Source: Bacteroidia bacterium (GTDB lineage Bacteria; Bacteroidota; Bacteroidia; AKYH767-A; OLB10). Taken from it: a DNA stretch of 50,874 nucleotides. The translations under genes and the position numbers were made by a program. Within the stretch, counting starts at the first letter, position 1. Every line of letters begins with the position of its first letter. The notes under the pieces are model-generated. The model was given only the letters and a program-made list of their open reading frames with translations, did no database searches and was not told where the DNA came from. The stretch covers positions 1-50,874 of the forward strand of contig JBIOHJ010000003.1 of assembly GCA_044448905.1 (NCBI GenBank), read 5' to 3'. Below, one piece after another: positions 1-50,874 of the stretch.

Positions 1-834
1 ACCCGCAACCGAATCAACCGGAAGATGCAGCTGCACACTCATTTGTTTTGCTTTTTCAATAATTGTTTTTGCTAAAACCAATTTATCTTCTTCGCACAAT
101 GACGAGCCAATGCTGCCGCCCATTGCCTTAAAAAATGTATACGCCATTCCTCCGCCAATAATAAGGTGGTCAACTTTTTTCATCAGCTGTTCAATAATTA
201 AAATTTTATCCGACACTTTCGCTCCGCCCATAATGGCGGTAAAAGGCTTTTCGGCATGCTGCATTATTTTCTCCGCGTTTTTTATTTCATCAGCCATCAC
301 ATATCCAAACATTTTTGCATTGGGGAAAAATTTTGCAATCACAGCCGTGCTTGCATGAGCGCGGTGCGCAGTACCGAATGCGTCATTCACATATACATCA
401 CCATGTTTCGATAATTTTTCTGCAAATGTTTCATCCCCTTTTTCTTCTCCTTTATAAAAGCGAAGATTTTCCAGCAACAAAACTTCACCTGGCTTCAGCG
501 AAGATGAAATTTGAAACGCTTTATCGCTGATGCAATCATCAGCAAACTTTAACTCAACATTCAAAAGCTTTGAAATTTTTTTAACCGCATGCTTCAGCGA
601 ATGTTTTTCATAATCCACCGAACCATCTTCCTTTAATTTCTTCAACGGTCTTCCAAGATGGCTCATCAGCACAACGCTTCCTCCATCTTTTAAAATTTTA
701 TTTATAGTAGGAACGGCAGCCCTTATGCGTGTATCATCCGTTACCGCAAAAGTTTTTTTATCCAGCGGAACATTAAAATCAACTCTCACCAATGCCCGTT
801 TGCCCGAAAAATTAAAATCATCAACTGTTTTCAT
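1..834 (-). CDS. pgk: Phosphoglycerate kinase, N-terminal part (runs off the window start)
   Basis: Not in the ORF track; manual translation from ATG at 834: [24 protein letters not shown]...DDTRIRAA...MSHLGRP...LLENLRF...[13 protein letters not shown]...GGAKVSDKI. Confidence 0.97.
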
Positions 835-893
835 ATTGGAATCAATTATTATATAGCAGCAAATATAAAAGTTCATAGCGCCTCATTGGTAAC

Positions 894-921
894 AAACTTT
901 AAACTTTAAACCTTAAACCTT
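894..921. repeat. Tandem 7-mer array (AAACTTT)2(AAACCTT)2
   Basis: Four 7-bp units read directly, just upstream of the holB -7 element. Confidence 0.8.
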
Positions 922-924
922 TTC

Positions 925-932
925 TATTTTTG
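925..932 (+). promoter_or_regulatory. Bacteroidota -7 promoter element TATTTTTG for holB
   Basis: Matches TAnnTTTG; 4 nt (CTCC) before the ATG at 937. Confidence 0.6.
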
Positions 933-936
933 CTCC

Positions 937-2082
937 ATGTTATTTTCCTCCATCATTGGTCAGCAAACGGTTAAGCAGCGCTTAATACAGGCAGTGCAGG
1001 ATAACCGCATTGCGCATGCTCAATTATTTTTTGGTGCCGAAGGGAGTGGAAGCCTTGCGTTGGCAATTGCTTTTGCTCAATATCTTTCGTGTGAAGACAG
1101 GAATGAAAATGACAGTTGCGGAAAATGTTCCTCCTGCGTCAAATACAACAAGCTCATCCATCCCGACCTTCACTTCTCATATCCGACTGCCCCGGTTAAA
1201 GACCGAAAAGCAAAGAGCGCTGAGTATGCAGGCGAATGGCGCGAAGCGGTGCTGGAAAACCCTTACCTGAGCTTACAGGATTGGTATGAGTTTATTGGTA
1301 TTGAGAACAAGCAGGGGTATATGTCGGTTGAAGAGAGCGGTGAAATTATCCGCCACCTGACTCTCAAATCGTACGAATCTAAATACAGGGTGATGATTAT
1401 ATGGATGGCAGAAAAGATGAGAACGGATGCATCCAACAAATTGCTCAAGATAATTGAAGAACCTCCCGACAATACAATTTTTATCCTGGTCACCGAAAAT
1501 TACGAACAGATTATCCAAACCATATTATCGCGCACACAGCTTGTTAAGGTGAACCGTGTTTCAGATAAAGAGTTAAGCGATGCGATAAAAGAAAAATTCA
1601 GCCTAAGCAATCAGGAAGCGCAGCGTATTGTTCATCTTGCTGATGGAAATTACAATGCTGCACAATCTCTTGCTAAGCAGGAATCGGGCAGCATCGAAAT
1701 AGAGAAAGAATTTATTGACTGGATGCGCATGTGCGTTCTGCTGAACAAACCCGATAAGCAAAGAGAATATTTTAAAATGCTCAATGATTGGATTGATGTG
1801 ATGGCAAAGGCGGGAAGAGAACGGCAGAAAAACTTTCTTCATTACGGGTTGGAAATTGCACGCGAATGCCTGATGACAAATTATGCAGATGCGTCATTGG
1901 TTCGCATAAACGATGAAGTCATTCCAACCTTCAGCCGTTTTGTAAAATTTATAAACTATCAGAACGCTGATTTATTTACCGAAGAGCTCAACAAAGCCAG
2001 CTTTCATATTGAACGCAATGCCAACCCACGCATTTTATTCTTAGATTTGTCGTTTAAAATGAACAGGATTTTGCAGGGCTGA
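937..2082 (+). CDS. holB: DNA polymerase III delta' subunit
   Basis: RIAHAQLFFG, CGKCSSC Zn motif, HPDLHF, SNKLLKIIEEPP, TILSR. Confidence 0.93.
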   Translation: MLFSSIIGQQTVKQRLIQAVQDNRIAHAQLFFGAEGSGSLALAIAFAQYLSCEDRNENDSCGKCSSCVKYNKLIHPDLHFSYPTAPVKDRKAKSAEYAGEWREAVLENPYLSLQDWYEFIGIENKQGYMSVEESGEIIRHLTLKSYESKYRVMIIWMAEKMRTDASNKLLKIIEEPPDNTIFILVTENYEQIIQTILSRTQLVKVNRVSDKELSDAIKEKFSLSNQEAQRIVHLADGNYNAAQSLAKQESGSIEIEKEFIDWMRMCVLLNKPDKQREYFKMLNDWIDVMAKAGRERQKNFLHYGLEIARECLMTNYADASLVRINDEVIPTFSRFVKFINYQNADLFTEELNKASFHIERNANPRILFLDLSFKMNRILQG

Positions 2083-2095
2083 TTAATTTTTTTAA

Positions 2096-2123
2096 AATCG
2101 TACATCGTACATCCCGAATCTTA
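2096..2123. repeat. Degenerate tandem 7-mer array AATCGTA CATCGTA CATCCCG AATCTTA
   Basis: Four 7-bp units in the holB-ricT spacer. Confidence 0.6.
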
Positions 2124-2133
2124 CAACAATAAT

Positions 2134-3258
2134 ATGAGTTGCACAAGCTGCGGAACCGGAAGCTGTAATAAATTAAATGTATTTGATTGGCTCTCGGATA
2201 TGGAATTGCCACCGGGTCAAAAGCCGTACAACATTGTTGAAGTGCGTTTTAAGGGAAGCCGCAAAGAATTTTTCCGGAATACCGAGTACCTCGAATTAAA
2301 AACAGGCGATATTATAGCTGTAGAGGCTTCACCCGGTCACGATATCGGAACGGTTTCTATGACCGGAGAACTGGTCAAATTACAATTGAAGAAAAAAGGG
2401 ATTACTGAAGCGTCAGAGGAAATAAAAAATGTTTACCGGATAGCCCGCTTTGCCGACCTCGAAAAATATGAAGTGGTAAAAGCGCTTGAAGTGAAAACCA
2501 TGTATCGCGCACGCGAATTTGCATCTTTCCTCCGATTGAAAATGAAATTAAGCGATGTGGAGTACCAGGGTGATGGCAAAAAAGCAACCTTTTTTTATAC
2601 TGCAGAAGAACGTGTTGATTTCAGGGAACTTATAAAAAAGCTTGCCGAGGAATTTAAAATACGCGTTGAAATGCGCCAGATTGGCTTACGGCAGGAGGCA
2701 GGACGTCTTGGCGGAATCGGTTCGTGCGGACGTGAGTTATGCTGTTCAACCTGGTTAACCGATTTTAAAACGGTTTCTACAAGCACAGCACGTTATCAGA
2801 ACCTTTCCTTAAACGCTGCAAAGCTGGCAGGGCAATGCGGAAAACTAAAATGCTGCCTTAATTATGAATTGGACAGTTATATGGATGCATTAAAAGACAT
2901 TCCGGATTCTGATATTAAGCTTGAAACCGCGAAAGGAACAGCCCTCCATCAGAAAACAGATATTTTCAAACGCATAATGTGGTATGCATATCTTAATCCC
3001 GAGGGGCATTCAATTAATTCCGATACCTGGATTGCATTGCCGGTTGATCGCGTAAAAGAAATTGTTGAGCTTAATAAAAAATCCATCAAGCCCGAAGAAT
3101 TAAAAACCGGAAATTTTGAAATTGAAGTTGCAGAACCTGATTATTCAGATGTAGTCGGGCAGGACAGCCTCACGCGTATGGACAGGCGAAAAAAGAAGAA
3201 AAAGAAAAAACACCATCGTCATCAGCAAAACAGGCAACCGGGTAAACCAGGTAATTAA
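2134..3258 (+). CDS. ricT: PSP1/YaaT-family regulatory Fe-S complex subunit
   Basis: FFYTAEERVDFRELIK, GGIGSCGRELCCSTW, KLAGQCGKLKCCLNYE; position between holB and gldH. Confidence 0.9.
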   Translation: MSCTSCGTGSCNKLNVFDWLSDMELPPGQKPYNIVEVRFKGSRKEFFRNTEYLELKTGDIIAVEASPGHDIGTVSMTGELVKLQLKKKGITEASEEIKNVYRIARFADLEKYEVVKALEVKTMYRAREFASFLRLKMKLSDVEYQGDGKKATFFYTAEERVDFRELIKKLAEEFKIRVEMRQIGLRQEAGRLGGIGSCGRELCCSTWLTDFKTVSTSTARYQNLSLNAAKLAGQCGKLKCCLNYELDSYMDALKDIPDSDIKLETAKGTALHQKTDIFKRIMWYAYLNPEGHSINSDTWIALPVDRVKEIVELNKKSIKPEELKTGNFEIEVAEPDYSDVVGQDSLTRMDRRKKKKKKKHHRHQQNRQPGKPGN

Positions 3259-3270
3259 GAACTACACCCA

Positions 3271-3768
3271 ATGTTCCGTATTAACACAATAACGGTAGCT
3301 TTTATATTTTTCTCGGGCATTTTAGTTTTGATTACCTCCTGCGACCCTTCGCGTGTGTTTGAAGAAAATAAAAAGCTTGATGACAATAATTGGGACAAGG
3401 ATAATGCACTTACTTTTTTAGTAAATATTGCCGATACCATTCATAATCACAATGTGTACATTAATGTGCGCAATGCGGGATTTTTTAATTTCAGCAACCT
3501 GTATCTTTTTATTAATACCCGTTTTCCGAATGGACAAATTGAACGGGATACACTGGAATGTATTCTTGCTTCACCCGATGGGCAATGGCTTGGCGATGGC
3601 TCAGGTGATATTTGGGACAACCGGATTTTGTTCAAAGAGAATGTTCGGTTTCCTATATCGGGGGAATACCGTTTTGAATTAATCCAGGCTATGCGCATTA
3701 ATCCCTTGCCGGGAATTATGGATGCCGGTATCCGTATTGAAAAGGCTGAAAAAAATCTGAAGAAATAA
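3271..3768 (+). CDS. gldH: Gliding motility lipoprotein GldH
   Basis: Lipobox ITSC; FSNLYLF, DTLECILA..DGQWLGDG.G, YRFELIQAMR..PLPGI.D.GIRIEK. Confidence 0.93.
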   Translation: MFRINTITVAFIFFSGILVLITSCDPSRVFEENKKLDDNNWDKDNALTFLVNIADTIHNHNVYINVRNAGFFNFSNLYLFINTRFPNGQIERDTLECILASPDGQWLGDGSGDIWDNRILFKENVRFPISGEYRFELIQAMRINPLPGIMDAGIRIEKAEKNLKK

Positions 3769-3776
3769 TAAAAGAT

Positions 3777-3830
3777 AGCCACAGATTCACAGATTATTTT
3801 TTTTAGATTTTAATCTGTGAATCTGTGGCT
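3777..3830. repeat. Perfect 20-bp inverted repeat built from CACAGATT octamers; possible bidirectional terminator
   Basis: AGCCACAGATTCACAGATTA - 14 nt - TAATCTGTGAATCTGTGGCT between convergent genes. Confidence 0.9.
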
Positions 3831-4459
3831 TAGATTATTTTTCTCAATTCAGCATAACATCCTCTCAGAAAATAAATAAACCAGCTTACAATTCCGAAGA
3901 GCTTTACAGCATCTTCCAAAAACGAATCTTCGGGTATGGGCATAGGCAGTAAATCAACAACCGTTGAGATTCCGATAAGCGCGAACGCAAGAGCAAGAAG
4001 CAGGTATTCTGTTTTTAAAATTGTTGAACGGAAAACAAATAAGTAGAGAAGTAAAATATTTCCATAAATAACATATACCCCTTTTTCTGGAATGCCAATG
4101 TAATCGGGAAGGGCGCTTTCATGTAACAGGAATAAATCATCCAGCATCAGAAGTGAAGTTACAAGCCCCGAATAAAAAAGAAATGCCCGAATTGTCCCCG
4201 TTGCATTTGCCTTTGGAATTATTCCCCTGGTAAAAAAACAAATTGCTGCACTTGCACACCACAACAGAATTCCAATGTTCGAAAAAAAGCCGGTGTAAAA
4301 AGGCGCATCCATAATTGCAGTGGGGTCCTGTGTAAAATGATCAAGCTCCACATCATATTCTGTTCCCAACAATAGCACTCCCGAAAGTAATGCAGTAGTG
4401 GCTGAAAAAACAATGATAAGTATTGGAGAGATATTTTTTAACTGTTCCTTTAATGTCAT
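3830..4459 (-). CDS. Hypothetical multi-pass membrane protein
   Basis: About 6 hydrophobic segments, LMLDDLFLLHE and LEDAVKLFG motifs; start placed at ATG 4459 (MTLKEQ) rather than the ORF-track TTG. Confidence 0.75.
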   Translation of the reverse strand: MTLKEQLKNISPILIIVFSATTALLSGVLLLGTEYDVELDHFTQDPTAIMDAPFYTGFFSNIGILLWCASAAICFFTRGIIPKANATGTIRAFLFYSGLVTSLLMLDDLFLLHESALPDYIGIPEKGVYVIYGNILLLYLFVFRSTILKTEYLLLALAFALIGISTVVDLLPMPIPEDSFLEDAVKLFGIVSWFIYFLRGCYAELRKII

Positions 4460-4648
4460 TTTATGATGGCCGAAGTTTAAATATAATGAGGCGAAAGTAA
4501 CAGGTAATTTATTTACTACAACAAATGTTGATAAAATGGTTTCAATAAAGCAATTTGTTAATAATCCTATTTGCATGGATTTCTTACAAAATCGTCTGAA
4601 CTCATATTGCAACTACTCTTTACGGAAAAGCGTAATAGGTAAGACTTT

Positions 4649-5779
4649 ATGATGAAGAAAATTTACACCGAACAATCTGATTTTTTAATATCCGATGCAA
4701 CCCGCAAGGAAATAGACTATAAGCTGAAGGAAGAAAAACTTATCTATAAGATTAAAGAAGAGCTGTACTGCCAAAACGGGTACCGTATTTTCTTTGATCA
4801 TTATGAAGAAGAATCCACGCATGTATTTATTGAAGAATATGCAAAGCGCAAAGCCTATTATATTTTAAACGGGCAGCGGATTTTGAGTGAAGAGGAAAGA
4901 GGGCAACTTTATTTCAACAATCTTGCAGGGTATTTTATCTGGCAGATTCAGCAAAAAAAACTATTCGACCTGCAGTGCTTATGGAGAGCCGGCAAAACTG
5001 AGCTGAAGAAAATTTCGGTAACCAAAGATTTTCTGCTCCTCGAAACACAAATAAAAGACTGCAAACTTGTAGATGAAATCACTGAAGCCGATTTGGAATT
5101 ATTTACAGAGTATATTTTATCGGGCGATTATTCCGAAATCAATCATGCCGGCAGCTGGCAGAATTTCGAACGGATAAAAGCCGGTGATAAGATGCTGTTT
5201 TCGACCATTCCCTCATGGTATGAGTTTTATGATAAGGCAAACGGAACAAACGGTTTGCTTTCATTGCCCGATGAAAAGGGAGAGAAGGAAAAATTTTATC
5301 TCGGTTTGTTAAAGCAAAACCAGGCAAATCATGATGAGAAAAAAGAAACGGAAGAACAGCCGTCATTAAAATTCAATTACAAGACGCTCGATTTTTTCAT
5401 AAACACTTTTGAAGATAAACAACTGTTAAAATATTTTTACGCTGCCGAAAAAAATCATCCCGAGTTGAATGCAAATGATGAACTGAACGAAGCGCTTTAT
5501 CTGTTACAATTGTCGGAAAAAATAATTCCTGTGCAAAAAAATAAAAACTGGAAAGAAGCAGTGATTAATGCAGCGCTTCAATTTAAGAAAAAGAAAATAG
5601 CCGAAGCATTGATACAGGTTTTTGATGAATACAAAATGCGCCTGAAAGCCGGCATTCCTTTTCAAACCGAAACCGATTTGCTGCGCCAGCAAATTGCAAA
5701 GGCGAAAGCGGATAGGTATAAGGAGCAGATTTTAAAAGCCCGCAAGTTGAACGGTGAATCGGCCGATTTTAATTTTTAA
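4649..5779 (+). CDS. Hypothetical cytoplasmic protein (376 aa)
   Basis: Long ORF; aromatic-rich core IQQKKLFDLQCLWRA...PSWYEFYD...LPDEKGEKEKFY; no recognisable domain. Confidence 0.8.
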   Translation: MMKKIYTEQSDFLISDATRKEIDYKLKEEKLIYKIKEELYCQNGYRIFFDHYEEESTHVFIEEYAKRKAYYILNGQRILSEEERGQLYFNNLAGYFIWQIQQKKLFDLQCLWRAGKTELKKISVTKDFLLLETQIKDCKLVDEITEADLELFTEYILSGDYSEINHAGSWQNFERIKAGDKMLFSTIPSWYEFYDKANGTNGLLSLPDEKGEKEKFYLGLLKQNQANHDEKKETEEQPSLKFNYKTLDFFINTFEDKQLLKYFYAAEKNHPELNANDELNEALYLLQLSEKIIPVQKNKNWKEAVINAALQFKKKKIAEALIQVFDEYKMRLKAGIPFQTETDLLRQQIAKAKADRYKEQILKARKLNGESADFNF

Positions 5780-5853
5780 CGGTTACTTCTTGTTTATTTT
5801 TTGCGATTTTCTTTTTGCTTACTTGTCTACGCAAACCAGTAAGTTGTTAACAC

Positions 5854-5912
5854 TAACCAGCCACTCGTTGCCCTTAACGAGAAAGCAGGTGTAAATCCCG
5901 TACCAATGGTTA
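5854..5912 (+). ncRNA. Candidate structured small RNA (three-way junction with a T-loop-like arm)
   Basis: TAACCA/TGGTTA closing stem; CTCGTT/AACGAG hairpin; GCAGG-TGTAAAT-CCCGT arm followed by ACCA; lies between convergent genes. Strand inferred from the T-loop-like arm. Confidence 0.55.
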
Positions 5913-5947
5913 AACTATTGCTTATAAAATAATTATGCTAATGTTTT

Positions 5948-8209
5948 TCAAAACTTCGCCCTCGCTTGTACCACAAAACTTCGCTGTTGCTGTAAATCGG
6001 CAGGGCGACCCATATATTCGTGGTTAGCTACATTTTTTACGATAAAGCCAATATCATAATGCTTTAAAAATGTATAAAAAATACGTGTATCAAAAGCCCA
6101 GTCGCCATCTGGGTGTGTTTCGCGATAATGTTTTACACCGTCAATTGCATAATTAAAAACATTATCAATATTTTCCATAAAGCTGTTGTACCGTACACTG
6201 GTACCAAAAATAACATGATTAAAAAAAGTAACTTCAATATCGCCTTTAAATTGCTGGCGGTAACGGTATTTTAAAACGTTAGTGGTATCGCTGTTTAGTT
6301 GTTTATTGATTTTATCAAAATCGCGATAAGTAGGATAAATGGAAGTATGCCCGGCTAAAATAGTAACGGGAAATTTCCACAAAGTTCCTTTTCCTGTTAA
6401 CGTAAAATCAAATCCCTGTATGCGGGTATTTCCAATATTTAATGAAGCAAACCCAATTCCGATTGCAGGCGGTACCCCGTACACACCAAAAGTAAATTCC
6501 ATCATATCCTCATACTCCTGCCAGAATCCGGCAATGTCAAGCGAGGCATTCCATTCGCTTATTTTAAAACCCTGGTTAATGCCAAATTCAGCAGTCCATC
6601 CTTTTTCGGGTTGCAGAGTATCGTTGGAAAAAATATTAATATCACCAACATTGGTTGTTATAAATTTTTCGGCAATAGAAGGAAAACGGTAACCCTCACC
6701 GTAAGAAGTGCGGAGATGAGTATTCTCAAATAAAGCATAATTAATTCCCGAACGGAAAACCGGGATGAATTGGGTTTTCACAGTATCAATGCGGTTTTGT
6801 TCCCAGCGAGCACCGAATGAAAAAATCCATTTGTTAAATTTATTATCAATTTGTGTATAGAAAGCAATGTTGTTGGCAAAATGATCGCCATATAATTCGC
6901 TCTTAACATCCGAATACATATCGGAAGTTCCAAAAGTCCAGGTCAGGTTTTCGCTGAATCTTTTCTGAAAAAGGTATTCACCATAATAAAGCGTTCCAAA
7001 GGATTGCTGGTTGGTATTATTATTATTATCGGTTTTAAAATAACGGGTTCGTATTTTATGAGTTTCGCCATTTTTATTTGCGTAGGTGATAAAAGGATCC
7101 ACATTAAATCGCACAGTGGTGTATTCGCTGAGCGTAGTAGTTGCAGTATCTAATCCGCCTTGCGGAATTAATGCACCTGTACTATCATCCTCCCATATAA
7201 AAAACAGCACCCCGTTAGTATGCATGTAATTAGCATTAACACCTGCCGATAATCCTTCGAGGTTTTTGTCAAAACTGTAACGTGTATTTGCGTTAACCCT
7301 GAAATGCTCTTCGTGTTCCCCCTGCTTGTAGCCCTCGTCTTTAAAATAATTTCCGGCTGCCACCAAATCAAACCTGCCGAATTTCTGGCTATGGCTTGCA
7401 CTCATTCCCTGTGTCATTTGCACGGTATCCCCACTCCAATCATACAATTCATTTTCGGGCGAATCGTAAACACCACCAAACAAAGTAATCTTTGTTTCGG
7501 GTTTTGATTTCGGGTAAGCTGTACGTATGTTAATGACTCCATTCATGGCCGATGAACCAAATAAAGCAGAAGATGCACCTTTCAGCACTTCAATTTGCTC
7601 GAGATTTTCGGTGGGAAGAAAACTCCATTTCACATCATTTGCATCGGCAGTAAGCATAGGCAAATCATCAACAAGCATTAAAACCCGGCTTCCGGCTCCA
7701 TAACTAAAACCGCTTCCTCCCCGGATATTCGCCTGCCCGTCAATAACGGTTACACCGGGTACTTGGTTAATGGCATCGTCCATCGAAGTGGTATTTGTGT
7801 TTTCTACAAATGAGGGAGAAAGCACAGTCATTGATACGGTAACCTCTTCTATTTTCTGTTCGAACTTTCCCGCACTAACTACCACGGTTCCCAATTCAGT
7901 TGATGATGGGATTAAATCAATATTAATAATTTTTGCTTCAGAAGGTTTTAATAAAATACTTCTTGTTGTGGTTTTATAGCCAATAAAACGAAATGCCAAG
8001 GCATGATCTCCCGATGTTGTATTAAGCATATATTTTCCCGAAGAGTCTGTTACCACTCCCGAAGTATCATCAACTATAACATTAACACCCGGCATTTTTT
8101 CTTTGGTTGTAGCATCGCGCACCAAGCCTATAATTACGCAATCCTGCGCTTGCATAACCAAACAATAAAAAACGAGTAAAAACAATAAAAAGAGTTTTTT
8201 GAAGTTCAT
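5948..8209 (-). CDS. TonB-dependent outer membrane receptor
   Basis: Signal peptide, N-terminal carboxypeptidase-like domain, VVVSAG, plug motif IEVLKGASSALFGSSAMNGVINI, C-terminal F; start placed at ATG 8209 (MNFKK). Confidence 0.92.
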   Translation of the reverse strand: MNFKKLFLLFLLVFYCLVMQAQDCVIIGLVRDATTKEKMPGVNVIVDDTSGVVTDSSGKYMLNTTSGDHALAFRFIGYKTTTRSILLKPSEAKIINIDLIPSSTELGTVVVSAGKFEQKIEEVTVSMTVLSPSFVENTNTTSMDDAINQVPGVTVIDGQANIRGGSGFSYGAGSRVLMLVDDLPMLTADANDVKWSFLPTENLEQIEVLKGASSALFGSSAMNGVINIRTAYPKSKPETKITLFGGVYDSPENELYDWSGDTVQMTQGMSASHSQKFGRFDLVAAGNYFKDEGYKQGEHEEHFRVNANTRYSFDKNLEGLSAGVNANYMHTNGVLFFIWEDDSTGALIPQGGLDTATTTLSEYTTVRFNVDPFITYANKNGETHKIRTRYFKTDNNNNTNQQSFGTLYYGEYLFQKRFSENLTWTFGTSDMYSDVKSELYGDHFANNIAFYTQIDNKFNKWIFSFGARWEQNRIDTVKTQFIPVFRSGINYALFENTHLRTSYGEGYRFPSIAEKFITTNVGDINIFSNDTLQPEKGWTAEFGINQGFKISEWNASLDIAGFWQEYEDMMEFTFGVYGVPPAIGIGFASLNIGNTRIQGFDFTLTGKGTLWKFPVTILAGHTSIYPTYRDFDKINKQLNSDTTNVLKYRYRQQFKGDIEVTFFNHVIFGTSVRYNSFMENIDNVFNYAIDGVKHYRETHPDGDWAFDTRIFYTFLKHYDIGFIVKNVANHEYMGRPADLQQQRSFVVQARAKF

Positions 8210-8287
8210 AGGTTTTTGGTTTATTTTGCCTGCAATATACAAACACATCACAAATTACAAACTACTATTTTTTTGAAGAATAAACTT

Positions 8288-9400
8288 ATGAATTCTTCAG
8301 GTGAAGATTTAAAATTAAAAATTGCGTTGACACTTATACCGGGTGTAGGGAATGTTATTGCAAAAACTTTAGTCAGCTATTGCGGAAGTGTTGAAGGCAT
8401 TTTTAAGGAAAAGAAAAAAATGCTGGAAAAAATCCCTGACATCGGCCATAAAACGGCCGAAGCAATAGTTGATTATAAGACATTTGATAAAGCGGAAAGT
8501 GAAATTGAGTTTATTGAGAAATTTAAAATCATTCCTTTATTTTATCTCGACAAAAATTATCCGCAGCGGTTAAAAAATTGTTCCGACAGCCCTGTTCTTT
8601 TATTTTATAAAGGCAGCATGGATCTGAACAAAGAAAAATTTGTTGCCATAGTGGGCACGCGTAATGCAACTGCTTACGGAAAAGAAATAACTCAAAAATT
8701 AGTTGAGGATTTGAAAAAAACAAATGCAACTATCGTGAGCGGGCTTGCTTACGGGATTGACATTTGTGCGCATAAGGCGGCACTAAAAAATGATCTGGAC
8801 ACAATCGGAGTGCTTGGTCATGGGCTGGATATTATTTATCCGCAGTTGCATCGTAATGTAGCATTAAAGATGATGGAACAAGGAGGCTTGCTCACCGAAT
8901 TTCTTTCTGAAACAAAGCCCGACAAAGAAAACTTTCCGGCACGCAACCGTATCATTGCGGGAATTTCAGATGCAGTAATTGTGGTTGAAGCAGCGAAAAA
9001 AGGCGGGGCATTAATTACAGCAGAAATTGCCAACTCGTATAACCGTGATGTTTTTGCCGTACCGGGCAGAGTAAACGATACTTTTTCGGAGGGCTGCAAT
9101 CACCTTGTCAAAATTAACAAAGCAGTATTGATTGAGTCGGCAAAAGATATTGAATACATAATGGGATGGGAGGAAAAGAAATCAAAAAAAGAAAAACAAA
9201 ACCAGCGCAGCCTGTTCATTGAGTTAAATCCTGAAGAAAAATCATTAATTGAATTATTGAACAAATCCGGTGCACTTAATATTGATTCAATTTGCAGCAA
9301 CGCATCTTTCCCGGTGAGCAAAGTTTCAGCAACATTATTAAACCTTGAATTTAAAGGAGTGTTAAAATCATTGCCCGGGAAGATGTACGAACTAATTTGA
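8288..9400 (+). CDS. dprA: DNA-processing protein DprA
   Basis: AIVGTR, IVSGLAYGID, FPARNRIIAG, GGALITA, VFAVPGR, C-terminal winged helix; start placed at ATG 8288. Confidence 0.96.
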   Translation: MNSSGEDLKLKIALTLIPGVGNVIAKTLVSYCGSVEGIFKEKKKMLEKIPDIGHKTAEAIVDYKTFDKAESEIEFIEKFKIIPLFYLDKNYPQRLKNCSDSPVLLFYKGSMDLNKEKFVAIVGTRNATAYGKEITQKLVEDLKKTNATIVSGLAYGIDICAHKAALKNDLDTIGVLGHGLDIIYPQLHRNVALKMMEQGGLLTEFLSETKPDKENFPARNRIIAGISDAVIVVEAAKKGGALITAEIANSYNRDVFAVPGRVNDTFSEGCNHLVKINKAVLIESAKDIEYIMGWEEKKSKKEKQNQRSLFIELNPEEKSLIELLNKSGALNIDSICSNASFPVSKVSATLLNLEFKGVLKSLPGKMYELI

Positions 9401-9435
9401 TTTTTAAAATAATGATTAATTTTATAAAAAATACA

Positions 9436-10338
9436 ATGAGAGTTTTCTACATAGTTTTATTTTCCCTCCTTAATTTTCCATTAAGTGCGCAAAACTATGT
9501 TCCGTTTGCTTTGGACAGTGCTGCATGGTCGGTTGACTTTATCACTCCGGGGCCATTTTCTCAGGAGTTTCATGTTCCGAGATTATATTTTATGAATGGC
9601 GATTCAGTGATCAACGGGTTGAATTACCATAAGACATACCAGTATGGAGATTCTATACCATTTAACTCAGGAGGATTGCTTACTTCCTTAATCCGTGAAC
9701 AAAACAAAATTATTTACTGCAGGTATTTTAATTGGAATAATTTTTCTTCGGAATTTGAACTTTATAATTTTAACCTGACAATTGGCGATACTTTTTCATT
9801 TCCAAACATTATTGATTCTGTTAAAATGGTTCTTATTTCTGTTGATTCAGAATATACAACAACAGGTTATCGGAAAGCTTTCAATTTTAATATTGTTTAT
9901 AATCCATCAGCAGCATTTTATATGAATCCGCGCTGGGTAGAAGGTATTGGTGATATAGTGAATGGAATTGTTTATCTGGAAGTTCCAATACTTGACTGGT
10001 GGTGTCAGGCATTGTGTTATAGCGAAAGTTATTTTTTAGTATGGAATTGGAACCAGGGCAATTGTTGGATAACGGGAATGGACGAAACGACACATTCAGA
10101 AAAAATTAAACTCTTAAATAACCCTTCCCTTGAAAAAATTCAAATTCTCTTTCCCGATAATCTTTTCATTGAAAAGGAAATCACAGTGCATGAGATTTCA
10201 GGAAAAATAGTTGGACAGTATAAATTTTATGATCAGGAATTTACATTATTTAAACATTCTCTTGGCAGAGGCATGTATTTTCTGGATATAAAATCAGGCG
10301 ATGATTTTCTTAAAACATATAAGATTATTTTTTTGTAA
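9436..10338 (+). CDS. Secreted protein of unknown function with a T9SS type-A sorting domain
   Basis: Signal peptide ending SAQ; C-terminus NNP...ISGKIV...LGRGMYFL...KIIFL; start placed at ATG 9436. Confidence 0.78.
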   Translation: MRVFYIVLFSLLNFPLSAQNYVPFALDSAAWSVDFITPGPFSQEFHVPRLYFMNGDSVINGLNYHKTYQYGDSIPFNSGGLLTSLIREQNKIIYCRYFNWNNFSSEFELYNFNLTIGDTFSFPNIIDSVKMVLISVDSEYTTTGYRKAFNFNIVYNPSAAFYMNPRWVEGIGDIVNGIVYLEVPILDWWCQALCYSESYFLVWNWNQGNCWITGMDETTHSEKIKLLNNPSLEKIQILFPDNLFIEKEITVHEISGKIVGQYKFYDQEFTLFKHSLGRGMYFLDIKSGDDFLKTYKIIFL

Positions 10339-10368
10339 TAAAATATTCATAATTAATTTTAAACTTTC

Positions 10369-11556
10369 ATGTACTCAACTCTGAAACCCATTCTTGAAAA
10401 AGAATTAAATGCAATCCGTGAAGCCGGATTATATAAACAGGAAAGAATTATTTCTACTGCCCAAGGCGCAGAAATTATTGCCAACGGAAAAAAGGTAATT
10501 AATTTTTGCGCAAATAATTATTTAGGATTATCGTCTCATCCAAAAATTATTGCAGCAGCCCAAAAAGCAATTGACACACACGGTTATGGGATGTCATCCG
10601 TACGGTTTATTTGCGGAACGCAGGATATTCACAAAGAGCTTGAAGAAAAAATTTCAAAATTTCTTGGTACCGAAGATTCCATCCTGTATGCAGCAGCTTT
10701 TGATGCAAACGGTGGTGTGTTTGAACCATTGTTTAACGAACAAGATGCCATTATTTCCGATGAACTGAATCATGCTTCCATTATAGATGGTGTCCGTTTA
10801 TGCAAAGCCGACCGTCATCGCTACAAACACAATGACATGAATGTGTTGGAAGAAATACTGAAAACAACTCAGGAAAAACGCCATCGTATCATCGTATCAG
10901 ACGGAGTTTTTTCAATGGACGGAACAATTGCTCAACTTGATAAAATCTGCGATCTTGCTGATAAATATAAAGCGTTAGTGATGATTGATGAATGTCATGC
11001 ATCAGGATTTATGGGTAAGACGGGAAGAGGTACGCATGAATATTGTAATGTGGTGGGGCGCATTGATATTATTACCGGAACATTAGGCAAAGCATTGGGC
11101 GGTGCATCGGGCGGATTCACCGCAGGCAGAAAAGAAATTATTGAACTGCTTCGTCAACGCTCGCGACCATATCTCTTTTCAAATTCATTAGCTCCGTCAA
11201 TAACCGGAGCTTCTATTGCAGTATTTGATATGCTTACCGAAACAACTGCACTGCGTGATAAGCTTTGGGAAAACACAAAATATTTCCGCACAAAAATTAC
11301 TGAAGCGGGCTTTGACATTAAGCCTGGTGAGCATCCCATCGTTCCCATTATGCTGTACGAGGCAAAACTTGCACAGGAGTTTGCTGCGCAATTAATGGAT
11401 GAAGGAATTTATGTAATCGGATTTTTTTATCCGGTGGTTGCAAAGGGAAATGCGCGAATCCGGGTACAGATATCTGCAGCTCACGAAAAGCATCATCTGG
11501 ATAAAGCAGTTACAGCGTTTGCCAAAGTGGGGAAGGGGCTAAGTGTCCTGAATTAA
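10369..11556 (+). CDS. kbl: Glycine C-acetyltransferase (2-amino-3-ketobutyrate CoA ligase)
   Basis: [31 protein letters not shown]-lysine motif [21 protein letters not shown]. Confidence 0.97.
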
Positions 11557-11563
11557 ACTCCCC

Positions 11564-12943
11564 TTACAAAAGCGTTCCGGAAAGCAAAATTGCTGCTATT
11601 GAAAAGTAAATTATCAAACCTGTAACGTCAACAAGGGTTGCAATAAACGGTGCGGAAGATGTAGCCGGATCAGCACCAAAACGCTTGAGCACTAACGGCA
11701 ACATTGAACCCATGATGGTTCCCCACGTCACTACACCGATTAATGCAAATGCAATCGTAAATCCAATCAGCATCCAATGCGGGCCATAATATCCGCCAAC
11801 TGCTTCGGCTGCTGATACACGAATAAACCCCAAAGCTCCTAATATTATTCCTAAAATCAACCCCGAGATAATTTCTCTTTTCATAATATGCCACCAGTCT
11901 TTTAAAGTCACTTCACCTAGTGCCATTGCACGAATAATTAACGTTGCAGCCTGCGAACCGGTGTTGCCACCACTGGAAACAATAAGCGGAATAAATAATA
12001 CAAGCACAACGGCCTTTGCAATCTCATTTTCAAAAAAGCTCATTGCAGATGCGGTAAATAATTCACCGATGAATAATACTACTAACCAAGGTGCGCGTTT
12101 GCGAATCATTTTAGCAATTGAAACTTCCATGTACGGCTCATCCAATGCTTCTACGGCACCTAACTTCTGAATATCTTCTGTATCTTCTTCTTCTGCAAGC
12201 TGCAGTACATCATCAACTGTTATTATGCCAAGCAACGTTCCTGATATATCAATAACAGGAAGGGCTACCCGTTCATGCTTTTTAAATTCATTAATCGCCA
12301 CTTCCTGATCATCAGTTACAAAAAGCGAGGCGAACTTTCCGTCTGAGATGTCCTTAACTTTGGTTGAAATTTCAGCCAGCAGCAATTCACCCGCTTTAAT
12401 GTCATCAATCAGCTTACCTTTTTCGTCCACAACAAAAAAAACATCCAGAGTTTCGCTGGTTGCACCGTATGCACGAATGTATTCAAGAACCTGTGAAACT
12501 GTCCAATCCTGTTTCAATGCAATGAAATCAGGAGTCATCAATCGCCCGATACTGTTTTCGGGATAACCCAAAAGTTTTAAAGCAACTGCCCGCTCGTTTT
12601 GCGTAAGAAGACGCAGATGCTTATTAATTCCCTCAGGCGAAAGCTCTTCGAGCAATCCGGTACGCACATCAGGTGCAATGTCATTTAATATGAGCGCCAC
12701 CTGCCGGTGAGGTAATATATCAAGTAAATCTTTTTGAAAACTTTTGTCGAGCAATTCAAAGGTTTGCGCAGCCTGTTGCCGGTCCATACAACGGAATAAA
12801 TAAATCTGGAGCCCTTCGGGTGAATCTTTTAACGCTTCGGCAAGCTCGGTAGGAAGCAATTCAGCAACACTTCGCTTTAACGCGGTTGCGTCACCGGTCT
12901 GAAGTTTCGCAAGAAGCTCGTTTCGTGCTTCGACTGTTTCCAT
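11564..12943 (-). CDS. mgtE: Magnesium transporter MgtE
   Basis: CBS pair (GRLMTPDF, GIITVDD), GGNTGSQA, DPATSSAPFIATLVDVTG. Confidence 0.97.
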   Translation of the reverse strand: METVEARNELLAKLQTGDATALKRSVAELLPTELAEALKDSPEGLQIYLFRCMDRQQAAQTFELLDKSFQKDLLDILPHRQVALILNDIAPDVRTGLLEELSPEGINKHLRLLTQNERAVALKLLGYPENSIGRLMTPDFIALKQDWTVSQVLEYIRAYGATSETLDVFFVVDEKGKLIDDIKAGELLLAEISTKVKDISDGKFASLFVTDDQEVAINEFKKHERVALPVIDISGTLLGIITVDDVLQLAEEEDTEDIQKLGAVEALDEPYMEVSIAKMIRKRAPWLVVLFIGELFTASAMSFFENEIAKAVVLVLFIPLIVSSGGNTGSQAATLIIRAMALGEVTLKDWWHIMKREIISGLILGIILGALGFIRVSAAEAVGGYYGPHWMLIGFTIAFALIGVVTWGTIMGSMLPLVLKRFGADPATSSAPFIATLVDVTGLIIYFSIAAILLSGTLL

Positions 12944-12998
12944 GCCAGTTTTTACCGTTTAGATATTGTTAGTACAGATTCTTAAAAAAATTTTTGAA

Positions 12999-13793
12999 TT
13001 ATACCGCTACCGTTGCTTTAATTGCGGGGTGAGGATCGTAATTAATTAATGAAAAATCTTCGAATCTAAAATCAAAAATATTTTTAACAACAGGATTCAT
13101 GATTATTGAAGGTAACGGTCTTGGAGTTCTTGATAATTGCAAATATGCCTGTTCAAAATGATTGGAATAAATATGAGCATCGCCAAATGTGTGAATAAAC
13201 TCTCCCGGAATCAGGTTGCAGACCTGCGCTACCATCATCGTCAGCAAACTATAAGAAGCAATGTTAAAAGGAACTCCGAGGAAAATATCCGCGCTGCGCT
13301 GATAAAGCTGGCATGACAACCTGTTGTTAGTTACGTAAAACTGAAATAAAACATGGCATGGGGGTAATTTCATTTTATCAATTTCCCCTACATTCCATGC
13401 GCTAACGATTAATCTCCGCGAATCGGGATTTTTTTTAATCTGCCCGATCACATTGCTGATTTGATCAATTGTTCGCCCGTCAGCAGCTGTCCAGGAGCGC
13501 CATTGATGGCCATATACTGGGCCCAGATCACCATTCTCATCAGCCCATTCATTCCAGATGGTTACATTATTTTCATTTAAATATTTTATGTTGGTGTCAC
13601 CTTTCAAAAACCAAAGCAGCTCGTGAATGATAGACTTTGTGTGCAGCTTTTTTGTTGTAAGTAATGGGAACCCTTTGCTTAAATCAAAGCGCAACTGGTA
13701 ACCGAAAACACTTCGCGTACCGGTTCCTGTCCGGTCACTTTTATCGATGCCGGTATCGAGAACATGTTTTAATAAATCAAGATATTGCTGCAC
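12999..13793 (-). CDS. thyA: Thymidylate synthase
   Basis: [37 protein letters not shown]; GTG start. Confidence 0.98.
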
Positions 13794-13810
13794 TAATACT
13801 TTTTATTAAA

Positions 13811-14590
13811 TTATTTTTTCTTAGCTTTTTCTTTTTCTTCTGTAGATGCCGGCTTAGTCATCATTTCAAGATTATTTTTTGCAAGAGTAAAATCAGGAAA
13901 TATTTTAATTGCCGCTTCAAAGTCAGCTTTAGCTTTATCGGGTTGAGCCAGATCTTTTTCCATCACACCGCGTAAGTTGTGAGCTGCAGCAGCCAGTGGA
14001 ACTTCCTGTGCATTTTGCTCGTCTGATGAAATTTGTATTTTTTGCGTTAATGCATCCTGACTCTTAAGCAAAATATCAATACTTGTTGTGCATTCGCCAT
14101 AGCGTTTCAGCTGGTATTGCAATATGGCAATCTGATAAAGATGATACATGCTGTTTGTTTTACCATATAACTTTTCATACAGGGCAAGTGCTTCCTTGTC
14201 GTTTTTCATGGCATTGAGGCAAATAGCAGAAAGTTCCATCAATTGTAAATTTTCGGGTTGTTTTGCCAAAACAATATTTGCAGCAGCATTACTTTGCGGA
14301 TATGCGCCCATCGAAAAATAAACCCGCGCAAGCGAATCTAAATAATCAAGCCGTTGCGGATATTTTGAAATCAGAGAAAATAAAGCATTCTTAGCCACGT
14401 CATAATCGGCAAACAATAATGCAGTGTGATAAACTTTTATTTCAACAGGCATGGTATCAGTAACCGGTTCGGCAGTAGAAGAAACAGGTTTATCGGCAGG
14501 TTTGGCAGCAGATTCTGTTTTCTTTTGCTGGGAAAACGAACTTGAAAAAGCAATTAATAATGCCGCTAAAATTAATATTGATTTTTTCAT
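13811..14590 (-). CDS. Exported tetratricopeptide-repeat protein
   Basis: Signal peptide MKKSILIL...FSQ; helical repeats such as AHNLRG...KAKADFEAAIKIFPDF..AKNNL; start placed at ATG 14590. Confidence 0.8.
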   Translation of the reverse strand: MKKSILILAALLIAFSSSFSQQKKTESAAKPADKPVSSTAEPVTDTMPVEIKVYHTALLFADYDVAKNALFSLISKYPQRLDYLDSLARVYFSMGAYPQSNAAANIVLAKQPENLQLMELSAICLNAMKNDKEALALYEKLYGKTNSMYHLYQIAILQYQLKRYGECTTSIDILLKSQDALTQKIQISSDEQNAQEVPLAAAAHNLRGVMEKDLAQPDKAKADFEAAIKIFPDFTLAKNNLEMMTKPASTEEKEKAKKK

Positions 14591-14684
14591 ATTTATTTTT
14601 TCCTTATCGTGCAAGTTTACAAAAATTCAGCAGAATAAAATCAACTTTATATAACTTTGAACCATTATTTTCGTTAATCTATTT

Positions 14685-14834
14685 ATGAGACCACAACTAA
14701 ACAGAATTTTTTCTTTCCTGCTCCTTCTTTCCTGCTTTCTGTTTCTCTTTTCTTCTTGTTTTATTTTCAAAAAGAAATGCGATTGCCCAAAAGTTGGCAA
14801 AGTAAAAACCGAGGTTGCAAAAAAGCCCTGTTGA
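14685..14834 (+). CDS. Small putative lipoprotein (49 aa) with CDCPK motif
   Basis: Not in the ORF track; MRPQLNRIFSFLLLLSCFLFLFSSCFIFKKKCDCPKVGKVKTEVAKKPC*; hydrophobic core and FSSC lipobox; A/T-rich context before ATG. Confidence 0.65.
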   Translation: MRPQLNRIFSFLLLLSCFLFLFSSCFIFKKKCDCPKVGKVKTEVAKKPC

Positions 14835-14960
14835 ATTTTGACTTTTACCTTCTTCCCCCAATAAAATCTTGCCTAATTTAGCACGCTTTTTAAAAAAGTT
14901 AGTAGCATTACAAACGGTTTATAGTTATTGCTAATTCTTAAATTCGTATTTCGCAGATAA

Positions 14961-15200
14961 ATGAAACTCTCAGAAATAAAAACCGGACAGCGATGCATTA
15001 TCGAATCATTTACCGATGAGTTTCTGAAACTAAAACTGATGGAAATGGGTTGCATACCCGGTGAGGAAATTGAAGTGGTTCGTGTGGCGCCTCCCGGTGA
15101 TCCCATTGCAATTAATGTAGCTAATTATACGTTGAGCTTGCGGCTGAGTGAAGCGGAAACAGTCGTTGTAAAACCATCTATTCAAACACCTGCTAAATAA
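14961..15200 (+). CDS. feoA: Ferrous iron transport protein A
   Basis: KLMEMGCIPGEEI..VRVAP.GDPIAI, LSLR.SEA; directly upstream of feoB. Confidence 0.95.
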   Translation: MKLSEIKTGQRCIIESFTDEFLKLKLMEMGCIPGEEIEVVRVAPPGDPIAINVANYTLSLRLSEAETVVVKPSIQTPAK

Positions 15201-15215
15201 TAACAGTCTTCATTG

Positions 15216-17345
15216 ATGAACCGAAGAATTAAAGTGGCTTTAGTTGGCAATCCCAACAGCGGGAAGTCAACTCTTTTTAATGCCCTTACGGGGTTGAATC
15301 AAAAGATTGCAAACTTTCCCGGGGTGACTGTGGAGAAGAAAACAGGCTTTTGTACTATCAAAAATAAAAACGGTGACATAGTTACTGCCGAAATTATTGA
15401 CCTGCCGGGAACCTATAGCCTGTATCCTAAGACGTTAGATGAGCAGATTCCGTTCCAGGTGCTTTGCGACCCCGGGAATGAATCACACCCTGATGTTACG
15501 ATCATCATTGCAGATGGAACCAATCTTAAGCGAAGCTTGTTTCTTTGTTCGCAGATTGCGGATTTAAAAAAACCTGCCATCCTTGCCGTCAACATGATTG
15601 ACCTTGTTAATTACAAGGGAATCAGAATAGATTTTGTAGCGCTTTCAAAAAAATTAGGAATACAAGTTTTTCCTATGGTGGCAAGGAAAGTGATAGGCGT
15701 GGAGGAATTAAGGAAAGCTTTGGGCGAAGAAATTCCAGTTCACGAAAACGATTTCATTGATTCGAAAAAATTTGCGCCTGAAGTTGTTGAAGACATCCGA
15801 AATGAAGTTCATGCAAACAGTGATTACGGAGCTTTCCAGATTGCCAATAATATTGAAGCAATAAAATGGTTTGAAAAAAATCCGGAGAAAAAAGAAAAAA
15901 TAAAATCATTGCTTCAGCGGCATGCATTTGACAGCACCCAGCAACAAGCCACCGAAACACTTGAGCGGTATAAGGTGATTACCCAACTAATGAATGAATG
16001 CGTAAAAACTGAAGAAATAAAAAAACGGCCAGAATGGAGCAAACATCTTGACAATATACTCATGCATCGCTTTTGGGGATATATTATTTTTCTGACTGTA
16101 CTCTTTCTCATTTTCCAGGTAATTTTTTCAGTTGCAAAAATTCCGATGGATTTAATTGATAGCATCTTTGCCGGCATGGGAAGTTATGTGCATGAACATT
16201 TGCCGCGCGGAGTCTTAAATGATTTACTTGTTAACGGCATCATTGCCGGGCTGGCGGGTATTATCATTTTTGTTCCGCAGATTGCTTTATTGTTTGCATT
16301 TATCGTTATTCTCGAAGATACCGGCTATATGGCCCGCGTTAGTTTCATCATGGACCGCCTGATGAGAAGGTATGGATTAAACGGGCGTTCGGTAATTCCA
16401 CTCATCAGTGGAGTGGCATGTGCTGTGCCTGCTATTTTGTCCACACGCACCATTCAAAGCTGGAAACAACGCATTATCACCATCATGGTTACCCCCCTGA
16501 TGAGTTGTTCGGCAAGGCTGCCAGTTTATGCGTTAATTATTTCAATGATCATTCCTTCAAAACCTGTTTGGGGTTTCATTAATAGGCAGGGATTGGTATT
16601 AATGGCTTTATATCTCATCGGTTTTTTTGCAGCTATTGGCTCGGCATTTTTAATGAAGTTGTTTGTGAAAGTACGCGACCGTGATTATTTCATCATGGAG
16701 CTTCCATTGTATCGTGTACCACGCTGGCAAAACGTTGGAATTACTATTCTTGACAAGGTAAAAATATTTTTGTTCGATGCCGGAAAAGTCATCATTGCTA
16801 TTTCAATCATTCTCTGGTTTCTTTCTTCGCGCGGACCGGGCGAGCAGTTTGGAAATTACCAGCATAGTATCGATTCGTTGTCAATGTATAACTCACCCAT
16901 GCACAACCAGGCAATAAGTGCATTGCAGGCACAGAAGCTTGAAGCTTCGTATGCAGGCAAAATGGGAAAGTTGCTGGAGCCTGCCATCGAGCCGTTAGGC
17001 TTTGACTGGAAGATTGGCATTGCTCTTGTAACTTCGTTTGCCGCGCGCGAAGTATTTGTAGGAACCATGAGTACCATTTACAGTGCGGGCGCTGATAATA
17101 AAGAAGAGCTGACAGTGCGTGATAAAATGATGGCTGAAATAAATCCGAAAACCGGAGAACAACGTTATACCGTAGCCGTGGGATGGTCTCTCATGTTGTT
17201 TTATGCTTTTGCCATGCAGTGCATGAGTACGTTGGCCGTTGTAAAACGCGAAACCAACGGATGGAAATGGCCCATCATCCAGTTTGTTTATATGGGCGTG
17301 CTTGCATACCTAGCAAGCTTTATTGCATTTAATTTATTGAAATAA
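15216..17345 (+). CDS. feoB: Ferrous iron transport protein B
   Basis: GNPNSGKSTLFN, NFPGVTVE, DLPGTYSL, MSCSARLPVY, SFAAREVFV. Confidence 0.98.
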   Translation: MNRRIKVALVGNPNSGKSTLFNALTGLNQKIANFPGVTVEKKTGFCTIKNKNGDIVTAEIIDLPGTYSLYPKTLDEQIPFQVLCDPGNESHPDVTIIIADGTNLKRSLFLCSQIADLKKPAILAVNMIDLVNYKGIRIDFVALSKKLGIQVFPMVARKVIGVEELRKALGEEIPVHENDFIDSKKFAPEVVEDIRNEVHANSDYGAFQIANNIEAIKWFEKNPEKKEKIKSLLQRHAFDSTQQQATETLERYKVITQLMNECVKTEEIKKRPEWSKHLDNILMHRFWGYIIFLTVLFLIFQVIFSVAKIPMDLIDSIFAGMGSYVHEHLPRGVLNDLLVNGIIAGLAGIIIFVPQIALLFAFIVILEDTGYMARVSFIMDRLMRRYGLNGRSVIPLISGVACAVPAILSTRTIQSWKQRIITIMVTPLMSCSARLPVYALIISMIIPSKPVWGFINRQGLVLMALYLIGFFAAIGSAFLMKLFVKVRDRDYFIMELPLYRVPRWQNVGITILDKVKIFLFDAGKVIIAISIILWFLSSRGPGEQFGNYQHSIDSLSMYNSPMHNQAISALQAQKLEASYAGKMGKLLEPAIEPLGFDWKIGIALVTSFAAREVFVGTMSTIYSAGADNKEELTVRDKMMAEINPKTGEQRYTVAVGWSLMLFYAFAMQCMSTLAVVKRETNGWKWPIIQFVYMGVLAYLASFIAFNLLK

Positions 17346-17476
17346 ACTCTTTTTCCATTTTGCGGAAATATTTATTGCATAAGCCCAAACACGTGGTTTT
17401 ATAATTGCAGAGAATGTTTATATTTACTCCCTGAATATTTTTTTATTCGTTCTTAAAATTCATAAAAATTATAATT

Positions 17477-17869
17477 ATGGACCCAAACTTATTTCACATT
17501 GATGGTGAGCGGCTCGTAGAAGTTCTCTTCACCATTGTTGTCCTTTCGTTTTTTGTCGAAAGGGCGCTTTCATTAATATTCGGCTCCCGTTTTTATGTCA
17601 CGCGTCTTGAGGATAAGCACATCAAGGAACTGATTGCATTTACGGCAAGCGCACTCATCTGCTGGCGGTGGCAGTTCGATGCTTTAAGCATTTTGCTGGT
17701 ACAGGAAAAAATGACCATTTACGGCTATCTCATTACCGGTGCCATTATTGCAGGAGGCACCAAAGGTTCGGTTAAATTATTTCACGATGTGTTAAATATT
17801 AAAACCACTGCTGAACGCGACCGTGATCTTGCGCGTGCGCGTGCCAGGAATGTTACCAATCCTATATGA
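17477..17869 (+). CDS. Small membrane protein of unknown function (about 3 TM)
   Basis: Hydrophobic segments with FFVERAL and GYLITGAIIAGGTKG; ATGA overlap with the next gene. Confidence 0.8.
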   Translation: MDPNLFHIDGERLVEVLFTIVVLSFFVERALSLIFGSRFYVTRLEDKHIKELIAFTASALICWRWQFDALSILLVQEKMTIYGYLITGAIIAGGTKGSVKLFHDVLNIKTTAERDRDLARARARNVTNPI

Positions 17870-19122
17870 AAAAATTATACTTCCTGTTTATTTTTTTCCT
17901 TATTGCTGAGCTTTGCTTTGCTGATTTTCTTGTTACCAATCGCAAAACATCAGTTAAAAGCGCTCCATCCAGCCAATCAGGAATTGTAATGCAGCTGGAA
18001 GAAGGCACTACTCTTTGCCTGCTGGATGATGGACATCAGACAAATAATTATTACAAAGTGCAAAGCAATCTTTTTGCGGGCGAAGCATTTATATACCGCA
18101 CGTTTGTAAGAAGATTTACAGGAACACCAGGTGGTGCAAATACATGCACTGCTGATGTGAACGCAAAAATTGAAGTGAGGGTTGTTGATGTAGGCGCGGG
18201 ATTATGCACCTTAATTAAACTGCCCGATAACAAGTACATCGTTTATGATGCGGGAAATAAAAGCAATGCAACCATGAGCCAGATAAACCAGTTTATTCAA
18301 CCTACTGATAAAATTGAATTAATGGTACTGAGCCATACCGATGCCGACCATATTGGTAACGCTGCCGATATACTCCGCAACTATACTGTAAAAAAAGTGG
18401 TGTGGACGGGCTATGACCGGTCCATGACTTCGACCCTTGCACCAACGGGAGTTTTTACCGACCTTGAATCTGAACTGGTAAATCATCCTTCCATTGTAAA
18501 TATTAATCTTAACCATATGGACAGCATAATTACTCCCGGTGTTCAGGCTACTTTCGGAAATGTTAAGCTCACTTTTCTTTGCGGGTTTGGCGAGCCGTTA
18601 GCCGAATGGGGATTGTCGGATAAAGCCGAAAAGATTAACGCGGTAAGCATTGTCATGAAATTAGAGTACAAAGGGAATTCTGTTTTGTTTTGCGGTGACG
18701 CGGTAGGAAGGCATAACGGGGACACTGATCCCGATGCATTAATTGCCACTGAAAAATATTTAGTTGATCATGCTTCGCAATTTTTATCTTCCACAATACT
18801 TATTGCACCACATCATGGTGCCGATAATGGAAGTTCAACCGATTTTATTGAAAAAGTAAATCCTAAAAAAGTTGTTTTTTCGGCAGGGCATAAATTTGCG
18901 CATCCCAGGATGACAGCCACGTCAAGATACCTTACGTTTGGCATAAACCCAAGCAGCATGTTCCGTACCGACCGTGGCGATGATGAAAGTACTAACGAGT
19001 GGGATCACGACCGGATTACCGGCTGCCAGGATAATTCAGGTGATGATGATATCCGGATTGAACTGCTTTCTAACGGCACGTTCAGCATTAAATACATTAA
19101 CCCGGTTTCGGCCTGCGAGTAG
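17866..19122 (+). CDS. Secreted ComEC/Rec2-type metallo-beta-lactamase-fold hydrolase with N-terminal SH3-like domain
   Basis: Signal peptide; SH3b-like VKSAPS...YYKV...AFIY; VDVGAG, YDAG, SHTDADHIG, GDA, APHHGA, FSAG..F.HP. Confidence 0.85.
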   Translation: MKKLYFLFIFFLIAELCFADFLVTNRKTSVKSAPSSQSGIVMQLEEGTTLCLLDDGHQTNNYYKVQSNLFAGEAFIYRTFVRRFTGTPGGANTCTADVNAKIEVRVVDVGAGLCTLIKLPDNKYIVYDAGNKSNATMSQINQFIQPTDKIELMVLSHTDADHIGNAADILRNYTVKKVVWTGYDRSMTSTLAPTGVFTDLESELVNHPSIVNINLNHMDSIITPGVQATFGNVKLTFLCGFGEPLAEWGLSDKAEKINAVSIVMKLEYKGNSVLFCGDAVGRHNGDTDPDALIATEKYLVDHASQFLSSTILIAPHHGADNGSSTDFIEKVNPKKVVFSAGHKFAHPRMTATSRYLTFGINPSSMFRTDRGDDESTNEWDHDRITGCQDNSGDDDIRIELLSNGTFSIKYINPVSACE

Positions 19123-19152
19123 AATTTTATAATTTCACCATAATTAATCGCA

Positions 19153-20961
19153 ATGAAAACTGTATTGAAATATTTAACCGTATTGTTGATTATTTTCATC
19201 GTTTCAGGAAAATCTTTTTCTCAACCATTATCCTTTATTATTGATTCAATTAGTTTTTCATCACTGGATTTGGAAGGTGGTAAAACCATTATTACGATTG
19301 CCGATTTGAACCAGGATGGCAACCCCGATTTGTTTTCTATTGGTGACCATGGCAGTCCTTATGTGAACTCACCTCAGCATGGTATTTCTTTATGGTTTGG
19401 CAACGGTACAGGTACAGGCTGGACGTTATACCAGACAGGTGATTTTGGCTACGGAGGAATTTCGGCTGGCGATTTAAATAACGATGGATTGATGGATGTT
19501 GCTTATGGTATGCATCATAATTACTCGTCAACCGATTTTGGCGACCAACTTATTGAAGCTGCTTTAGGTGATGGCACAGGCTTTAACTGGATTCCATGGG
19601 ATGATTCGCTTGCCACTGCCGGTGAAACCTACGGCATGTTCGGTACGGATATGGGCGATGTGGATAATGACGGGTTGCTCGATATCGGCTCCACTTCATT
19701 TGGTTGCTGTGCCGGCTATCATGTATATAAAAACCTCGGTACGGGGGTGTGGCAGCATTTTTACGGGTATGTGGGTGGTAATGCTTCCAACGTATTTTTG
19801 TTTGGCGATATCAATCACGATGGGTTGTTGGATTTTGTAACCGCGCATCAAAACGGAACTCCATATTTCGGTGATGGCACCGGTAATTTTGTGCTCAGGC
19901 ATCTTAACTTACCGGCACCGGGATTAGTTGGCTTCAGCGATGTTACATTGGGTGATGTGAATAAAGACGGGGCGGATGACATTGCATTTACACAAAATAA
20001 CGGTGTGTTTGTTTACCGCTTTGATACAACAACACAGCTATGGGTAAATATGTCGGGTATATTACCCGCAAGCGGGTTTCATCCGCATGTGCGTTTGTAT
20101 GATGTGAATAATGACGGCTTCCTGGATGTAATAGCCAGCCAGGCAAACACAGTAAAAATATGGACAGGCAATGGCGGAACCGCATGGACACTGGTTAATT
20201 CCATTACAGTTTCTAATATGGATTATTCACGCAGCATGGCTGTTGGCGATGTAAATCATGACGGCAAGCCTGAAATATTTATATGGGGACAGTTTCCTAC
20301 CGGTCTTTTCAATTACGAAAACAAGCTGATGATACTGCGCGATACAGCAACTGTAAATGTTTTGAATATATATGCACTCAATCCCGTTGCTTACGAATGC
20401 CTGCCAAACGGAAGCGTGCAGTTTATTCACTGGAACAGTTCAGTGCCGGCAAATCACAGCAGCTCGGTTTCGCTTGAATTTTCCTCAACCGGGGCGGGAG
20501 GCGCATGGTCGGTAATTGCAGCGGGAGTGCCGAATAACGGAACGTATCAATGGTCGATTCCCGGTGCCATTCAATCGGCAAATTGTTTTATACGATATAT
20601 CCTTACCGATAGTGTAACACAGCAAACCGATACTGCAATTACTTCAAATCCGTTTAACATAGGGTGCGTGTTGAATACGGGAATAAGCCAGTTAACAGGT
20701 GGCAGCAGCAGTTGGCAGGTATATCCAAATCCGGCAAATGAAAGCCTCACCCTAGCCCTCTCCAAAGGAGAGGGACCGAACGCTGCCCGAAATTCCATCC
20801 TCAGAATTTTTGATTTGACCGGGAGAGAGGTTTTTCAATCTTCAATCTTCAATTTTCAATCTTCAATCAAAATTGATGTTTCCGGTTTGCAAAACGGGGT
20901 TTACTTTATCCAGTTGAATTCGGCAGAGGTTTGTTACCGGACAAAATTTGTGAAACAATAA
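19153..20961 (+). CDS. FG-GAP/VCBS-repeat beta-propeller protein with a T9SS type-A sorting domain
   Basis: Seven D-x-N-x-D-G-x-x-D-type motifs (DLNQDGNPD, DLNNDGLMD, DINHDGLLD...), Ig-like module (NNGTYQWSIP), VYPNPA...FDLTGREV...GVYF...KFVKQ. Confidence 0.9.
   Translation: MKTVLKYLTVLLIIFIVSGKSFSQPLSFIIDSISFSSLDLEGGKTIITIADLNQDGNPDLFSIGDHGSPYVNSPQHGISLWFGNGTGTGWTLYQTGDFGYGGISAGDLNNDGLMDVAYGMHHNYSSTDFGDQLIEAALGDGTGFNWIPWDDSLATAGETYGMFGTDMGDVDNDGLLDIGSTSFGCCAGYHVYKNLGTGVWQHFYGYVGGNASNVFLFGDINHDGLLDFVTAHQNGTPYFGDGTGNFVLRHLNLPAPGLVGFSDVTLGDVNKDGADDIAFTQNNGVFVYRFDTTTQLWVNMSGILPASGFHPHVRLYDVNNDGFLDVIASQANTVKIWTGNGGTAWTLVNSITVSNMDYSRSMAVGDVNHDGKPEIFIWGQFPTGLFNYENKLMILRDTATVNVLNIYALNPVAYECLPNGSVQFIHWNSSVPANHSSSVSLEFSSTGAGGAWSVIAAGVPNNGTYQWSIPGAIQSANCFIRYILTDSVTQQTDTAITSNPFNIGCVLNTGISQLTGGSSSWQVYPNPANESLTLALSKGEGPNAARNSILRIFDLTGREVFQSSIFNFQSSIKIDVSGLQNGVYFIQLNSAEVCYRTKFVKQ
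20745..20775 (+). repeat. REP-like GC-rich palindrome located in-frame in a T9SS sorting domain
   Basis: CCTCACCCTAG-CCCTCTCC-AAA-GGAGAGGG-A; perfect 8-bp stem; encodes LTLALSKGEG. Confidence 0.85.
20834..20868 (+). repeat. In-frame 7-mer array (TTCAATC)5 with one variant unit
   Basis: TTCAATC TTCAATC TTCAATT TTCAATC TTCAATC; encodes QSSIFNFQSSI. Confidence 0.9.
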
Positions 20962-22584
20962 TTACTGCTTCACAATTTTCTTTACCACTTTTCCCTCATC
21001 TGTTATCACTTCAACAAAATAAATTCCGCTTGCCCAGTTTGCAGTTTGCAGTTTACAGTTTGCAGTTGGCTCAGTAATTTTTTTTCTGAAAATTATTTCT
21101 CCCAAAACATCGGTTATAATTATTTCATCGTTTGGCTGAAATTGGAAATTTGAAATTATTAATTCATTTGAGGAGGGATTGGGGAAGATGAAGAGATGGT
21201 TTGGAGAATTCTTTTCTGCAATGTTTGTTGATGTCGGGCAAACTCCGCAGGTGGTATCTATAGTGTATTTCCAGAGATCGTTATATACACCAAAAGATGA
21301 GATGCCAGAAATACCACCGAATAAATAAAAATCTACATTGTTATTAGTCCATCCAAGTGCACCTCCTTTGGGCAATGGTTTATTTGAGGGGCTTGAAACG
21401 CCTAACATCCCCCAATCATTGGTAACAAAGGGAAAACTAAAAGTACTATCTCCGCTTATCCAAGTCCATTGCTGCGTTGACAAACAATATTTCCAAAGAT
21501 CATTTAATGGAAAAAGGGTATATCCTCCATAGAACCAAAAATTTCCACCAAGGTCCTTCCAAACTGCCCGACTCTCAATACGAACCGGGGGAACGTTATT
21601 TGTTGAAGCCACACATTGAGTACCATAAATTCCATTAAAGTTTATGATAGTATCACCGCCCATCCATGCCCAGTTGTTTGTTATTGGATTAAATCGCCAC
21701 ATATCGCTTTTAGAAGTCCCATATTCCCATCCATTAAATAACCAGAAGTTACCAATATCATCTTTCCATTTGGAATAAGCCCTTCGCCCTCCTGGTGTGT
21801 TGGCAGGATCTTCAATCGATTCTGTTCCGTAAAAGCTCGGTTGATTTCCAGATGATGAGCCCTTCATCCATGTCCAGGTATTTGTTACAATATTATATCT
21901 CCATAAATCATTTAAAAAGTCAAGGGAATCACTTCCACCAAAAAGCCATAAATCCCCATTATTATCTGTCCAACTTATTGCAGTTTCACATCTTGACCTT
22001 GGATAATTCAATACGTTAGGAACTCCGATTATTCCATAAATGCCGGGTTGATTTGGGATATTCGGTCCTTTCATCCATGTCCATTCATTTGTTATCGGAT
22101 CATATTTCCAAAGATCATTATAAACTGTATAGGCAGAATCTGATTTTAATCCTCCAAACATCCAAAAGTTTCCTTGTAAATCAACCCATGAAACTGCTCC
22201 CCATCCTCGCGAAGGTGGATTATTAATTGGAGAAGGGATACCTTGTATTCCGTAATTACCCAGATCACCCCCAATACCCGAGCCTTTCATCCAAGTCCAT
22301 TCATTGTTTGTTGGATTATATTTCCAAAGATCATTAAACTCCTGTTTAGGAATTTGATTCCAATTGGTTCCGCCAAACAACCAGAAATTGCCGTTTAAGT
22401 CAGTCCATTCACAAGCTTCATACACGGCACGAGGCTTATTTGATGGACTTGATACCCCTTGAATTCCATAATAGCCTGTTGAGTTTGGAATACTATCTCC
22501 GTGTATCCATACCCATTCACCTACCTGCGAAAAGCAAAGTGTAATTGAAAAACAAAAAATAAATGTGGTAAATATTTTTTTCAT
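20962..22584 (-). CDS. Kelch/galactose-oxidase-type repeat protein with a T9SS type-A sorting domain
   Basis: Six repeats of F/LWxFGG...NDLWKY...WTWMKG; FIFPNPS...DVLGE...SGIYFVEV...KKIVKQ; start placed at ATG 22584 because the ORF-track TTG lies inside a TACCTTTG promoter element. Confidence 0.9.
   Translation of the reverse strand: MKKIFTTFIFCFSITLCFSQVGEWVWIHGDSIPNSTGYYGIQGVSSPSNKPRAVYEACEWTDLNGNFWLFGGTNWNQIPKQEFNDLWKYNPTNNEWTWMKGSGIGGDLGNYGIQGIPSPINNPPSRGWGAVSWVDLQGNFWMFGGLKSDSAYTVYNDLWKYDPITNEWTWMKGPNIPNQPGIYGIIGVPNVLNYPRSRCETAISWTDNNGDLWLFGGSDSLDFLNDLWRYNIVTNTWTWMKGSSSGNQPSFYGTESIEDPANTPGGRRAYSKWKDDIGNFWLFNGWEYGTSKSDMWRFNPITNNWAWMGGDTIINFNGIYGTQCVASTNNVPPVRIESRAVWKDLGGNFWFYGGYTLFPLNDLWKYCLSTQQWTWISGDSTFSFPFVTNDWGMLGVSSPSNKPLPKGGALGWTNNNVDFYLFGGISGISSFGVYNDLWKYTIDTTCGVCPTSTNIAEKNSPNHLFIFPNPSSNELIISNFQFQPNDEIIITDVLGEIIFRKKITEPTANCKLQTANWASGIYFVEVITDEGKVVKKIVKQ
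21035..21069 (-). repeat. In-frame 7-mer array (CAAACTG)5, degenerate
   Basis: Plus strand CAGTTTG CAGTTTG CAGTTTA CAGTTTG CAGTTGG; encodes PTANCKLQTAN. Confidence 0.9.
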
Positions 22585-22705
22585 CCCATTTAATTTATCC
22601 CAATAAATTCCCTCACCCAAAGGTAAGCTAATTCATTTATCCAACGTAGCTATTTTTTAGAGTAGTTGGACAATGCATAATTCAGCAATCATTTAACCCT
22701 TTTCA

Positions 22706-22762
22706 CTTCCCATCCGCTGTGGTCGGGATATCTGCGGAAATCCGTCAGCTACAGATGGAAGT
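22706..22762. repeat. Imperfect GC-rich hairpin between divergent genes
   Basis: ACTTCCCATC..CTGTGG...CTACAGATGGAAGT pairing with bulges. Confidence 0.5.
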
Positions 22763-22811
22763 TGGAAACCATCAAATCATTTGATTAATTTGCAACCCAA
22801 AATAAAAAAGT

Positions 22812-23633
22812 ATGAAAATAGTTGTGCCTATTGATTTTACAGTGGTAACCGAAAATGCTTTGAAATTTTCAATCGGCTTAACCGAAACGCTGCCCGTAAA
22901 TAACATTACATTATTTCATGTTGTTGCTTCCGAAAAAGACGCGTCACCAGCCACGGTTAATTTAAATAAGTTGATTGATAAATATAAAGAGCAAACCCGT
23001 ATTACGCTCGAAAGCCATATAGCGCCCGGGAATATTTTTGACATGATAGGCAAAACAGCCGCTGATTTGCAGGCAGCCCTTATCGTAATGGGTACGCACG
23101 GCATAAAAGGCATGCAGCGCATTATTGGCAGCCGAGCCATGCGGGTAATTACCAATTCCGAAACCCCGTATATTGTGGTTCAGCAAGCGCCATATAAAAC
23201 AATTAAAAAAATTCTTATCCCGGTTGACTATTCCCGCGAAGGAAAACAGCTGCTGCCATTGCTTCAAACATTAAATGAAAAGTTCAAGGCTTCGCTGCTG
23301 CTCATCAGGCAAAAAGCAAAGGATGAGTTTATCAATAGCAAAATAGACAATAACCTTGGTTATTTTAAGGCGTATCTTAAGGATAATAATATTCCCTTTA
23401 CGGTATCGGGTTCTTATGCTGCTTCCTCCAAATACAAAGATGTTTTGCACGAAGCCAGCTCATCTGATGCCGATATGATTGTTACCACCATTGATCCCGA
23501 AACCGATATTACGGATTACATAATGGGTGTTGAAGAACAAAAGCTAGTAGCTAATGAATCACAAATTCCGGTGCTGTGCATCAATATCAAACACTTCATG
23601 AACCGTAAAGGCGGCATTTTTGAATTAATGTAA
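22812..23633 (+). CDS. Universal stress protein (tandem Usp domains)
   Basis: KIVVPIDF, LIVMGTHGIKG...IGSRA..VI, second domain KILIPVDYS. Confidence 0.92.
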   Translation: MKIVVPIDFTVVTENALKFSIGLTETLPVNNITLFHVVASEKDASPATVNLNKLIDKYKEQTRITLESHIAPGNIFDMIGKTAADLQAALIVMGTHGIKGMQRIIGSRAMRVITNSETPYIVVQQAPYKTIKKILIPVDYSREGKQLLPLLQTLNEKFKASLLLIRQKAKDEFINSKIDNNLGYFKAYLKDNNIPFTVSGSYAASSKYKDVLHEASSSDADMIVTTIDPETDITDYIMGVEEQKLVANESQIPVLCINIKHFMNRKGGIFELM

Positions 23634-23644
23634 AAAGAGAATTG

Positions 23645-23701
23645 CCACGAATTACACTAATTTGCACTAATTGAATTCGTGTTAATTTGTGTAATTCGTG
23701 G
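23645..23701. repeat. 28-bp imperfect inverted repeat built from CACNAATT-type units
   Basis: CCACGAATTACACTAATTTGCACTAATT-G-AATTCGTGTTAATTTGTGTAATTCGTGG between convergent usp and alkD. Confidence 0.88.
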
Positions 23702-23707
23702 ATGATC

Positions 23708-24400
23708 TCAGGCGCTGCCGATATTTTTAATCTTTCCTTCTTTCTGATATTTTTCGAGTTCGCGTAAAGCATCCGTTGCAATCCAGCGTGAAGTTGCATC
23801 ACCTTTCGCGTAAATTTCTTTTGCAGCTTTAATTGCTTTTTTACATAAGCGTTTATTCCGTTTCCCGATTTGGCGCAATGCCCAGTTCACAGCTTTCTTT
23901 ACAAAATTCCTTTCATCATGAGATTCGCGAATGATGTGTGGAAAAAATTTTTCATACGCTGCATCTTTTGCTGTTTTATTATGAATGGCGAGCTCAGCCA
24001 TCAGCACAAACCCCGCACGTTTTTGGAATTCAGTTTTGAGCCTGGTCCATTCAATCGCTTTCTCAAAAGCATAGGGAGTTTTGGTAAATAATGTTCCGCA
24101 GCAATTGTCCACAGTATCCCACGAATTAAAATCCTTTAATAATGTTTCCATTAGTTTTTCCGTCACCTGTTTCGGATCGGCAATAAATATAGCAATGTGC
24201 TTTGCTTCATGATTTCCAGTTTTCCAAAGCTGCATGGCAAGTTCATGATTTTTGCCAATCTTTTTCGCAACAACACGCATTTGAGGAGTGGTCATGCCAA
24301 AGCTGTTCACGCCTGTTATGCCGAAATATTCCTGCTTCGATTTTGCTTTCGCGGAAGAAAGGCTTTTTAATTCATCAATAATTTTTTTAACAGTATCCAT
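23708..24400 (-). CDS. alkD: DNA alkylation repair glycosylase (AlkD/HEAT-like)
   Basis: HELAMQLW, FNSWDTVD, DERNFVKKAVNWALRQIGKRN; start placed at ATG 24400. Confidence 0.88.
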   Translation of the reverse strand: MDTVKKIIDELKSLSSAKAKSKQEYFGITGVNSFGMTTPQMRVVAKKIGKNHELAMQLWKTGNHEAKHIAIFIADPKQVTEKLMETLLKDFNSWDTVDNCCGTLFTKTPYAFEKAIEWTRLKTEFQKRAGFVLMAELAIHNKTAKDAAYEKFFPHIIRESHDERNFVKKAVNWALRQIGKRNKRLCKKAIKAAKEIYAKGDATSRWIATDALRELEKYQKEGKIKNIGSA

Positions 24401-24446
24401 AAGTTTTTTCCGAACTTTGACAAAATAACAACATAAGAAGAAATTA

Positions 24447-25670
24447 ATGTCGTTGGTAGAAATAAAAGTTCCCAGCCCCGGTGAATCCATTTCGGAAGTT
24501 CAGATTTCGCGATGGATAAAGCATGACGGGGATTACGTGCAAAAAGATGAAGAGATTGCCGAAATAGATTCGGATAAAGCAACGCTTACCTTATCTGCGG
24601 AAGCCGATGGCATTTTGAAAATTTTAGTGAAAGAAGGAGAAACTGTTCCTGTGGGGACTATAGTTTGCACTATTGATACGGAAGGGAAGAAATTAGAAGT
24701 CAAAAATCAGAAGTCAGAAGAAAAAAAACCGGAAGCCGCAAGCCAGAAGCCTGAAGAGAAACAACCTCAAACCACTCAGAGCTATGCAAGCGGGGTTCCT
24801 TCCCCATCAGCCGAAAAAATGATGAAGGAAAAAAATATTTCTGCTTCTCAAATTTCCGGAACAGGTAGAGACGGACGAATTACAAAAGGGGATGTTCTTG
24901 AAGCAATAAATAAGCCTGCAATGGCAACTGTCTCCGGTTCAAGAACAGAGCGCAGAGAAAAAATGTCAATGCTTCGCAAAAAGGTTGCTGAGCGATTGGT
25001 AGCCGTGAAGCAGCAAACTGCCATGCTTACAACATTCAACGAAGTAGACATGAGCGCCATAGTGGAAATTCGTAAAAAGTATAAAGACGCATTTAAGGAA
25101 AAGCATGGAGCCGGCTTAGGTTTTATGTCATTTTTTACTAAAGCAGTTTGTGAGGCATTAAAGGCGTTTCCGGCAGTTAATGCCCGCATTGATGCTGATG
25201 AAATTGTTTATCATGATTATTGCGATATAGGCATTGCCGTTAGCGCACCAAAAGGGCTGATGGTTCCGGTAATCAGGAATGCAGAAAGTTTAACGTTTGC
25301 GCAAATTGAATCGGCAGTTCTTGACCTCGCAACCAAAGCGAGAGAAAATAAATTGACCATTGAAGAAATGACAGGGGGAACATTTACAATTACAAATGGC
25401 GGAGTTTTTGGTTCGATGCTTTCAACTCCGATTCTCAACCCGCCACAAAGTGCCATCCTCGGAATGCACAATATTGTCGAGCGACCGGTTGCATTAAATG
25501 GTAAAGTTGAAATCCGCCCCGTTATGTATGTGGCTTTGTCTTATGACCACCGTATTATTGACGGAAAAGAATCGGTAAGTTTTTTGGTGCGCGTTAAACA
25601 GATGCTTGAAGACCCAACGAAAATGCTGTTTGAAGGAAATGACCCGGTAAAAGTGCTATTAAATATTTAA
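24447..25670 (+). CDS. sucB: 2-oxoglutarate dehydrogenase E2 (dihydrolipoamide succinyltransferase)
   Basis: Lipoyl motif [40 protein letters not shown]. Confidence 0.97.
24691..24753 (+). repeat. Two adjacent in-frame 7-mer arrays in the SucB linker
   Basis: AATTAGA AGTCAAA AATCAGA AGTCAGA (24691-24718) and AAACCGG AAGCCGC AAGCCAG AAGCCTG (24726-24753). Confidence 0.75.
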
Positions 25671-26299
25671 CCTTCTTCGGCTACTACTTCTGTTACTTCC
25701 GGCACCATCTTCTTCAGCAAATTTTCAATTCCCGATTTCAAAGTAAGAGTTGAAGAAGGACATCCGCTGCACGAGCCTTTTAAAATAAGCGTTACCACAC
25801 CCGCAGAAAATGATTTGAAATGAATGGCACCGCCATCCTGCTCAACTGCCGGGCGTACATATTCATCAAGCATGCTTTTTATTTGTTCTTCGATTCCGGT
25901 TGAGGTGGAAATTTCTTTTTTCAGCTCTTCTTTCTCGATTGTCAGTTTTTCATTCTCAGGGGATGACTGAAAAGGACTTTTTAAAAATAGTTTTTCATTC
26001 CCGGTAAAAAATCCTTTAATAAACTCACGAAGAATAGCAAGAATATCATACCAGTCAATATCATTTGCTTTTGTGATGGCAATAAAGTTTGAGGTAATGA
26101 AAACAGATTTCACTCCTGTAAAATCAAAAAGCTGAAATGCCAAAGGGCAGTTTGAAGAGTTTTCTTTACTGAAATATTCGACAACTCCTTCAGCCAATAG
26201 CATTTTATTCACAACGAATTTCATTGCAGCCGGGTTGGGTGTGGATTCGGCATACACTTCAATATATTTTTTTGTGGCTTCCATTTTAGGTTTTATCAC
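25667..26299 (-). CDS. Nfu/NifU-family Fe-S cluster carrier
   Basis: Nfu N-terminal motif [13 protein letters not shown]; [24 protein letters not shown]; alternative ATG at 26284. Confidence 0.93.
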
Positions 26300-26571
26300 T
26301 TATACTTTTGATTCGCTTTTTCACTTAACTTCTTTTCCAATTCTGCAATTTTCTTATTTCCTGATTTTATCGTTGAATTTTTTCTCATCATTGCCGGGGT
26401 GAGAACAAGCATTCCAACAGCTAATCCGGTTGCCAGAACAATAATCAGCAATAAAGCCATTGAACAGTTTAATGACCATGCAAGAAATTTAATCTGAACA
26501 CTCACTGCATTTTGCAGGGCAAAAATTACAGCCAGGATGGCAATGGTGACACCAATAATTGTTTGTTTCAT
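26296..26571 (-). CDS. LapA-family small membrane protein
   Basis: IFALQN..V.IKFL.W motif, two TM segments, C-terminal coiled coil. Confidence 0.85.
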   Translation of the reverse strand: MKQTIIGVTIAILAVIFALQNAVSVQIKFLAWSLNCSMALLLIIVLATGLAVGMLVLTPAMMRKNSTIKSGNKKIAELEKKLSEKANQKYK

Positions 26572-26577
26572 AACATT

Positions 26578-26598
26578 TACTTTTGTCCCGCAAAGTTA
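26578..26598. promoter_or_regulatory. Crossed divergent -7 promoter elements
   Basis: TACTTTTG on + (26578-26585) and TAACTTTG on - (26591-26598), 5 nt apart, in a 39-nt divergent gap. Confidence 0.6.
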
Positions 26599-26610
26599 TG
26601 GAAAAGTACA

Positions 26611-27636
26611 ATGGTTAAGGATTATATTTCGAATATTAAAAACGAAATTTTCAGTGTTGATTTTGACTTCGAAAAAGTTGCCTTGGAAATTTTCCGATTT
26701 CAGGCAAAGGGAAGCGCGGTTTATAAAAATTATATTGATGCTTTAAAAATAAATCCTGAAAAAGTAAACTCAATAAACAAAATTCCTTTTCTCCCGATTC
26801 AGTTTTTTAAATCTCATAAAATAATTACTGCTTCACAACCGGAAACCATTTTCATCAGCAGCGGCACAACAGGTTCAGAACGAAGTAATCATTATGTTGC
26901 TGATACAAAATTCTACGAACAATCCTTTTTGAAATGCTTTGAATTGTTTTACGGAAATATTGAAGAGTATAGTTTGCTTGCGCTGATGCCAGGTCCCCCC
27001 GGCCACCCGTCATCTGATGGGATTGGGGTTGCAATCACGCAATCCTCTTTGGTTTTTATGACTTCCGAATTAATCAGAAGAACTAAAAACCCTTTAAGCG
27101 GATTTTATTTAAATGAGTTTGAAAGATTATTTGATGTCATTGAACACTTCCAAAAACAAAAACAAAAATTTATTCTCTTTGGACTCACATATGCGCTGCT
27201 GGATTTTGCGCAGTGGCTAAACTCCCCCCTACGTGGGGCAAGGGGGCATATTATTGAAACCGGAGGAATGAAAGGCCGTAGAAGAGAAGCAGTGCGCGAA
27301 GAAGTACACAAAACATTATGCGAGGCTTTTGGTGTTCCGGAAATTCATTCGGAATACGGTATGACCGAATTATTATCGCAGGCATATTCAAAGGGAAAAG
27401 GAATTTTCAAATGTCCGCCATGGGCGAAAATTTTTATCCGTGATGTAAATGACCCGGCTCAATTAATGGAAAATAAAAAAACAGGAGGAATAAATATTAT
27501 TGATTTGGCAAATATTTATTCCTGTTCTTTTATTGCCACACAGGATTTAGGAAAAAAATATGATGACGGAAGTTTTGAAGTGCTTGGTAGATTTGATGAC
27601 AGTGATTTGAGGGGCTGTAATCTGATGGTTGAATAA
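26611..27636 (+). CDS. LuxE-like acyl-protein synthetase / acyltransferase
   Basis: IPFLPIQFFK, SSGTTG, IETGGMKGRR, HSEYGMTELLSQAY, FEVLGRFD.SDLRGCN; start placed at ATG 26611. Confidence 0.9.
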   Translation: MVKDYISNIKNEIFSVDFDFEKVALEIFRFQAKGSAVYKNYIDALKINPEKVNSINKIPFLPIQFFKSHKIITASQPETIFISSGTTGSERSNHYVADTKFYEQSFLKCFELFYGNIEEYSLLALMPGPPGHPSSDGIGVAITQSSLVFMTSELIRRTKNPLSGFYLNEFERLFDVIEHFQKQKQKFILFGLTYALLDFAQWLNSPLRGARGHIIETGGMKGRRREAVREEVHKTLCEAFGVPEIHSEYGMTELLSQAYSKGKGIFKCPPWAKIFIRDVNDPAQLMENKKTGGINIIDLANIYSCSFIATQDLGKKYDDGSFEVLGRFDDSDLRGCNLMVE

Positions 27637-27644
27637 ATTTTAAC

Positions 27645-27694
27645 TGCAAAGATGCAAAGGCACAAAGATTTTTTTCATTTTCTCTGCGCCTTTC
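27645..27694. repeat. Degenerate octamer-based palindrome
   Basis: TGCAAAGA TGCAAAGG CACAAAGA ... TCTCTGCG CCTTT between convergent genes. Confidence 0.6.
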
Positions 27695-27698
27695 TTAT

Positions 27699-29987
27699 TT
27701 AAAATTCTATTGAAAAAGATAAACCTATATCTATGCCGGGCTCATAAATGTTTATACTTTTTATTAGTGAAAGGTGACTGAAGTAGGCTTTATCTAATAA
27801 ATTATTTGCAAATATTTTCAGCCAGGCATCATGCTTGCCCCATTTAAATTTTCCACCCATCATAAGATCAACAAGTAAATAACTATTGGTTGGTGATTCA
27901 AATTCAGCCACATGCTCTTGTTTTAAATAATCCGATACTGTAACAGATGCAAAGCTCTTACCGAACATCCATATTTTTTTATCTCCTGATATTTTAATGG
28001 TGCCTGAAAATTTATTCGCAGGAATATACGGGAGGTCACCGCCATCTTTCAATTCTCCCAGCACCATTCCATATTGCAGTCTTATATCAAGCCCCTTCAT
28101 TGAAGAGGGGTGCAAATCGGTAATCAGTTCACCACCTTTTAAAGTGGCGTCATGTTGAACATAACGATACACTTTGTAACCGTCTATAGAATCTGAAGTA
28201 GGGTTTAGGTAGATATAATCATTTACCACATTGTAAAATCCGTTTAAAGTAATCCCCGCATTTTCGTTTTCCCATATAATTCCTAAATCAGCCTCATAAT
28301 TCTGCTGCACTTTTAAATCTTCATTGCCAATTTCAAAACGGTAAGTTCCTTCGTGTACTCCATACGTTCCGAGTTCAGCATAATTTGGGGCGCTGAAGCC
28401 ACTGGCGGTATTCAACTTAATTGTAAAATCGTTTGACGGATGAAATGCGATTCCCAGAGAACCGTTTATGGGCGAGTATGATTTTTCAAAATCAAGCATC
28501 GGACGAGGCAACGTGTCTTCAAGATAACTATTTGCCGAAATTTTTCTTGCATCGGCACGAATACCAGCCATAAAATTTATTTTTTCCATATCGTATTTAA
28601 ATACTGCAAACCCGGCAAAATCAGAAACTGTTGCATCGGGTACCAATGATTCGAGTCCTGAATTTTCGTTTTTCTGCGCCATTCCCTGCGAACCAATTGT
28701 TAATGATGCTTTGTTATTCATACTGTACGTATAACGCGCATCATAAGTAAGTACATTTAACTTTAAAGCATACCGCGTGTATTTCTTTTTACCCCCAAGC
28801 GGTTCAAATTCTTTCCGGTCGTTCAACTGGTAGGCAACATTCAATTCCACTTTCGACTTATTCTTCAGATAAATATTTTCAACTGAAAAAATATGAGTGC
28901 CTACATTTTGCATAGGTGCTTCCACTTCAGGCACACGTTGCTCTTCGGCTTCTTTACCTAAAAGGCTGTCGGGTTCAATTTCAATAATACCTATTAATTG
29001 CTGGTAAAAGTTATAAGTAATCTTGCTGCTTCCCCAGTTTTTAAGCCAGCCGGCTGTCAGTTTTGCATTACCGCTTTGGAATTTTGAATTAGCTGCAAAT
29101 GGCTGCCCTCCCAACAACTGAACAGTGTCGGGTAACCCGTTCTTTCCCTGTATATAACTCGTGTGTGAAACACCCCCGCCCCGAAGGGAATAAAAAAATC
29201 CGTTTGATTTTGTTTTAGTAAAACCGCCATTAAGGTTAAAACCCACTGTTCCGGAATGAAAATCAAGCTGCAAATCGCCTTTCTTATGAGCGGGAGCTAA
29301 CGGTTTATCGTCAACAAAAACAAGAGCACCACCGGAAGCATCGGCTCCATAAATTAACGCGGAGGGTCCGTAAACCACCTCGGTATGGCTGACTCCATTT
29401 TCATTAACGCCCAGGTCATGGCGATCGTCCCATTGCTGATTTTCGATGCGCGTTCCCTGCGCGTACAACAAAATCCTGTTGAACGATAGTCCCCTTATTA
29501 CAGGCTTGCCTATTCCATTACCAACAGAAATACGATCAATACCCGCATGTTGCGAAAGCGACTGCATTGAAGAAATTTTTCCCGAATTATCGCGCTCCTC
29601 TTTTGAAAATGTATTTACAGGGAAGGGAATATTATCGGGCAATGCTGATTTATTGGAAGTGATAACAACTTCCTCCAATTCTTTTCCCCCCGGTTCCATT
29701 CTTATTTGAAGAGGGGATGAAGCCTCAGTACCTGAAATGATTTTAACAATGGTTTTATATCCAATAAAAGAAAATTGAATGTGAATTATATTTCCAGAAG
29801 GAAGGGAAATTGAAAATTCTCCCTTATCATTTGTAATTGCGCCCATTTGTGTTTCGGGTAAATACACATTTACACCCGGGAGCGGATGATCCTGCATATT
29901 GGTAACAATACCGGAAATTGTTTGCTGGGCGATACAACTGGAAGAAATTAATGACAGTGTGATTATTATTTTATAAATGGTATTCAT
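27699..29987 (-). CDS. TonB-dependent receptor, probably metal uptake
   Basis: Signal peptide, N-terminal carboxypeptidase-like domain, GKPVIRGL..NR...QQW..RH plug motif, GVHEGT, YFSHLS, C-terminal F. Confidence 0.92.
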   Translation of the reverse strand: MNTIYKIIITLSLISSSCIAQQTISGIVTNMQDHPLPGVNVYLPETQMGAITNDKGEFSISLPSGNIIHIQFSFIGYKTIVKIISGTEASSPLQIRMEPGGKELEEVVITSNKSALPDNIPFPVNTFSKEERDNSGKISSMQSLSQHAGIDRISVGNGIGKPVIRGLSFNRILLYAQGTRIENQQWDDRHDLGVNENGVSHTEVVYGPSALIYGADASGGALVFVDDKPLAPAHKKGDLQLDFHSGTVGFNLNGGFTKTKSNGFFYSLRGGGVSHTSYIQGKNGLPDTVQLLGGQPFAANSKFQSGNAKLTAGWLKNWGSSKITYNFYQQLIGIIEIEPDSLLGKEAEEQRVPEVEAPMQNVGTHIFSVENIYLKNKSKVELNVAYQLNDRKEFEPLGGKKKYTRYALKLNVLTYDARYTYSMNNKASLTIGSQGMAQKNENSGLESLVPDATVSDFAGFAVFKYDMEKINFMAGIRADARKISANSYLEDTLPRPMLDFEKSYSPINGSLGIAFHPSNDFTIKLNTASGFSAPNYAELGTYGVHEGTYRFEIGNEDLKVQQNYEADLGIIWENENAGITLNGFYNVVNDYIYLNPTSDSIDGYKVYRYVQHDATLKGGELITDLHPSSMKGLDIRLQYGMVLGELKDGGDLPYIPANKFSGTIKISGDKKIWMFGKSFASVTVSDYLKQEHVAEFESPTNSYLLVDLMMGGKFKWGKHDAWLKIFANNLLDKAYFSHLSLIKSINIYEPGIDIGLSFSIEF

Positions 29988-30072
29988 GATAGTTTATTTT
30001 TTTAAATAAGAAGTTTAATCAAATACACAATTCAACCGAATATTGAATTGAGAAAAAATTATTTTTAAAAAA

Positions 30073-30594
30073 TTAAACTTCAGGCGGGGGAGAAAACAGT
30101 TGCGTAACGAATGAGGAGAAAACAGGAAAAAGATAACAAGACAATTTCGTGGAATCAAAAAAGAAATTAAGCCGTGAAAATGATTTGCTGATAAACACAC
30201 TGAATTGAAATTTCAATAATTTACCTTTTGCAAAATTGCCGGACTTATTATCGAACATAGATTTTATAAAACAGGAAAGATTGTGGAGCAGCTTTAATTC
30301 ATTTTTGTCTTCCAAGCAAGTAAATTCAATAGACGAACCTTTTTCTTTACGTTGCAAAATATCATACATTTTTTTACGGTATAAGATTTCTTTTCCATTA
30401 TTAAGAAATAAAAAAACTGCCCGATTATTTAATTCATGTTTGGCTATGGTGAGCATTACCGAATTATTTTTACCCACTTCATGATTGAAAATTAAAAAAC
30501 GATTTACTACAGTTGCAAATTGAATAACCATGCTATGAAAAAGCACCTGGTATGCAATGGCAAGCAAAAGAATAAATGCAGTAAATTTTTTCAA
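30073..30594 (-). CDS. Hypothetical exported protein with C-terminal FSPPP, upstream of the TonB receptor
   Basis: N-terminal hydrophobic segment; EILYRKKMYDI, CLEDKNELKL; ends LFSPPPEV; TTG start. Confidence 0.72.
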   Translation of the reverse strand: MKKFTAFILLLAIAYQVLFHSMVIQFATVVNRFLIFNHEVGKNNSVMLTIAKHELNNRAVFLFLNNGKEILYRKKMYDILQRKEKGSSIEFTCLEDKNELKLLHNLSCFIKSMFDNKSGNFAKGKLLKFQFSVFISKSFSRLNFFFDSTKLSCYLFPVFSSFVTQLFSPPPEV

Positions 30595-30660
30595 AGCGTC
30601 AAATCTTTGTGTAAAAGTAAAATTATTTGAATCATTTTTATTTATGTTTACAAAACTTTT

Positions 30661-30864
30661 ATGACCGACAAAAGACGATATACCCTTACGGCAATTTCAC
30701 TTACAATAGGGCTGGCAATGTCCGTTCTTATCTTTTATATAAAGAGAGGTACGTTCGATAATCAGACATGGCTGTTTTTCGGAACAGTAATGGGATATTC
30801 AATTTTAATTGTGTTTGGAATTGGCTGGTTCCTTCAACGAAGAAGCAAAAAGAAAAATCAATGA
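30661..30864 (+). CDS. Small two-TM membrane protein
   Basis: Two hydrophobic helices and a basic tail; fills the gap between flanking genes. Confidence 0.65.
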
Positions 30865-32135
30865 GCCTTTACTAAAAAATAATTTTTCTTTCCTTTTTGT
30901 ACCAGCAGGTATTTATTATTCAAAAGCTCGGATGAGGTAATATTGTGGTTAATATCGGAAATTTTAGTTTTATTGACACTAACTCCCCCTGCCTGAATCA
31001 TTTTACGAGCCTCACCCCTAGATGGAAAAATATTTGTTTTTTCCGCAAGCAATTCAATCAAATTAATTCCGTCAGAAAAAATACTTTTATCCACTTCCGA
31101 TTGCGGAACCCCTTCCATCACATCAAGCAACATTCCTTCTGAAAGAGTTTTTAGTTTTTCTGTTGCCGAATTGCCGAACAGAATTTCAGAAGCTTCAACG
31201 GCCGTTTCATAATCTTTTTCTGAATGTACTCTTATGGTAATATCTTTTGCCAATGTTTTTTGAAGAACGCGGAAATGAGGATCAGTGGCATGCGTTGCTT
31301 GCAACAAATCAACCTCTTCGTTATTCAACATTGTAAAAATACGGATGTAGTTAGCAGCATCTTCATCGGATGCATTCAGCCAGAACTGGTAAAATTTATA
31401 AGGCGAAGTCCTTTTTGCATCAAGCCACACATTTCCTGTTTCGGTTTTGCCGAATTTATTTCTATCAGCTTTTGTAATAAGATTTGTAGTTAATGCAAAC
31501 GCTTCACCTCCATCCTTTCTTCGAATCAATTCTGTTCCGGTTACAATATTTCCCCATTGATCGCTTCCGCCCATTTGAAGCTTTACATTTTTATTTTTCC
31601 ATAAATAATAAAAATCGTAAGCCTGCACAAGCTGATAAGAAAATTCAGTAAAAGATATTCCGGATTCGAGACGGCTCTGAACAGAATCTTTCGACATCAT
31701 ATAACTGATGGTGATATGTTTCCCAATGTCCCGAATAAATTCAAGGAAATTAAAACTCTTAAGCCAGTCATAGTTGTTTACAATTTCAGCCGAACTAACT
31801 CCACAATTGAAGTCAAGAAATTTTTCCAATTGTTTTTTCTGGCATAACAGGTTATGCTCCAAAATATCTTCTGACAATAAATTTCTTTCCTGCGATTTTC
31901 CAGAAGGGTCGCCTACCATACCTGTCGCCCCGCCAACCAATGCAATGGGTTTGTGACCGGCTCTTTGAAAATGTAACAGTGTCATTATTTGTGCGAGGCT
32001 TCCCACATGAAGCGAATCGGCAGTGGGATCAAAGCCGATGTAACCGGCAACAGATTCTTTTTGCAATAACTCTTCCGTGCCGGGCATGATGTCATGCAGC
32101 ATTCCGCGCCATCGAAGTTCTTCAACAAAGTTCAT
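30858..32135 (-). CDS. tyrS: Tyrosine--tRNA ligase
   Basis: [32 protein letters not shown]-terminal S4-like domain; start placed at ATG 32135. Confidence 0.98.
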
Positions 32136-32217
32136 TGCAGAATTTTTTTTTGCGAAGATAGGAATTTGATGTACTGATGTGCTGATTAACAAATTGGCAA
32201 ATTAATACTTTTACGGA

Positions 32218-33219
32218 ATGATACTGGTAACAGGCGCAACCGGGTTAGTGGGTTCACATCTTTTGCTCGATTTGGTTTTGAAAGGCGAAAAAGTAAGAGC
32301 GTTGAAAAGAACAAACTCTGATTTAACTCATGTTGTGAATCTTTTTTCCTCACATGCAGGTTTGCTTGAAACTATTGAATGGGCTGATGGTGATGTGCTC
32401 GATATTTTTTCGCTTGGAGAAGCATTTAAAGGGATTAAAAAAGTATATCACTGCGCAGCTTTTGTTTCGTTTCTTCCGCAAGAAGCGGAACTGATGCTAA
32501 AAACAAATATTGACGGAACTGCTAACGTGGTAAATCTTTGTTTGGAAAACAAAATGGAAAAACTTTGTCATGTTAGTTCGGTAGCTGCAATTAACCGGAT
32601 TAATGAAGATGAAATAATTGATGAAAATACGCAGTGGAAAATATCAAAACAAAATTCAAATTATGCCATCAGCAAGTATGGTGCTGAACGGGAAGTGTGG
32701 AGAGGAATTGGAGAAGGGCTCAATGCAGTAATTGTAAATCCAACCATCATTATCGGACCTGGTAACTGGAAAACCGGAAGCACTGTTATGTTTCATGAGG
32801 TGTGGAAAGGGTTAAAATTTTACACCAATGGCGCTATGGGTTTTGTTGATGTGAAAGATGTAACAAAAGCAATGGTTGCTTTGATGGAAAGCAGTATTTC
32901 GAACGAACGGTTCATTATCAATTCCGAAAATTTGACTTTCAGGAAAGTGTTTGACTGGATTGCCGAAGGCCTGAATAAGCCAAAGCCTTCTGTTTATGCT
33001 AATGGCTTTTTGCGTGGAGTGGCTTGGAGAACTGAGGCTGTGAAAAATATTATGTTCAAAACACATCCGCTAATTACCAAAGAAACTGCTTTGTCAGCCG
33101 GGAAGAAAGTGCTGTTTTCGAATGAGAAAATAAAAAAAGAAATTGGAATTAACTTTACCCCTGTAAAAGATTCGGTAAACAGAACGTGTGAAGTTTTTTT
33201 GAGGGAAAGAAAAACTTAA
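32218..33219 (+). CDS. NAD-dependent epimerase/dehydratase
   Basis: ILVTGATGLVG, YHCAA, HVSSVAA, YAISK catalytic motif. Confidence 0.93.
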   Translation: MILVTGATGLVGSHLLLDLVLKGEKVRALKRTNSDLTHVVNLFSSHAGLLETIEWADGDVLDIFSLGEAFKGIKKVYHCAAFVSFLPQEAELMLKTNIDGTANVVNLCLENKMEKLCHVSSVAAINRINEDEIIDENTQWKISKQNSNYAISKYGAEREVWRGIGEGLNAVIVNPTIIIGPGNWKTGSTVMFHEVWKGLKFYTNGAMGFVDVKDVTKAMVALMESSISNERFIINSENLTFRKVFDWIAEGLNKPKPSVYANGFLRGVAWRTEAVKNIMFKTHPLITKETALSAGKKVLFSNEKIKKEIGINFTPVKDSVNRTCEVFLRERKT

Positions 33220-34266
33220 CTACTCCTCTGCAAGAATTTTCATAAGGTTAGGCCTCAGCCTGCTCTTATAAATGTTTTTCAAATCACCTTCCTTCTTATT
33301 CCCCTTGCGGAGTTTTTTTTGCTCATCAATAGGAAGCGAAACAAAATCTGTGCAACGATTGGTGCAGCAGCCATTCATCTTTTCTTTGCAGTCATCACAT
33401 TGAATGAAAAGTAAATGGCATTCGTTATTAGCACAGTTCACATGATTATCGCAAGGTTTCCCGCACTGGTGGCAAACGCTTATTATTTCATCGGTAATCC
33501 GCTCTCCCAATCTGTCATCAAACACAAAATTTTTTCCGATAAATTTTGAAGAAAGATTTTTTTCTTTCACTTCATGTGCATAGGCAATGATGCCTCCATA
33601 CAACTGGTTCACGTCATTAAATCCATGGTGCCTGAAATATGCGCTTGCTTTTTCGCAACGTATTCCGCCCGTGCAATAGAGAAGTATTTTATTTTCTTCT
33701 TTTCCTTTTGCCATTTCAACTGCTTTAGGTAAAGCATCCCGAAAAGTATCGGCATCAGGACAAAGCGCGTTTTCGAATTTTCCTACTTCGCTTTCGTAAT
33801 GATTGCGCATGTCAATCACAATTGTATTTTTATTTTCTAAAGCCTCATTGAATTCTGTTGCTGATAAATGCTTGCCCACGTTGGTAACATCAAAAGAATT
33901 ATCCCGCAAACCGTCAGCTACAATTTTATTTTTTATACGGACAATTAATTTGTAAAAAGATTTACCATCATCTTCAACTGCAATTTTAAATTGAACATCC
34001 CTTAGCTTTAAATTTTGCTTAATGATTTCTTCAAATTTTTTCCAGCTATGTGCAGGCACACTAATCTGAGCATTAATGCCTTCGTGAGCTAAATAAACTC
34101 TTCCAAAAATATTCAGCGAATCAAAATCGAGAAAAAGATTGTTGCGGAAAATCTCGACATTATCAATTTTCACATAACGGTAAAAAGAAAGTGTGATACG
34201 ATTGAACGGTTCGTTCATTAACCGCTTACGCAACTCTTCTTTACCGATTTTGTTGTAAAGCTGCAT
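33220..34266 (-). CDS. trhO: Rhodanese-domain tRNA uridine(34) hydroxylase (YceA family)
   Basis: [48 protein letters not shown], Cys-rich tail. Confidence 0.92.
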
Positions 34267-34296
34267 GACAGTTGTAGTAGTAAGTTGAAAAAAGAA

Positions 34297-34527
34297 TTAC
34301 TCCTTCTTGCGGTGTTTAAAATAGATGTATGCAGCTACGCCTCCCATCAGGTAGGGCACCGACATGAGATAAAGAATGCCCGAGTTCAATCCCCTGCCTA
34401 TTTTATTTTTTCCGGATTTAAGATTTGATTCGGCATTGGCGCGGCACATAGCGCATTGCGCGCTGACATCGGATGTAAGAATAAAAAAGATTGCACTCAA
34501 AGAAATTAACCGCTTCAGGTTTTTCAT
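34297..34527 (-). CDS. Small exported/membrane protein with QCAMC motif
   Basis: Signal peptide ending VSA, then QCAMC; GLNSGILYLM..PY TM helix; start placed at ATG 34527. Confidence 0.8.
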   Translation of the reverse strand: MKNLKRLISLSAIFFILTSDVSAQCAMCRANAESNLKSGKNKIGRGLNSGILYLMSVPYLMGGVAAYIYFKHRKKE

Positions 34528-34546
34528 AGAGCAAAGATAAAAAATT

Positions 34547-34594
34547 GCCACTGATTACACAGATTTACGCTGATTAATTAGTGTAATCTGTGGC
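34547..34594. repeat. Imperfect inverted repeat built from CACWGATT units
   Basis: GCCACTGATTACACAGATTTACGCTGATT-AATTAGTGTAATCTGTGGC; same family as 3777-3830. Confidence 0.85.
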
Positions 34595-34595
34595 T

Positions 34596-35123
34596 TCAAA
34601 ACTGGTAATAAGGTGAAATCATCAGGTAAACTATGACTCCTGTTACCGCCACGTACAACCAAATAGGAAACGACCAGCGTGTTAGTTTACGATGGCGTTT
34701 TACCTGCATGGTTAATCCCAGGTAGAATGAAATCAGCACCAAAGGCATTACGCAGGCTGCCAGGATAATATGAGATATGAGAATAAAAAGGTAAAACGGT
34801 CTCAAAGGATTGTCTGCAGGAAATTTTGTTTCTACCCCGAACGAGTGCCATGTTACATACGAAATCAGGAAAAGACAGGAGAGAAAAAATGCAGTGATGT
34901 TTAATTTTTTATGAATGTCGATCCGTTTTCTTTTAATGTTATAAAACGAAATGAGAAGAATAATGGCAGTAATTCCGTTGATGATGGAATTAAATGCAGG
35001 GAGATACTTTACAAATTCAGGTATATGTGCAGCTTTCGGTAACTGCGATAGAACTACAATGGTAAGAAATACCAATACCGAAACTAAAATGATAATCCGA
35101 AAGATGTTTTTTTCTGATTTCAA
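34596..35123 (-). CDS. DUF420 (CtaM/YozB-like) membrane protein
   Basis: LPAFNSIING, HKKLN, FLISYV..H, ILISHIILA, HRKL.RW.FPIWLYVAVTGVIVY. Confidence 0.92.
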   Translation of the reverse strand: MKSEKNIFRIIILVSVLVFLTIVVLSQLPKAAHIPEFVKYLPAFNSIINGITAIILLISFYNIKRKRIDIHKKLNITAFFLSCLFLISYVTWHSFGVETKFPADNPLRPFYLFILISHIILAACVMPLVLISFYLGLTMQVKRHRKLTRWSFPIWLYVAVTGVIVYLMISPYYQF

Positions 35124-35323
35124 TGGTTTAAGTGATATTTCATCATATTTAGGTTAATTATATCTATATTTTAGTAGTATTTATTCAATTTTTGTATATA
35201 TTAAGCAATTTTTTGACAATAATATGTAAATTATCATATATAATACAGTAATTAATCACAAATTTTGATATCTACCCGCAACTTTTAGGTAGTTATCCGG
35301 ATACTTAACTTCTAAAAGAACTT

Positions 35324-35998
35324 TTATTTTTTCTCTTTATACTCATTCATCAGTACCAGCACTTCATCCATCAGGCGGCTTACTTCCGCGCGATCGGTTC
35401 CGTCATAAAAACCTCTTATTCTTCCGTCTTTATCAATCAAAGCAAACTGCTCGCTGTGGATAAAATCATCGGGACCGCCATCACCTTTCATGGCTGTGGC
35501 AAAATAACTGGTGCGAGCCAAATCATAAATTTGTTTTTTATCTCCGGTAAGGAAAAACCATTTGTCTTTAATGGCATGATGTTTCTGCGCGTAATCAAAG
35601 AGCACCGTTACCGAATCACCTTCGGGATTTACCGTATGAGAAAGAATTACAAAGTCAGAATCGTTTTTAAATTTATCCTGCACCCGTTCCAGTTGGTCCG
35701 ACATTTTCGGACAAATGGTTTTACATGTTGCAAAAAAGAAATCAGCAACATAAATTTTATTTGCAACCAAATCTTTTGAAACAGTTCTTCCATATTGATC
35801 GGTTAAAGAAAAATTTCCTATGGTATGATAAATCGTATCCGGAATTCCGTTTGTTGAAGTGGCAGAAATTTCTTTCGGTCCGAATATCTCAAGATGTTTA
35901 AAATTATTTTTTCCGGTCCGGATGACAAGATAAAAAACCGAAGGAATAATTAAAATGCTTGCAACAACCAGGATTCTTTTAAATCCCTGCACATTCAT
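35324..35998 (-). CDS. SCO-family copper chaperone
   Basis: FFFATCKTICPKM (CxxxC), FIHSEQFALID..GRIRGFYDG. Confidence 0.95.
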   Translation of the reverse strand: MNVQGFKRILVVASILIIPSVFYLVIRTGKNNFKHLEIFGPKEISATSTNGIPDTIYHTIGNFSLTDQYGRTVSKDLVANKIYVADFFFATCKTICPKMSDQLERVQDKFKNDSDFVILSHTVNPEGDSVTVLFDYAQKHHAIKDKWFFLTGDKKQIYDLARTSYFATAMKGDGGPDDFIHSEQFALIDKDGRIRGFYDGTDRAEVSRLMDEVLVLMNEYKEKK

Positions 35999-36009
35999 TG
36001 ATGGGAAAT

Positions 36010-36372
36010 TTATTTAACGAAATGTAAGTAAACGCCTTCTGCCAACGCAATAAAAATCAAATACACTATTAAGAGAAAAGGTAAAAGAATAGTATACTTG
36101 AAAGTAAATTTTTCGTGAAACAGGTGCATAAAAAAACCTACAATATAACCGGCTTTAACAATTGTCAGCGTAACAAACGTCCATTGAAGAATCTCTTTAT
36201 TTATGGGCGCAAACGAAATGGCGACTTCAAAAATAGTGATGACTAATAAAATCCAGAATGTGCGCCAGATAACTTTCTTGGCATTGGGTGTTTCGTGCTC
36301 TTCCACATACTGGTTGTGAATATCACCGGTGTAATATCCTTTTAGCTCGTGATGTTCTTTGTGTTCAGACAT
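36010..36372 (-). CDS. Cytochrome c oxidase subunit IV family protein
   Basis: IWRTFWILLVITIFEV, LTIVKAGYIVGFFMHL.HE. Confidence 0.9.
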   Translation of the reverse strand: MSEHKEHHELKGYYTGDIHNQYVEEHETPNAKKVIWRTFWILLVITIFEVAISFAPINKEILQWTFVTLTIVKAGYIVGFFMHLFHEKFTFKYTILLPFLLIVYLIFIALAEGVYLHFVK

Positions 36373-36387
36373 GAGGATTAATTTTTT

Positions 36388-37206
36388 TTAAACAAGATAA
36401 AAGAAAGTGAATACAAATACCCACACCAAATCCACGAAGTGCCAGTACAAGCCGGCTTTTTCCACCTGTTCATAATGCCCCCTTCGAATATAGGTTCCAT
36501 TTAAGACAAGCAGCAGGATTATAATATTAATGACAACTCCTGAGAATACATGGAAGCCGTGAAAGCCGGTTATGAAGAAAAAGAAATTGGAAAACAACGG
36601 AGTATTGCCATATTCGTTTTCAACAAGATTGGCTCCAATGATATTTTTCTTGGCGGTTGCAATTAATTGCTGCGCCTCTGCACCTTCGTAAATGGTTTTT
36701 TCTTTATTCTGCCAGATAAATATTTTTCCCGGTTCTAAATCATCGGTTCGCGCAAAACGGCCATCGGCAAGAATGTATGCTCCTTTTTCAGATCCGTGAA
36801 TAAAATGATACCATTCCCATGCCTGGGAACCAACGAATATCGCACCGCCCAAAATAGTCAGGGCAAGCCATACAATAACTCCCTTGTTGCTTCTGCGATG
36901 GCCGGCTTCAACTGCAAGCACCATTGTTACCGAACTCATGATGAGGTCAAATGTCATGAAACCTACATAAGCCAACGGCACGTGCCCGTGAATAAATGGG
37001 AAGTGCGTAAATACATCGCCAGGCGCAGGCCATATATCGGTAAAACGATGGCGCAATGTGCCGTAAGCCACCAGCAGTGTTGAAAATGTAAATGCATCGG
37101 AAATTAAAAAAAACCACATGAACATCTTACCCCAACTCACATTGAAAGGCGAAATTCCGCCTCCCCATGTTTTACTCGGCTTTTTGTATACGGCTGTTGC
37201 TGACAT
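36388..37206 (-). CDS. Cytochrome c oxidase subunit III family protein
   Basis: MWFFLISDAFTF, SSVTMVLAV, FFFITGFHGFHV, GLYWHFVDLVWVFVF. Confidence 0.95.
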   Translation of the reverse strand: MSATAVYKKPSKTWGGGISPFNVSWGKMFMWFFLISDAFTFSTLLVAYGTLRHRFTDIWPAPGDVFTHFPFIHGHVPLAYVGFMTFDLIMSSVTMVLAVEAGHRRSNKGVIVWLALTILGGAIFVGSQAWEWYHFIHGSEKGAYILADGRFARTDDLEPGKIFIWQNKEKTIYEGAEAQQLIATAKKNIIGANLVENEYGNTPLFSNFFFFITGFHGFHVFSGVVINIIILLLVLNGTYIRRGHYEQVEKAGLYWHFVDLVWVFVFTFFYLV

Positions 37207-37305
37207 AAATTAAAATAGTGAGTTTAGATTCGGTTTAATAAAAAGCGCTGCAAATATTTAATTTTTTTTCTGATTACGCAATTTAAGTGCAAATAAATAT
37301 TTTGT

Positions 37306-37884
37306 TTAACGGATTACAAGTAAGAATATAAACAAATATACCCATAGAATATCAAGGAAATGCCAATAGATAGAACATAGCTGAACCTGCAGGCTATTTT
37401 CGGAATTATACCTGTTCATTAGCGATTTGGTAATAACCACAAGCAGGTAAATAATTCCTCCAGCCAAGTGAGCAAGGTGAAGCCCGGTTAATACATACAG
37501 GAACGAGCCGGAGGGATTTCCCACAAAAAATATTTTCTCCTCAACAAGTTTCGACCAACCAAGGAACTGAGAAAAGGAAAAAGCCAGACCCAGCCCTAGT
37601 GTAATGATAAGTCCCGTCAGGAGGTTTTTTGTTTGATTTTTCCTTATAGAATATAGCGCCCATTGCATTGAACCGCTGCTTACCAAAAGAAATGCAGTAG
37701 ACAAATAAAATACCTTGGGTAATTCAAAATGCACCCAGTTTCCTTCGGCTTGCCTCACAATGTAGGCGCTGGTAAGCCCCGCAAAAAGCATTATGATGGA
37801 TGCAAGAATAATCCATAAGAAAAGTTTTGAAGTAGGAATACCAGTATAAGTAGGATCTTTCTGTTCTATCGCCACAGCAGTCAT
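37306..37884 (-). CDS. Cytochrome c oxidase subunit III family protein (second paralog)
   Basis: MLFAGLTSAY, SFLYVLTGLHLAH, YWHFLDILW. Confidence 0.94.
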   Translation of the reverse strand: MTAVAIEQKDPTYTGIPTSKLFLWIILASIIMLFAGLTSAYIVRQAEGNWVHFELPKVFYLSTAFLLVSSGSMQWALYSIRKNQTKNLLTGLIITLGLGLAFSFSQFLGWSKLVEEKIFFVGNPSGSFLYVLTGLHLAHLAGGIIYLLVVITKSLMNRYNSENSLQVQLCSIYWHFLDILWVYLFIFLLVIR

Positions 37885-37890
37885 CGTATT

Positions 37891-38784
37891 TTAAATTTTA
37901 TCTAACACAAGAGCAGCCATAACAATAGGAAGATAAATGATGGAAGCAAACATTACCTGCTTTGCTGCTTTATCCGAACAGGATTTGTAAAGCTTCAATG
38001 AATAGTATGTAAAAAATAATCCGGCAATGGTAAGAATTATTGCCGAAGTCGGTCCTGAAATATGAAATATGTATGGCATCAATCCAACAGGAATGAGGCT
38101 TACCGTGTACACTACAACCTGGAAAGCGGTTGCTTTATCTTTTCCGCCATTTGAAGGAAGCATTTTAAAGCCGGCTTTTTTATATTCATCATCAAGCCTC
38201 CAGGCGATTGCCCAAAAATGCGGAAACTGCCAGAAGAACTGTAATGTGAACAAAATAAAAGCTTCAAAGCTCAGATATCCTGTTGCAGCCACCCACCCAA
38301 TCATTGGAGGCATTGCTCCCGGTATTGCACCAACAAAAACCGAAAATGGGCTGGTGCGTTTCATAGGGGTGTAAGCAAAAGCATACAGAAACAAGGCTAA
38401 CATCCCAAGAATCCCGCAGGTAATATTTAAGTAATTGCTTAACAGGAAAATTCCGGTTATTCCAAAAAGGATGCTCACAACTATTGCCTCATTAACACTC
38501 ATTCTTCCATCTGGTAACGGGCGGCTCATGGTACGTTTCATCAGCTTATCAAAATCCTTTTCAAAAATTTCATTTAAGCCATTGGCGGAACCTGTTACAA
38601 GAAATCCTCCCAGGCTTAACAAAATGAACTTGTTCCAGTTAATGCTTCCTTCTGAACCGAGCAGGAACGCAAATGAGGCCGAAAAAACCACAAACAGCAA
38701 TAACTTGAACTTTATTAAAAGCCCGTAGTCATAAATTTTTACAATAAGGCGATTGTGTGATGCCAGTAAAATGGTCTTTTCCAA
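37891..38784 (-). CDS. cyoE: Protoheme IX farnesyltransferase (heme o synthase)
   Basis: D.LMKRT..RPLPDGR, YTPMKR, GAIPGAMPP, FFWQFPHFWAIA; start placed at TTG 38784 because the ORF-track TTG (38805) is inside a TAGATTTG promoter element. Confidence 0.94.
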   Translation of the reverse strand: MEKTILLASHNRLIVKIYDYGLLIKFKLLLFVVFSASFAFLLGSEGSINWNKFILLSLGGFLVTGSANGLNEIFEKDFDKLMKRTMSRPLPDGRMSVNEAIVVSILFGITGIFLLSNYLNITCGILGMLALFLYAFAYTPMKRTSPFSVFVGAIPGAMPPMIGWVAATGYLSFEAFILFTLQFFWQFPHFWAIAWRLDDEYKKAGFKMLPSNGGKDKATAFQVVVYTVSLIPVGLMPYIFHISGPTSAIILTIAGLFFTYYSLKLYKSCSDKAAKQVMFASIIYLPIVMAALVLDKI

Positions 38785-38849
38785 GGTTGGGGAATAAGGG
38801 TGCAAATCTATTTAAAAAAGTGCATTCCCGAACTTCATGCTGATTACTG

Positions 38850-39845
38850 TCAGCCAAACGAAAATCCGATGATTTCTCTTACCTCCTTCATCGTTTTATC
38901 AGCACTGGTTGTGGCTTTTTCTTTTCCCATCTTAATAACCTTTTTTAAAAGCACATCATCGCTTTCAGTTTCTTTTATTTTTTCTGTGAAAGGCGAAATA
39001 AATTTTATCATGTCTTCAGCCAGTTGTTTTTTCATATCACCATAACGGATGGTACAGTTGTTATACTGGTCCTCAAAATTTTTTAACGTATCGTTAGAAG
39101 AAACCACTTTCATTAATGTAAAAATATTTTCGATGGCTTCTGGTTTTGGCTGGTTCATTTGGGTGGGTCCGGCATCGGTAACCGCACGCATTACTTTTTT
39201 TCTAATCACATCAACAGAGTCGTTTAAAAAAACAGCATTGCCTTCGCCTTCCGATTTTCCCATTTTGCCCGATCCATCCAATCCCGGAATTTTTACCAAT
39301 TGCTCACCGAAATTATAAGCAACGGGTGCTGGAAAAAAATCTGTTTTGTATAAACGGTTAAAACGATTACCTAATGTGCGTGTCATTTCCAAATGCTGTT
39401 CCTGGTCTTTGCCAACAGGAACTTTAGCAGCTTTATGAATTAAAATATCGGCTGCCATTAAAACCGGGTAGGTTAGCAAACCGGCATTAATATTATCGGG
39501 CTGGCTGCGTATTTTTTCTTTAAACGTGGTGGCGCGCTCCAATTCACCTGTATAAGCATTCATGTTCAGCAGCAAATACAATTCGGCTGTTTGCGGTAAA
39601 TCGCTTTGTATATAGAGAGTGCATTTTTCGGGATTCAGGCCGCAGGCAAGGTATTCAGCTAAAACAATGCGAACACTCTGTTTTAAATTTTCGGGAGTAG
39701 GATGGGTGGTGAGCGAATGATAGTCCGCAATAAAAAAAAAGCAGTTGTCAGCCTGCTGCATTTTTAAAAAATTTTTTACAGCACCAAAATAATTTCCAAG
39801 GTGAAGTCTCCCGGTAGGGCGTATGCCGCTTACTGCTGTTTCCAT
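38850..39845 (-). CDS. trpS: Tryptophan--tRNA ligase
   Basis: SGIRPTGRLHLGNY, YPVLMAADIL, VPVGKDQEQHLE, KMGKS. Confidence 0.98.
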   Translation of the reverse strand: METAVSGIRPTGRLHLGNYFGAVKNFLKMQQADNCFFFIADYHSLTTHPTPENLKQSVRIVLAEYLACGLNPEKCTLYIQSDLPQTAELYLLLNMNAYTGELERATTFKEKIRSQPDNINAGLLTYPVLMAADILIHKAAKVPVGKDQEQHLEMTRTLGNRFNRLYKTDFFPAPVAYNFGEQLVKIPGLDGSGKMGKSEGEGNAVFLNDSVDVIRKKVMRAVTDAGPTQMNQPKPEAIENIFTLMKVVSSNDTLKNFEDQYNNCTIRYGDMKKQLAEDMIKFISPFTEKIKETESDDVLLKKVIKMGKEKATTSADKTMKEVREIIGFSFG

Positions 39846-39863
39846 TTCGCAAATATACTATTC

Positions 39864-39922
39864 AGCAATCAGTAAACAGTTCGGAGTAACTACTACATAC
39901 TCTGAACTGTTTACTGATTACT
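39864..39922. repeat. 25-bp inverted repeat whose arms are 7-mer arrays
   Basis: AGCAATCAGTAAACAGTTCGGAGTA - 9 nt - TACTCTGAACTGTTTACTGATTACT (2 mismatches), between divergent trpS and plsC. Confidence 0.9.
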
Positions 39923-39936
39923 AACTTCGCACCGAA

Positions 39937-40689
39937 ATGAAATATTTTATTCTCTCGCTTCAGCTTTTATGGCGCTTTTGGTTTTTTCTTCATGGTGCAT
40001 TAGTAATTATAATTTTTTACCCGGTTTACTTTGTACTGCTGCAGCGCAAAGAATGGTTTCCGCAGGTTTTTAAATTGTATAAGATTTGCGCCCGCCTTAT
40101 GTTATTTAACGCAGGTATTTTTCCAAAAGTGATCAGGAAGTATGTGCCCGAAAAAAACAAGCCGTATGTGATTTGCCCTAACCACGCTTCATACCTCGAT
40201 ATTGTAACTACCTATGTTGCCGTGTCCGATTATTTTCATTTTATGGGAAAAGCCGAATTGAAAAACATCCCGCTGTTCGGGCATTTTTTTAAAGAAATGA
40301 ATATCCCAGTTGACCGCAACAGCATACGCGATTCGCACCGCGCCTATAAGCGTGCCTGCGATGACATTGATAAAGGAATAAGCGTGACTATTTTCCCAGA
40401 AGCCACCATTCCTGAAACCGCGCCCAAGCTGAAATCATTTAAAAACGGAGCTTTTAAGTTGGCTATCGAAAAACAGGTTCCCATCCTCCCGGTTATTTAT
40501 TTGGATAATCATAAAATTATGCCCGATGGCATTTTAAGGAGAATGACGGCAGGGTATCCCGGCATTACCCGCATGGTTATTCATCATCCCATTGAAACAA
40601 AAGGGATGAAAGAAGCTGATTTGCCCGTGCTGAAGAACAAAGTTTTAATGGTGCTTGAGGAAGAGCTGTATCAATCCAGCTTAAAATAA
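39937..40689 (+). CDS. plsC: 1-acyl-sn-glycerol-3-phosphate acyltransferase
   Basis: NHASYLD, IPLFG, IFPEAT, FKNGAFKLA. Confidence 0.9.
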   Translation: MKYFILSLQLLWRFWFFLHGALVIIIFYPVYFVLLQRKEWFPQVFKLYKICARLMLFNAGIFPKVIRKYVPEKNKPYVICPNHASYLDIVTTYVAVSDYFHFMGKAELKNIPLFGHFFKEMNIPVDRNSIRDSHRAYKRACDDIDKGISVTIFPEATIPETAPKLKSFKNGAFKLAIEKQVPILPVIYLDNHKIMPDGILRRMTAGYPGITRMVIHHPIETKGMKEADLPVLKNKVLMVLEEELYQSSLK

Positions 40690-40820
40690 TGTACAATTCT
40701 CCAAAAGAATTTCTTTTTGGATTAATCGTATAGATTCTTTCTGTATTTTAATAATCAGCGTAAGCTTTATGCTTAACCGTTGTTTTGTGTACCTTAGTGC
40801 CATCTTAAACCAACTAAATA

Positions 40821-42050
40821 ATGAAAAAAAATTACTTACTGTTTACTGCGTTTTTATTTTTTGTTTCGCAAAATATATTTGCGCAGATTGATACATCGGG
40901 AGGAAGATATTACCAGGAGCTTTTTACCAATGTTACCGTTACTTCAAATATCGCTTATGGAAGCAATGTAAAATACAACGGGCAAACACAAACCCTGCTG
41001 ATGGATATTTATGAGCCGACAGGCGATACGGTACAATTGCGCCCGTTAATTGTACTGGCTCATGGTGGGAGTTTTATAGGAGGCACCAAAACAGATGGCG
41101 ATGTAACCACCCTGTGTACCCGCTTTGCTAAAATGGGCTATGTAACCGCTTCGATTGAATACCGCATCGGGATGTTTCCAATTGATTCGGTAAACGCAAT
41201 TAAAGCAGTGCTGCGCGCCACACAGGATATGAAAGCGGCCGTACGTTGGTTCAGGCAGGATGCTGCGGGTGCAAACACGTATGGCATACATACCAATTAT
41301 ATTTTTATTGGCGGAAGCTCGGCAGGCGCGTTTATGGCATTGCACCATGCTTACATGGATAAAGTTTCGGAATTTCCGCTTGGCGCAACTACATTAAGTT
41401 CGATGGGAGGACTGGAGGGAACCAGCGGCAACCCGGGCTGGTCAACAAGTGCACTGGCAGTTATAAATTTATGCGGAGCACTTGGCGATTCATCTTATCT
41501 GGAAGCGGGCGATATTCCGTTGGTGAGCATGCACGGAACCAATGACGGAATAGTTCCTTATGGTTCAGCAATTATTACAATTGTTATTTTCCAGATTATG
41601 GAAGTGGATGGCAGCGCTTCAATAAAAGCAAGAGCTGATAATTTAGGAATTCTAAACCCATTTTATACCTTTATCGGTGCTGACCATGTTCCGTATGCAG
41701 GTGGCGGTGCTGTACCGGCTGCTTACATGGATACTACAGTTTGGTTTATACGCGATTTCCTGCGCCCTTTTCTCGGCATACCTGCGCCAACGACAGTTGA
41801 TGATAATAATTTGGACAATGCGTTTGGGGTTTTCCCAAACCCATCAGAAGGAGTGTTTCATATTGTAATTGAAAATTTTAAAATAAATTTAACCGGACTG
41901 ATTACAGATTTATCAGGAAGAACTATTGACAGGTTTACAATAGGTCAAGCAAATTACTCTTATTCAAGCTCTCTTGCAAAAGGAATTTATCTTCTGAAAA
42001 TATCGGGGGAAAATAATTACAGCGTAGTAAAGAAAATTGTTGTTGAATAA
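40821..42050 (+). CDS. Secreted alpha/beta-hydrolase (carboxylesterase-like) with a T9SS type-A sorting domain
   Basis: HGGSF oxyanion motif, GSSAG nucleophile, HGTNDGIVP, GADHVP; VFPNPS...DLSGR...KGIYLL...KKIVVE. Confidence 0.92.
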   Translation: MKKNYLLFTAFLFFVSQNIFAQIDTSGGRYYQELFTNVTVTSNIAYGSNVKYNGQTQTLLMDIYEPTGDTVQLRPLIVLAHGGSFIGGTKTDGDVTTLCTRFAKMGYVTASIEYRIGMFPIDSVNAIKAVLRATQDMKAAVRWFRQDAAGANTYGIHTNYIFIGGSSAGAFMALHHAYMDKVSEFPLGATTLSSMGGLEGTSGNPGWSTSALAVINLCGALGDSSYLEAGDIPLVSMHGTNDGIVPYGSAIITIVIFQIMEVDGSASIKARADNLGILNPFYTFIGADHVPYAGGGAVPAAYMDTTVWFIRDFLRPFLGIPAPTTVDDNNLDNAFGVFPNPSEGVFHIVIENFKINLTGLITDLSGRTIDRFTIGQANYSYSSSLAKGIYLLKISGENNYSVVKKIVVE

Positions 42051-42060
42051 TGTTTCACTA

Positions 42061-42732
42061 TTACTCGCGGGTAAATTCAAAGCATAAGTAACAAATATTT
42101 TTTCCTTCCTTGCGGAATATTTTTTCGTATGTGGTTTGAATGGAGAGGTCATTATTAAACCCTTCGGTCTGATAAAGATCATGTGAGCAGAAAAGGAATT
42201 TTCCTTTTTGATTTTTCAAAACTTCAATTGTGTAATCAAAAAGCCTGAGGCTGTCGGTTTTTAAATGTATTAACCCTTTTGATGTAAGCATGTGTTTATA
42301 CTTTTCAAGAAAATGAGGGGACGTTAACCTTCGGTTTTCTCTGCTGATTTGCGGTTGGGGATCGGGGAAGGTGAACCAGATTTCAGAAATCTCATTTGCA
42401 CCAAAAAATTTTTCAATCAGTTCGATGCGGGTACGAAGGAATGCAACATTCTTGCTGTTATTTTCGGCTGATGTTTTGGCACCGCGCCACATACGAGCCC
42501 CTTTAATATCAACTCCAATAAAATTTTTTTCAGTGTACCGTTGCGCAAGCCCGACTGTATATTCACCTTTCCCGCATCCTAATTCCAAAACTACCGGGTT
42601 GTTGTTTTTAAAAATAGTTGCATTCCAGTTCCCTTTTAGTTCACTGTCTGGCGAATGAAAATCAATCACAGGTTGAAATACATTCGAAAATGTTTCCATC
42701 TCAGCCCATCGTTTAAGTTTATTTTTACCCAT
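42061..42732 (-). CDS. trmB: tRNA (guanine-N7)-methyltransferase
   Basis: LELGCGKGEY, GVDIKGAR, FPDPQ, HLKTDS, TTYE. Confidence 0.96.
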   Translation of the reverse strand: MGKNKLKRWAEMETFSNVFQPVIDFHSPDSELKGNWNATIFKNNNPVVLELGCGKGEYTVGLAQRYTEKNFIGVDIKGARMWRGAKTSAENNSKNVAFLRTRIELIEKFFGANEISEIWFTFPDPQPQISRENRRLTSPHFLEKYKHMLTSKGLIHLKTDSLRLFDYTIEVLKNQKGKFLFCSHDLYQTEGFNNDLSIQTTYEKIFRKEGKNICYLCFEFTRE

Positions 42733-42793
42733 GATAATTATGAACGGACAAAAGTATTATACATTCGTATATTCGTAACATATTCGAAATTCA

Positions 42794-43900
42794 TTGAAAG
42801 CAAAAAGAAAGAAAGTGTTAATCGCCCCGCTCAACTGGGGGCTTGGTCATGCAACACGGTGCATTCCTGTTATTAACGAATTTGTAAGACAGAGTGCAGA
42901 GGTTTTGATTGCTTCCGATGGAAGACCGCTTGATCTTTTGAAAAAAGAATTTCCTTCGTTTCATTTTATCGAATTCCCCGGATACCACATAGAATATTCT
43001 GCAAACGGTTCAATGGTGTTTAAAATGCTTTTATCATCACCCAAAATTTTTGTTTCCATCAATCGTGAACATGAATTGCTGGAAGAAATTGTAACAAAAC
43101 ATAAAATAGACTTGGTTTTTTCAGACAATCGTTACGGCTGCTGGAGCAAACATGCGTATTCAGTATTTATGACACATCAGATTTACATTAAATGCCCTGT
43201 TCATTTAAAATGGTTCGAGCCAATGCTGTATAAAATCAATAAACGATATATCTCAAAATACAATGAATGTTTGGTGCCCGATTTTGAGGGTGAAGAAAAT
43301 CTATCGGGCAATCTTTCCCATCAAACAAAACTTAAGGGGATAAAATTTATTGGCCCGCTATCGCGCTTTGCAGAAAAAAAATCTGAGAAAAATACTCCGT
43401 TGACCTTCGGAACTGAAAAATTTGACTTAATAGTAATTTGCTCCGGACCTGAACCGCAACGAACTATTTTCGAAAAATTAATTGCCGAAGAGGTTTTGAA
43501 AACAAATTTTAAGGTAGTTTTAGTGAGAGGAGTAACTGAAAATGGGAAAACACTGGAACAAAAAAATAATCTTCGTATTATTTCATACGCTGATACCAAT
43601 GAAATACAAAGCCTTATCGAATCATCCGAAATTGTTATCAGCCGCCCCGGATATTCTACCATAATGGATTTGGCGGTGCTTGGAAAAAAAGCAATATTTA
43701 TTCCAACACCTGGTCAAACCGAACAGGAATATCTTGCCGAATATTTTATGAATAAAAATATTTTTTACTGTACTCCGCAAAACAATTTTAATTTAAAGGA
43801 GGCTTTGGAAAAAGCAAAGGCTTTTTCAGGAATAAAAAAATCTATACAACCCGAACTTTTAAGCAAGGCCATTTCCTCAACCCTTTCAAAAATCAAATAA
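42794..43900 (+). CDS. GT-B fold glycosyltransferase (GT28-like)
   Basis: APLNWGLGHATR, SGPEPQR, SRPGYSTIMDL, IPTPGQTEQEYLA; TTG start. Confidence 0.9.
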   Translation: MKAKRKKVLIAPLNWGLGHATRCIPVINEFVRQSAEVLIASDGRPLDLLKKEFPSFHFIEFPGYHIEYSANGSMVFKMLLSSPKIFVSINREHELLEEIVTKHKIDLVFSDNRYGCWSKHAYSVFMTHQIYIKCPVHLKWFEPMLYKINKRYISKYNECLVPDFEGEENLSGNLSHQTKLKGIKFIGPLSRFAEKKSEKNTPLTFGTEKFDLIVICSGPEPQRTIFEKLIAEEVLKTNFKVVLVRGVTENGKTLEQKNNLRIISYADTNEIQSLIESSEIVISRPGYSTIMDLAVLGKKAIFIPTPGQTEQEYLAEYFMNKNIFYCTPQNNFNLKEALEKAKAFSGIKKSIQPELLSKAISSTLSKIK

Positions 43901-43918
43901 ATTTATTTCCTTTGTGCT

Positions 43919-44092
43919 TGAATCGGTTTTCTCTCTTATAATAGGGAGGACTAAAAGGGAATCGCGTGAAAATCGCGAACAGTCCCCGCTGCTGTAAGTT
44001 CTATAGTAGCTTTCACATTTGTTGCCACTGCCCCGCCTCAGGCGGGATGGGAAGGCGTGAAAGAAGAACAAGTCAGAAGACCTGCCGGTTCA
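43919..44092 (+). ncRNA. Cobalamin riboswitch
   Basis: AAAAGGGAATCGCGTGAAAATCGCGAACAGTCCCCGCTGCTGTAA, GCCACTG...GGGAAGGC, B12 box AAGTCAGAAGACCTGCC; closing stem TGAATCGG/CCGGTTCA; upstream of a TonB receptor. Confidence 0.96.
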
Positions 44093-44126
44093 CTAAAAAT
44101 AAATACTGGCTTTCGGAGGAAAGGCA

Positions 44127-46049
44127 ATGATGATGAAAACATTATTTACTTTATTTTTTTTTCTTTTATGCTTCGACTGCTTTTCGCAAATGCAGCCCGA
44201 CACCCTACAGTTAAAAACAGTTGAAATTACTGCATCAAAAACAAAATTATTTGCAACAGGAAGCAGGATAAATAGCATTGATTCAATCTGCATGATCCAA
44301 TCACGTTCCGCGAACCTTGGTGAAATGCTTTCAGCAGAAAACTCTCTTTTTATCAAGTCTTATGGAGCGGGAGGAGTTGCTACAGTTTCATTTCGCGGAA
44401 CGGAAGCACGGCATACCTCGGTGTTATGGAACGGGTTTTCAATTAATTCACCGAGCCTCGGTTTGTATGATCTTACTTTGGCACCTTCTTTTTTCTTTAA
44501 CAGGATAATTGTTAAACACGGGTCTTCAAGTTCATTGAATGGAACTTCATCATTGGGTGGAACTATTGAATTGGTTAACGAGGCTTCATTCAATAAAGAA
44601 ACTACAATTTCTCTTTTCAGCGAAGCCTCTACCATTAACTCATTTAACTCTCAGCTAAACTTAATTACAGGGTCAGAAAAATTTACCAGCCACACCAACC
44701 TGTTTTATGAAAATGATAAAAATAATTTCTCTTTCGAAAATCCTTTCTTGTCCGGATCACCCATTCAGGAACAAAAACACGCGCAACTGATAAATTATGG
44801 GATCATGCAAAATTTTCATTTCAAAATAAACCCATCATCAGAAATCTCAACCGGTTTCTGGTACCAGACAACCCATCGCGAAATTCCGCCCCTTATGATT
44901 TCAGCAGAAAGCAAAGCCGAACAAAGAGACAGCTTAATAAGAATTTATGGATCATTCAAAAAATCATTTCAGCGTTCAGCACTTACAATCCGGGCTGCAT
45001 GGTTTGACGAATACGAATTATATACCGATCCGGTTCCTCAGATTTATTCTGTTTATAAAACAAAAAGCCTGAAAACCGAATCCGAATTTCGTTATTACAT
45101 TGTAACAAAACTTTTAATTAATACAGGCGTTTCATACAACGGCTATCGTGCTGCCTTCAAGGAGTATAACGGAACCATTCATAAAAATATTTACGCTGCT
45201 TTTGCCGGGGTAAAATATTTTATCAATCATGATTTTGAAACGGAGATCACCGTAAGAAAAGAATTTACCGGGAACACTGAACCTCCTGTTACACCTTCAG
45301 CAGGTGTTGAAAAATTTTTTTTCAGCAAACGTTTGATCCTGAAATTACGAGGTGGCAAAAATTTTAACCTTCCTGCCATGAATGATCTTTACTGGAATCC
45401 CGGGGGCAATATTTTATTAAAGCCCGAATCAGCATGGTCTTACGAAACCGGGGTAGAAATTTTTTCCGGCAAAAACAAAAATCTGCAATCGCAATTTACT
45501 TTTTATTCCATGCATGTCGATGACTGGATACAATGGCAGCCAACAGTTTTCGGATATTATGCACCTTTCAATTTAAATAAAGTTCATGCACGGGGAATCG
45601 AAGTTGAAATGAATTATAAATTTAAAATTTCGTATGCGGATATTTCTGTGTATGGAAATTATTCCTTCACCCGATCAACTAACAAGCAAACCGGAAATGA
45701 TCCTGAAAATGAAATCAACGGAGCACAGCTAGTTTATATTCCCGAGAATCTTGCTTCACTGAAAGTTTTAGTTTCATTTAAAGGATTTACGTTTACTTAT
45801 TCCCATTCTTTTACAGGAATCCGTTACACCAAAAAGGATAATTCCGTTTGGCTTCCATCTTATTTAATCGCTAATGCACGAATTGAAAAAAACTTCACTC
45901 TAAAGAAAATGGCAGTGAATTTATTTTTTACTACACATAATGTGTTTAACGAACAATACCAGGTAATTGCTTACCGTGCAATGCCCGGCAGGTATTTCAG
46001 CCTCGGCACAAACATTACTTTCAAAACAAATAAAAACAAACTAAAATGA
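44127..46049 (+). CDS. btuB: TonB-dependent cobalamin receptor
   Basis: IKSYG.GG.AT.SFRGT...HT.VLWNG plug, P.MNDLYW.PGGN..LKPE, MPGR; under a cobalamin riboswitch. Confidence 0.88.
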   Translation: MMMKTLFTLFFFLLCFDCFSQMQPDTLQLKTVEITASKTKLFATGSRINSIDSICMIQSRSANLGEMLSAENSLFIKSYGAGGVATVSFRGTEARHTSVLWNGFSINSPSLGLYDLTLAPSFFFNRIIVKHGSSSSLNGTSSLGGTIELVNEASFNKETTISLFSEASTINSFNSQLNLITGSEKFTSHTNLFYENDKNNFSFENPFLSGSPIQEQKHAQLINYGIMQNFHFKINPSSEISTGFWYQTTHREIPPLMISAESKAEQRDSLIRIYGSFKKSFQRSALTIRAAWFDEYELYTDPVPQIYSVYKTKSLKTESEFRYYIVTKLLINTGVSYNGYRAAFKEYNGTIHKNIYAAFAGVKYFINHDFETEITVRKEFTGNTEPPVTPSAGVEKFFFSKRLILKLRGGKNFNLPAMNDLYWNPGGNILLKPESAWSYETGVEIFSGKNKNLQSQFTFYSMHVDDWIQWQPTVFGYYAPFNLNKVHARGIEVEMNYKFKISYADISVYGNYSFTRSTNKQTGNDPENEINGAQLVYIPENLASLKVLVSFKGFTFTYSHSFTGIRYTKKDNSVWLPSYLIANARIEKNFTLKKMAVNLFFTTHNVFNEQYQVIAYRAMPGRYFSLGTNITFKTNKNKLK

Positions 46050-47131
46050 AAAAATCAATTTTAACATGCGCAATCATTTCAGCCATCCTTTGTATTTTTT
46101 ACTCTTGTAAAAAAGATGACACCAGTAGCAATGGAGGCGGCAATGCAATTTTTGTTCGTAACGGTGTGCTTATATTAAACGAAGGCGCATTTGGGTTTGG
46201 AAATGCTTCAGTCAGTTTCTTTAACGTAAATGACAAATCGGTCATTGAAGATGTATTTTCAGAAGTGAATAGCTTGCCGTTGGGTGATGTGGCACAATCC
46301 ATTACCCTGTTCAATAACAACCTATATATAGTTGTGAATAATTCACAAAAAATTGAAGTGGTTGACCGTAGTTTTTTTAAAAGCCAGTTTACAATAAACG
46401 GATTCACAAGCCCCCGGTATTTTCTTGCGGTAAACAGCAGCAAAGCATATGTAAGCGACTGGTCGGATAATAATATTAAAATTGTAAACCTGTCTTCATA
46501 TGCGATTTCAGGAAGCATCCCTGCCGGAAACGGACCCGAACAAATGTTACTGGCAAATAATAAAGTATATGTTGCTAATGTAGGAGGTTTTGGAAATGAT
46601 AGCACAGTAACTGTAATAGATGCAAACACCGATAATGTGCTTTTATCACTGCAGACAGGGCTAAATCCCAACAGCCTTCAGCAGGATAAAGACGGAAAAA
46701 TATGGACGCTTTGCCGCGGTACTATTGGTCCCGATTTCACAGGTGGAACTACCGATGACATTGGCGGAATGCTGTTGCGCATTAATCCGGTAAACGATAG
46801 CATTGAAACTGTCTTTAATTTCACCCAGTTTGAACATCCGCTCAGGCTTCAAATCAATAATGCAAAAGATGAATTGTTTTACCTGTCGGGGATGAGCGAT
46901 TACGATGGTATGGTTTATAAATTTGGCATCTATGATGGTTCGCTTCCGTCAGCACCTTTAATTAATAAAATATTTTACGGATTAGGCATTGATCCTGTCA
47001 ATGAGAATATTCATGGAGGTTATTCTCCTGCATTCGGGCAAAACGGCTATATGTTCCGTTATAGTACAGCCGGAGTTTTAATTGATTCGGTAAAAGTTGG
47101 AATCGGGCCCAACGGCTTCCTGACTAATTAG
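46046..47131 (+). CDS. btuG: YncE-like beta-propeller surface lipoprotein, B12-binding BtuG type
   Basis: Lipobox YSC followed by KKDD; NEGAFG, LGDVAQS, VVNNSQKIEV, SPRY; ATGA-coupled to btuB. Confidence 0.82.
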   Translation: MKKSILTCAIISAILCIFYSCKKDDTSSNGGGNAIFVRNGVLILNEGAFGFGNASVSFFNVNDKSVIEDVFSEVNSLPLGDVAQSITLFNNNLYIVVNNSQKIEVVDRSFFKSQFTINGFTSPRYFLAVNSSKAYVSDWSDNNIKIVNLSSYAISGSIPAGNGPEQMLLANNKVYVANVGGFGNDSTVTVIDANTDNVLLSLQTGLNPNSLQQDKDGKIWTLCRGTIGPDFTGGTTDDIGGMLLRINPVNDSIETVFNFTQFEHPLRLQINNAKDELFYLSGMSDYDGMVYKFGIYDGSLPSAPLINKIFYGLGIDPVNENIHGGYSPAFGQNGYMFRYSTAGVLIDSVKVGIGPNGFLTN

Positions 47132-47651
47132 TAAGATTCAGGTAAAATGATGAAGTAGTTACAGTGTTACTTTTATGTAAAGCGCGGTCGCTTACATATA
47201 TATCTAATTTAAAAGTATCCTTCGGAGAAATAAGTTCCCATGCAAGATTCTTCACTTCAATATCAACAATTAAATCTCCGGCTGTAGCCTTACTGTTGTC
47301 TTCACTTTCAATAGCCGGAATGCGGTAATGCGGTGGAAAATCAGCTGGAAATATGAATTCCGTAAATGAACCGTTATCCATATAATAAATTTTCATAAAA
47401 AAATTATAATAAAACTCACTGCCGGGATTAAAAGGAGAACTCGTATCGCCCGCACGGTATCCCAAATCCCCATCGCCATCAGTAAACGAAATAGTAAGCC
47501 TTACAAGAGTATCAATGCCATCTGCACCGGTAAATTTTACAACATCCTTAAATTCAACAATTGGCTCATTGGGATAATCTTTAGTGTTATGGCACGAAAA
47601 CATTAATTCCATTAATATGAATGCCACGAATAAAAATAATTTGCTTTTCAT
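47124..47651 (-). CDS. Hypothetical lipoprotein
   Basis: Lipobox FSC; YPNEP, SFTDGDGDLG, DRALHKSN motifs. Confidence 0.8.
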   Translation of the reverse strand: MKSKLFLFVAFILMELMFSCHNTKDYPNEPIVEFKDVVKFTGADGIDTLVRLTISFTDGDGDLGYRAGDTSSPFNPGSEFYYNFFMKIYYMDNGSFTEFIFPADFPPHYRIPAIESEDNSKATAGDLIVDIEVKNLAWELISPKDTFKLDIYVSDRALHKSNTVTTSSFYLNLTN

Positions 47652-47761
47652 TTTTATAATTCAACTACTAAAGTACTAAATTATTGTTTAGCGACAGATA
47701 ATAGCCGCAATATTTTTATTTTTGATAATTAAAAATTGAATAGAACAAATTAATAAAACAA

Positions 47762-48277
47762 ATGCCAATCATAAAACCTATTCGCGGAATTCACCCTGCA
47801 TTCGGAAAGAATTGCTTCATTGCTGATAACGCAACGGTGGTTGGCGAAGTGGTAACGGGTGATGATTGCAGCATCTGGTTTAATGCAGTGGTGCGTGGTG
47901 ATGTAAATTCAATTTCTATAGGTAACAAAGTAAACGTTCAGGATGGTGCAATCATTCACTGCACATACCAGAAAGCAAAAACAGTTATTGGAAACAATGT
48001 TTCCATAGGCCACAATGCCATTGTTCACGGATGCACCATTCACGACAATGTGCTGGTGGGAATGGGAGCCATTGTTATGGACAATTCGGTGGTAGAAGAG
48101 AACTCAGTAATTGCTGCGGGTGCTGTAGTTTTAGAAAATACGTGTGTAGCAGCAGGCAGCGTTTATGCTGGTATACCCGCAACAAAAGTAAAAGATGTTT
48201 CACCACAAATTTTTAAAGACCTTAATGAACGCATTGCAAATAATTATGTAATGTACAAGGAATGGTATAAGACTTAA
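47762..48277 (+). CDS. Gamma-carbonic anhydrase family protein
   Basis: Hexapeptide repeats; WFNAVVRGDVN, NVQDGAIIH, IGHNAIVHGC. Confidence 0.94.
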   Translation: MPIIKPIRGIHPAFGKNCFIADNATVVGEVVTGDDCSIWFNAVVRGDVNSISIGNKVNVQDGAIIHCTYQKAKTVIGNNVSIGHNAIVHGCTIHDNVLVGMGAIVMDNSVVEENSVIAAGAVVLENTCVAAGSVYAGIPATKVKDVSPQIFKDLNERIANNYVMYKEWYKT

Positions 48278-48339
48278 CACTAAAAGTTAAGTTTCCAAAG
48301 CTGCGGTAAATCTTTTTTAAATAAACAGCAGTACTTTAC

Positions 48340-48489
48340 TCAAAACAAGGTATAAATAAATGGAGCTACAGCCGATCCCCCTCCTATAATTATTAATACT
48401 CCAAGCAACAACAATACAATAATCATTGGTGCAAGCCACCATTTCTTGCGCTCTTTTAAAAAATTCCAGAGGTCTTTCAGTATTTCCAT
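48340..48489 (-). CDS. Small membrane protein, DUF5989/SxtK-like (49 aa)
   Basis: Not in the ORF track; MEILKDLWNFLKERKKWWLAPMIIVLLLLGVLIIIGGGSAVAPFIYTLF* carries the RKKWWLxP and APFIYTLF signature. Confidence 0.88.
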   Translation of the reverse strand: MEILKDLWNFLKERKKWWLAPMIIVLLLLGVLIIIGGGSAVAPFIYTLF

Positions 48490-48515
48490 TTTTTATTCGG
48501 TTTTGAATTGTAAAA

Positions 48516-49682
48516 TTAATTCATTTTTGGGAAGTGCTCACTATATAGCGAATCTATCTGAGGGAATATGGTTTTGGCAACCACCTCGCCACCTAAAGGA
48601 GTAAGATGCACATGATCAATAAATAATTGTTTTTCTTTATAAAGAGGATAGTCAAATACCGGGTTCATATCAACAAAGGCAACTTCATATTTAGAAGTTA
48701 AATTTTTCAAATCGCTAACCACATAAGGGTACATTGTTCTTTGGTCGGGGTCTTTGCGGAGAAATGAAGCCTCCTCTTTCGACAATAAACCATAATTGCG
48801 TAAGGCAAGAATAGGCTGTAGAATTACCATCGTTTTAATATTAAAATTTTTTAAAATTCCAAGATTAATTTCAACGCTGCGCAAATATCCTTTTTTAGAA
48901 GTGATATTATAATCATCAATTAATTCAGCATCATTTTTTGTTTCAATCCGAAGTGCTATAGTATAAATATTTTTATCCGCATCGCGGTTTAGTTTCCATG
49001 CATACAGGCCTTTAAAAAAGGCACTGTATTTTGAAAACCATAAAACAGCGTAATCTACCAGGCCTTTTAACGAAGGATTTTGTAACCTGAATTTCCAATA
49101 TTGGTACCTGTTATTCTTGAAATAATCATAAGCCGGGTTATTAATAAAATGATCATTGATGCCGTCAAAAAAAATAAACAAATCCGGATTATAATTAAGC
49201 AGTTCTTCCATAATATAGGCCGTGTGTTGATTCACCACATAACCGGTTACCGCAGCATTTATGACCTCAATATTTTTATCTGGATGTTTTTCTTTCAGTA
49301 TTTTTTCGAGATAATAATCAATTGTTTCATTCATATAAATATGCCTTAGGGGGTAGGGCGGGGAACTCGAAATTCCATGCGCAGCGCTTCCCCCCATAAA
49401 AAAAACCCGGAAAGTATTTGTCGGTTTCTTTAAGGCTACTTCGGTCATTCGCCTGAATCCCTGTCCGTTTATTTTAATCCAGTCTTTACCATCTTTTCCT
49501 TCCGTAAAGTTTGGAATGTGTTCATATATGCGATAGGAATTGAATCTGAATTTCGGGTTAGGAGATTTCTCGAGAATTTTAGTGAGGTAAATTTTTCCGA
49601 AAATTTCAAGACACACCAGGATAAACAAGAACAAAAACAGAAAATACAATATGTTTTTTCTGTTAAAAAATTTAGAAGGCAT
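48516..49682 (-). CDS. Membrane-anchored SGNH/GDSL hydrolase family protein
   Basis: N-terminal TM, INGQGFR, GGSAAHG, VINAAVTGY, FDGIND, FIDHVH (DxxH). Confidence 0.85.
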   Translation of the reverse strand: MPSKFFNRKNILYFLFLFLFILVCLEIFGKIYLTKILEKSPNPKFRFNSYRIYEHIPNFTEGKDGKDWIKINGQGFRRMTEVALKKPTNTFRVFFMGGSAAHGISSSPPYPLRHIYMNETIDYYLEKILKEKHPDKNIEVINAAVTGYVVNQHTAYIMEELLNYNPDLFIFFDGINDHFINNPAYDYFKNNRYQYWKFRLQNPSLKGLVDYAVLWFSKYSAFFKGLYAWKLNRDADKNIYTIALRIETKNDAELIDDYNITSKKGYLRSVEINLGILKNFNIKTMVILQPILALRNYGLLSKEEASFLRKDPDQRTMYPYVVSDLKNLTSKYEVAFVDMNPVFDYPLYKEKQLFIDHVHLTPLGGEVVAKTIFPQIDSLYSEHFPKMN

Positions 49683-49713
49683 AAAATTCCAATTTGTGTA
49701 ATCTTTTTCGTAA

Positions 49714-49746
49714 ATAAAAAAGCAGTTCTTAAATTTAAGAACTGCT
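49714..49746 (-). terminator. Intrinsic terminator
   Basis: Minus strand AGCAGTTCTTA-AATT-TAAGAACTGCT followed by TTTTTAT, downstream of the 49790-50215 gene. Confidence 0.8.
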
Positions 49747-49789
49747 AATAATAAATTACTGTTTTATTAATGGATATTCCAAAAACAGT

Positions 49790-50215
49790 TTATTTGCTTT
49801 GCGTTGTCGAAACGGTTCCCTTAAAAGGGTATTTTTCAGCTGGCTGACCTGGCTTTTCGACAATCATACCACCGGAAACTTCTCCGTTCTTAATATATCC
49901 ATTCCAAATTTTGGTTCCTTCTTTTTCACTGGTAGCCCTGAACTCAAAATAATCACCCATTTCCCCGGCAGGTTTATACAGATATCCTTCAGGTTTAAAG
50001 CCAGTCTGGCGGGCATTTTGTGAATCGAAATTGCGGTCTTTAAAACTGATCTCATCAGTCATTACCTGAGCTGGGTTAGCACGATTCTCAAGAGTGATTT
50101 TAAAAGATTTACCTTCTAAACTCATAGTTTGTGACTCACGGTTTTGCGCATAAGTTGAAGAGAAGATTGTCAAGGACAATAGCATGCAAAATGCTGAAGT
50201 AAGAATTGCTTTCAT
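49790..50215 (-). CDS. Hypothetical exported protein
   Basis: Signal peptide ending TYA-Q; small beta-rich body; own terminator. Confidence 0.75.
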   Translation of the reverse strand: MKAILTSAFCMLLSLTIFSSTYAQNRESQTMSLEGKSFKITLENRANPAQVMTDEISFKDRNFDSQNARQTGFKPEGYLYKPAGEMGDYFEFRATSEKEGTKIWNGYIKNGEVSGGMIVEKPGQPAEKYPFKGTVSTTQSK

Positions 50216-50354
50216 GTTTTTATTTTTTTGTTTTGATTTAATGATACTTGGGAGGTTTTATTTCTATTTGAGTGAACGAAGATAAAACATTTTTTTTGAA
50301 TCGGATATATTACCTTAAAATTTTTTTGTAATCGTTTTAAAAGGGTAAAAGGAG

Positions 50355-50874
50355 TTATTCGCGAACCATAATTTCTTCGCCAACTAATTGTTTTACAGCG
50401 CTCATTATAGCAGCAGCATCAAATTCACATTCGTAATACAGCTCCTTTTGCTCACCATGTTCTATGAATCGATCGGGGATTCCTAATCGTTTACACTGAA
50501 CAGAATAATTATTATCAATGATAAATTCAGCTATAGCGCTGCCAAATCCCCCCTGGATTGCAGCATCCTCAACGGTAATTATTTTTCGGTATTTGCTGAA
50601 TATTTCATGTAACAATTCAACATCCAAAGGTTTCACAAACCTCATATCATAATGTGCAGGATAAAACCCTTCATCAGATAAACGTTTGCAGGCCTCCACT
50701 GCAAAATTGCCGGGATGTCCAATCGTTAGCAAGGCAATTTCTTCTCCATCCCTGATTTTTCTTCCGGTACCAATTTCTATTTCAGCCAATGGCTGTTTCC
50801 ATTCAATCATCACTCCGTTTCCACGAGGATACCGGATAGTAAATGGTCCTGTTCTTTTTAATTGTGCGGTGTAC
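50355..50874 (-). CDS. dxs: 1-deoxy-D-xylulose-5-phosphate synthase, C-terminal part (runs off the window end)
   Basis: GPFTIRYPRG, HYDMRFVKPLD, ITVED...GGFGSA, LGIPDRFIEHG. Confidence 0.93.
   Translation of the reverse strand, partial: YTAQLKRTGPFTIRYPRGNGVMIEWKQPLAEIEIGTGRKIRDGEEIALLTIGHPGNFAVEACKRLSDEGFYPAHYDMRFVKPLDVELLHEIFSKYRKIITVEDAAIQGGFGSAIAEFIIDNNYSVQCKRLGIPDRFIEHGEQKELYYECEFDAAAIMSAVKQLVGEEIMVRE

Follow-up and report, generated by a model that had tools for sequence, protein, structure and literature searches.

The 18 short repeat sites predicted in the window (the whole analysed stretch of 50,874 nucleotides from the chromosome of an uncultured Bacteroidota member) comprise real heptamer arrays and real hairpins together with a stem of a riboswitch, the linker of an E2 acyltransferase, and hairpins expected by chance. 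We consider it probable that, as a whole, they are best explained by heptamer arrays formed in place, hairpins that resemble the flanks of certain small genes and carry no ORF, and a remainder of unrelated or chance sites. All 18 sites are present at the predicted coordinates with very unequal strengths, and about half of them are ordinary or chance. The observation behind the original prediction was partly confirmed and its interpretation partly supported.

Results

Heptamer arrays in the window

The significance of arrays was assessed with 200 block-wise dinucleotide shuffles of the window. Period-7 arrays with a score of at least 17 occurred three times in the window and in none of the 200 shuffles; at a score of at least 10, there were four against a shuffle mean of 0.15, and 0/200 shuffles reached four. 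At this same threshold, the window scan returned zero arrays for periods 4–6, 9–13, and 15 and a single period-8 array at 10882–10899, which lies outside the predicted sites and was matched by 18/200 shuffles; period 14 is a harmonic of 7. Because only period 7 rose above the shuffles, the array excess is specific to 7, and the proposed enrichment of periods 7, 8, and 9 was thus borne out in the window for period 7 (0/200) but not for periods 8 and 9. At a score of at least 12, the window holds three arrays in 51 kb, compared with 10 arrays in 1.43 Mb of 80 other loci, where they are confined to 5/80. The strong arrays are A1, A4, and A5 and the weaker ones A2, A6, and A7, and TRF reports all of these as heptamer arrays; A3 fell short, and A8, predicted to be an inverted array, was rejected as a tandem array and is instead a hairpin with 25-nt arms.

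A1 (894–921), an (AAACTTT)2(AAACCTT)2 array with 4.0 copies by TRF, is located in the 60-nt spacer of the divergent pgk and holB genes, where it ends 15 nt upstream of the holB ATG; its score of 17 was reached in 0/200 shuffles. A2 (2097–2113) is a weak array of 2.4 ATCGTAC copies reported by TRF, which with a score of 10 is one of the four period-7 arrays counted above and lies in the 51-nt holB–PSP1 spacer ~20 nt upstream of the PSP1 ATG.

Other arrays are found inside genes. A4 (20834–20868, plus strand) consists of five TTCAATC units (TRF, 5.0 copies, score 63) encoding FQSSIFNFQSSI in frame within the T9SS C-terminal sorting domain of an FG-GAP protein (19153–20961), in which Pfam Por_Secre_tail spans residues 523–593. 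Upon folding, A1 and A4 were both unstructured as RNA. In the ortholog P0002 (79% identical), the A4 position is occupied by LQSSVVSGLLSF of equal length, and comparison with the FG-GAP protein revealed unchanged length across A3 and A4 and a one-residue difference at C1. A3 (20689–20718, plus strand), a degenerate run of CAGTTAA/CAGGTGG/CAGCAG/CAGTTGG inside the FG-GAP gene, was not reported by TRF and is too weak for an array call; its unit CAGTTGG was also found in loci L039 and L010. A5 (21035–21067, minus strand), with 4.7 copies of CAGTTTG (coding strand CAAACTG; TRF score 59), encodes PTANCKLQTANW in frame within the Pfam-supported sorting domain of a Kelch protein (20962–22620), and homologs with 51–54% identity retain (S/V)N(V/C)(Q/K)LQT(T/V)NF. 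A6 (21138–21157, minus strand; GAAATTG, 2.9 copies by TRF, score 9) lies in the same sorting domain and encodes ISNFQFQ, which is conserved in P0009 and P0010. Conservation of the A5 and A6 peptides in homologs at 51–54% identity would fit better with selection at the protein level or an old array than with recent neutral slippage. A7 (24690–24727, plus strand) comprises degenerate AGAAGTC heptamers with periods 7, 14, and 21 (TRF, 24695–24720, 3.7 copies, 78% match) and corresponds to the flexible linker between the lipoyl (residues 5–76) and E3-binding (residues 119–151) domains identified by Pfam in an E2 acyltransferase; L039 has 7- and 8-mer arrays like A7 within its E2 gene. Because the 79%-identical ortholog P0002 has equal length there, the in-gene arrays are not insertions and, therefore, not empty sites.

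In the sucA–sucB spacer, L044, L054, L068, and L076 have arrays with differing units that stop just upstream of the sucB start, and the related L062 has none, showing that arrays have turned over at this spacer within a related group of genomes.

Hairpins with tandem-repeat arms

Four hairpins in the window have a stem score of at least 13, whereas 60 shuffles yielded 0.15 on average. B1 (3777–3830) has 20-nt perfect arms, each consisting of CACAGATT twice and an AGCCAC clamp, that enclose a 14-nt loop, and it fills the 61-nt spacer of the convergent gldH and 260-aa ORF (RNA fold −32.6 kcal/mol, z −10.2). B2 (23645–23701), with 28-nt arms (86%) of ~9-nt units (CCACGAATTA / CACTAATTTG / CACTAATT), takes up the greater part of the 74 nt that separate the convergent usp and DNA-alkylation-repair genes (−25.9 kcal/mol, z −6.7). 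B4 (34547–34594, minus strand) has 19-nt arms (84%; GCCACTGATTA / CACAGATT...) and, within the cytochrome oxidase cluster, abuts the DUF420 stop codon and is followed by a membrane ORF of 84 aa (−19.1 kcal/mol, z −5.3). A8 (39864–39922) lies within the 91-nt spacer of the divergent trpS and acyltransferase genes; its 22–25-nt arms are 92% complementary, enclose a 9-nt loop, and read as three heptamers (AATCAGT / AAACAGT / TCGGAGT; period-7 arm score 0.6), and its two strands fold at −36.3 (z −10.8) and −32.4 kcal/mol (z −9.9). For each of B1, B2, B4, and A8, 0/200 shuffles folded as well, and the arms of all four consist of 2–3 tandem units of 7–10 nt. Hence, among the predicted 8/9-mer palindromes, B1, B2, and B4 are solid (z −5.3 to −10.2) and B3 is marginal.

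B1, B2, and B4 have the unit CCACNRATT(N)CACNRATT in common, which is present in six arms in the window and in 0 of 100 shuffles, a chance estimate that is too favourable because the pattern was drawn up after the sites had been seen; it is absent from 92 other loci (1.44 Mb). Because the three hairpins share one unit and a CCAC/GTGG clamp, they represent a dispersed, genome-specific family. The sequence at these three sites displays no mobility mechanism or target duplication, and none of the repeat units of the window was seen beside any small gene.

Sites at chance level or otherwise explained

B3 (27645–27700) consists of three 8-mers (TGCAAAGA / TGCAAAGG / CACAAAGA) whose inverted partner is imperfect, and it lies in the 62 nt between the convergent luxE-like gene and TonB-dependent receptor gene; its fold of −12.3 (z −2.0) was equalled in 6/200 shuffles, and TRF did not report it. 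The two sites proposed as octamer arrays did not exceed chance as arrays when period 8 was compared with the shuffles: B5 (32167–32186; TGATGTAC, 2.5 copies, between the divergent tyrS and epimerase genes) has a TRF score of 33 and is below score 9 in the array scan, in which period 8 is not enriched, and for B6 (42760–42795), with weak, loose ATATTCG-type repeats between the divergent trmB and glycosyltransferase genes, neither TRF nor the array scan reported any array. The two proposed families of GC-rich hairpins dissolved into chance-level stems and a riboswitch stem. Specifically, C1 (20745), C2 (27222), and D1 (27006) are short hairpins within genes at chance frequency, since perfect GC-rich stems of at least 7 bp gave three matches at two places against a shuffle mean of 2.1, and 37/100 shuffles reached the observed number. 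C1 is a true but unremarkable 8-bp stem not present in 92 other loci, and C2 and D1 fall short of a perfect 7-bp GC-rich stem. D2 (44032) falls within a cobalamin riboswitch (43907–44103, 108 bits) and was rejected as a repeat-family hairpin, being a stem of this riboswitch.

Four-helix-bundle genes in other genomes

The window itself gave no tblastn match to a four-helix-bundle gene or fragment at E ≤10, and its unnamed ORFs matched no NCBIfam family, in agreement with the earlier statement that no such small gene is present. We analysed 19 four-helix-bundle (S23p/IVS-protein) genes, of which seven came from 80 loci of Bacteroidota and Bdellovibrionota and 12 were our choice from 27 plasmid records; among them, L043:45–407 was confirmed by its match to TIGR02436 (E 6e-37). 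Inverted tandem arrays, mostly heptamers, bracket 14/19 of these genes at 0/200 shuffles (10/12 on cyanobacterial plasmids and 4/7 in Bacteroidota loci) and one more at 2/200, so that the proposed link to gene flanks holds for this one family. With flanks trimmed at neighbouring genes, 6/12 and 4/7, respectively, are bracketed. Five of the 19 genes (L004, L028, L084, L085, and L014) have no significant inverted flanks, and L085 has direct arrays in their place. Of the other gene families invoked, GxxExxY, DUF559, and GIY-YIG, no member was found in the sequences examined.

Four-helix-bundle genes are wedged in operons, between RNR beta/alpha, cas6/cas4 (twice), cas10/cmr3, and sucB/lpd. In the six sucB–lpd elements, which belong to one clade and, thus, represent one insertion, RNAalifold pairs both flanks in a 13-bp stem enclosing the ORF. 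In L066, the sucB–lpd spacer contains a gene-less heptamer-armed hairpin (MFE −39.7); because L066 is from another Cytophagales family, this is not a strict pair of empty and filled alleles. Gene-less heptamer-armed hairpins were also found in L055 and L042. Inverted arrays also bracket the ordinary pntA small-subunit gene in L045, and arrays adjoin secG, FKBP isomerase, and other ordinary genes. The idea of empty sites gains a gene-less hairpin at sucB–lpd but loses the in-gene arrays, given the length of P0002.

Discussion

Our working hypothesis is that the heptamer arrays arose locally, with replication slippage in a 7-nt register as the most likely cause. While slippage itself is what we infer, an in-place origin is suggested by the unchanged ortholog length, the different unit at each site, and the turnover at one spacer. 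The arrays would be retained where the harm is slight, namely just upstream of starts, within the E2 linker, and in those parts of the T9SS sorting domains that vary. B1, B2, B4, and A8 would share the architecture of four-helix-bundle (S23p/23S-rRNA-IVS protein) gene flanks but lack an ORF; in this architecture, two inverted tandem arrays are predicted to pair into a long stem. As RNA, these hairpins would make 19–28-bp stems at gene ends or between cistrons, and by analogy with what has been published for rRNA intervening sequences, the stems could terminate transcripts or serve as RNase III substrates; they may be targets for, remnants of, or mere look-alikes of gene-carrying elements. Speaking against this reading, a simple search for terminators gave no excess of sites over the shuffles, and B1 was not among its hits.

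The original prediction went further and regarded all families as empty non-autonomous sites of selfish elements that are encoded elsewhere with four-helix-bundle, GxxExxY, DUF559, or GIY-YIG genes and create or spread the arrays. The bracketing of 14/19 four-helix-bundle genes, their position between operon genes, and the gene-less hairpin in L066 speak for this reading, as does the unit common to B1, B2, and B4, whose recurrence implies either spread or a shared sequence-specific factor; moreover, IVS elements are regarded as mobile in hypotheses outlined in PMC4990558. Nevertheless, we find it doubtful, because the in-gene arrays are not insertions, the heptamer unit differs at almost every site as local origin predicts, the window has no four-helix-bundle gene, no member of three of the four gene families turned up in the sequences examined, several sites belong to a riboswitch or a linker or are due to chance, and B1, B2, and B4 lack a visible mobility mechanism or target duplication. 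We also considered that nothing special is involved and that ordinary intrinsic terminators and ordinary microsatellites resemble such flanks by coincidence. Points in its favour are that B1, B2, and B3 fill 3/5 convergent spacers of at least 60 nt, that B4 directly adjoins a stop codon, and that T-rich runs are found after B1 on either strand and, on the minus strand, after B2 and B4; in addition, short arrays occur in many genomes (PMC4692102). We judge this improbable: period 7 alone is enriched (0/200 shuffles), a 17–18-nt degenerate unit recurs in three hairpins but nowhere in 1.44 Mb from other loci, the AT-rich arms of 19–28 nt far exceed the stems of a terminator scan, and A8 lies in a divergent promoter region rather than at a gene end.

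Alternatively, the repeats could be protein- or ribosome-binding sites, with start-codon arrays tuning translation (S1, cold-shock, or CsrA-type) and A8 acting as a trpS/acyltransferase operator. A1 and A2 end 15–20 nt upstream of start codons, the arrays of L044, L054, L068, and L076 stop immediately upstream of the sucB start, RNA of A1 and A4 is unstructured, and such a role was proposed for TAACTGA arrays (PMC4679880). Because the units differ at every site, however, no single binding specificity fits; in addition, the related L062 manages without arrays at this spacer, A4 and A5, the strongest arrays, lie within genes, and no regulator is known or encoded nearby, making this explanation unlikely. 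Finally, the heptamer arrays within the T9SS sorting domains of the FG-GAP and Kelch proteins could be contingency loci that switch secretion on and off by slippage. Other bacteria are known to show heptamer phase variation, and one unit gained or lost in A4 or A5 would shift the frame and remove the conserved end of the sorting domain; yet A4 and A5 have only ~5 copies each, with one mismatch each, and distant homologs retain the A5 peptide, so that we see very little chance of such a switch.

Relation to known systems

The closest known systems are 23S rRNA intervening sequences (IVS) and heptanucleotide repeat arrays. More distantly, the window hairpins resemble REP/BIME and REPIN elements as short imperfect palindromes at gene ends and in convergent spacers that form a dispersed family in one genome. 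REP elements have a conserved GTAG-type head, which was not seen in the window hairpins, and the arms of the latter are internally tandem; the window contains no RAYT-type (Y1 transposase) gene. Rickettsia palindromic elements are likewise in-frame repeats within protein-coding genes but are insertions of about 100–150 nt, whereas the equal length of the ortholog P0002 implies that nothing was inserted here.

STRR are heptanucleotide arrays of heterocystous cyanobacteria, and the window arrays are like them in having 2–6 tandem 7-nt units with a period-7-specific excess. The same holds for TAACTGA arrays (PMC4679880) and GGGAATC/GGGGAYT arrays with convergent pairs (PMC4692102). All of these lie near starts or gene ends, with occasional in-frame copies and with inverted pairs able to form stem-loops. 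TAACTGA arrays adjoin start codons, including in five Bacteroidetes (PMC4679880), and heptamer repeats are the over-represented class, for which polymerase slippage was proposed as the cause, with about 70 convergent heptamer-repeat pairs in Xanthomonas (PMC4692102). Contrary to the one dominant unit per genome in those systems, the unit in the window differs per site, and 3/6 arrays fall within the coding regions of secreted proteins; the window has no TAACTGA tandems and four single copies counting both strands.

In the Coxiella 23S IVS (PMC4990558), the S23p ORF lies in the loop of a 28-bp terminal-inverted-repeat stem that is excised by RNase III, and 3–4 tandem GACAGAT heptamers vary in number between strains. 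The window hairpins differ from IVS in having 1–21-nt loops, no ORF, and a location outside rRNA, and the units of B1, B2, and B4 are 8–10 nt rather than 7 nt. They are similar to the IVS with S23p ORF of Coxiella and Leptospira in the long inverted-repeat stem and the tandem heptamers in the 5′ arm region (PMC4990558), and the core ACAGAT of the Coxiella unit is common to the B1/B4 unit CACAGATT. Like IVS, they would be embedded in a host transcript, and the 20–28-bp stems of B1, B2, and A8 would be long enough for RNase III.

Heptamer arrays are over-represented in the window

The repeats scattered through the window have a real core, which consists of a heptamer-specific excess of tandem arrays and a small family of repeat-armed hairpins. 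The surrounding 50,874 bases (~39% G+C) carry chromosomal housekeeping genes of the Bacteroidota (Pfam scans of 46 ORFs), among them gldH, genes for TonB-dependent receptors, a cytochrome oxidase cluster, tyrS and trpS, and four of the encoded proteins have a T9SS C-terminal sorting domain. A cyanobacterial origin of the window was rejected, because HIP1 (GCGATCGC) is absent (0 copies) and the gliding and T9SS genes indicate Bacteroidota; with HIP1 absent, the cyanobacterial heptamers that the original prediction had cited as a precedent are inapplicable by descent. No tRNA genes were found in the window and Rfam detected no rRNA. The small FeoA-like ORF at 14961–15200 (+), upstream of feoB, lies inside a 598-nt spacer that seemed empty when ORFs of at least 100 aa were listed.

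The original prediction had described several families of short repeats, and all of the listed sites are present as written, yet TRF, shuffles and folds support the strength of only part of them. TRF reported the heptamer sites A1 (894–921; 4.0 copies of a 7-nt unit), A4 (20834–20868; 5.0 copies), A5 (21035–21067; 4.7 copies) and A7 (24695–24720; 3.7 copies), which are the sites with at least three head-to-tail 7-nt units, as well as A2 (2097–2113; 2.4 copies) and A6 (21138–21157; 2.9 copies), which fall just under three copies; it reported neither the heptamer site A3 (20689–20718) nor the octamer site B6 (42760). Using our own array scan and 200 block-wise dinucleotide shuffles, we found three arrays of period 7 with a score of at least 17 (A1, A4 and A5) as compared to none in all 200 shuffles, and four with a score of at least 10 as compared to a shuffle mean of 0.15. 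At the latter score, there were no arrays with periods of 4–6, 9–13 or 15, and the single array of period 8 (10882–10899) lay outside the listed sites and was equaled in 18 of the 200 shuffles. Because enrichment over shuffles was restricted to period 7, we conclude that the array excess is real but heptamer-specific: the suggestion that tandem arrays exceed chance holds for period 7 and fails for octamers and for periods of 4–6, 9–13 and 15, and the octamer arrays B5 (32167) and B6 are not above chance.

A search of genome contigs with the window E2 protein (an acyltransferase) recovered 80 loci, which we used as a sample of other genomes. Period-7 arrays with a score of at least 12 number three in the 51 kb of the window and 10 in the 1.43 Mb of the other loci, where they are confined to 5 of the 80 loci. 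Within the window, A1 and A2 lie in short spacers 15–20 nt upstream of start codons; A3, the GC-rich hairpin C1 (20745) and A4 are in frame in the part of an FG-GAP gene that encodes the sorting domain; A5 and A6 occupy the corresponding part of a convergent Kelch gene; and in the E2 acyltransferase, A7 falls in the flexible linker. A4 and A6 were rejected as hairpin partners, being just 74% complementary, and membership of the window arrays in the TAACTGA family was rejected because tandem copies of TAACTGA are absent from the window. The heptamer CAGAAGT/CAGGAGT/CGGAAGT occurs in unrelated places of three genomes (window 24695–24720; L010 11128–11160; the cyanobacterial plasmid record L091 345–379), and CAGTTGG/CAGTCAG occurs in A3, within the E2 gene of L039 (494–523) and in L010. 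The latter locus also has ~740 nt of non-coding sequence (11022–11760) with dense 7- and 8-mer arrays, whose units include AGGCATA, AGTCAGA/AGTCGGA and 11 copies of TTCCATTC, together with repeats of a longer unit that contains a CCCAGATARCTATCNGGG hairpin.

In-gene arrays are matched by homologs of equal length

The original prediction had named Rickettsia palindromic elements as a precedent for repeats in reading frames. In-frame insertions of this kind are contradicted by the homologs, relative to which the window proteins have no extra residues. P0002, a metagenome ortholog of the FG-GAP protein (79% identical), is equal in length across A3 and A4, has one extra residue at C1, and reads LQSSVVSGLLSF at the position where the window protein reads FQSSIFNFQSSI. 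For the Kelch protein, the alignment covered the C-terminal 110 residues of the query and 10 near-full-length matches; P0012 (942 residues, 55% coverage) was left out. The homologs are equal in length at A5 and A6, and P0009 and P0010 (54% and 51% identical to the window protein, respectively) retain both the A5-encoded peptide, (S/V)N(V/C)(Q/K)LQT(T/V)NF, and the A6-encoded peptide, ISNF(Q/N)FQ. Because lengths are equal and the peptides are kept in homologs, these arrays were formed or kept in place. The arrays in the Kelch gene appear to be old or under protein-level constraint; gain or loss of one heptamer unit would truncate the sorting domain in the FG-GAP or Kelch protein.

A small family of repeat-armed hairpins lies at gene ends

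Among the inverted repeats of the window, B1 (3777), B2 (23645), B4 (34547) and A8 (39864–39922) are the strongest, and four stems scored at least 13 as compared to 0.15 expected from 60 shuffles. B1 forms a perfect stem of 20 bp (RNA fold z −10.2), B2 has 28-nt arms that match at 86% (z −6.7), B4 has 19-nt arms that match at 84% (z −5.3), and A8 has arms of 22–25 nt (z −10.8 and −9.9 for the two strands), while B3 (27645) is a marginal hairpin (z −2.0). The arms of B1, B2 and B4 all match CCACNRATT(N)CACNRATT, which occurs six times in the window, in none of 100 shuffles and in none of 92 loci (with the same result for a looser regular expression), a chance estimate that is too favorable because the pattern was written after viewing the sites. 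The arms of A8 differ from these and read as three heptamers. Because the unit and clamp are common to three separate gene ends, local slippage alone is insufficient to explain them. Blastn with B1 against plasmids gave only chance-level matches in Firmicutes (E ≥ 0.3).

B1, B2 and B3 fill three of the five convergent spacers of at least 60 nt, and in the other six convergent pairs the genes abut or overlap each other. B4 directly adjoins a DUF420 stop codon and is followed by a small membrane ORF, and A8 lies between the divergent trpS and an acyltransferase gene. B1, B2, B3 and B4 are all at gene 3′ ends, with T-rich runs after each of them on one strand or both. An intrinsic terminator has a G+C-rich stem with a U run directly after it; the stems here are AT-rich and long. 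A scan of window 1–20000 for terminator and promoter consensus sequences gave counts equal to those in shuffles and did not flag B1. By analogy, the most plausible role of the hairpins would be that of long gene-end RNA stems, which would serve in termination or be processed by RNase III.

We also observed that a hairpin (B1, B2, B3) takes up most of the length of convergent spacers of ~60–75 nt, and that spacerless convergent pairs are found at 20961/20962, 33219/33220, 25667–25670 and 47124–47131. A perfect palindrome with non-tandem arms at 49721–49746, AGCAGTTCTTA-AATT-TAAGAACTGCT, is absent from the list of the original prediction; its neighbors are a GDSL-lipase-like gene on one side and a 141-aa ORF on the other. 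A perfect 13-bp inverted repeat at 27486–27523 (AGGAATAAATATT ... AATATTTATTCCT), in the 3′ part of a luxE-like ORF, has the fourth-best stem score of the window.

The short GC-rich hairpins had been proposed as two further families. Those of the C class occur at chance frequency (three matches; the shuffle mean is 2.1, and 37 of 100 shuffles gave no fewer), and the C1 pattern has no counterpart in 92 loci; C1 was therefore rejected as a dispersed REP-like element. C2 (27222) and the CCCGYC..GRYGGG hairpin D1 (27006) are weaker than C1 and lie within the luxE-like gene. The second hairpin of the D class, D2 (44032), is part of a cobalamin riboswitch (43907–44103 (+), 108 bits), which is the single Rfam family in the window; at E ≤ 1, Rfam matched no other listed site. 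This riboswitch is upstream of a TonB-dependent receptor gene (44127–46049) and a DUF5074 gene, and the three likely constitute a B12 uptake operon. A CCC-GATARCTATC-GGG hairpin of array-rich spacers had an exact match in L010 only and is unrelated to D1.

Inverted arrays flank four-helix-bundle genes in other genomes

The best of the 80 E2 loci is 71% identical to the window E2, no locus shares more than three window genes, and synteny is absent, which leaves no counterparts against which the sites of the window itself could be compared as empty or filled. In L043 (Flavihumibacter soli), an inverted-repeat scan revealed a 121-residue ORF between 25-nt arms (AGATTTTAGATATGAGATTTTAGAC), and this ORF encodes a four-helix-bundle protein (S23p; TIGR02436, E 6e-37). 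Tblastn with the L043 protein identified six more genes, each of which occupies the sucB–lpd spacer of a Cytophagales locus and is flanked by inverted runs of AGTAYT-type 7–8-mers. RNAalifold predicts that the two flanks of these six elements pair in a 13-bp stem that encloses the ORF and shows little covariation. The same search gave no matches in the window at E ≤ 10, confirming that it lacks such a gene.

The L043 protein also matched 27 plasmid records, mostly cyanobacterial, from which we sampled 12 across genera (L081–L092). In all 12, the four-helix-bundle gene sits tightly between neighboring genes (for example, cas6/cas4 in Pseudanabaena and Anabaena sp. 90, cas10/cmr3 in Picosynechococcus, and the ribonucleotide reductase beta and alpha subunit genes on the Nostoc edaphicum plasmid), and tandem arrays of 7–8-nt units are beside the gene (heptamers in 10), with units such as GGGAGTA, GGGAACA, AAAAGCT (15 copies) and GGTGACA. 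We scored the upstream flank against the reverse-complemented downstream flank for 19 genes with 200 shuffles each. For 14 of the 19 genes, the score was above all 200 shuffles; for L014, it was reached by two; and for L004, L028, L084 and L085, it was not significant, L085 having direct arrays instead. Thus, the link to small genes that the original prediction had suggested holds for four-helix-bundle genes of other genomes, but has no such gene to apply to in the window.

Counting against the selfish-element reading, genes of other kinds have such arrays too: inverted 8-mer arrays are present on both sides of a pntA small-subunit gene in L045 (16388–16818; Chitinophagaceae) and tandem arrays lie beside a second pntA small-subunit gene in L038 (17069–17271; Chitinophagaceae); further ordinary genes with adjacent arrays include secG and FKBP. 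Of 33 small ORFs adjoining arrays, five are four-helix-bundle genes; these and the window DUF420 gene (named by Pfam) were outside the NCBIfam search, and none of the 27 ORFs searched belongs to the GxxExxY, DUF559 or GIY-YIG families. A scan for GxxExxY and GIY-YIG motifs in the ORFs of all loci gave two candidates, neither of which matches a family.

Turnover of arrays was observed in other lineages only. The sucB–lpd spacer is 6–62 nt in Bdellovibrionota, 101–160 nt with ordinary hairpins in three Cytophagales loci, and 431–488 nt in the six loci in which it contains the four-helix-bundle gene; in L066, it is a 123-nt hairpin whose arms consist of five copies of TGAGTAG and their complement (MFE −39.7). 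In a tree of E2 and Lpd, the six gene-bearing loci form one clade (SH-aLRT 100) and L066 is in another family; this is one old insertion and an independent gene-less hairpin at this site rather than a strict allele pair. More gene-less hairpins with heptamer arms are found in L055 and L042. In a related group, the sucA–sucB spacer has arrays with differing units in L044, L054, L068 and L076, and that of L062 lacks arrays. The E2 proteins of L054 (titled Rhizobium sp.) and L057 (titled Bifidobacteriaceae) are 65% and 62% identical to the window E2, respectively, like those of Bacteroidota loci, and the L054 sucA–sucB spacer resembles those of Sphingobacteriales-type loci; judged from these sequences, both MAG record labels look wrong.

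Possible relation to selfish elements

The window hairpins and the flanks of four-helix-bundle genes in other genomes share the same architecture, and the former may be targets, remnants or look-alikes of gene-carrying elements. In a more far-reaching reading, which we consider improbable, the 7–9-nt arrays and repeat-armed hairpins would be footprints and docking sites of widespread, undescribed IVS-like selfish elements. In such an element, a four-helix-bundle gene between inverted arrays would colonize operon spacers of Bacteroidota and Cyanobacteria, and not rRNA alone, and RNase III would cut the element out of the host transcript. Its own machinery, and not plain slippage, would make or homogenize the arrays. 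A8 and the CCACNRATT hairpins of the window would then represent forms of the element without an ORF that are kept or mobilized in trans. To our knowledge, there is no consensus on the origin or role of heptamer arrays, although these have long been recognized (for decades) in cyanobacteria, Xanthomonas and Beggiatoaceae, and S23p genes rank among the commonest unexplained small genes. Arrays and four-helix-bundle genes coincide in 14 of the 19 cases, in two phyla and outside rRNA and, if general, the link would give a concrete, testable handle on both puzzles and would also account for many odd gene-end hairpins in Bacteroidota. For annotation, caution is warranted for ORFs that cross such arrays and for short ORFs in these spacers.

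Comparison with known systems

Our literature searches returned no paper linking arrays to four-helix-bundle or GxxExxY genes outside rRNA. [quoted passage not shown] This heptamer and the B1/B4 unit CACAGATT (window 3780–3795 and 34558–34565) share an ACAGAT core, which may be coincidence. Heptamers are over-represented in Xanthomonas and Nostoc, with ~70 convergent pairs per Xanthomonas genome, and an earlier survey is credited with polymerase slippage as their origin (PMC4692102, the available excerpt of which does not mention S23). In Beggiatoaceae, cyanobacteria and five Bacteroidetes, TAACTGA arrays adjoin start codons (PMC4679880).

REP and REPIN sequences have tens to hundreds of copies per genome; three copies of the window family are visible in its 51 kb. 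In the REPIN–RAYT system, the repeats lie on both sides of a cognate gene for an IS200/IS605-like Y1 transposase (RAYT), and a Pfam domain of this type is absent from the 46 window ORFs scanned. Compared to a 23S rRNA IVS, the window hairpins are similar in their long stems of ~20 bp or more (B1, B2 and A8; 19 nt in B4) but differ in that their loops are 1–21 nt without a four-helix-bundle (S23p, TIGR02436) ORF and in that they lie between protein genes and not in a 23S rRNA helix. Because they have no ORF and are not in rRNA, we file them as working like ORF-less IVS/REP-type elements rather than as members of either group.

Follow-up and report, generated by a model that had tools for sequence, protein, structure and literature searches.

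Two neighbouring genes of a Bacteroidia bacterium spell core parts of their T9SS sorting tag with native 7-base DNA repeats. The genes lie tail to tail in a window of 50,874 nucleotides (the whole stretch of contig JBIOHJ010000003.1 analysed here). We consider it probable, on balance, that the arrays are microsatellites of heptanucleotide units, in frame and native to the DNA that codes the sorting domain (CTD), and that slippage has homogenised them at fixed length. Related tags in many bacteria share the peptide signature of such repeats, which hints at a slippage-prone and possibly switchable secretion signal.

Two neighbouring cargo genes with T9SS sorting domains

The features of this locus are as follows.

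19153..20961, + strand: gene A, FG-GAP/VCBS repeat cargo of 602 aa ending in a T9SS type A sorting domain (ORF, translation, Pfam, TIGR04183)
20719..20958, + strand: sorting domain (CTD) of gene A, aa 523-602 (Pfam, TIGR04183, CTD profile)
20756..20774, + strand: perfect hairpin with 8-bp stem and 3-nt loop, coding part of LALSKGEG after the first CTD strand (inverted-repeat search)
20834..20868, + strand: array A, (TTCAATC)5, one unit of which is a variant, coding FQSSIFNFQSSI in frame (TRF, self-match)
20948..20975, no strand assigned: terminator-like hairpin over the ends of genes A and B, made of their last codons and abutting stops (inverted repeat, terminator prediction, fold)
20962..22620, - strand: gene B, Kelch beta-propeller cargo ending in a T9SS type A sorting domain (ORF, translation, Pfam, TIGR04183)
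20965..21189, - strand: sorting domain (CTD) of gene B, aa 478-552 (Pfam, TIGR04183, CTD profile, AlphaFold2, Foldseek)
21035..21069, - strand: array B2, about five units of (CAAACTG) on the coding strand, coding PTANCKLQTANW (TRF, self-match)
21137..21157, - strand: array B1, three ATTTCAA-type units coding ISNFQFQ (TRF, peptide fit)

Gene A matches FG-GAP_3 (1.2e-29), Por_Secre_tail (5.5e-14) and TIGR04183 (8.8e-13, aa 523-602), and its CTD aligns end to end with a CTD profile made from 143 other tails. In both genes the Por_Secre_tail and TIGR04183 matches lie at the extreme C-terminus (523-602 of 602 in gene A, 478-552 of 552 in gene B) and score above the curated cut-offs, with 52.7 and 48.8 bits for genes A and B, respectively, in Pfam (cut-off 27) and 48 and 47.9 bits in TIGR (cut-off 23). 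The stop codons of the two genes abut, in agreement with the tail-to-tail pair of T9SS cargo genes described in the original prediction. The hairpin that spans their ends has 18-nt arms that are 83% complementary and 0 nt apart; it is terminator-like on the - strand and its fold z is -3.70, with 0 of 200 shuffles folding equally well.

Gene B is 552 aa long from a TTG and 540 aa long in the database record P0122. The AlphaFold2 model of its CTD has six strands (pLDDT 89.8), and Foldseek matches for this CTD, the one of the two that was searched, include the T9SS substrate CTDs 8glk_D (TM 0.79), 8qb1, 8gl6_D and 7pq4 with E of 2e-3 to 3e-2. According to the model, the domain is an Ig-like beta-sandwich as in the solved substrate CTDs. 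Hydrophobic N-termini are visible in the translations of both genes, and GldH, a gliding/T9SS lipoprotein, is the sole T9SS component noted in the window.

Period-7 arrays in the window

Of the 45 TRF rows of the window, arrays A and B2 score highest: array A has period 7, 5.0 copies, 92% matches and a score of 63, and array B2 (21035-21067) has period 7, 4.7 copies and a score of 59. Array B1, the short array predicted after FPNP in the Kelch gene, was also recovered by TRF (21138-21157, period 7, 2.9 copies, score 33), and its peptide has 1 mismatch to (ATTTCAA)n. Among 100 first-order Markov simulations of the window, one array scoring at least 59 arose in 5 and two arose in none, and no simulation held a period-7 array scoring at least 50. 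When the window was scanned at a threshold of at least 18/21 self-matches, lag 7 was the only lag with loci (three); lags 4-6 and 8-11 gave none, as did the 100 simulations. Both long arrays (20834-20868 and 21035-21069) reach 19/21 self-matches at lag 7 and, given their scores and the simulations, are real.

The remaining two CTDs, at 10120-10335 and 41832-42047 of the window, reach 9/21 and 11/21 self-matches, against 19/21 in the arrays, consistent with the claim that the other two T9SS genes lack such repeats. The CAGTTRR units proposed at 20689-20718 were not confirmed: they have no TRF row and their peptide is not 7-periodic (8 mismatches). Within the window, both long-array units were found at their own sites only, and we found no long identical stretch between arrays A and B2, which speaks against repeat-driven shuffling of sorting domains. 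The two repeats had been called unrelated; this is doubtful, since their units agree at 5/7 positions in the best register (not significant by a rough estimate) and each is 1/7 positions off the consensus unit of the subfamily described below. Their positions in the two domains are equivalent approximately, the long arrays overlapping by only about 5 of 12 codons on the CTD profile.

No strong period-7 signal was seen in 37 other fetched CTD DNAs, none of them from gene B's subfamily (maximum 13/21). Over 641 kb, 8 of 363 TRF arrays fall in CTDs versus 5.3 expected; 3 of the 8 are in the window, and there is barely any enrichment outside it. Repetition at the DNA level is known from this window alone, and the periodicity of the relatives described below is at the peptide level.

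Native position of the arrays in the sorting domain

The repeats were originally taken for inserts, and the sorting domain for their landing pad. Both descriptions are contradicted by the CTD profile, built without genes A and B and without their closest homologs: the residues of arrays A and B2 fill its match states, both CTDs are 3 residues shorter than the profile at the place of the array, and the closest homologs are of equal length. At the array site, gene A has FQSSIFNFQSSIKID and its homolog P0003 (79% identity) has LQSSVVSGLLSFKIN, while gene B has PTANCKLQTANWASG and its homolog P0146 (57% identity) has PTSNVQLQTTNFSNG. The array B2 peptide is kept as PTSNVQLQTTNF in this 57% homolog. 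P0003 reads LQSSVVSGLLS at the array A site, which fits another 7-base unit with 4 mismatches. Gene A and P0003 are identical at 428/510 positions of the body, 5/12 of the array and 5/17 of the patch around the hairpin (aa 534-550). In the gene B model, array B2 codes strand beta4 (T42-Q48; strand 42-48 of the model) and the beta4-beta5 loop, and array B1 codes the end of strand beta1 (I12-Q18; model strand 9-17); these are core strands with pLDDT >90.

The hairpin in the gene A CTD (CCCTCTCC-AAA-GGAGAGGG) had been described as REP-like. With REP-type palindromic repeats it shares the hairpin form, here a perfect one of 8 bp; unlike them, it occurs as a single copy in 50.9 kb, lies in frame and has an ordinary predicted stability (fold z -1.66). 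The hairpin stands; its likeness to REP is unsupported. Perfect 8-bp hairpins number 11 in the window against 10.8 expected, although for GC-rich ones the expectation is only 0.10. We saw no hairpin-specific insertion relative to P0003, and a loop extension of 4-5 residues beyond the profile after the hairpin site is common to both proteins. Insertion of a REP or other mobile repeat is made very unlikely by the copy number in the window and by the lack of extra array length relative to homologs and profile.

The repeat signature in relatives of the gene B sorting domain

A phmmer search with the 75-aa CTD of gene B gave 1730 representatives (E<=1e-3), and a consensus was made from 140 anchorable sequences among the best hits. 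It reads T-S-N-[LFC]-K-[LI]-[QND]-T-S-N-[LFW] before GIYF, and the array B2 site across the subfamily reads PT[SL]N[FLC]KLQT[SL]NF. The peptides TSNFKLQTSNF and ISNFKFQ match (ACTTCAA)n and (ATTTCAA)n, respectively, with 0 mismatches. With mismatches taken at the minimum that any choice of codons allows, 37 of the 140 sequences fit a perfect 7-base repeat (<=3/33 bases off), with 17 different canonical units, versus 0 of 2800 shuffled peptides. At a fixed offset over 12 aa, 20/138 fit with <=3 mismatches (mean 0.21 and maximum 2 in 200 column shuffles, which overstate significance because the best hits are kin and were picked by similarity to a repeat-coded query), and periods 4, 5 and 8 gave 0/138. 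Of 108 sequences lying at least 6 mismatches away from the consensus unit, ten still fit another unit (<=3), versus a mean of 0.07 and a maximum of 1 in shuffles. Substitutions also covary at the base level: of the 29 sequences with a G-first codon (A/V/E/D/G) at residue 2, 14 carry a G-second codon at residue 4, and of the 65 with S or L at residue 2, at most 1 does.

At the array B1 site, 8/135 relatives fit a perfect repeat (<=3 mismatches) versus 0.01 in column shuffles. By these peptide-level fits both sites recur in relatives, in line with the claim of repeats at the same two spots of the domain. Judging from the peptides, the DNA of the relatives would itself be repetitive. Of 137 sequences, 85 have a distance of 25 aa from DxxG to GxY and 32 have one of 23 aa, and no +/-7 length classes and no off-frame or +/-3-unit alleles were found among these 137 distances. 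All 20 of the 20 array-bearing relatives carry Por_Secre_tail, and their recognisable cargo comprises Kelch, Reg_prop, BNR-type, DUF5122, fn3/Ig and M4 peptidase. A search with the gene A CTD found just 1 other protein at E<=1e-3 among 51 candidates, and its array therefore has no known family beyond P0003.

Among 239 cargo homologs, peptides fitting a perfect 7-base repeat (<=3 base mismatches) occur in 27/20315 C-terminal, 11/7170 N-terminal and 2/131977 middle windows. Nearly all are thus in the CTD or the signal peptide, with an approximately 90-fold enrichment of the CTD over the cargo body, and the view of sorting-domain DNA as a preferred site of 7-base repeats gains support from the C-terminal and middle counts. 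Perfect arrays also occur at two other loci. In L007, (TGCAACC)3.7 lies where a Kelch/Ig_7 gene with a sub-threshold Por_Secre_tail match codes its signal peptide. In L012, (GACAGAG)7.9 lies at the 5' end of an FG-GAP homolog.

Proposed slippage within a coding heptanucleotide array

A 7-base repeat read in triplets gives the same cyclic heptapeptide in all three frames, and here this heptapeptide builds real beta-strands (beta4 with the next loop, and the end of beta1). The hallmark peptides of the subfamily (TSNFKLQTSNF and ISNFKFQ) are themselves readings of (ACTTCAA)n and (ATTTCAA)n. Judged by the peptides, the unit sequence drifts across the subfamily, but the periodicity of 7 bases is kept and the segment does not change in length. 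Repeated replication slippage would be the simplest cause of such homogenisation: no length but the original one both keeps the frame and is tolerated, so loss and then gain of a unit would swap it for a copy of its neighbour. We infer a pattern driven by slippage, with off-frame intermediates along the way.

Because the unit is not a multiple of three and lies inside an ORF, each unit gained or lost changes the reading frame. With +/-1 unit, gene A is computed to yield 585 or 576 aa and gene B 535 or 524 aa, and GxYF...KxVKQ is missing from every product. The predicted frameshift of the secretion signal is thereby confirmed by computation, with truncation of the CTD in both genes. Such a change would probably abolish export. 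Each slip would strip the distal half of the signal (GxYF...KxVKQ), and the cargo would be synthesised but not exported until a second slip mended the frame. An on/off switch of export is plausible. The longest perfect run is approximately 20 bases in each long array (about 5 units, 92% matches, variant units inside), and present-day slippage may be rare, given such short and impure arrays.

Selection for switching itself would extend rather than exclude this explanation. In such adaptive phase variation, contingency tracts would switch a single cargo between exported and non-exported by breaking and restoring the distal CTD. We regard this as possible but rather unlikely. The truncation of both proteins by one unit that is not a multiple of 3 would serve it well, and changing units with kept periodicity and fixed length are the expected product of off/on cycles. 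The signal peptides of the same cargo families are enriched too, and the tracts in L007 and L012 point the same way, but four of the five signal-peptide cases are paralogs with one common motif, so that independent events are few, and relaxed constraint on cleaved targeting peptides could give the enrichment without selection for switching. The arrays have only about five units with variants inside, and no off alleles were found. In its widest form, which we put forward only tentatively, heptanucleotide contingency tracts would lie in both cleaved targeting signals of T9SS cargo in Bacteroidota and relatives, one-unit slippage would toggle export or surface attachment of a single cargo while synthesis continues, and the subfamily motif would be the protein shadow of a maintained microsatellite.

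It is improbable that the arrays are a frozen relic, in which one ancient microsatellite expansion was followed by protein-level selection only, with no ongoing slippage and with the DNA periodicity left over or due to coincidental codon choice. The constant segment length, the peptide kept in the 57% homolog, the imperfect arrays and the aperiodic DNA of the other fetched CTDs would all suit such a history. However, synonymous sites should then decay, yet both arrays keep 19/21 lag-7 self-matches, and different units with coordinated multi-residue changes stay periodic (10/108 against 0.07 expected), with base-level covariation of codons 2 and 4. The array is also a divergence hot spot between the 79% homologs (5/12 against 428/510), and the P0003 peptide still fits a different unit.

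Landing of unrelated mobile or REP-like repeats in permissive CTD spots, where they would promote domain shuffling, has very little probability: the CTD enrichment, the gene A hairpin, the 4-5 extra residues after its site in gene A and P0003 and the spread of one CTD subfamily over many cargo types could be read that way, but the arrays sit on match states without added length, code core strands and lack a long identical stretch to support recombination, the hairpin is single-copy, and for the two long arrays the idea is already contradicted. Equally remote is a purely protein-level explanation, in which selection favours a beta-strand motif with a period of 7 residues and the DNA periodicity is incidental; it could draw on the beta-strands coded by the arrays and on the similar peptides at the two sites (ISNFKFQ and TSNFKLQ); a 7-residue repeat needs 21-base periodicity only, whereas the peptides fit 7-base periodicity, the linkage of S/L with F and of A/V/E with C tracks shared bases rather than residue chemistry, and periods 4, 5 and 8 yield nothing.

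Relation to known systems

Both genes pass the cut-offs for the T9SS type A CTD (TIGR04183 / PF18962 Por_Secre_tail), and the fold of gene B and the GldH coded in the window agree with this class. Unlike in the known class, two strand-coding segments are spelled here by 7-base tandem repeats, and the conserved motif of gene B's subfamily is itself a repeat reading. We found no published description of either in a literature search.

Simple sequence repeat contingency loci include the pentamers in the signal-peptide part of Neisseria opa and tetranucleotides in Haemophilus genes. The arrays resemble them in being in-ORF tandem repeats whose unit is not a multiple of three and shifts the frame, and differ in being short (about 5 units), of fixed length across a domain subfamily, and in coding folded strands. 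Unlike at those loci, a slip here would abolish export rather than synthesis, since the tract lies in a C-terminal secretion tag. Coding sequence can also be born from microsatellite expansion, and the motif is likewise a three-frame reading of a short DNA unit; here, in contrast, it lies inside an old, widespread and structured CTD, and its periodicity appears to be maintained instead of decaying.

If the peptide signature holds at the DNA level, a subfamily of T9SS tags would be coded by a non-triplet microsatellite that is kept periodic across many lineages and cargo types, which is unexpected for a folded, conserved domain. It would become testable whether DNA slippage switches the export, not the expression, of a single T9SS cargo. 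For annotation, T9SS cargo genes labelled "frameshifted" may in fact be alleles in the off phase, and the motif of a domain family may mirror the dynamics of a DNA repeat rather than function. The two genes offer a natural example of a repeat that gives the same cyclic peptide in three frames and is built into a protein fold.

Heptanucleotide arrays in two adjacent T9SS cargo genes

The window is a chromosomal piece from the Bacteroidota with a G+C content of 38.5% that also codes for housekeeping genes, TonB-dependent receptors and the gliding/T9SS lipoprotein GldH. Using a home-made profile of the T9SS sorting domain (CTD), we detected four such domains in it: those of gene A and gene B, one at 41832-42047 and a weak one at 10120-10335. 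The CTDs of genes A and B both exceed the curated cut-offs (Pfam PF18962, TIGR04183). The two genes are convergent with abutting stop codons, and TRF detected three arrays in their CTDs:

19153-20961, + strand: gene A, FG-GAP/VCBS repeat protein with a C-terminal type A T9SS CTD
20962-22620, - strand: gene B, Kelch propeller protein with a C-terminal type A T9SS CTD
20834-20868, + strand: array A, in the CTD of gene A; unit TTCAATC, 5.0 copies, score 63
21035-21067 (TRF span), - strand: array B2, in the CTD of gene B; CAGTTTG read on the + strand, 4.7 copies, score 59
21138-21157 (TRF span), - strand: array B1, in the CTD of gene B; short, score 33

Arrays A and B2 are the top two of the 45 TRF rows for the window. 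None of 100 Markov simulations of the window contained two arrays scoring at least 59, and none contained a period-7 array scoring at least 50. The two long 7-base arrays of the original prediction are thus borne out, and its overall observation was largely right. Lag 7 was the sole lag with loci at a threshold of 18/21 self-matches (array A, array B2 and intergenic positions 892-923), with zero loci at lags 4-6 and 8-11 in the window and likewise zero in the simulations.

Both CTD arrays reach 19/21 self-matches, and the maximum among 37 other CTDs with DNA, none of them from the subfamily of CTD relatives of gene B, is 13/21. TRF enrichment in CTD-coding DNA was not clearly seen at these 37 loci outside the window (5 arrays, none a strong period-7 one). 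The periodicity was observed as DNA in this window only, and relatives were judged from their peptides. No close DNA homolog of gene A was found among the genome contigs (the top relative shares 50% identity), and a tblastn search of plasmids with the CTD of gene B gave two matches at ~30% identity, neither in the subfamily. No RNA structure was found in the arrays (z +0.52 and +0.01).

The intergenic locus at 892-923 is a third heptanucleotide array, (AAACTTT)2(AAACCTT)2, with 20/21 self-matches. It lies between divergent genes, ~20-50 nt ahead of the start codon for phosphoglycerate kinase, and its unit (CTTTAAA/CCTTAAA) differs from the consensus unit of the CTD subfamily at 1/7 positions.

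Other features of the cargo genes

The hairpin proposed for gene A is present as a perfect 8-bp stem with a 3-nt loop (20756-20774), as a single copy in the window and of no unusual stability (z -1.66). Perfect 8-bp hairpins number 11 in the window against 10.8 in simulations, and a GC-rich one is expected 0.10 times. The CAGTTRR-like units proposed at 20689-20718 were without support. At the site matching this hairpin, after the first CTD strand, the database proteins P0053, P0058, P0024 and P0027 have odd peptides (NVETRHGVSLQ, PSKGDRGMNV, LNEGLPASRW, KLGFGIWNLEF), some of which may look like translated palindromic DNA.

The last codons (VKQ) and abutting stops of genes A and B form a terminator-like 12-pair hairpin between A/T runs (20948-20975; z -3.70, with 0/200 shuffles folding equally well). 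Because the two genes have no intergenic DNA, it may be their shared terminator. Apart from this stop-to-stop hairpin, no promoter or terminator signals beyond shuffles were found for the arrays or the gene A hairpin. Gene B has 552 aa from a TTG start; its database record (P0122) has 540 aa, as would be expected if translation began 12 codons further on, at an ATG (MKKIF...). A 14-base repeat (1.9 copies, 22583-22609) was also identified by TRF immediately upstream of this ATG. The ORF at 9397-10338 (313 aa) is without a Pfam match at E<=1e-5. Its C-terminus weakly fits the CTD profile (E 5e-6, 10120-10335), and the ORF is a candidate for the fourth T9SS cargo gene of the original prediction.

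Position of the repeats within the sorting domain

The repeats had been read as inserts that use sorting-domain DNA as a tolerant landing pad and could promote shuffling of sorting domains, a reading that is wrong for these arrays. The residues that they encode are match states of the domain and have equal length in the closest homologs. A CTD profile built from 143 other tails, with the window proteins and their closest homologs left out, aligns end to end with both domains, each of which lacks 3 profile positions at the repeat site. The sole insertion relative to it is 4 residues after SKGEG in gene A, common to P0003, the closest homolog of gene A (79% identical). This homolog has equal length at every repeat site, with LQSSVVSGLLSFKIN versus FQSSIFNFQSSIKID in gene A at the array A site and LTLPSFDGG versus LALSKGEGP at the hairpin site. 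In P0146, the closest homolog of gene B (57% identical), the length and much of the peptide are kept, with ISNFNFQ for ISNFQFQ and PTSNVQLQTTNFSNG for PTANCKLQTANWASG.

An AlphaFold2 model of the gene B CTD, with 38 aligned sequences as input, has a pLDDT of 89.8 and strands at residues 9-17, 22-27, 32-37, 42-48, 55-62 and 67-74. Its Foldseek matches include the solved T9SS substrate CTDs 8glk_D (TM 0.79), 8qb1, 8gl6_D and 7pq4. Given the strand positions of the model, array B2 is predicted to code for beta4 (TANCKLQ) and the next loop, and array B1 for the end of beta1.

The equivalent positions proposed for the two long arrays hold in part, with an overlap of about 5/12 codons on the CTD profile. 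That arrays A and B2 are unrelated, as had been stated, is doubtful rather than disproved, because the best-register units of gene A (CTTCAAT), gene B (CTGCAAA) and the subfamily consensus (CTTCAAA) differ at only 1 or 2 of 7 positions, although the 5/7 match between the units of arrays A and B2 is by our own estimate not significant alone. We dropped an argument for kinship from a shared reading frame, as a 7-base repeat gives one cyclic peptide in every frame.

A period-7 signature in related sorting domains

A phmmer search with the 75-aa CTD of gene B against 1.84 billion representatives gave 1730 matches at E<=1e-3, and the parent proteins of the best 150 range from 59 to 1811 aa. Together with P0002 and P0146 these make 152 sequences; PNP and GxY gave usable anchors in 140 of them, whose consensus ahead of GIYF is T-S-N-[LFC]-K-[LI]-[QND]-T-S-N-[LFW]. 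For each peptide we computed how few bases would have to mismatch a perfect 7-base repeat, whatever its unit, under free codon choice; with the best-fitting codons assumed throughout, this measure is a lower bound. TSNFKLQTSNF and ISNFKFQ have 0 mismatches (units ACTTCAA and ATTTCAA, respectively), TANCKLQTANW of gene B has 1 (ACTGCAA) and FQSSIFNFQSS of gene A has 2.

The mean minimum mismatch falls from 10-11.5 along the domain to 6.9 at the array B2 site and ~8 at the array B1 site. At most 3 mismatches in 33 bases were found in 37/140 (the window's own included; best of four offsets), covering 17 canonical units, and in 0/2800 shuffles of the 140 peptides. At a fixed offset over 12 residues, without the window protein and P0146, this level was reached by 20/138, against a mean of 0.21 and a maximum of 2 in 200 column shuffles of the 138; periods 4, 5 and 8 gave 0/138 at the fixed offset. 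The first site (array B1) gave 8/135 at <=3 mismatches versus 0.01 expected.

The linkage between residues 2 and 4 is at the base level. Among the 29 sequences with a G-first codon at residue 2 (A/V/E/D/G), 14 have a G-second codon (C/W/R/G) at residue 4, compared with at most 1 of the 65 with S or L at residue 2. Of the 108 sequences that differ from the consensus unit by at least 6 mismatches, 10 fit another unit at <=3 (shuffled mean 0.07, maximum 1), for example TENCKLKTENW, TSELRLQTSDL, SSDFRLPTSDL and CSMFNVQCSTL.

Por_Secre_tail was present in all 20 array-bearing relatives checked (20/20), with Kelch, Reg_prop, BNR-type, DUF5122, fn3/Ig and M4 peptidase as recognisable cargo domains. 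The segment is near-fixed in length (DxxG to GxY, 25 aa in 85/137 and 23 aa in 32/137), and no in-frame length classes of +/-7 residues were found in the 137 subfamily sequences. No family was found for the gene A array in a word-index search with CTD residues 521-602 (2 of 51 candidates at E<=1e-3, one of them the query).

The signature in targeting signals of cargo homologs

In an independent set of 239 homologs of the two cargo proteins, picked via their N-terminal domains, windows with <=3 mismatches numbered 27/20315 in the last 95 residues (14 proteins), 11/7170 in the N-terminal 30 residues (5 proteins, including four paralogs with one motif) and 2/131977 elsewhere (1 protein). The odds ratios are ~88 (C-terminal) and ~101 (N-terminal); the counts include overlapping windows and related proteins, which are not independent. 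For the subset of FG-GAP homologs, no such windows were found at periods 4 and 5, and period 8 gave 1 in tails and 1 in bodies. By these counts across regions and periods, the signature as read from the peptides shows specificity for one period, 7, and for the two cleaved targeting signals that these cargo proteins carry.

The N-terminal cases are P0179, P0181, P0191, P0198 and P0189, Kelch homologs of gene B, with 7-residue periodic signal-peptide stretches at residues 5-22 (LIFNFAFLIFN, FLIINCQLLIVNC), 2-3 mismatches away from a 7-base repeat. The four with a common motif probably represent one event. Two loci with DNA also have perfect arrays near the 5' end. The first (L007, a Bacteroidetes MAG) has a perfect (TGCAACC)3.7 array and also a (TGCCTAC)3.7 array at 4819-4889, in the signal-peptide coding part of a gene for a 677-aa protein; this protein has Kelch and Ig_7 domains plus a Por_Secre_tail match below threshold (24.8 bits, cut-off 27). 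Its array peptide is FATCNLQPA...ANCLLPTA, and TGCAACC differs from the gene B unit at 1/7 positions. A 22-base element beside these arrays was not borne out as a repeat family, being single copy. The second (L012, a Nitrospirae MAG) has (GACAGAG)7.9 at 9764-9818, at the extreme 5' end of an FG-GAP homolog or a little upstream of it.

The CTDs of Kelch paralogs show two alternative versions of the segment following a conserved LG, KQIYFSKEE...GKFEKEINVEK and EVQLFQSF.../QLQLFQSF... (P0168, P0173, P0174, P0178, P0188, P0195 and P0198 versus paralogs), which suggests block replacement in the same domain region.

Frameshift and slippage

The original prediction that unit gain or loss would frameshift the secretion signal agrees with the computed products. 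Loss or gain of one unit shortens the product of gene A from 602 aa to 585 or 576 aa, respectively, and that of gene B from 552 aa to 535 or 524 aa, and the GxYF...KxVKQ half of the CTD is gone in every case. Such off-frame states may be exploited as the on/off switch that the original prediction raised. Read in triplets, a 7-base repeat yields one cyclic heptapeptide in any frame, so that a slip would keep the array's own peptide and alter only the part downstream. Repeated slippage would homogenise the array, with only the original length in frame and tolerated.

We infer such homogenising slippage for these arrays. It fits a periodicity conserved at constant length while the unit drifts, and also the divergence hot spots between gene A and P0003, whose bodies are identical at 428/510 positions, against 5/12 in the array, 5/17 in the hairpin patch and 3/12 in the pre-CTD linker. 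It further fits the P0003 peptide, which matches a different 7-base unit with 4 mismatches. Present-day slippage rates in this genome may be low, because the arrays contain only about 20 bases of uninterrupted repeat.

The titles and abstract beginnings returned by a full-text literature search held none joining T9SS sorting domains to heptanucleotide, simple-sequence or slipped-strand repeats. The contingency loci of Neisseria and Haemophilus are the comparison systems. Non-triplet microsatellites native to the DNA that codes for secretion signals look like a new pattern.
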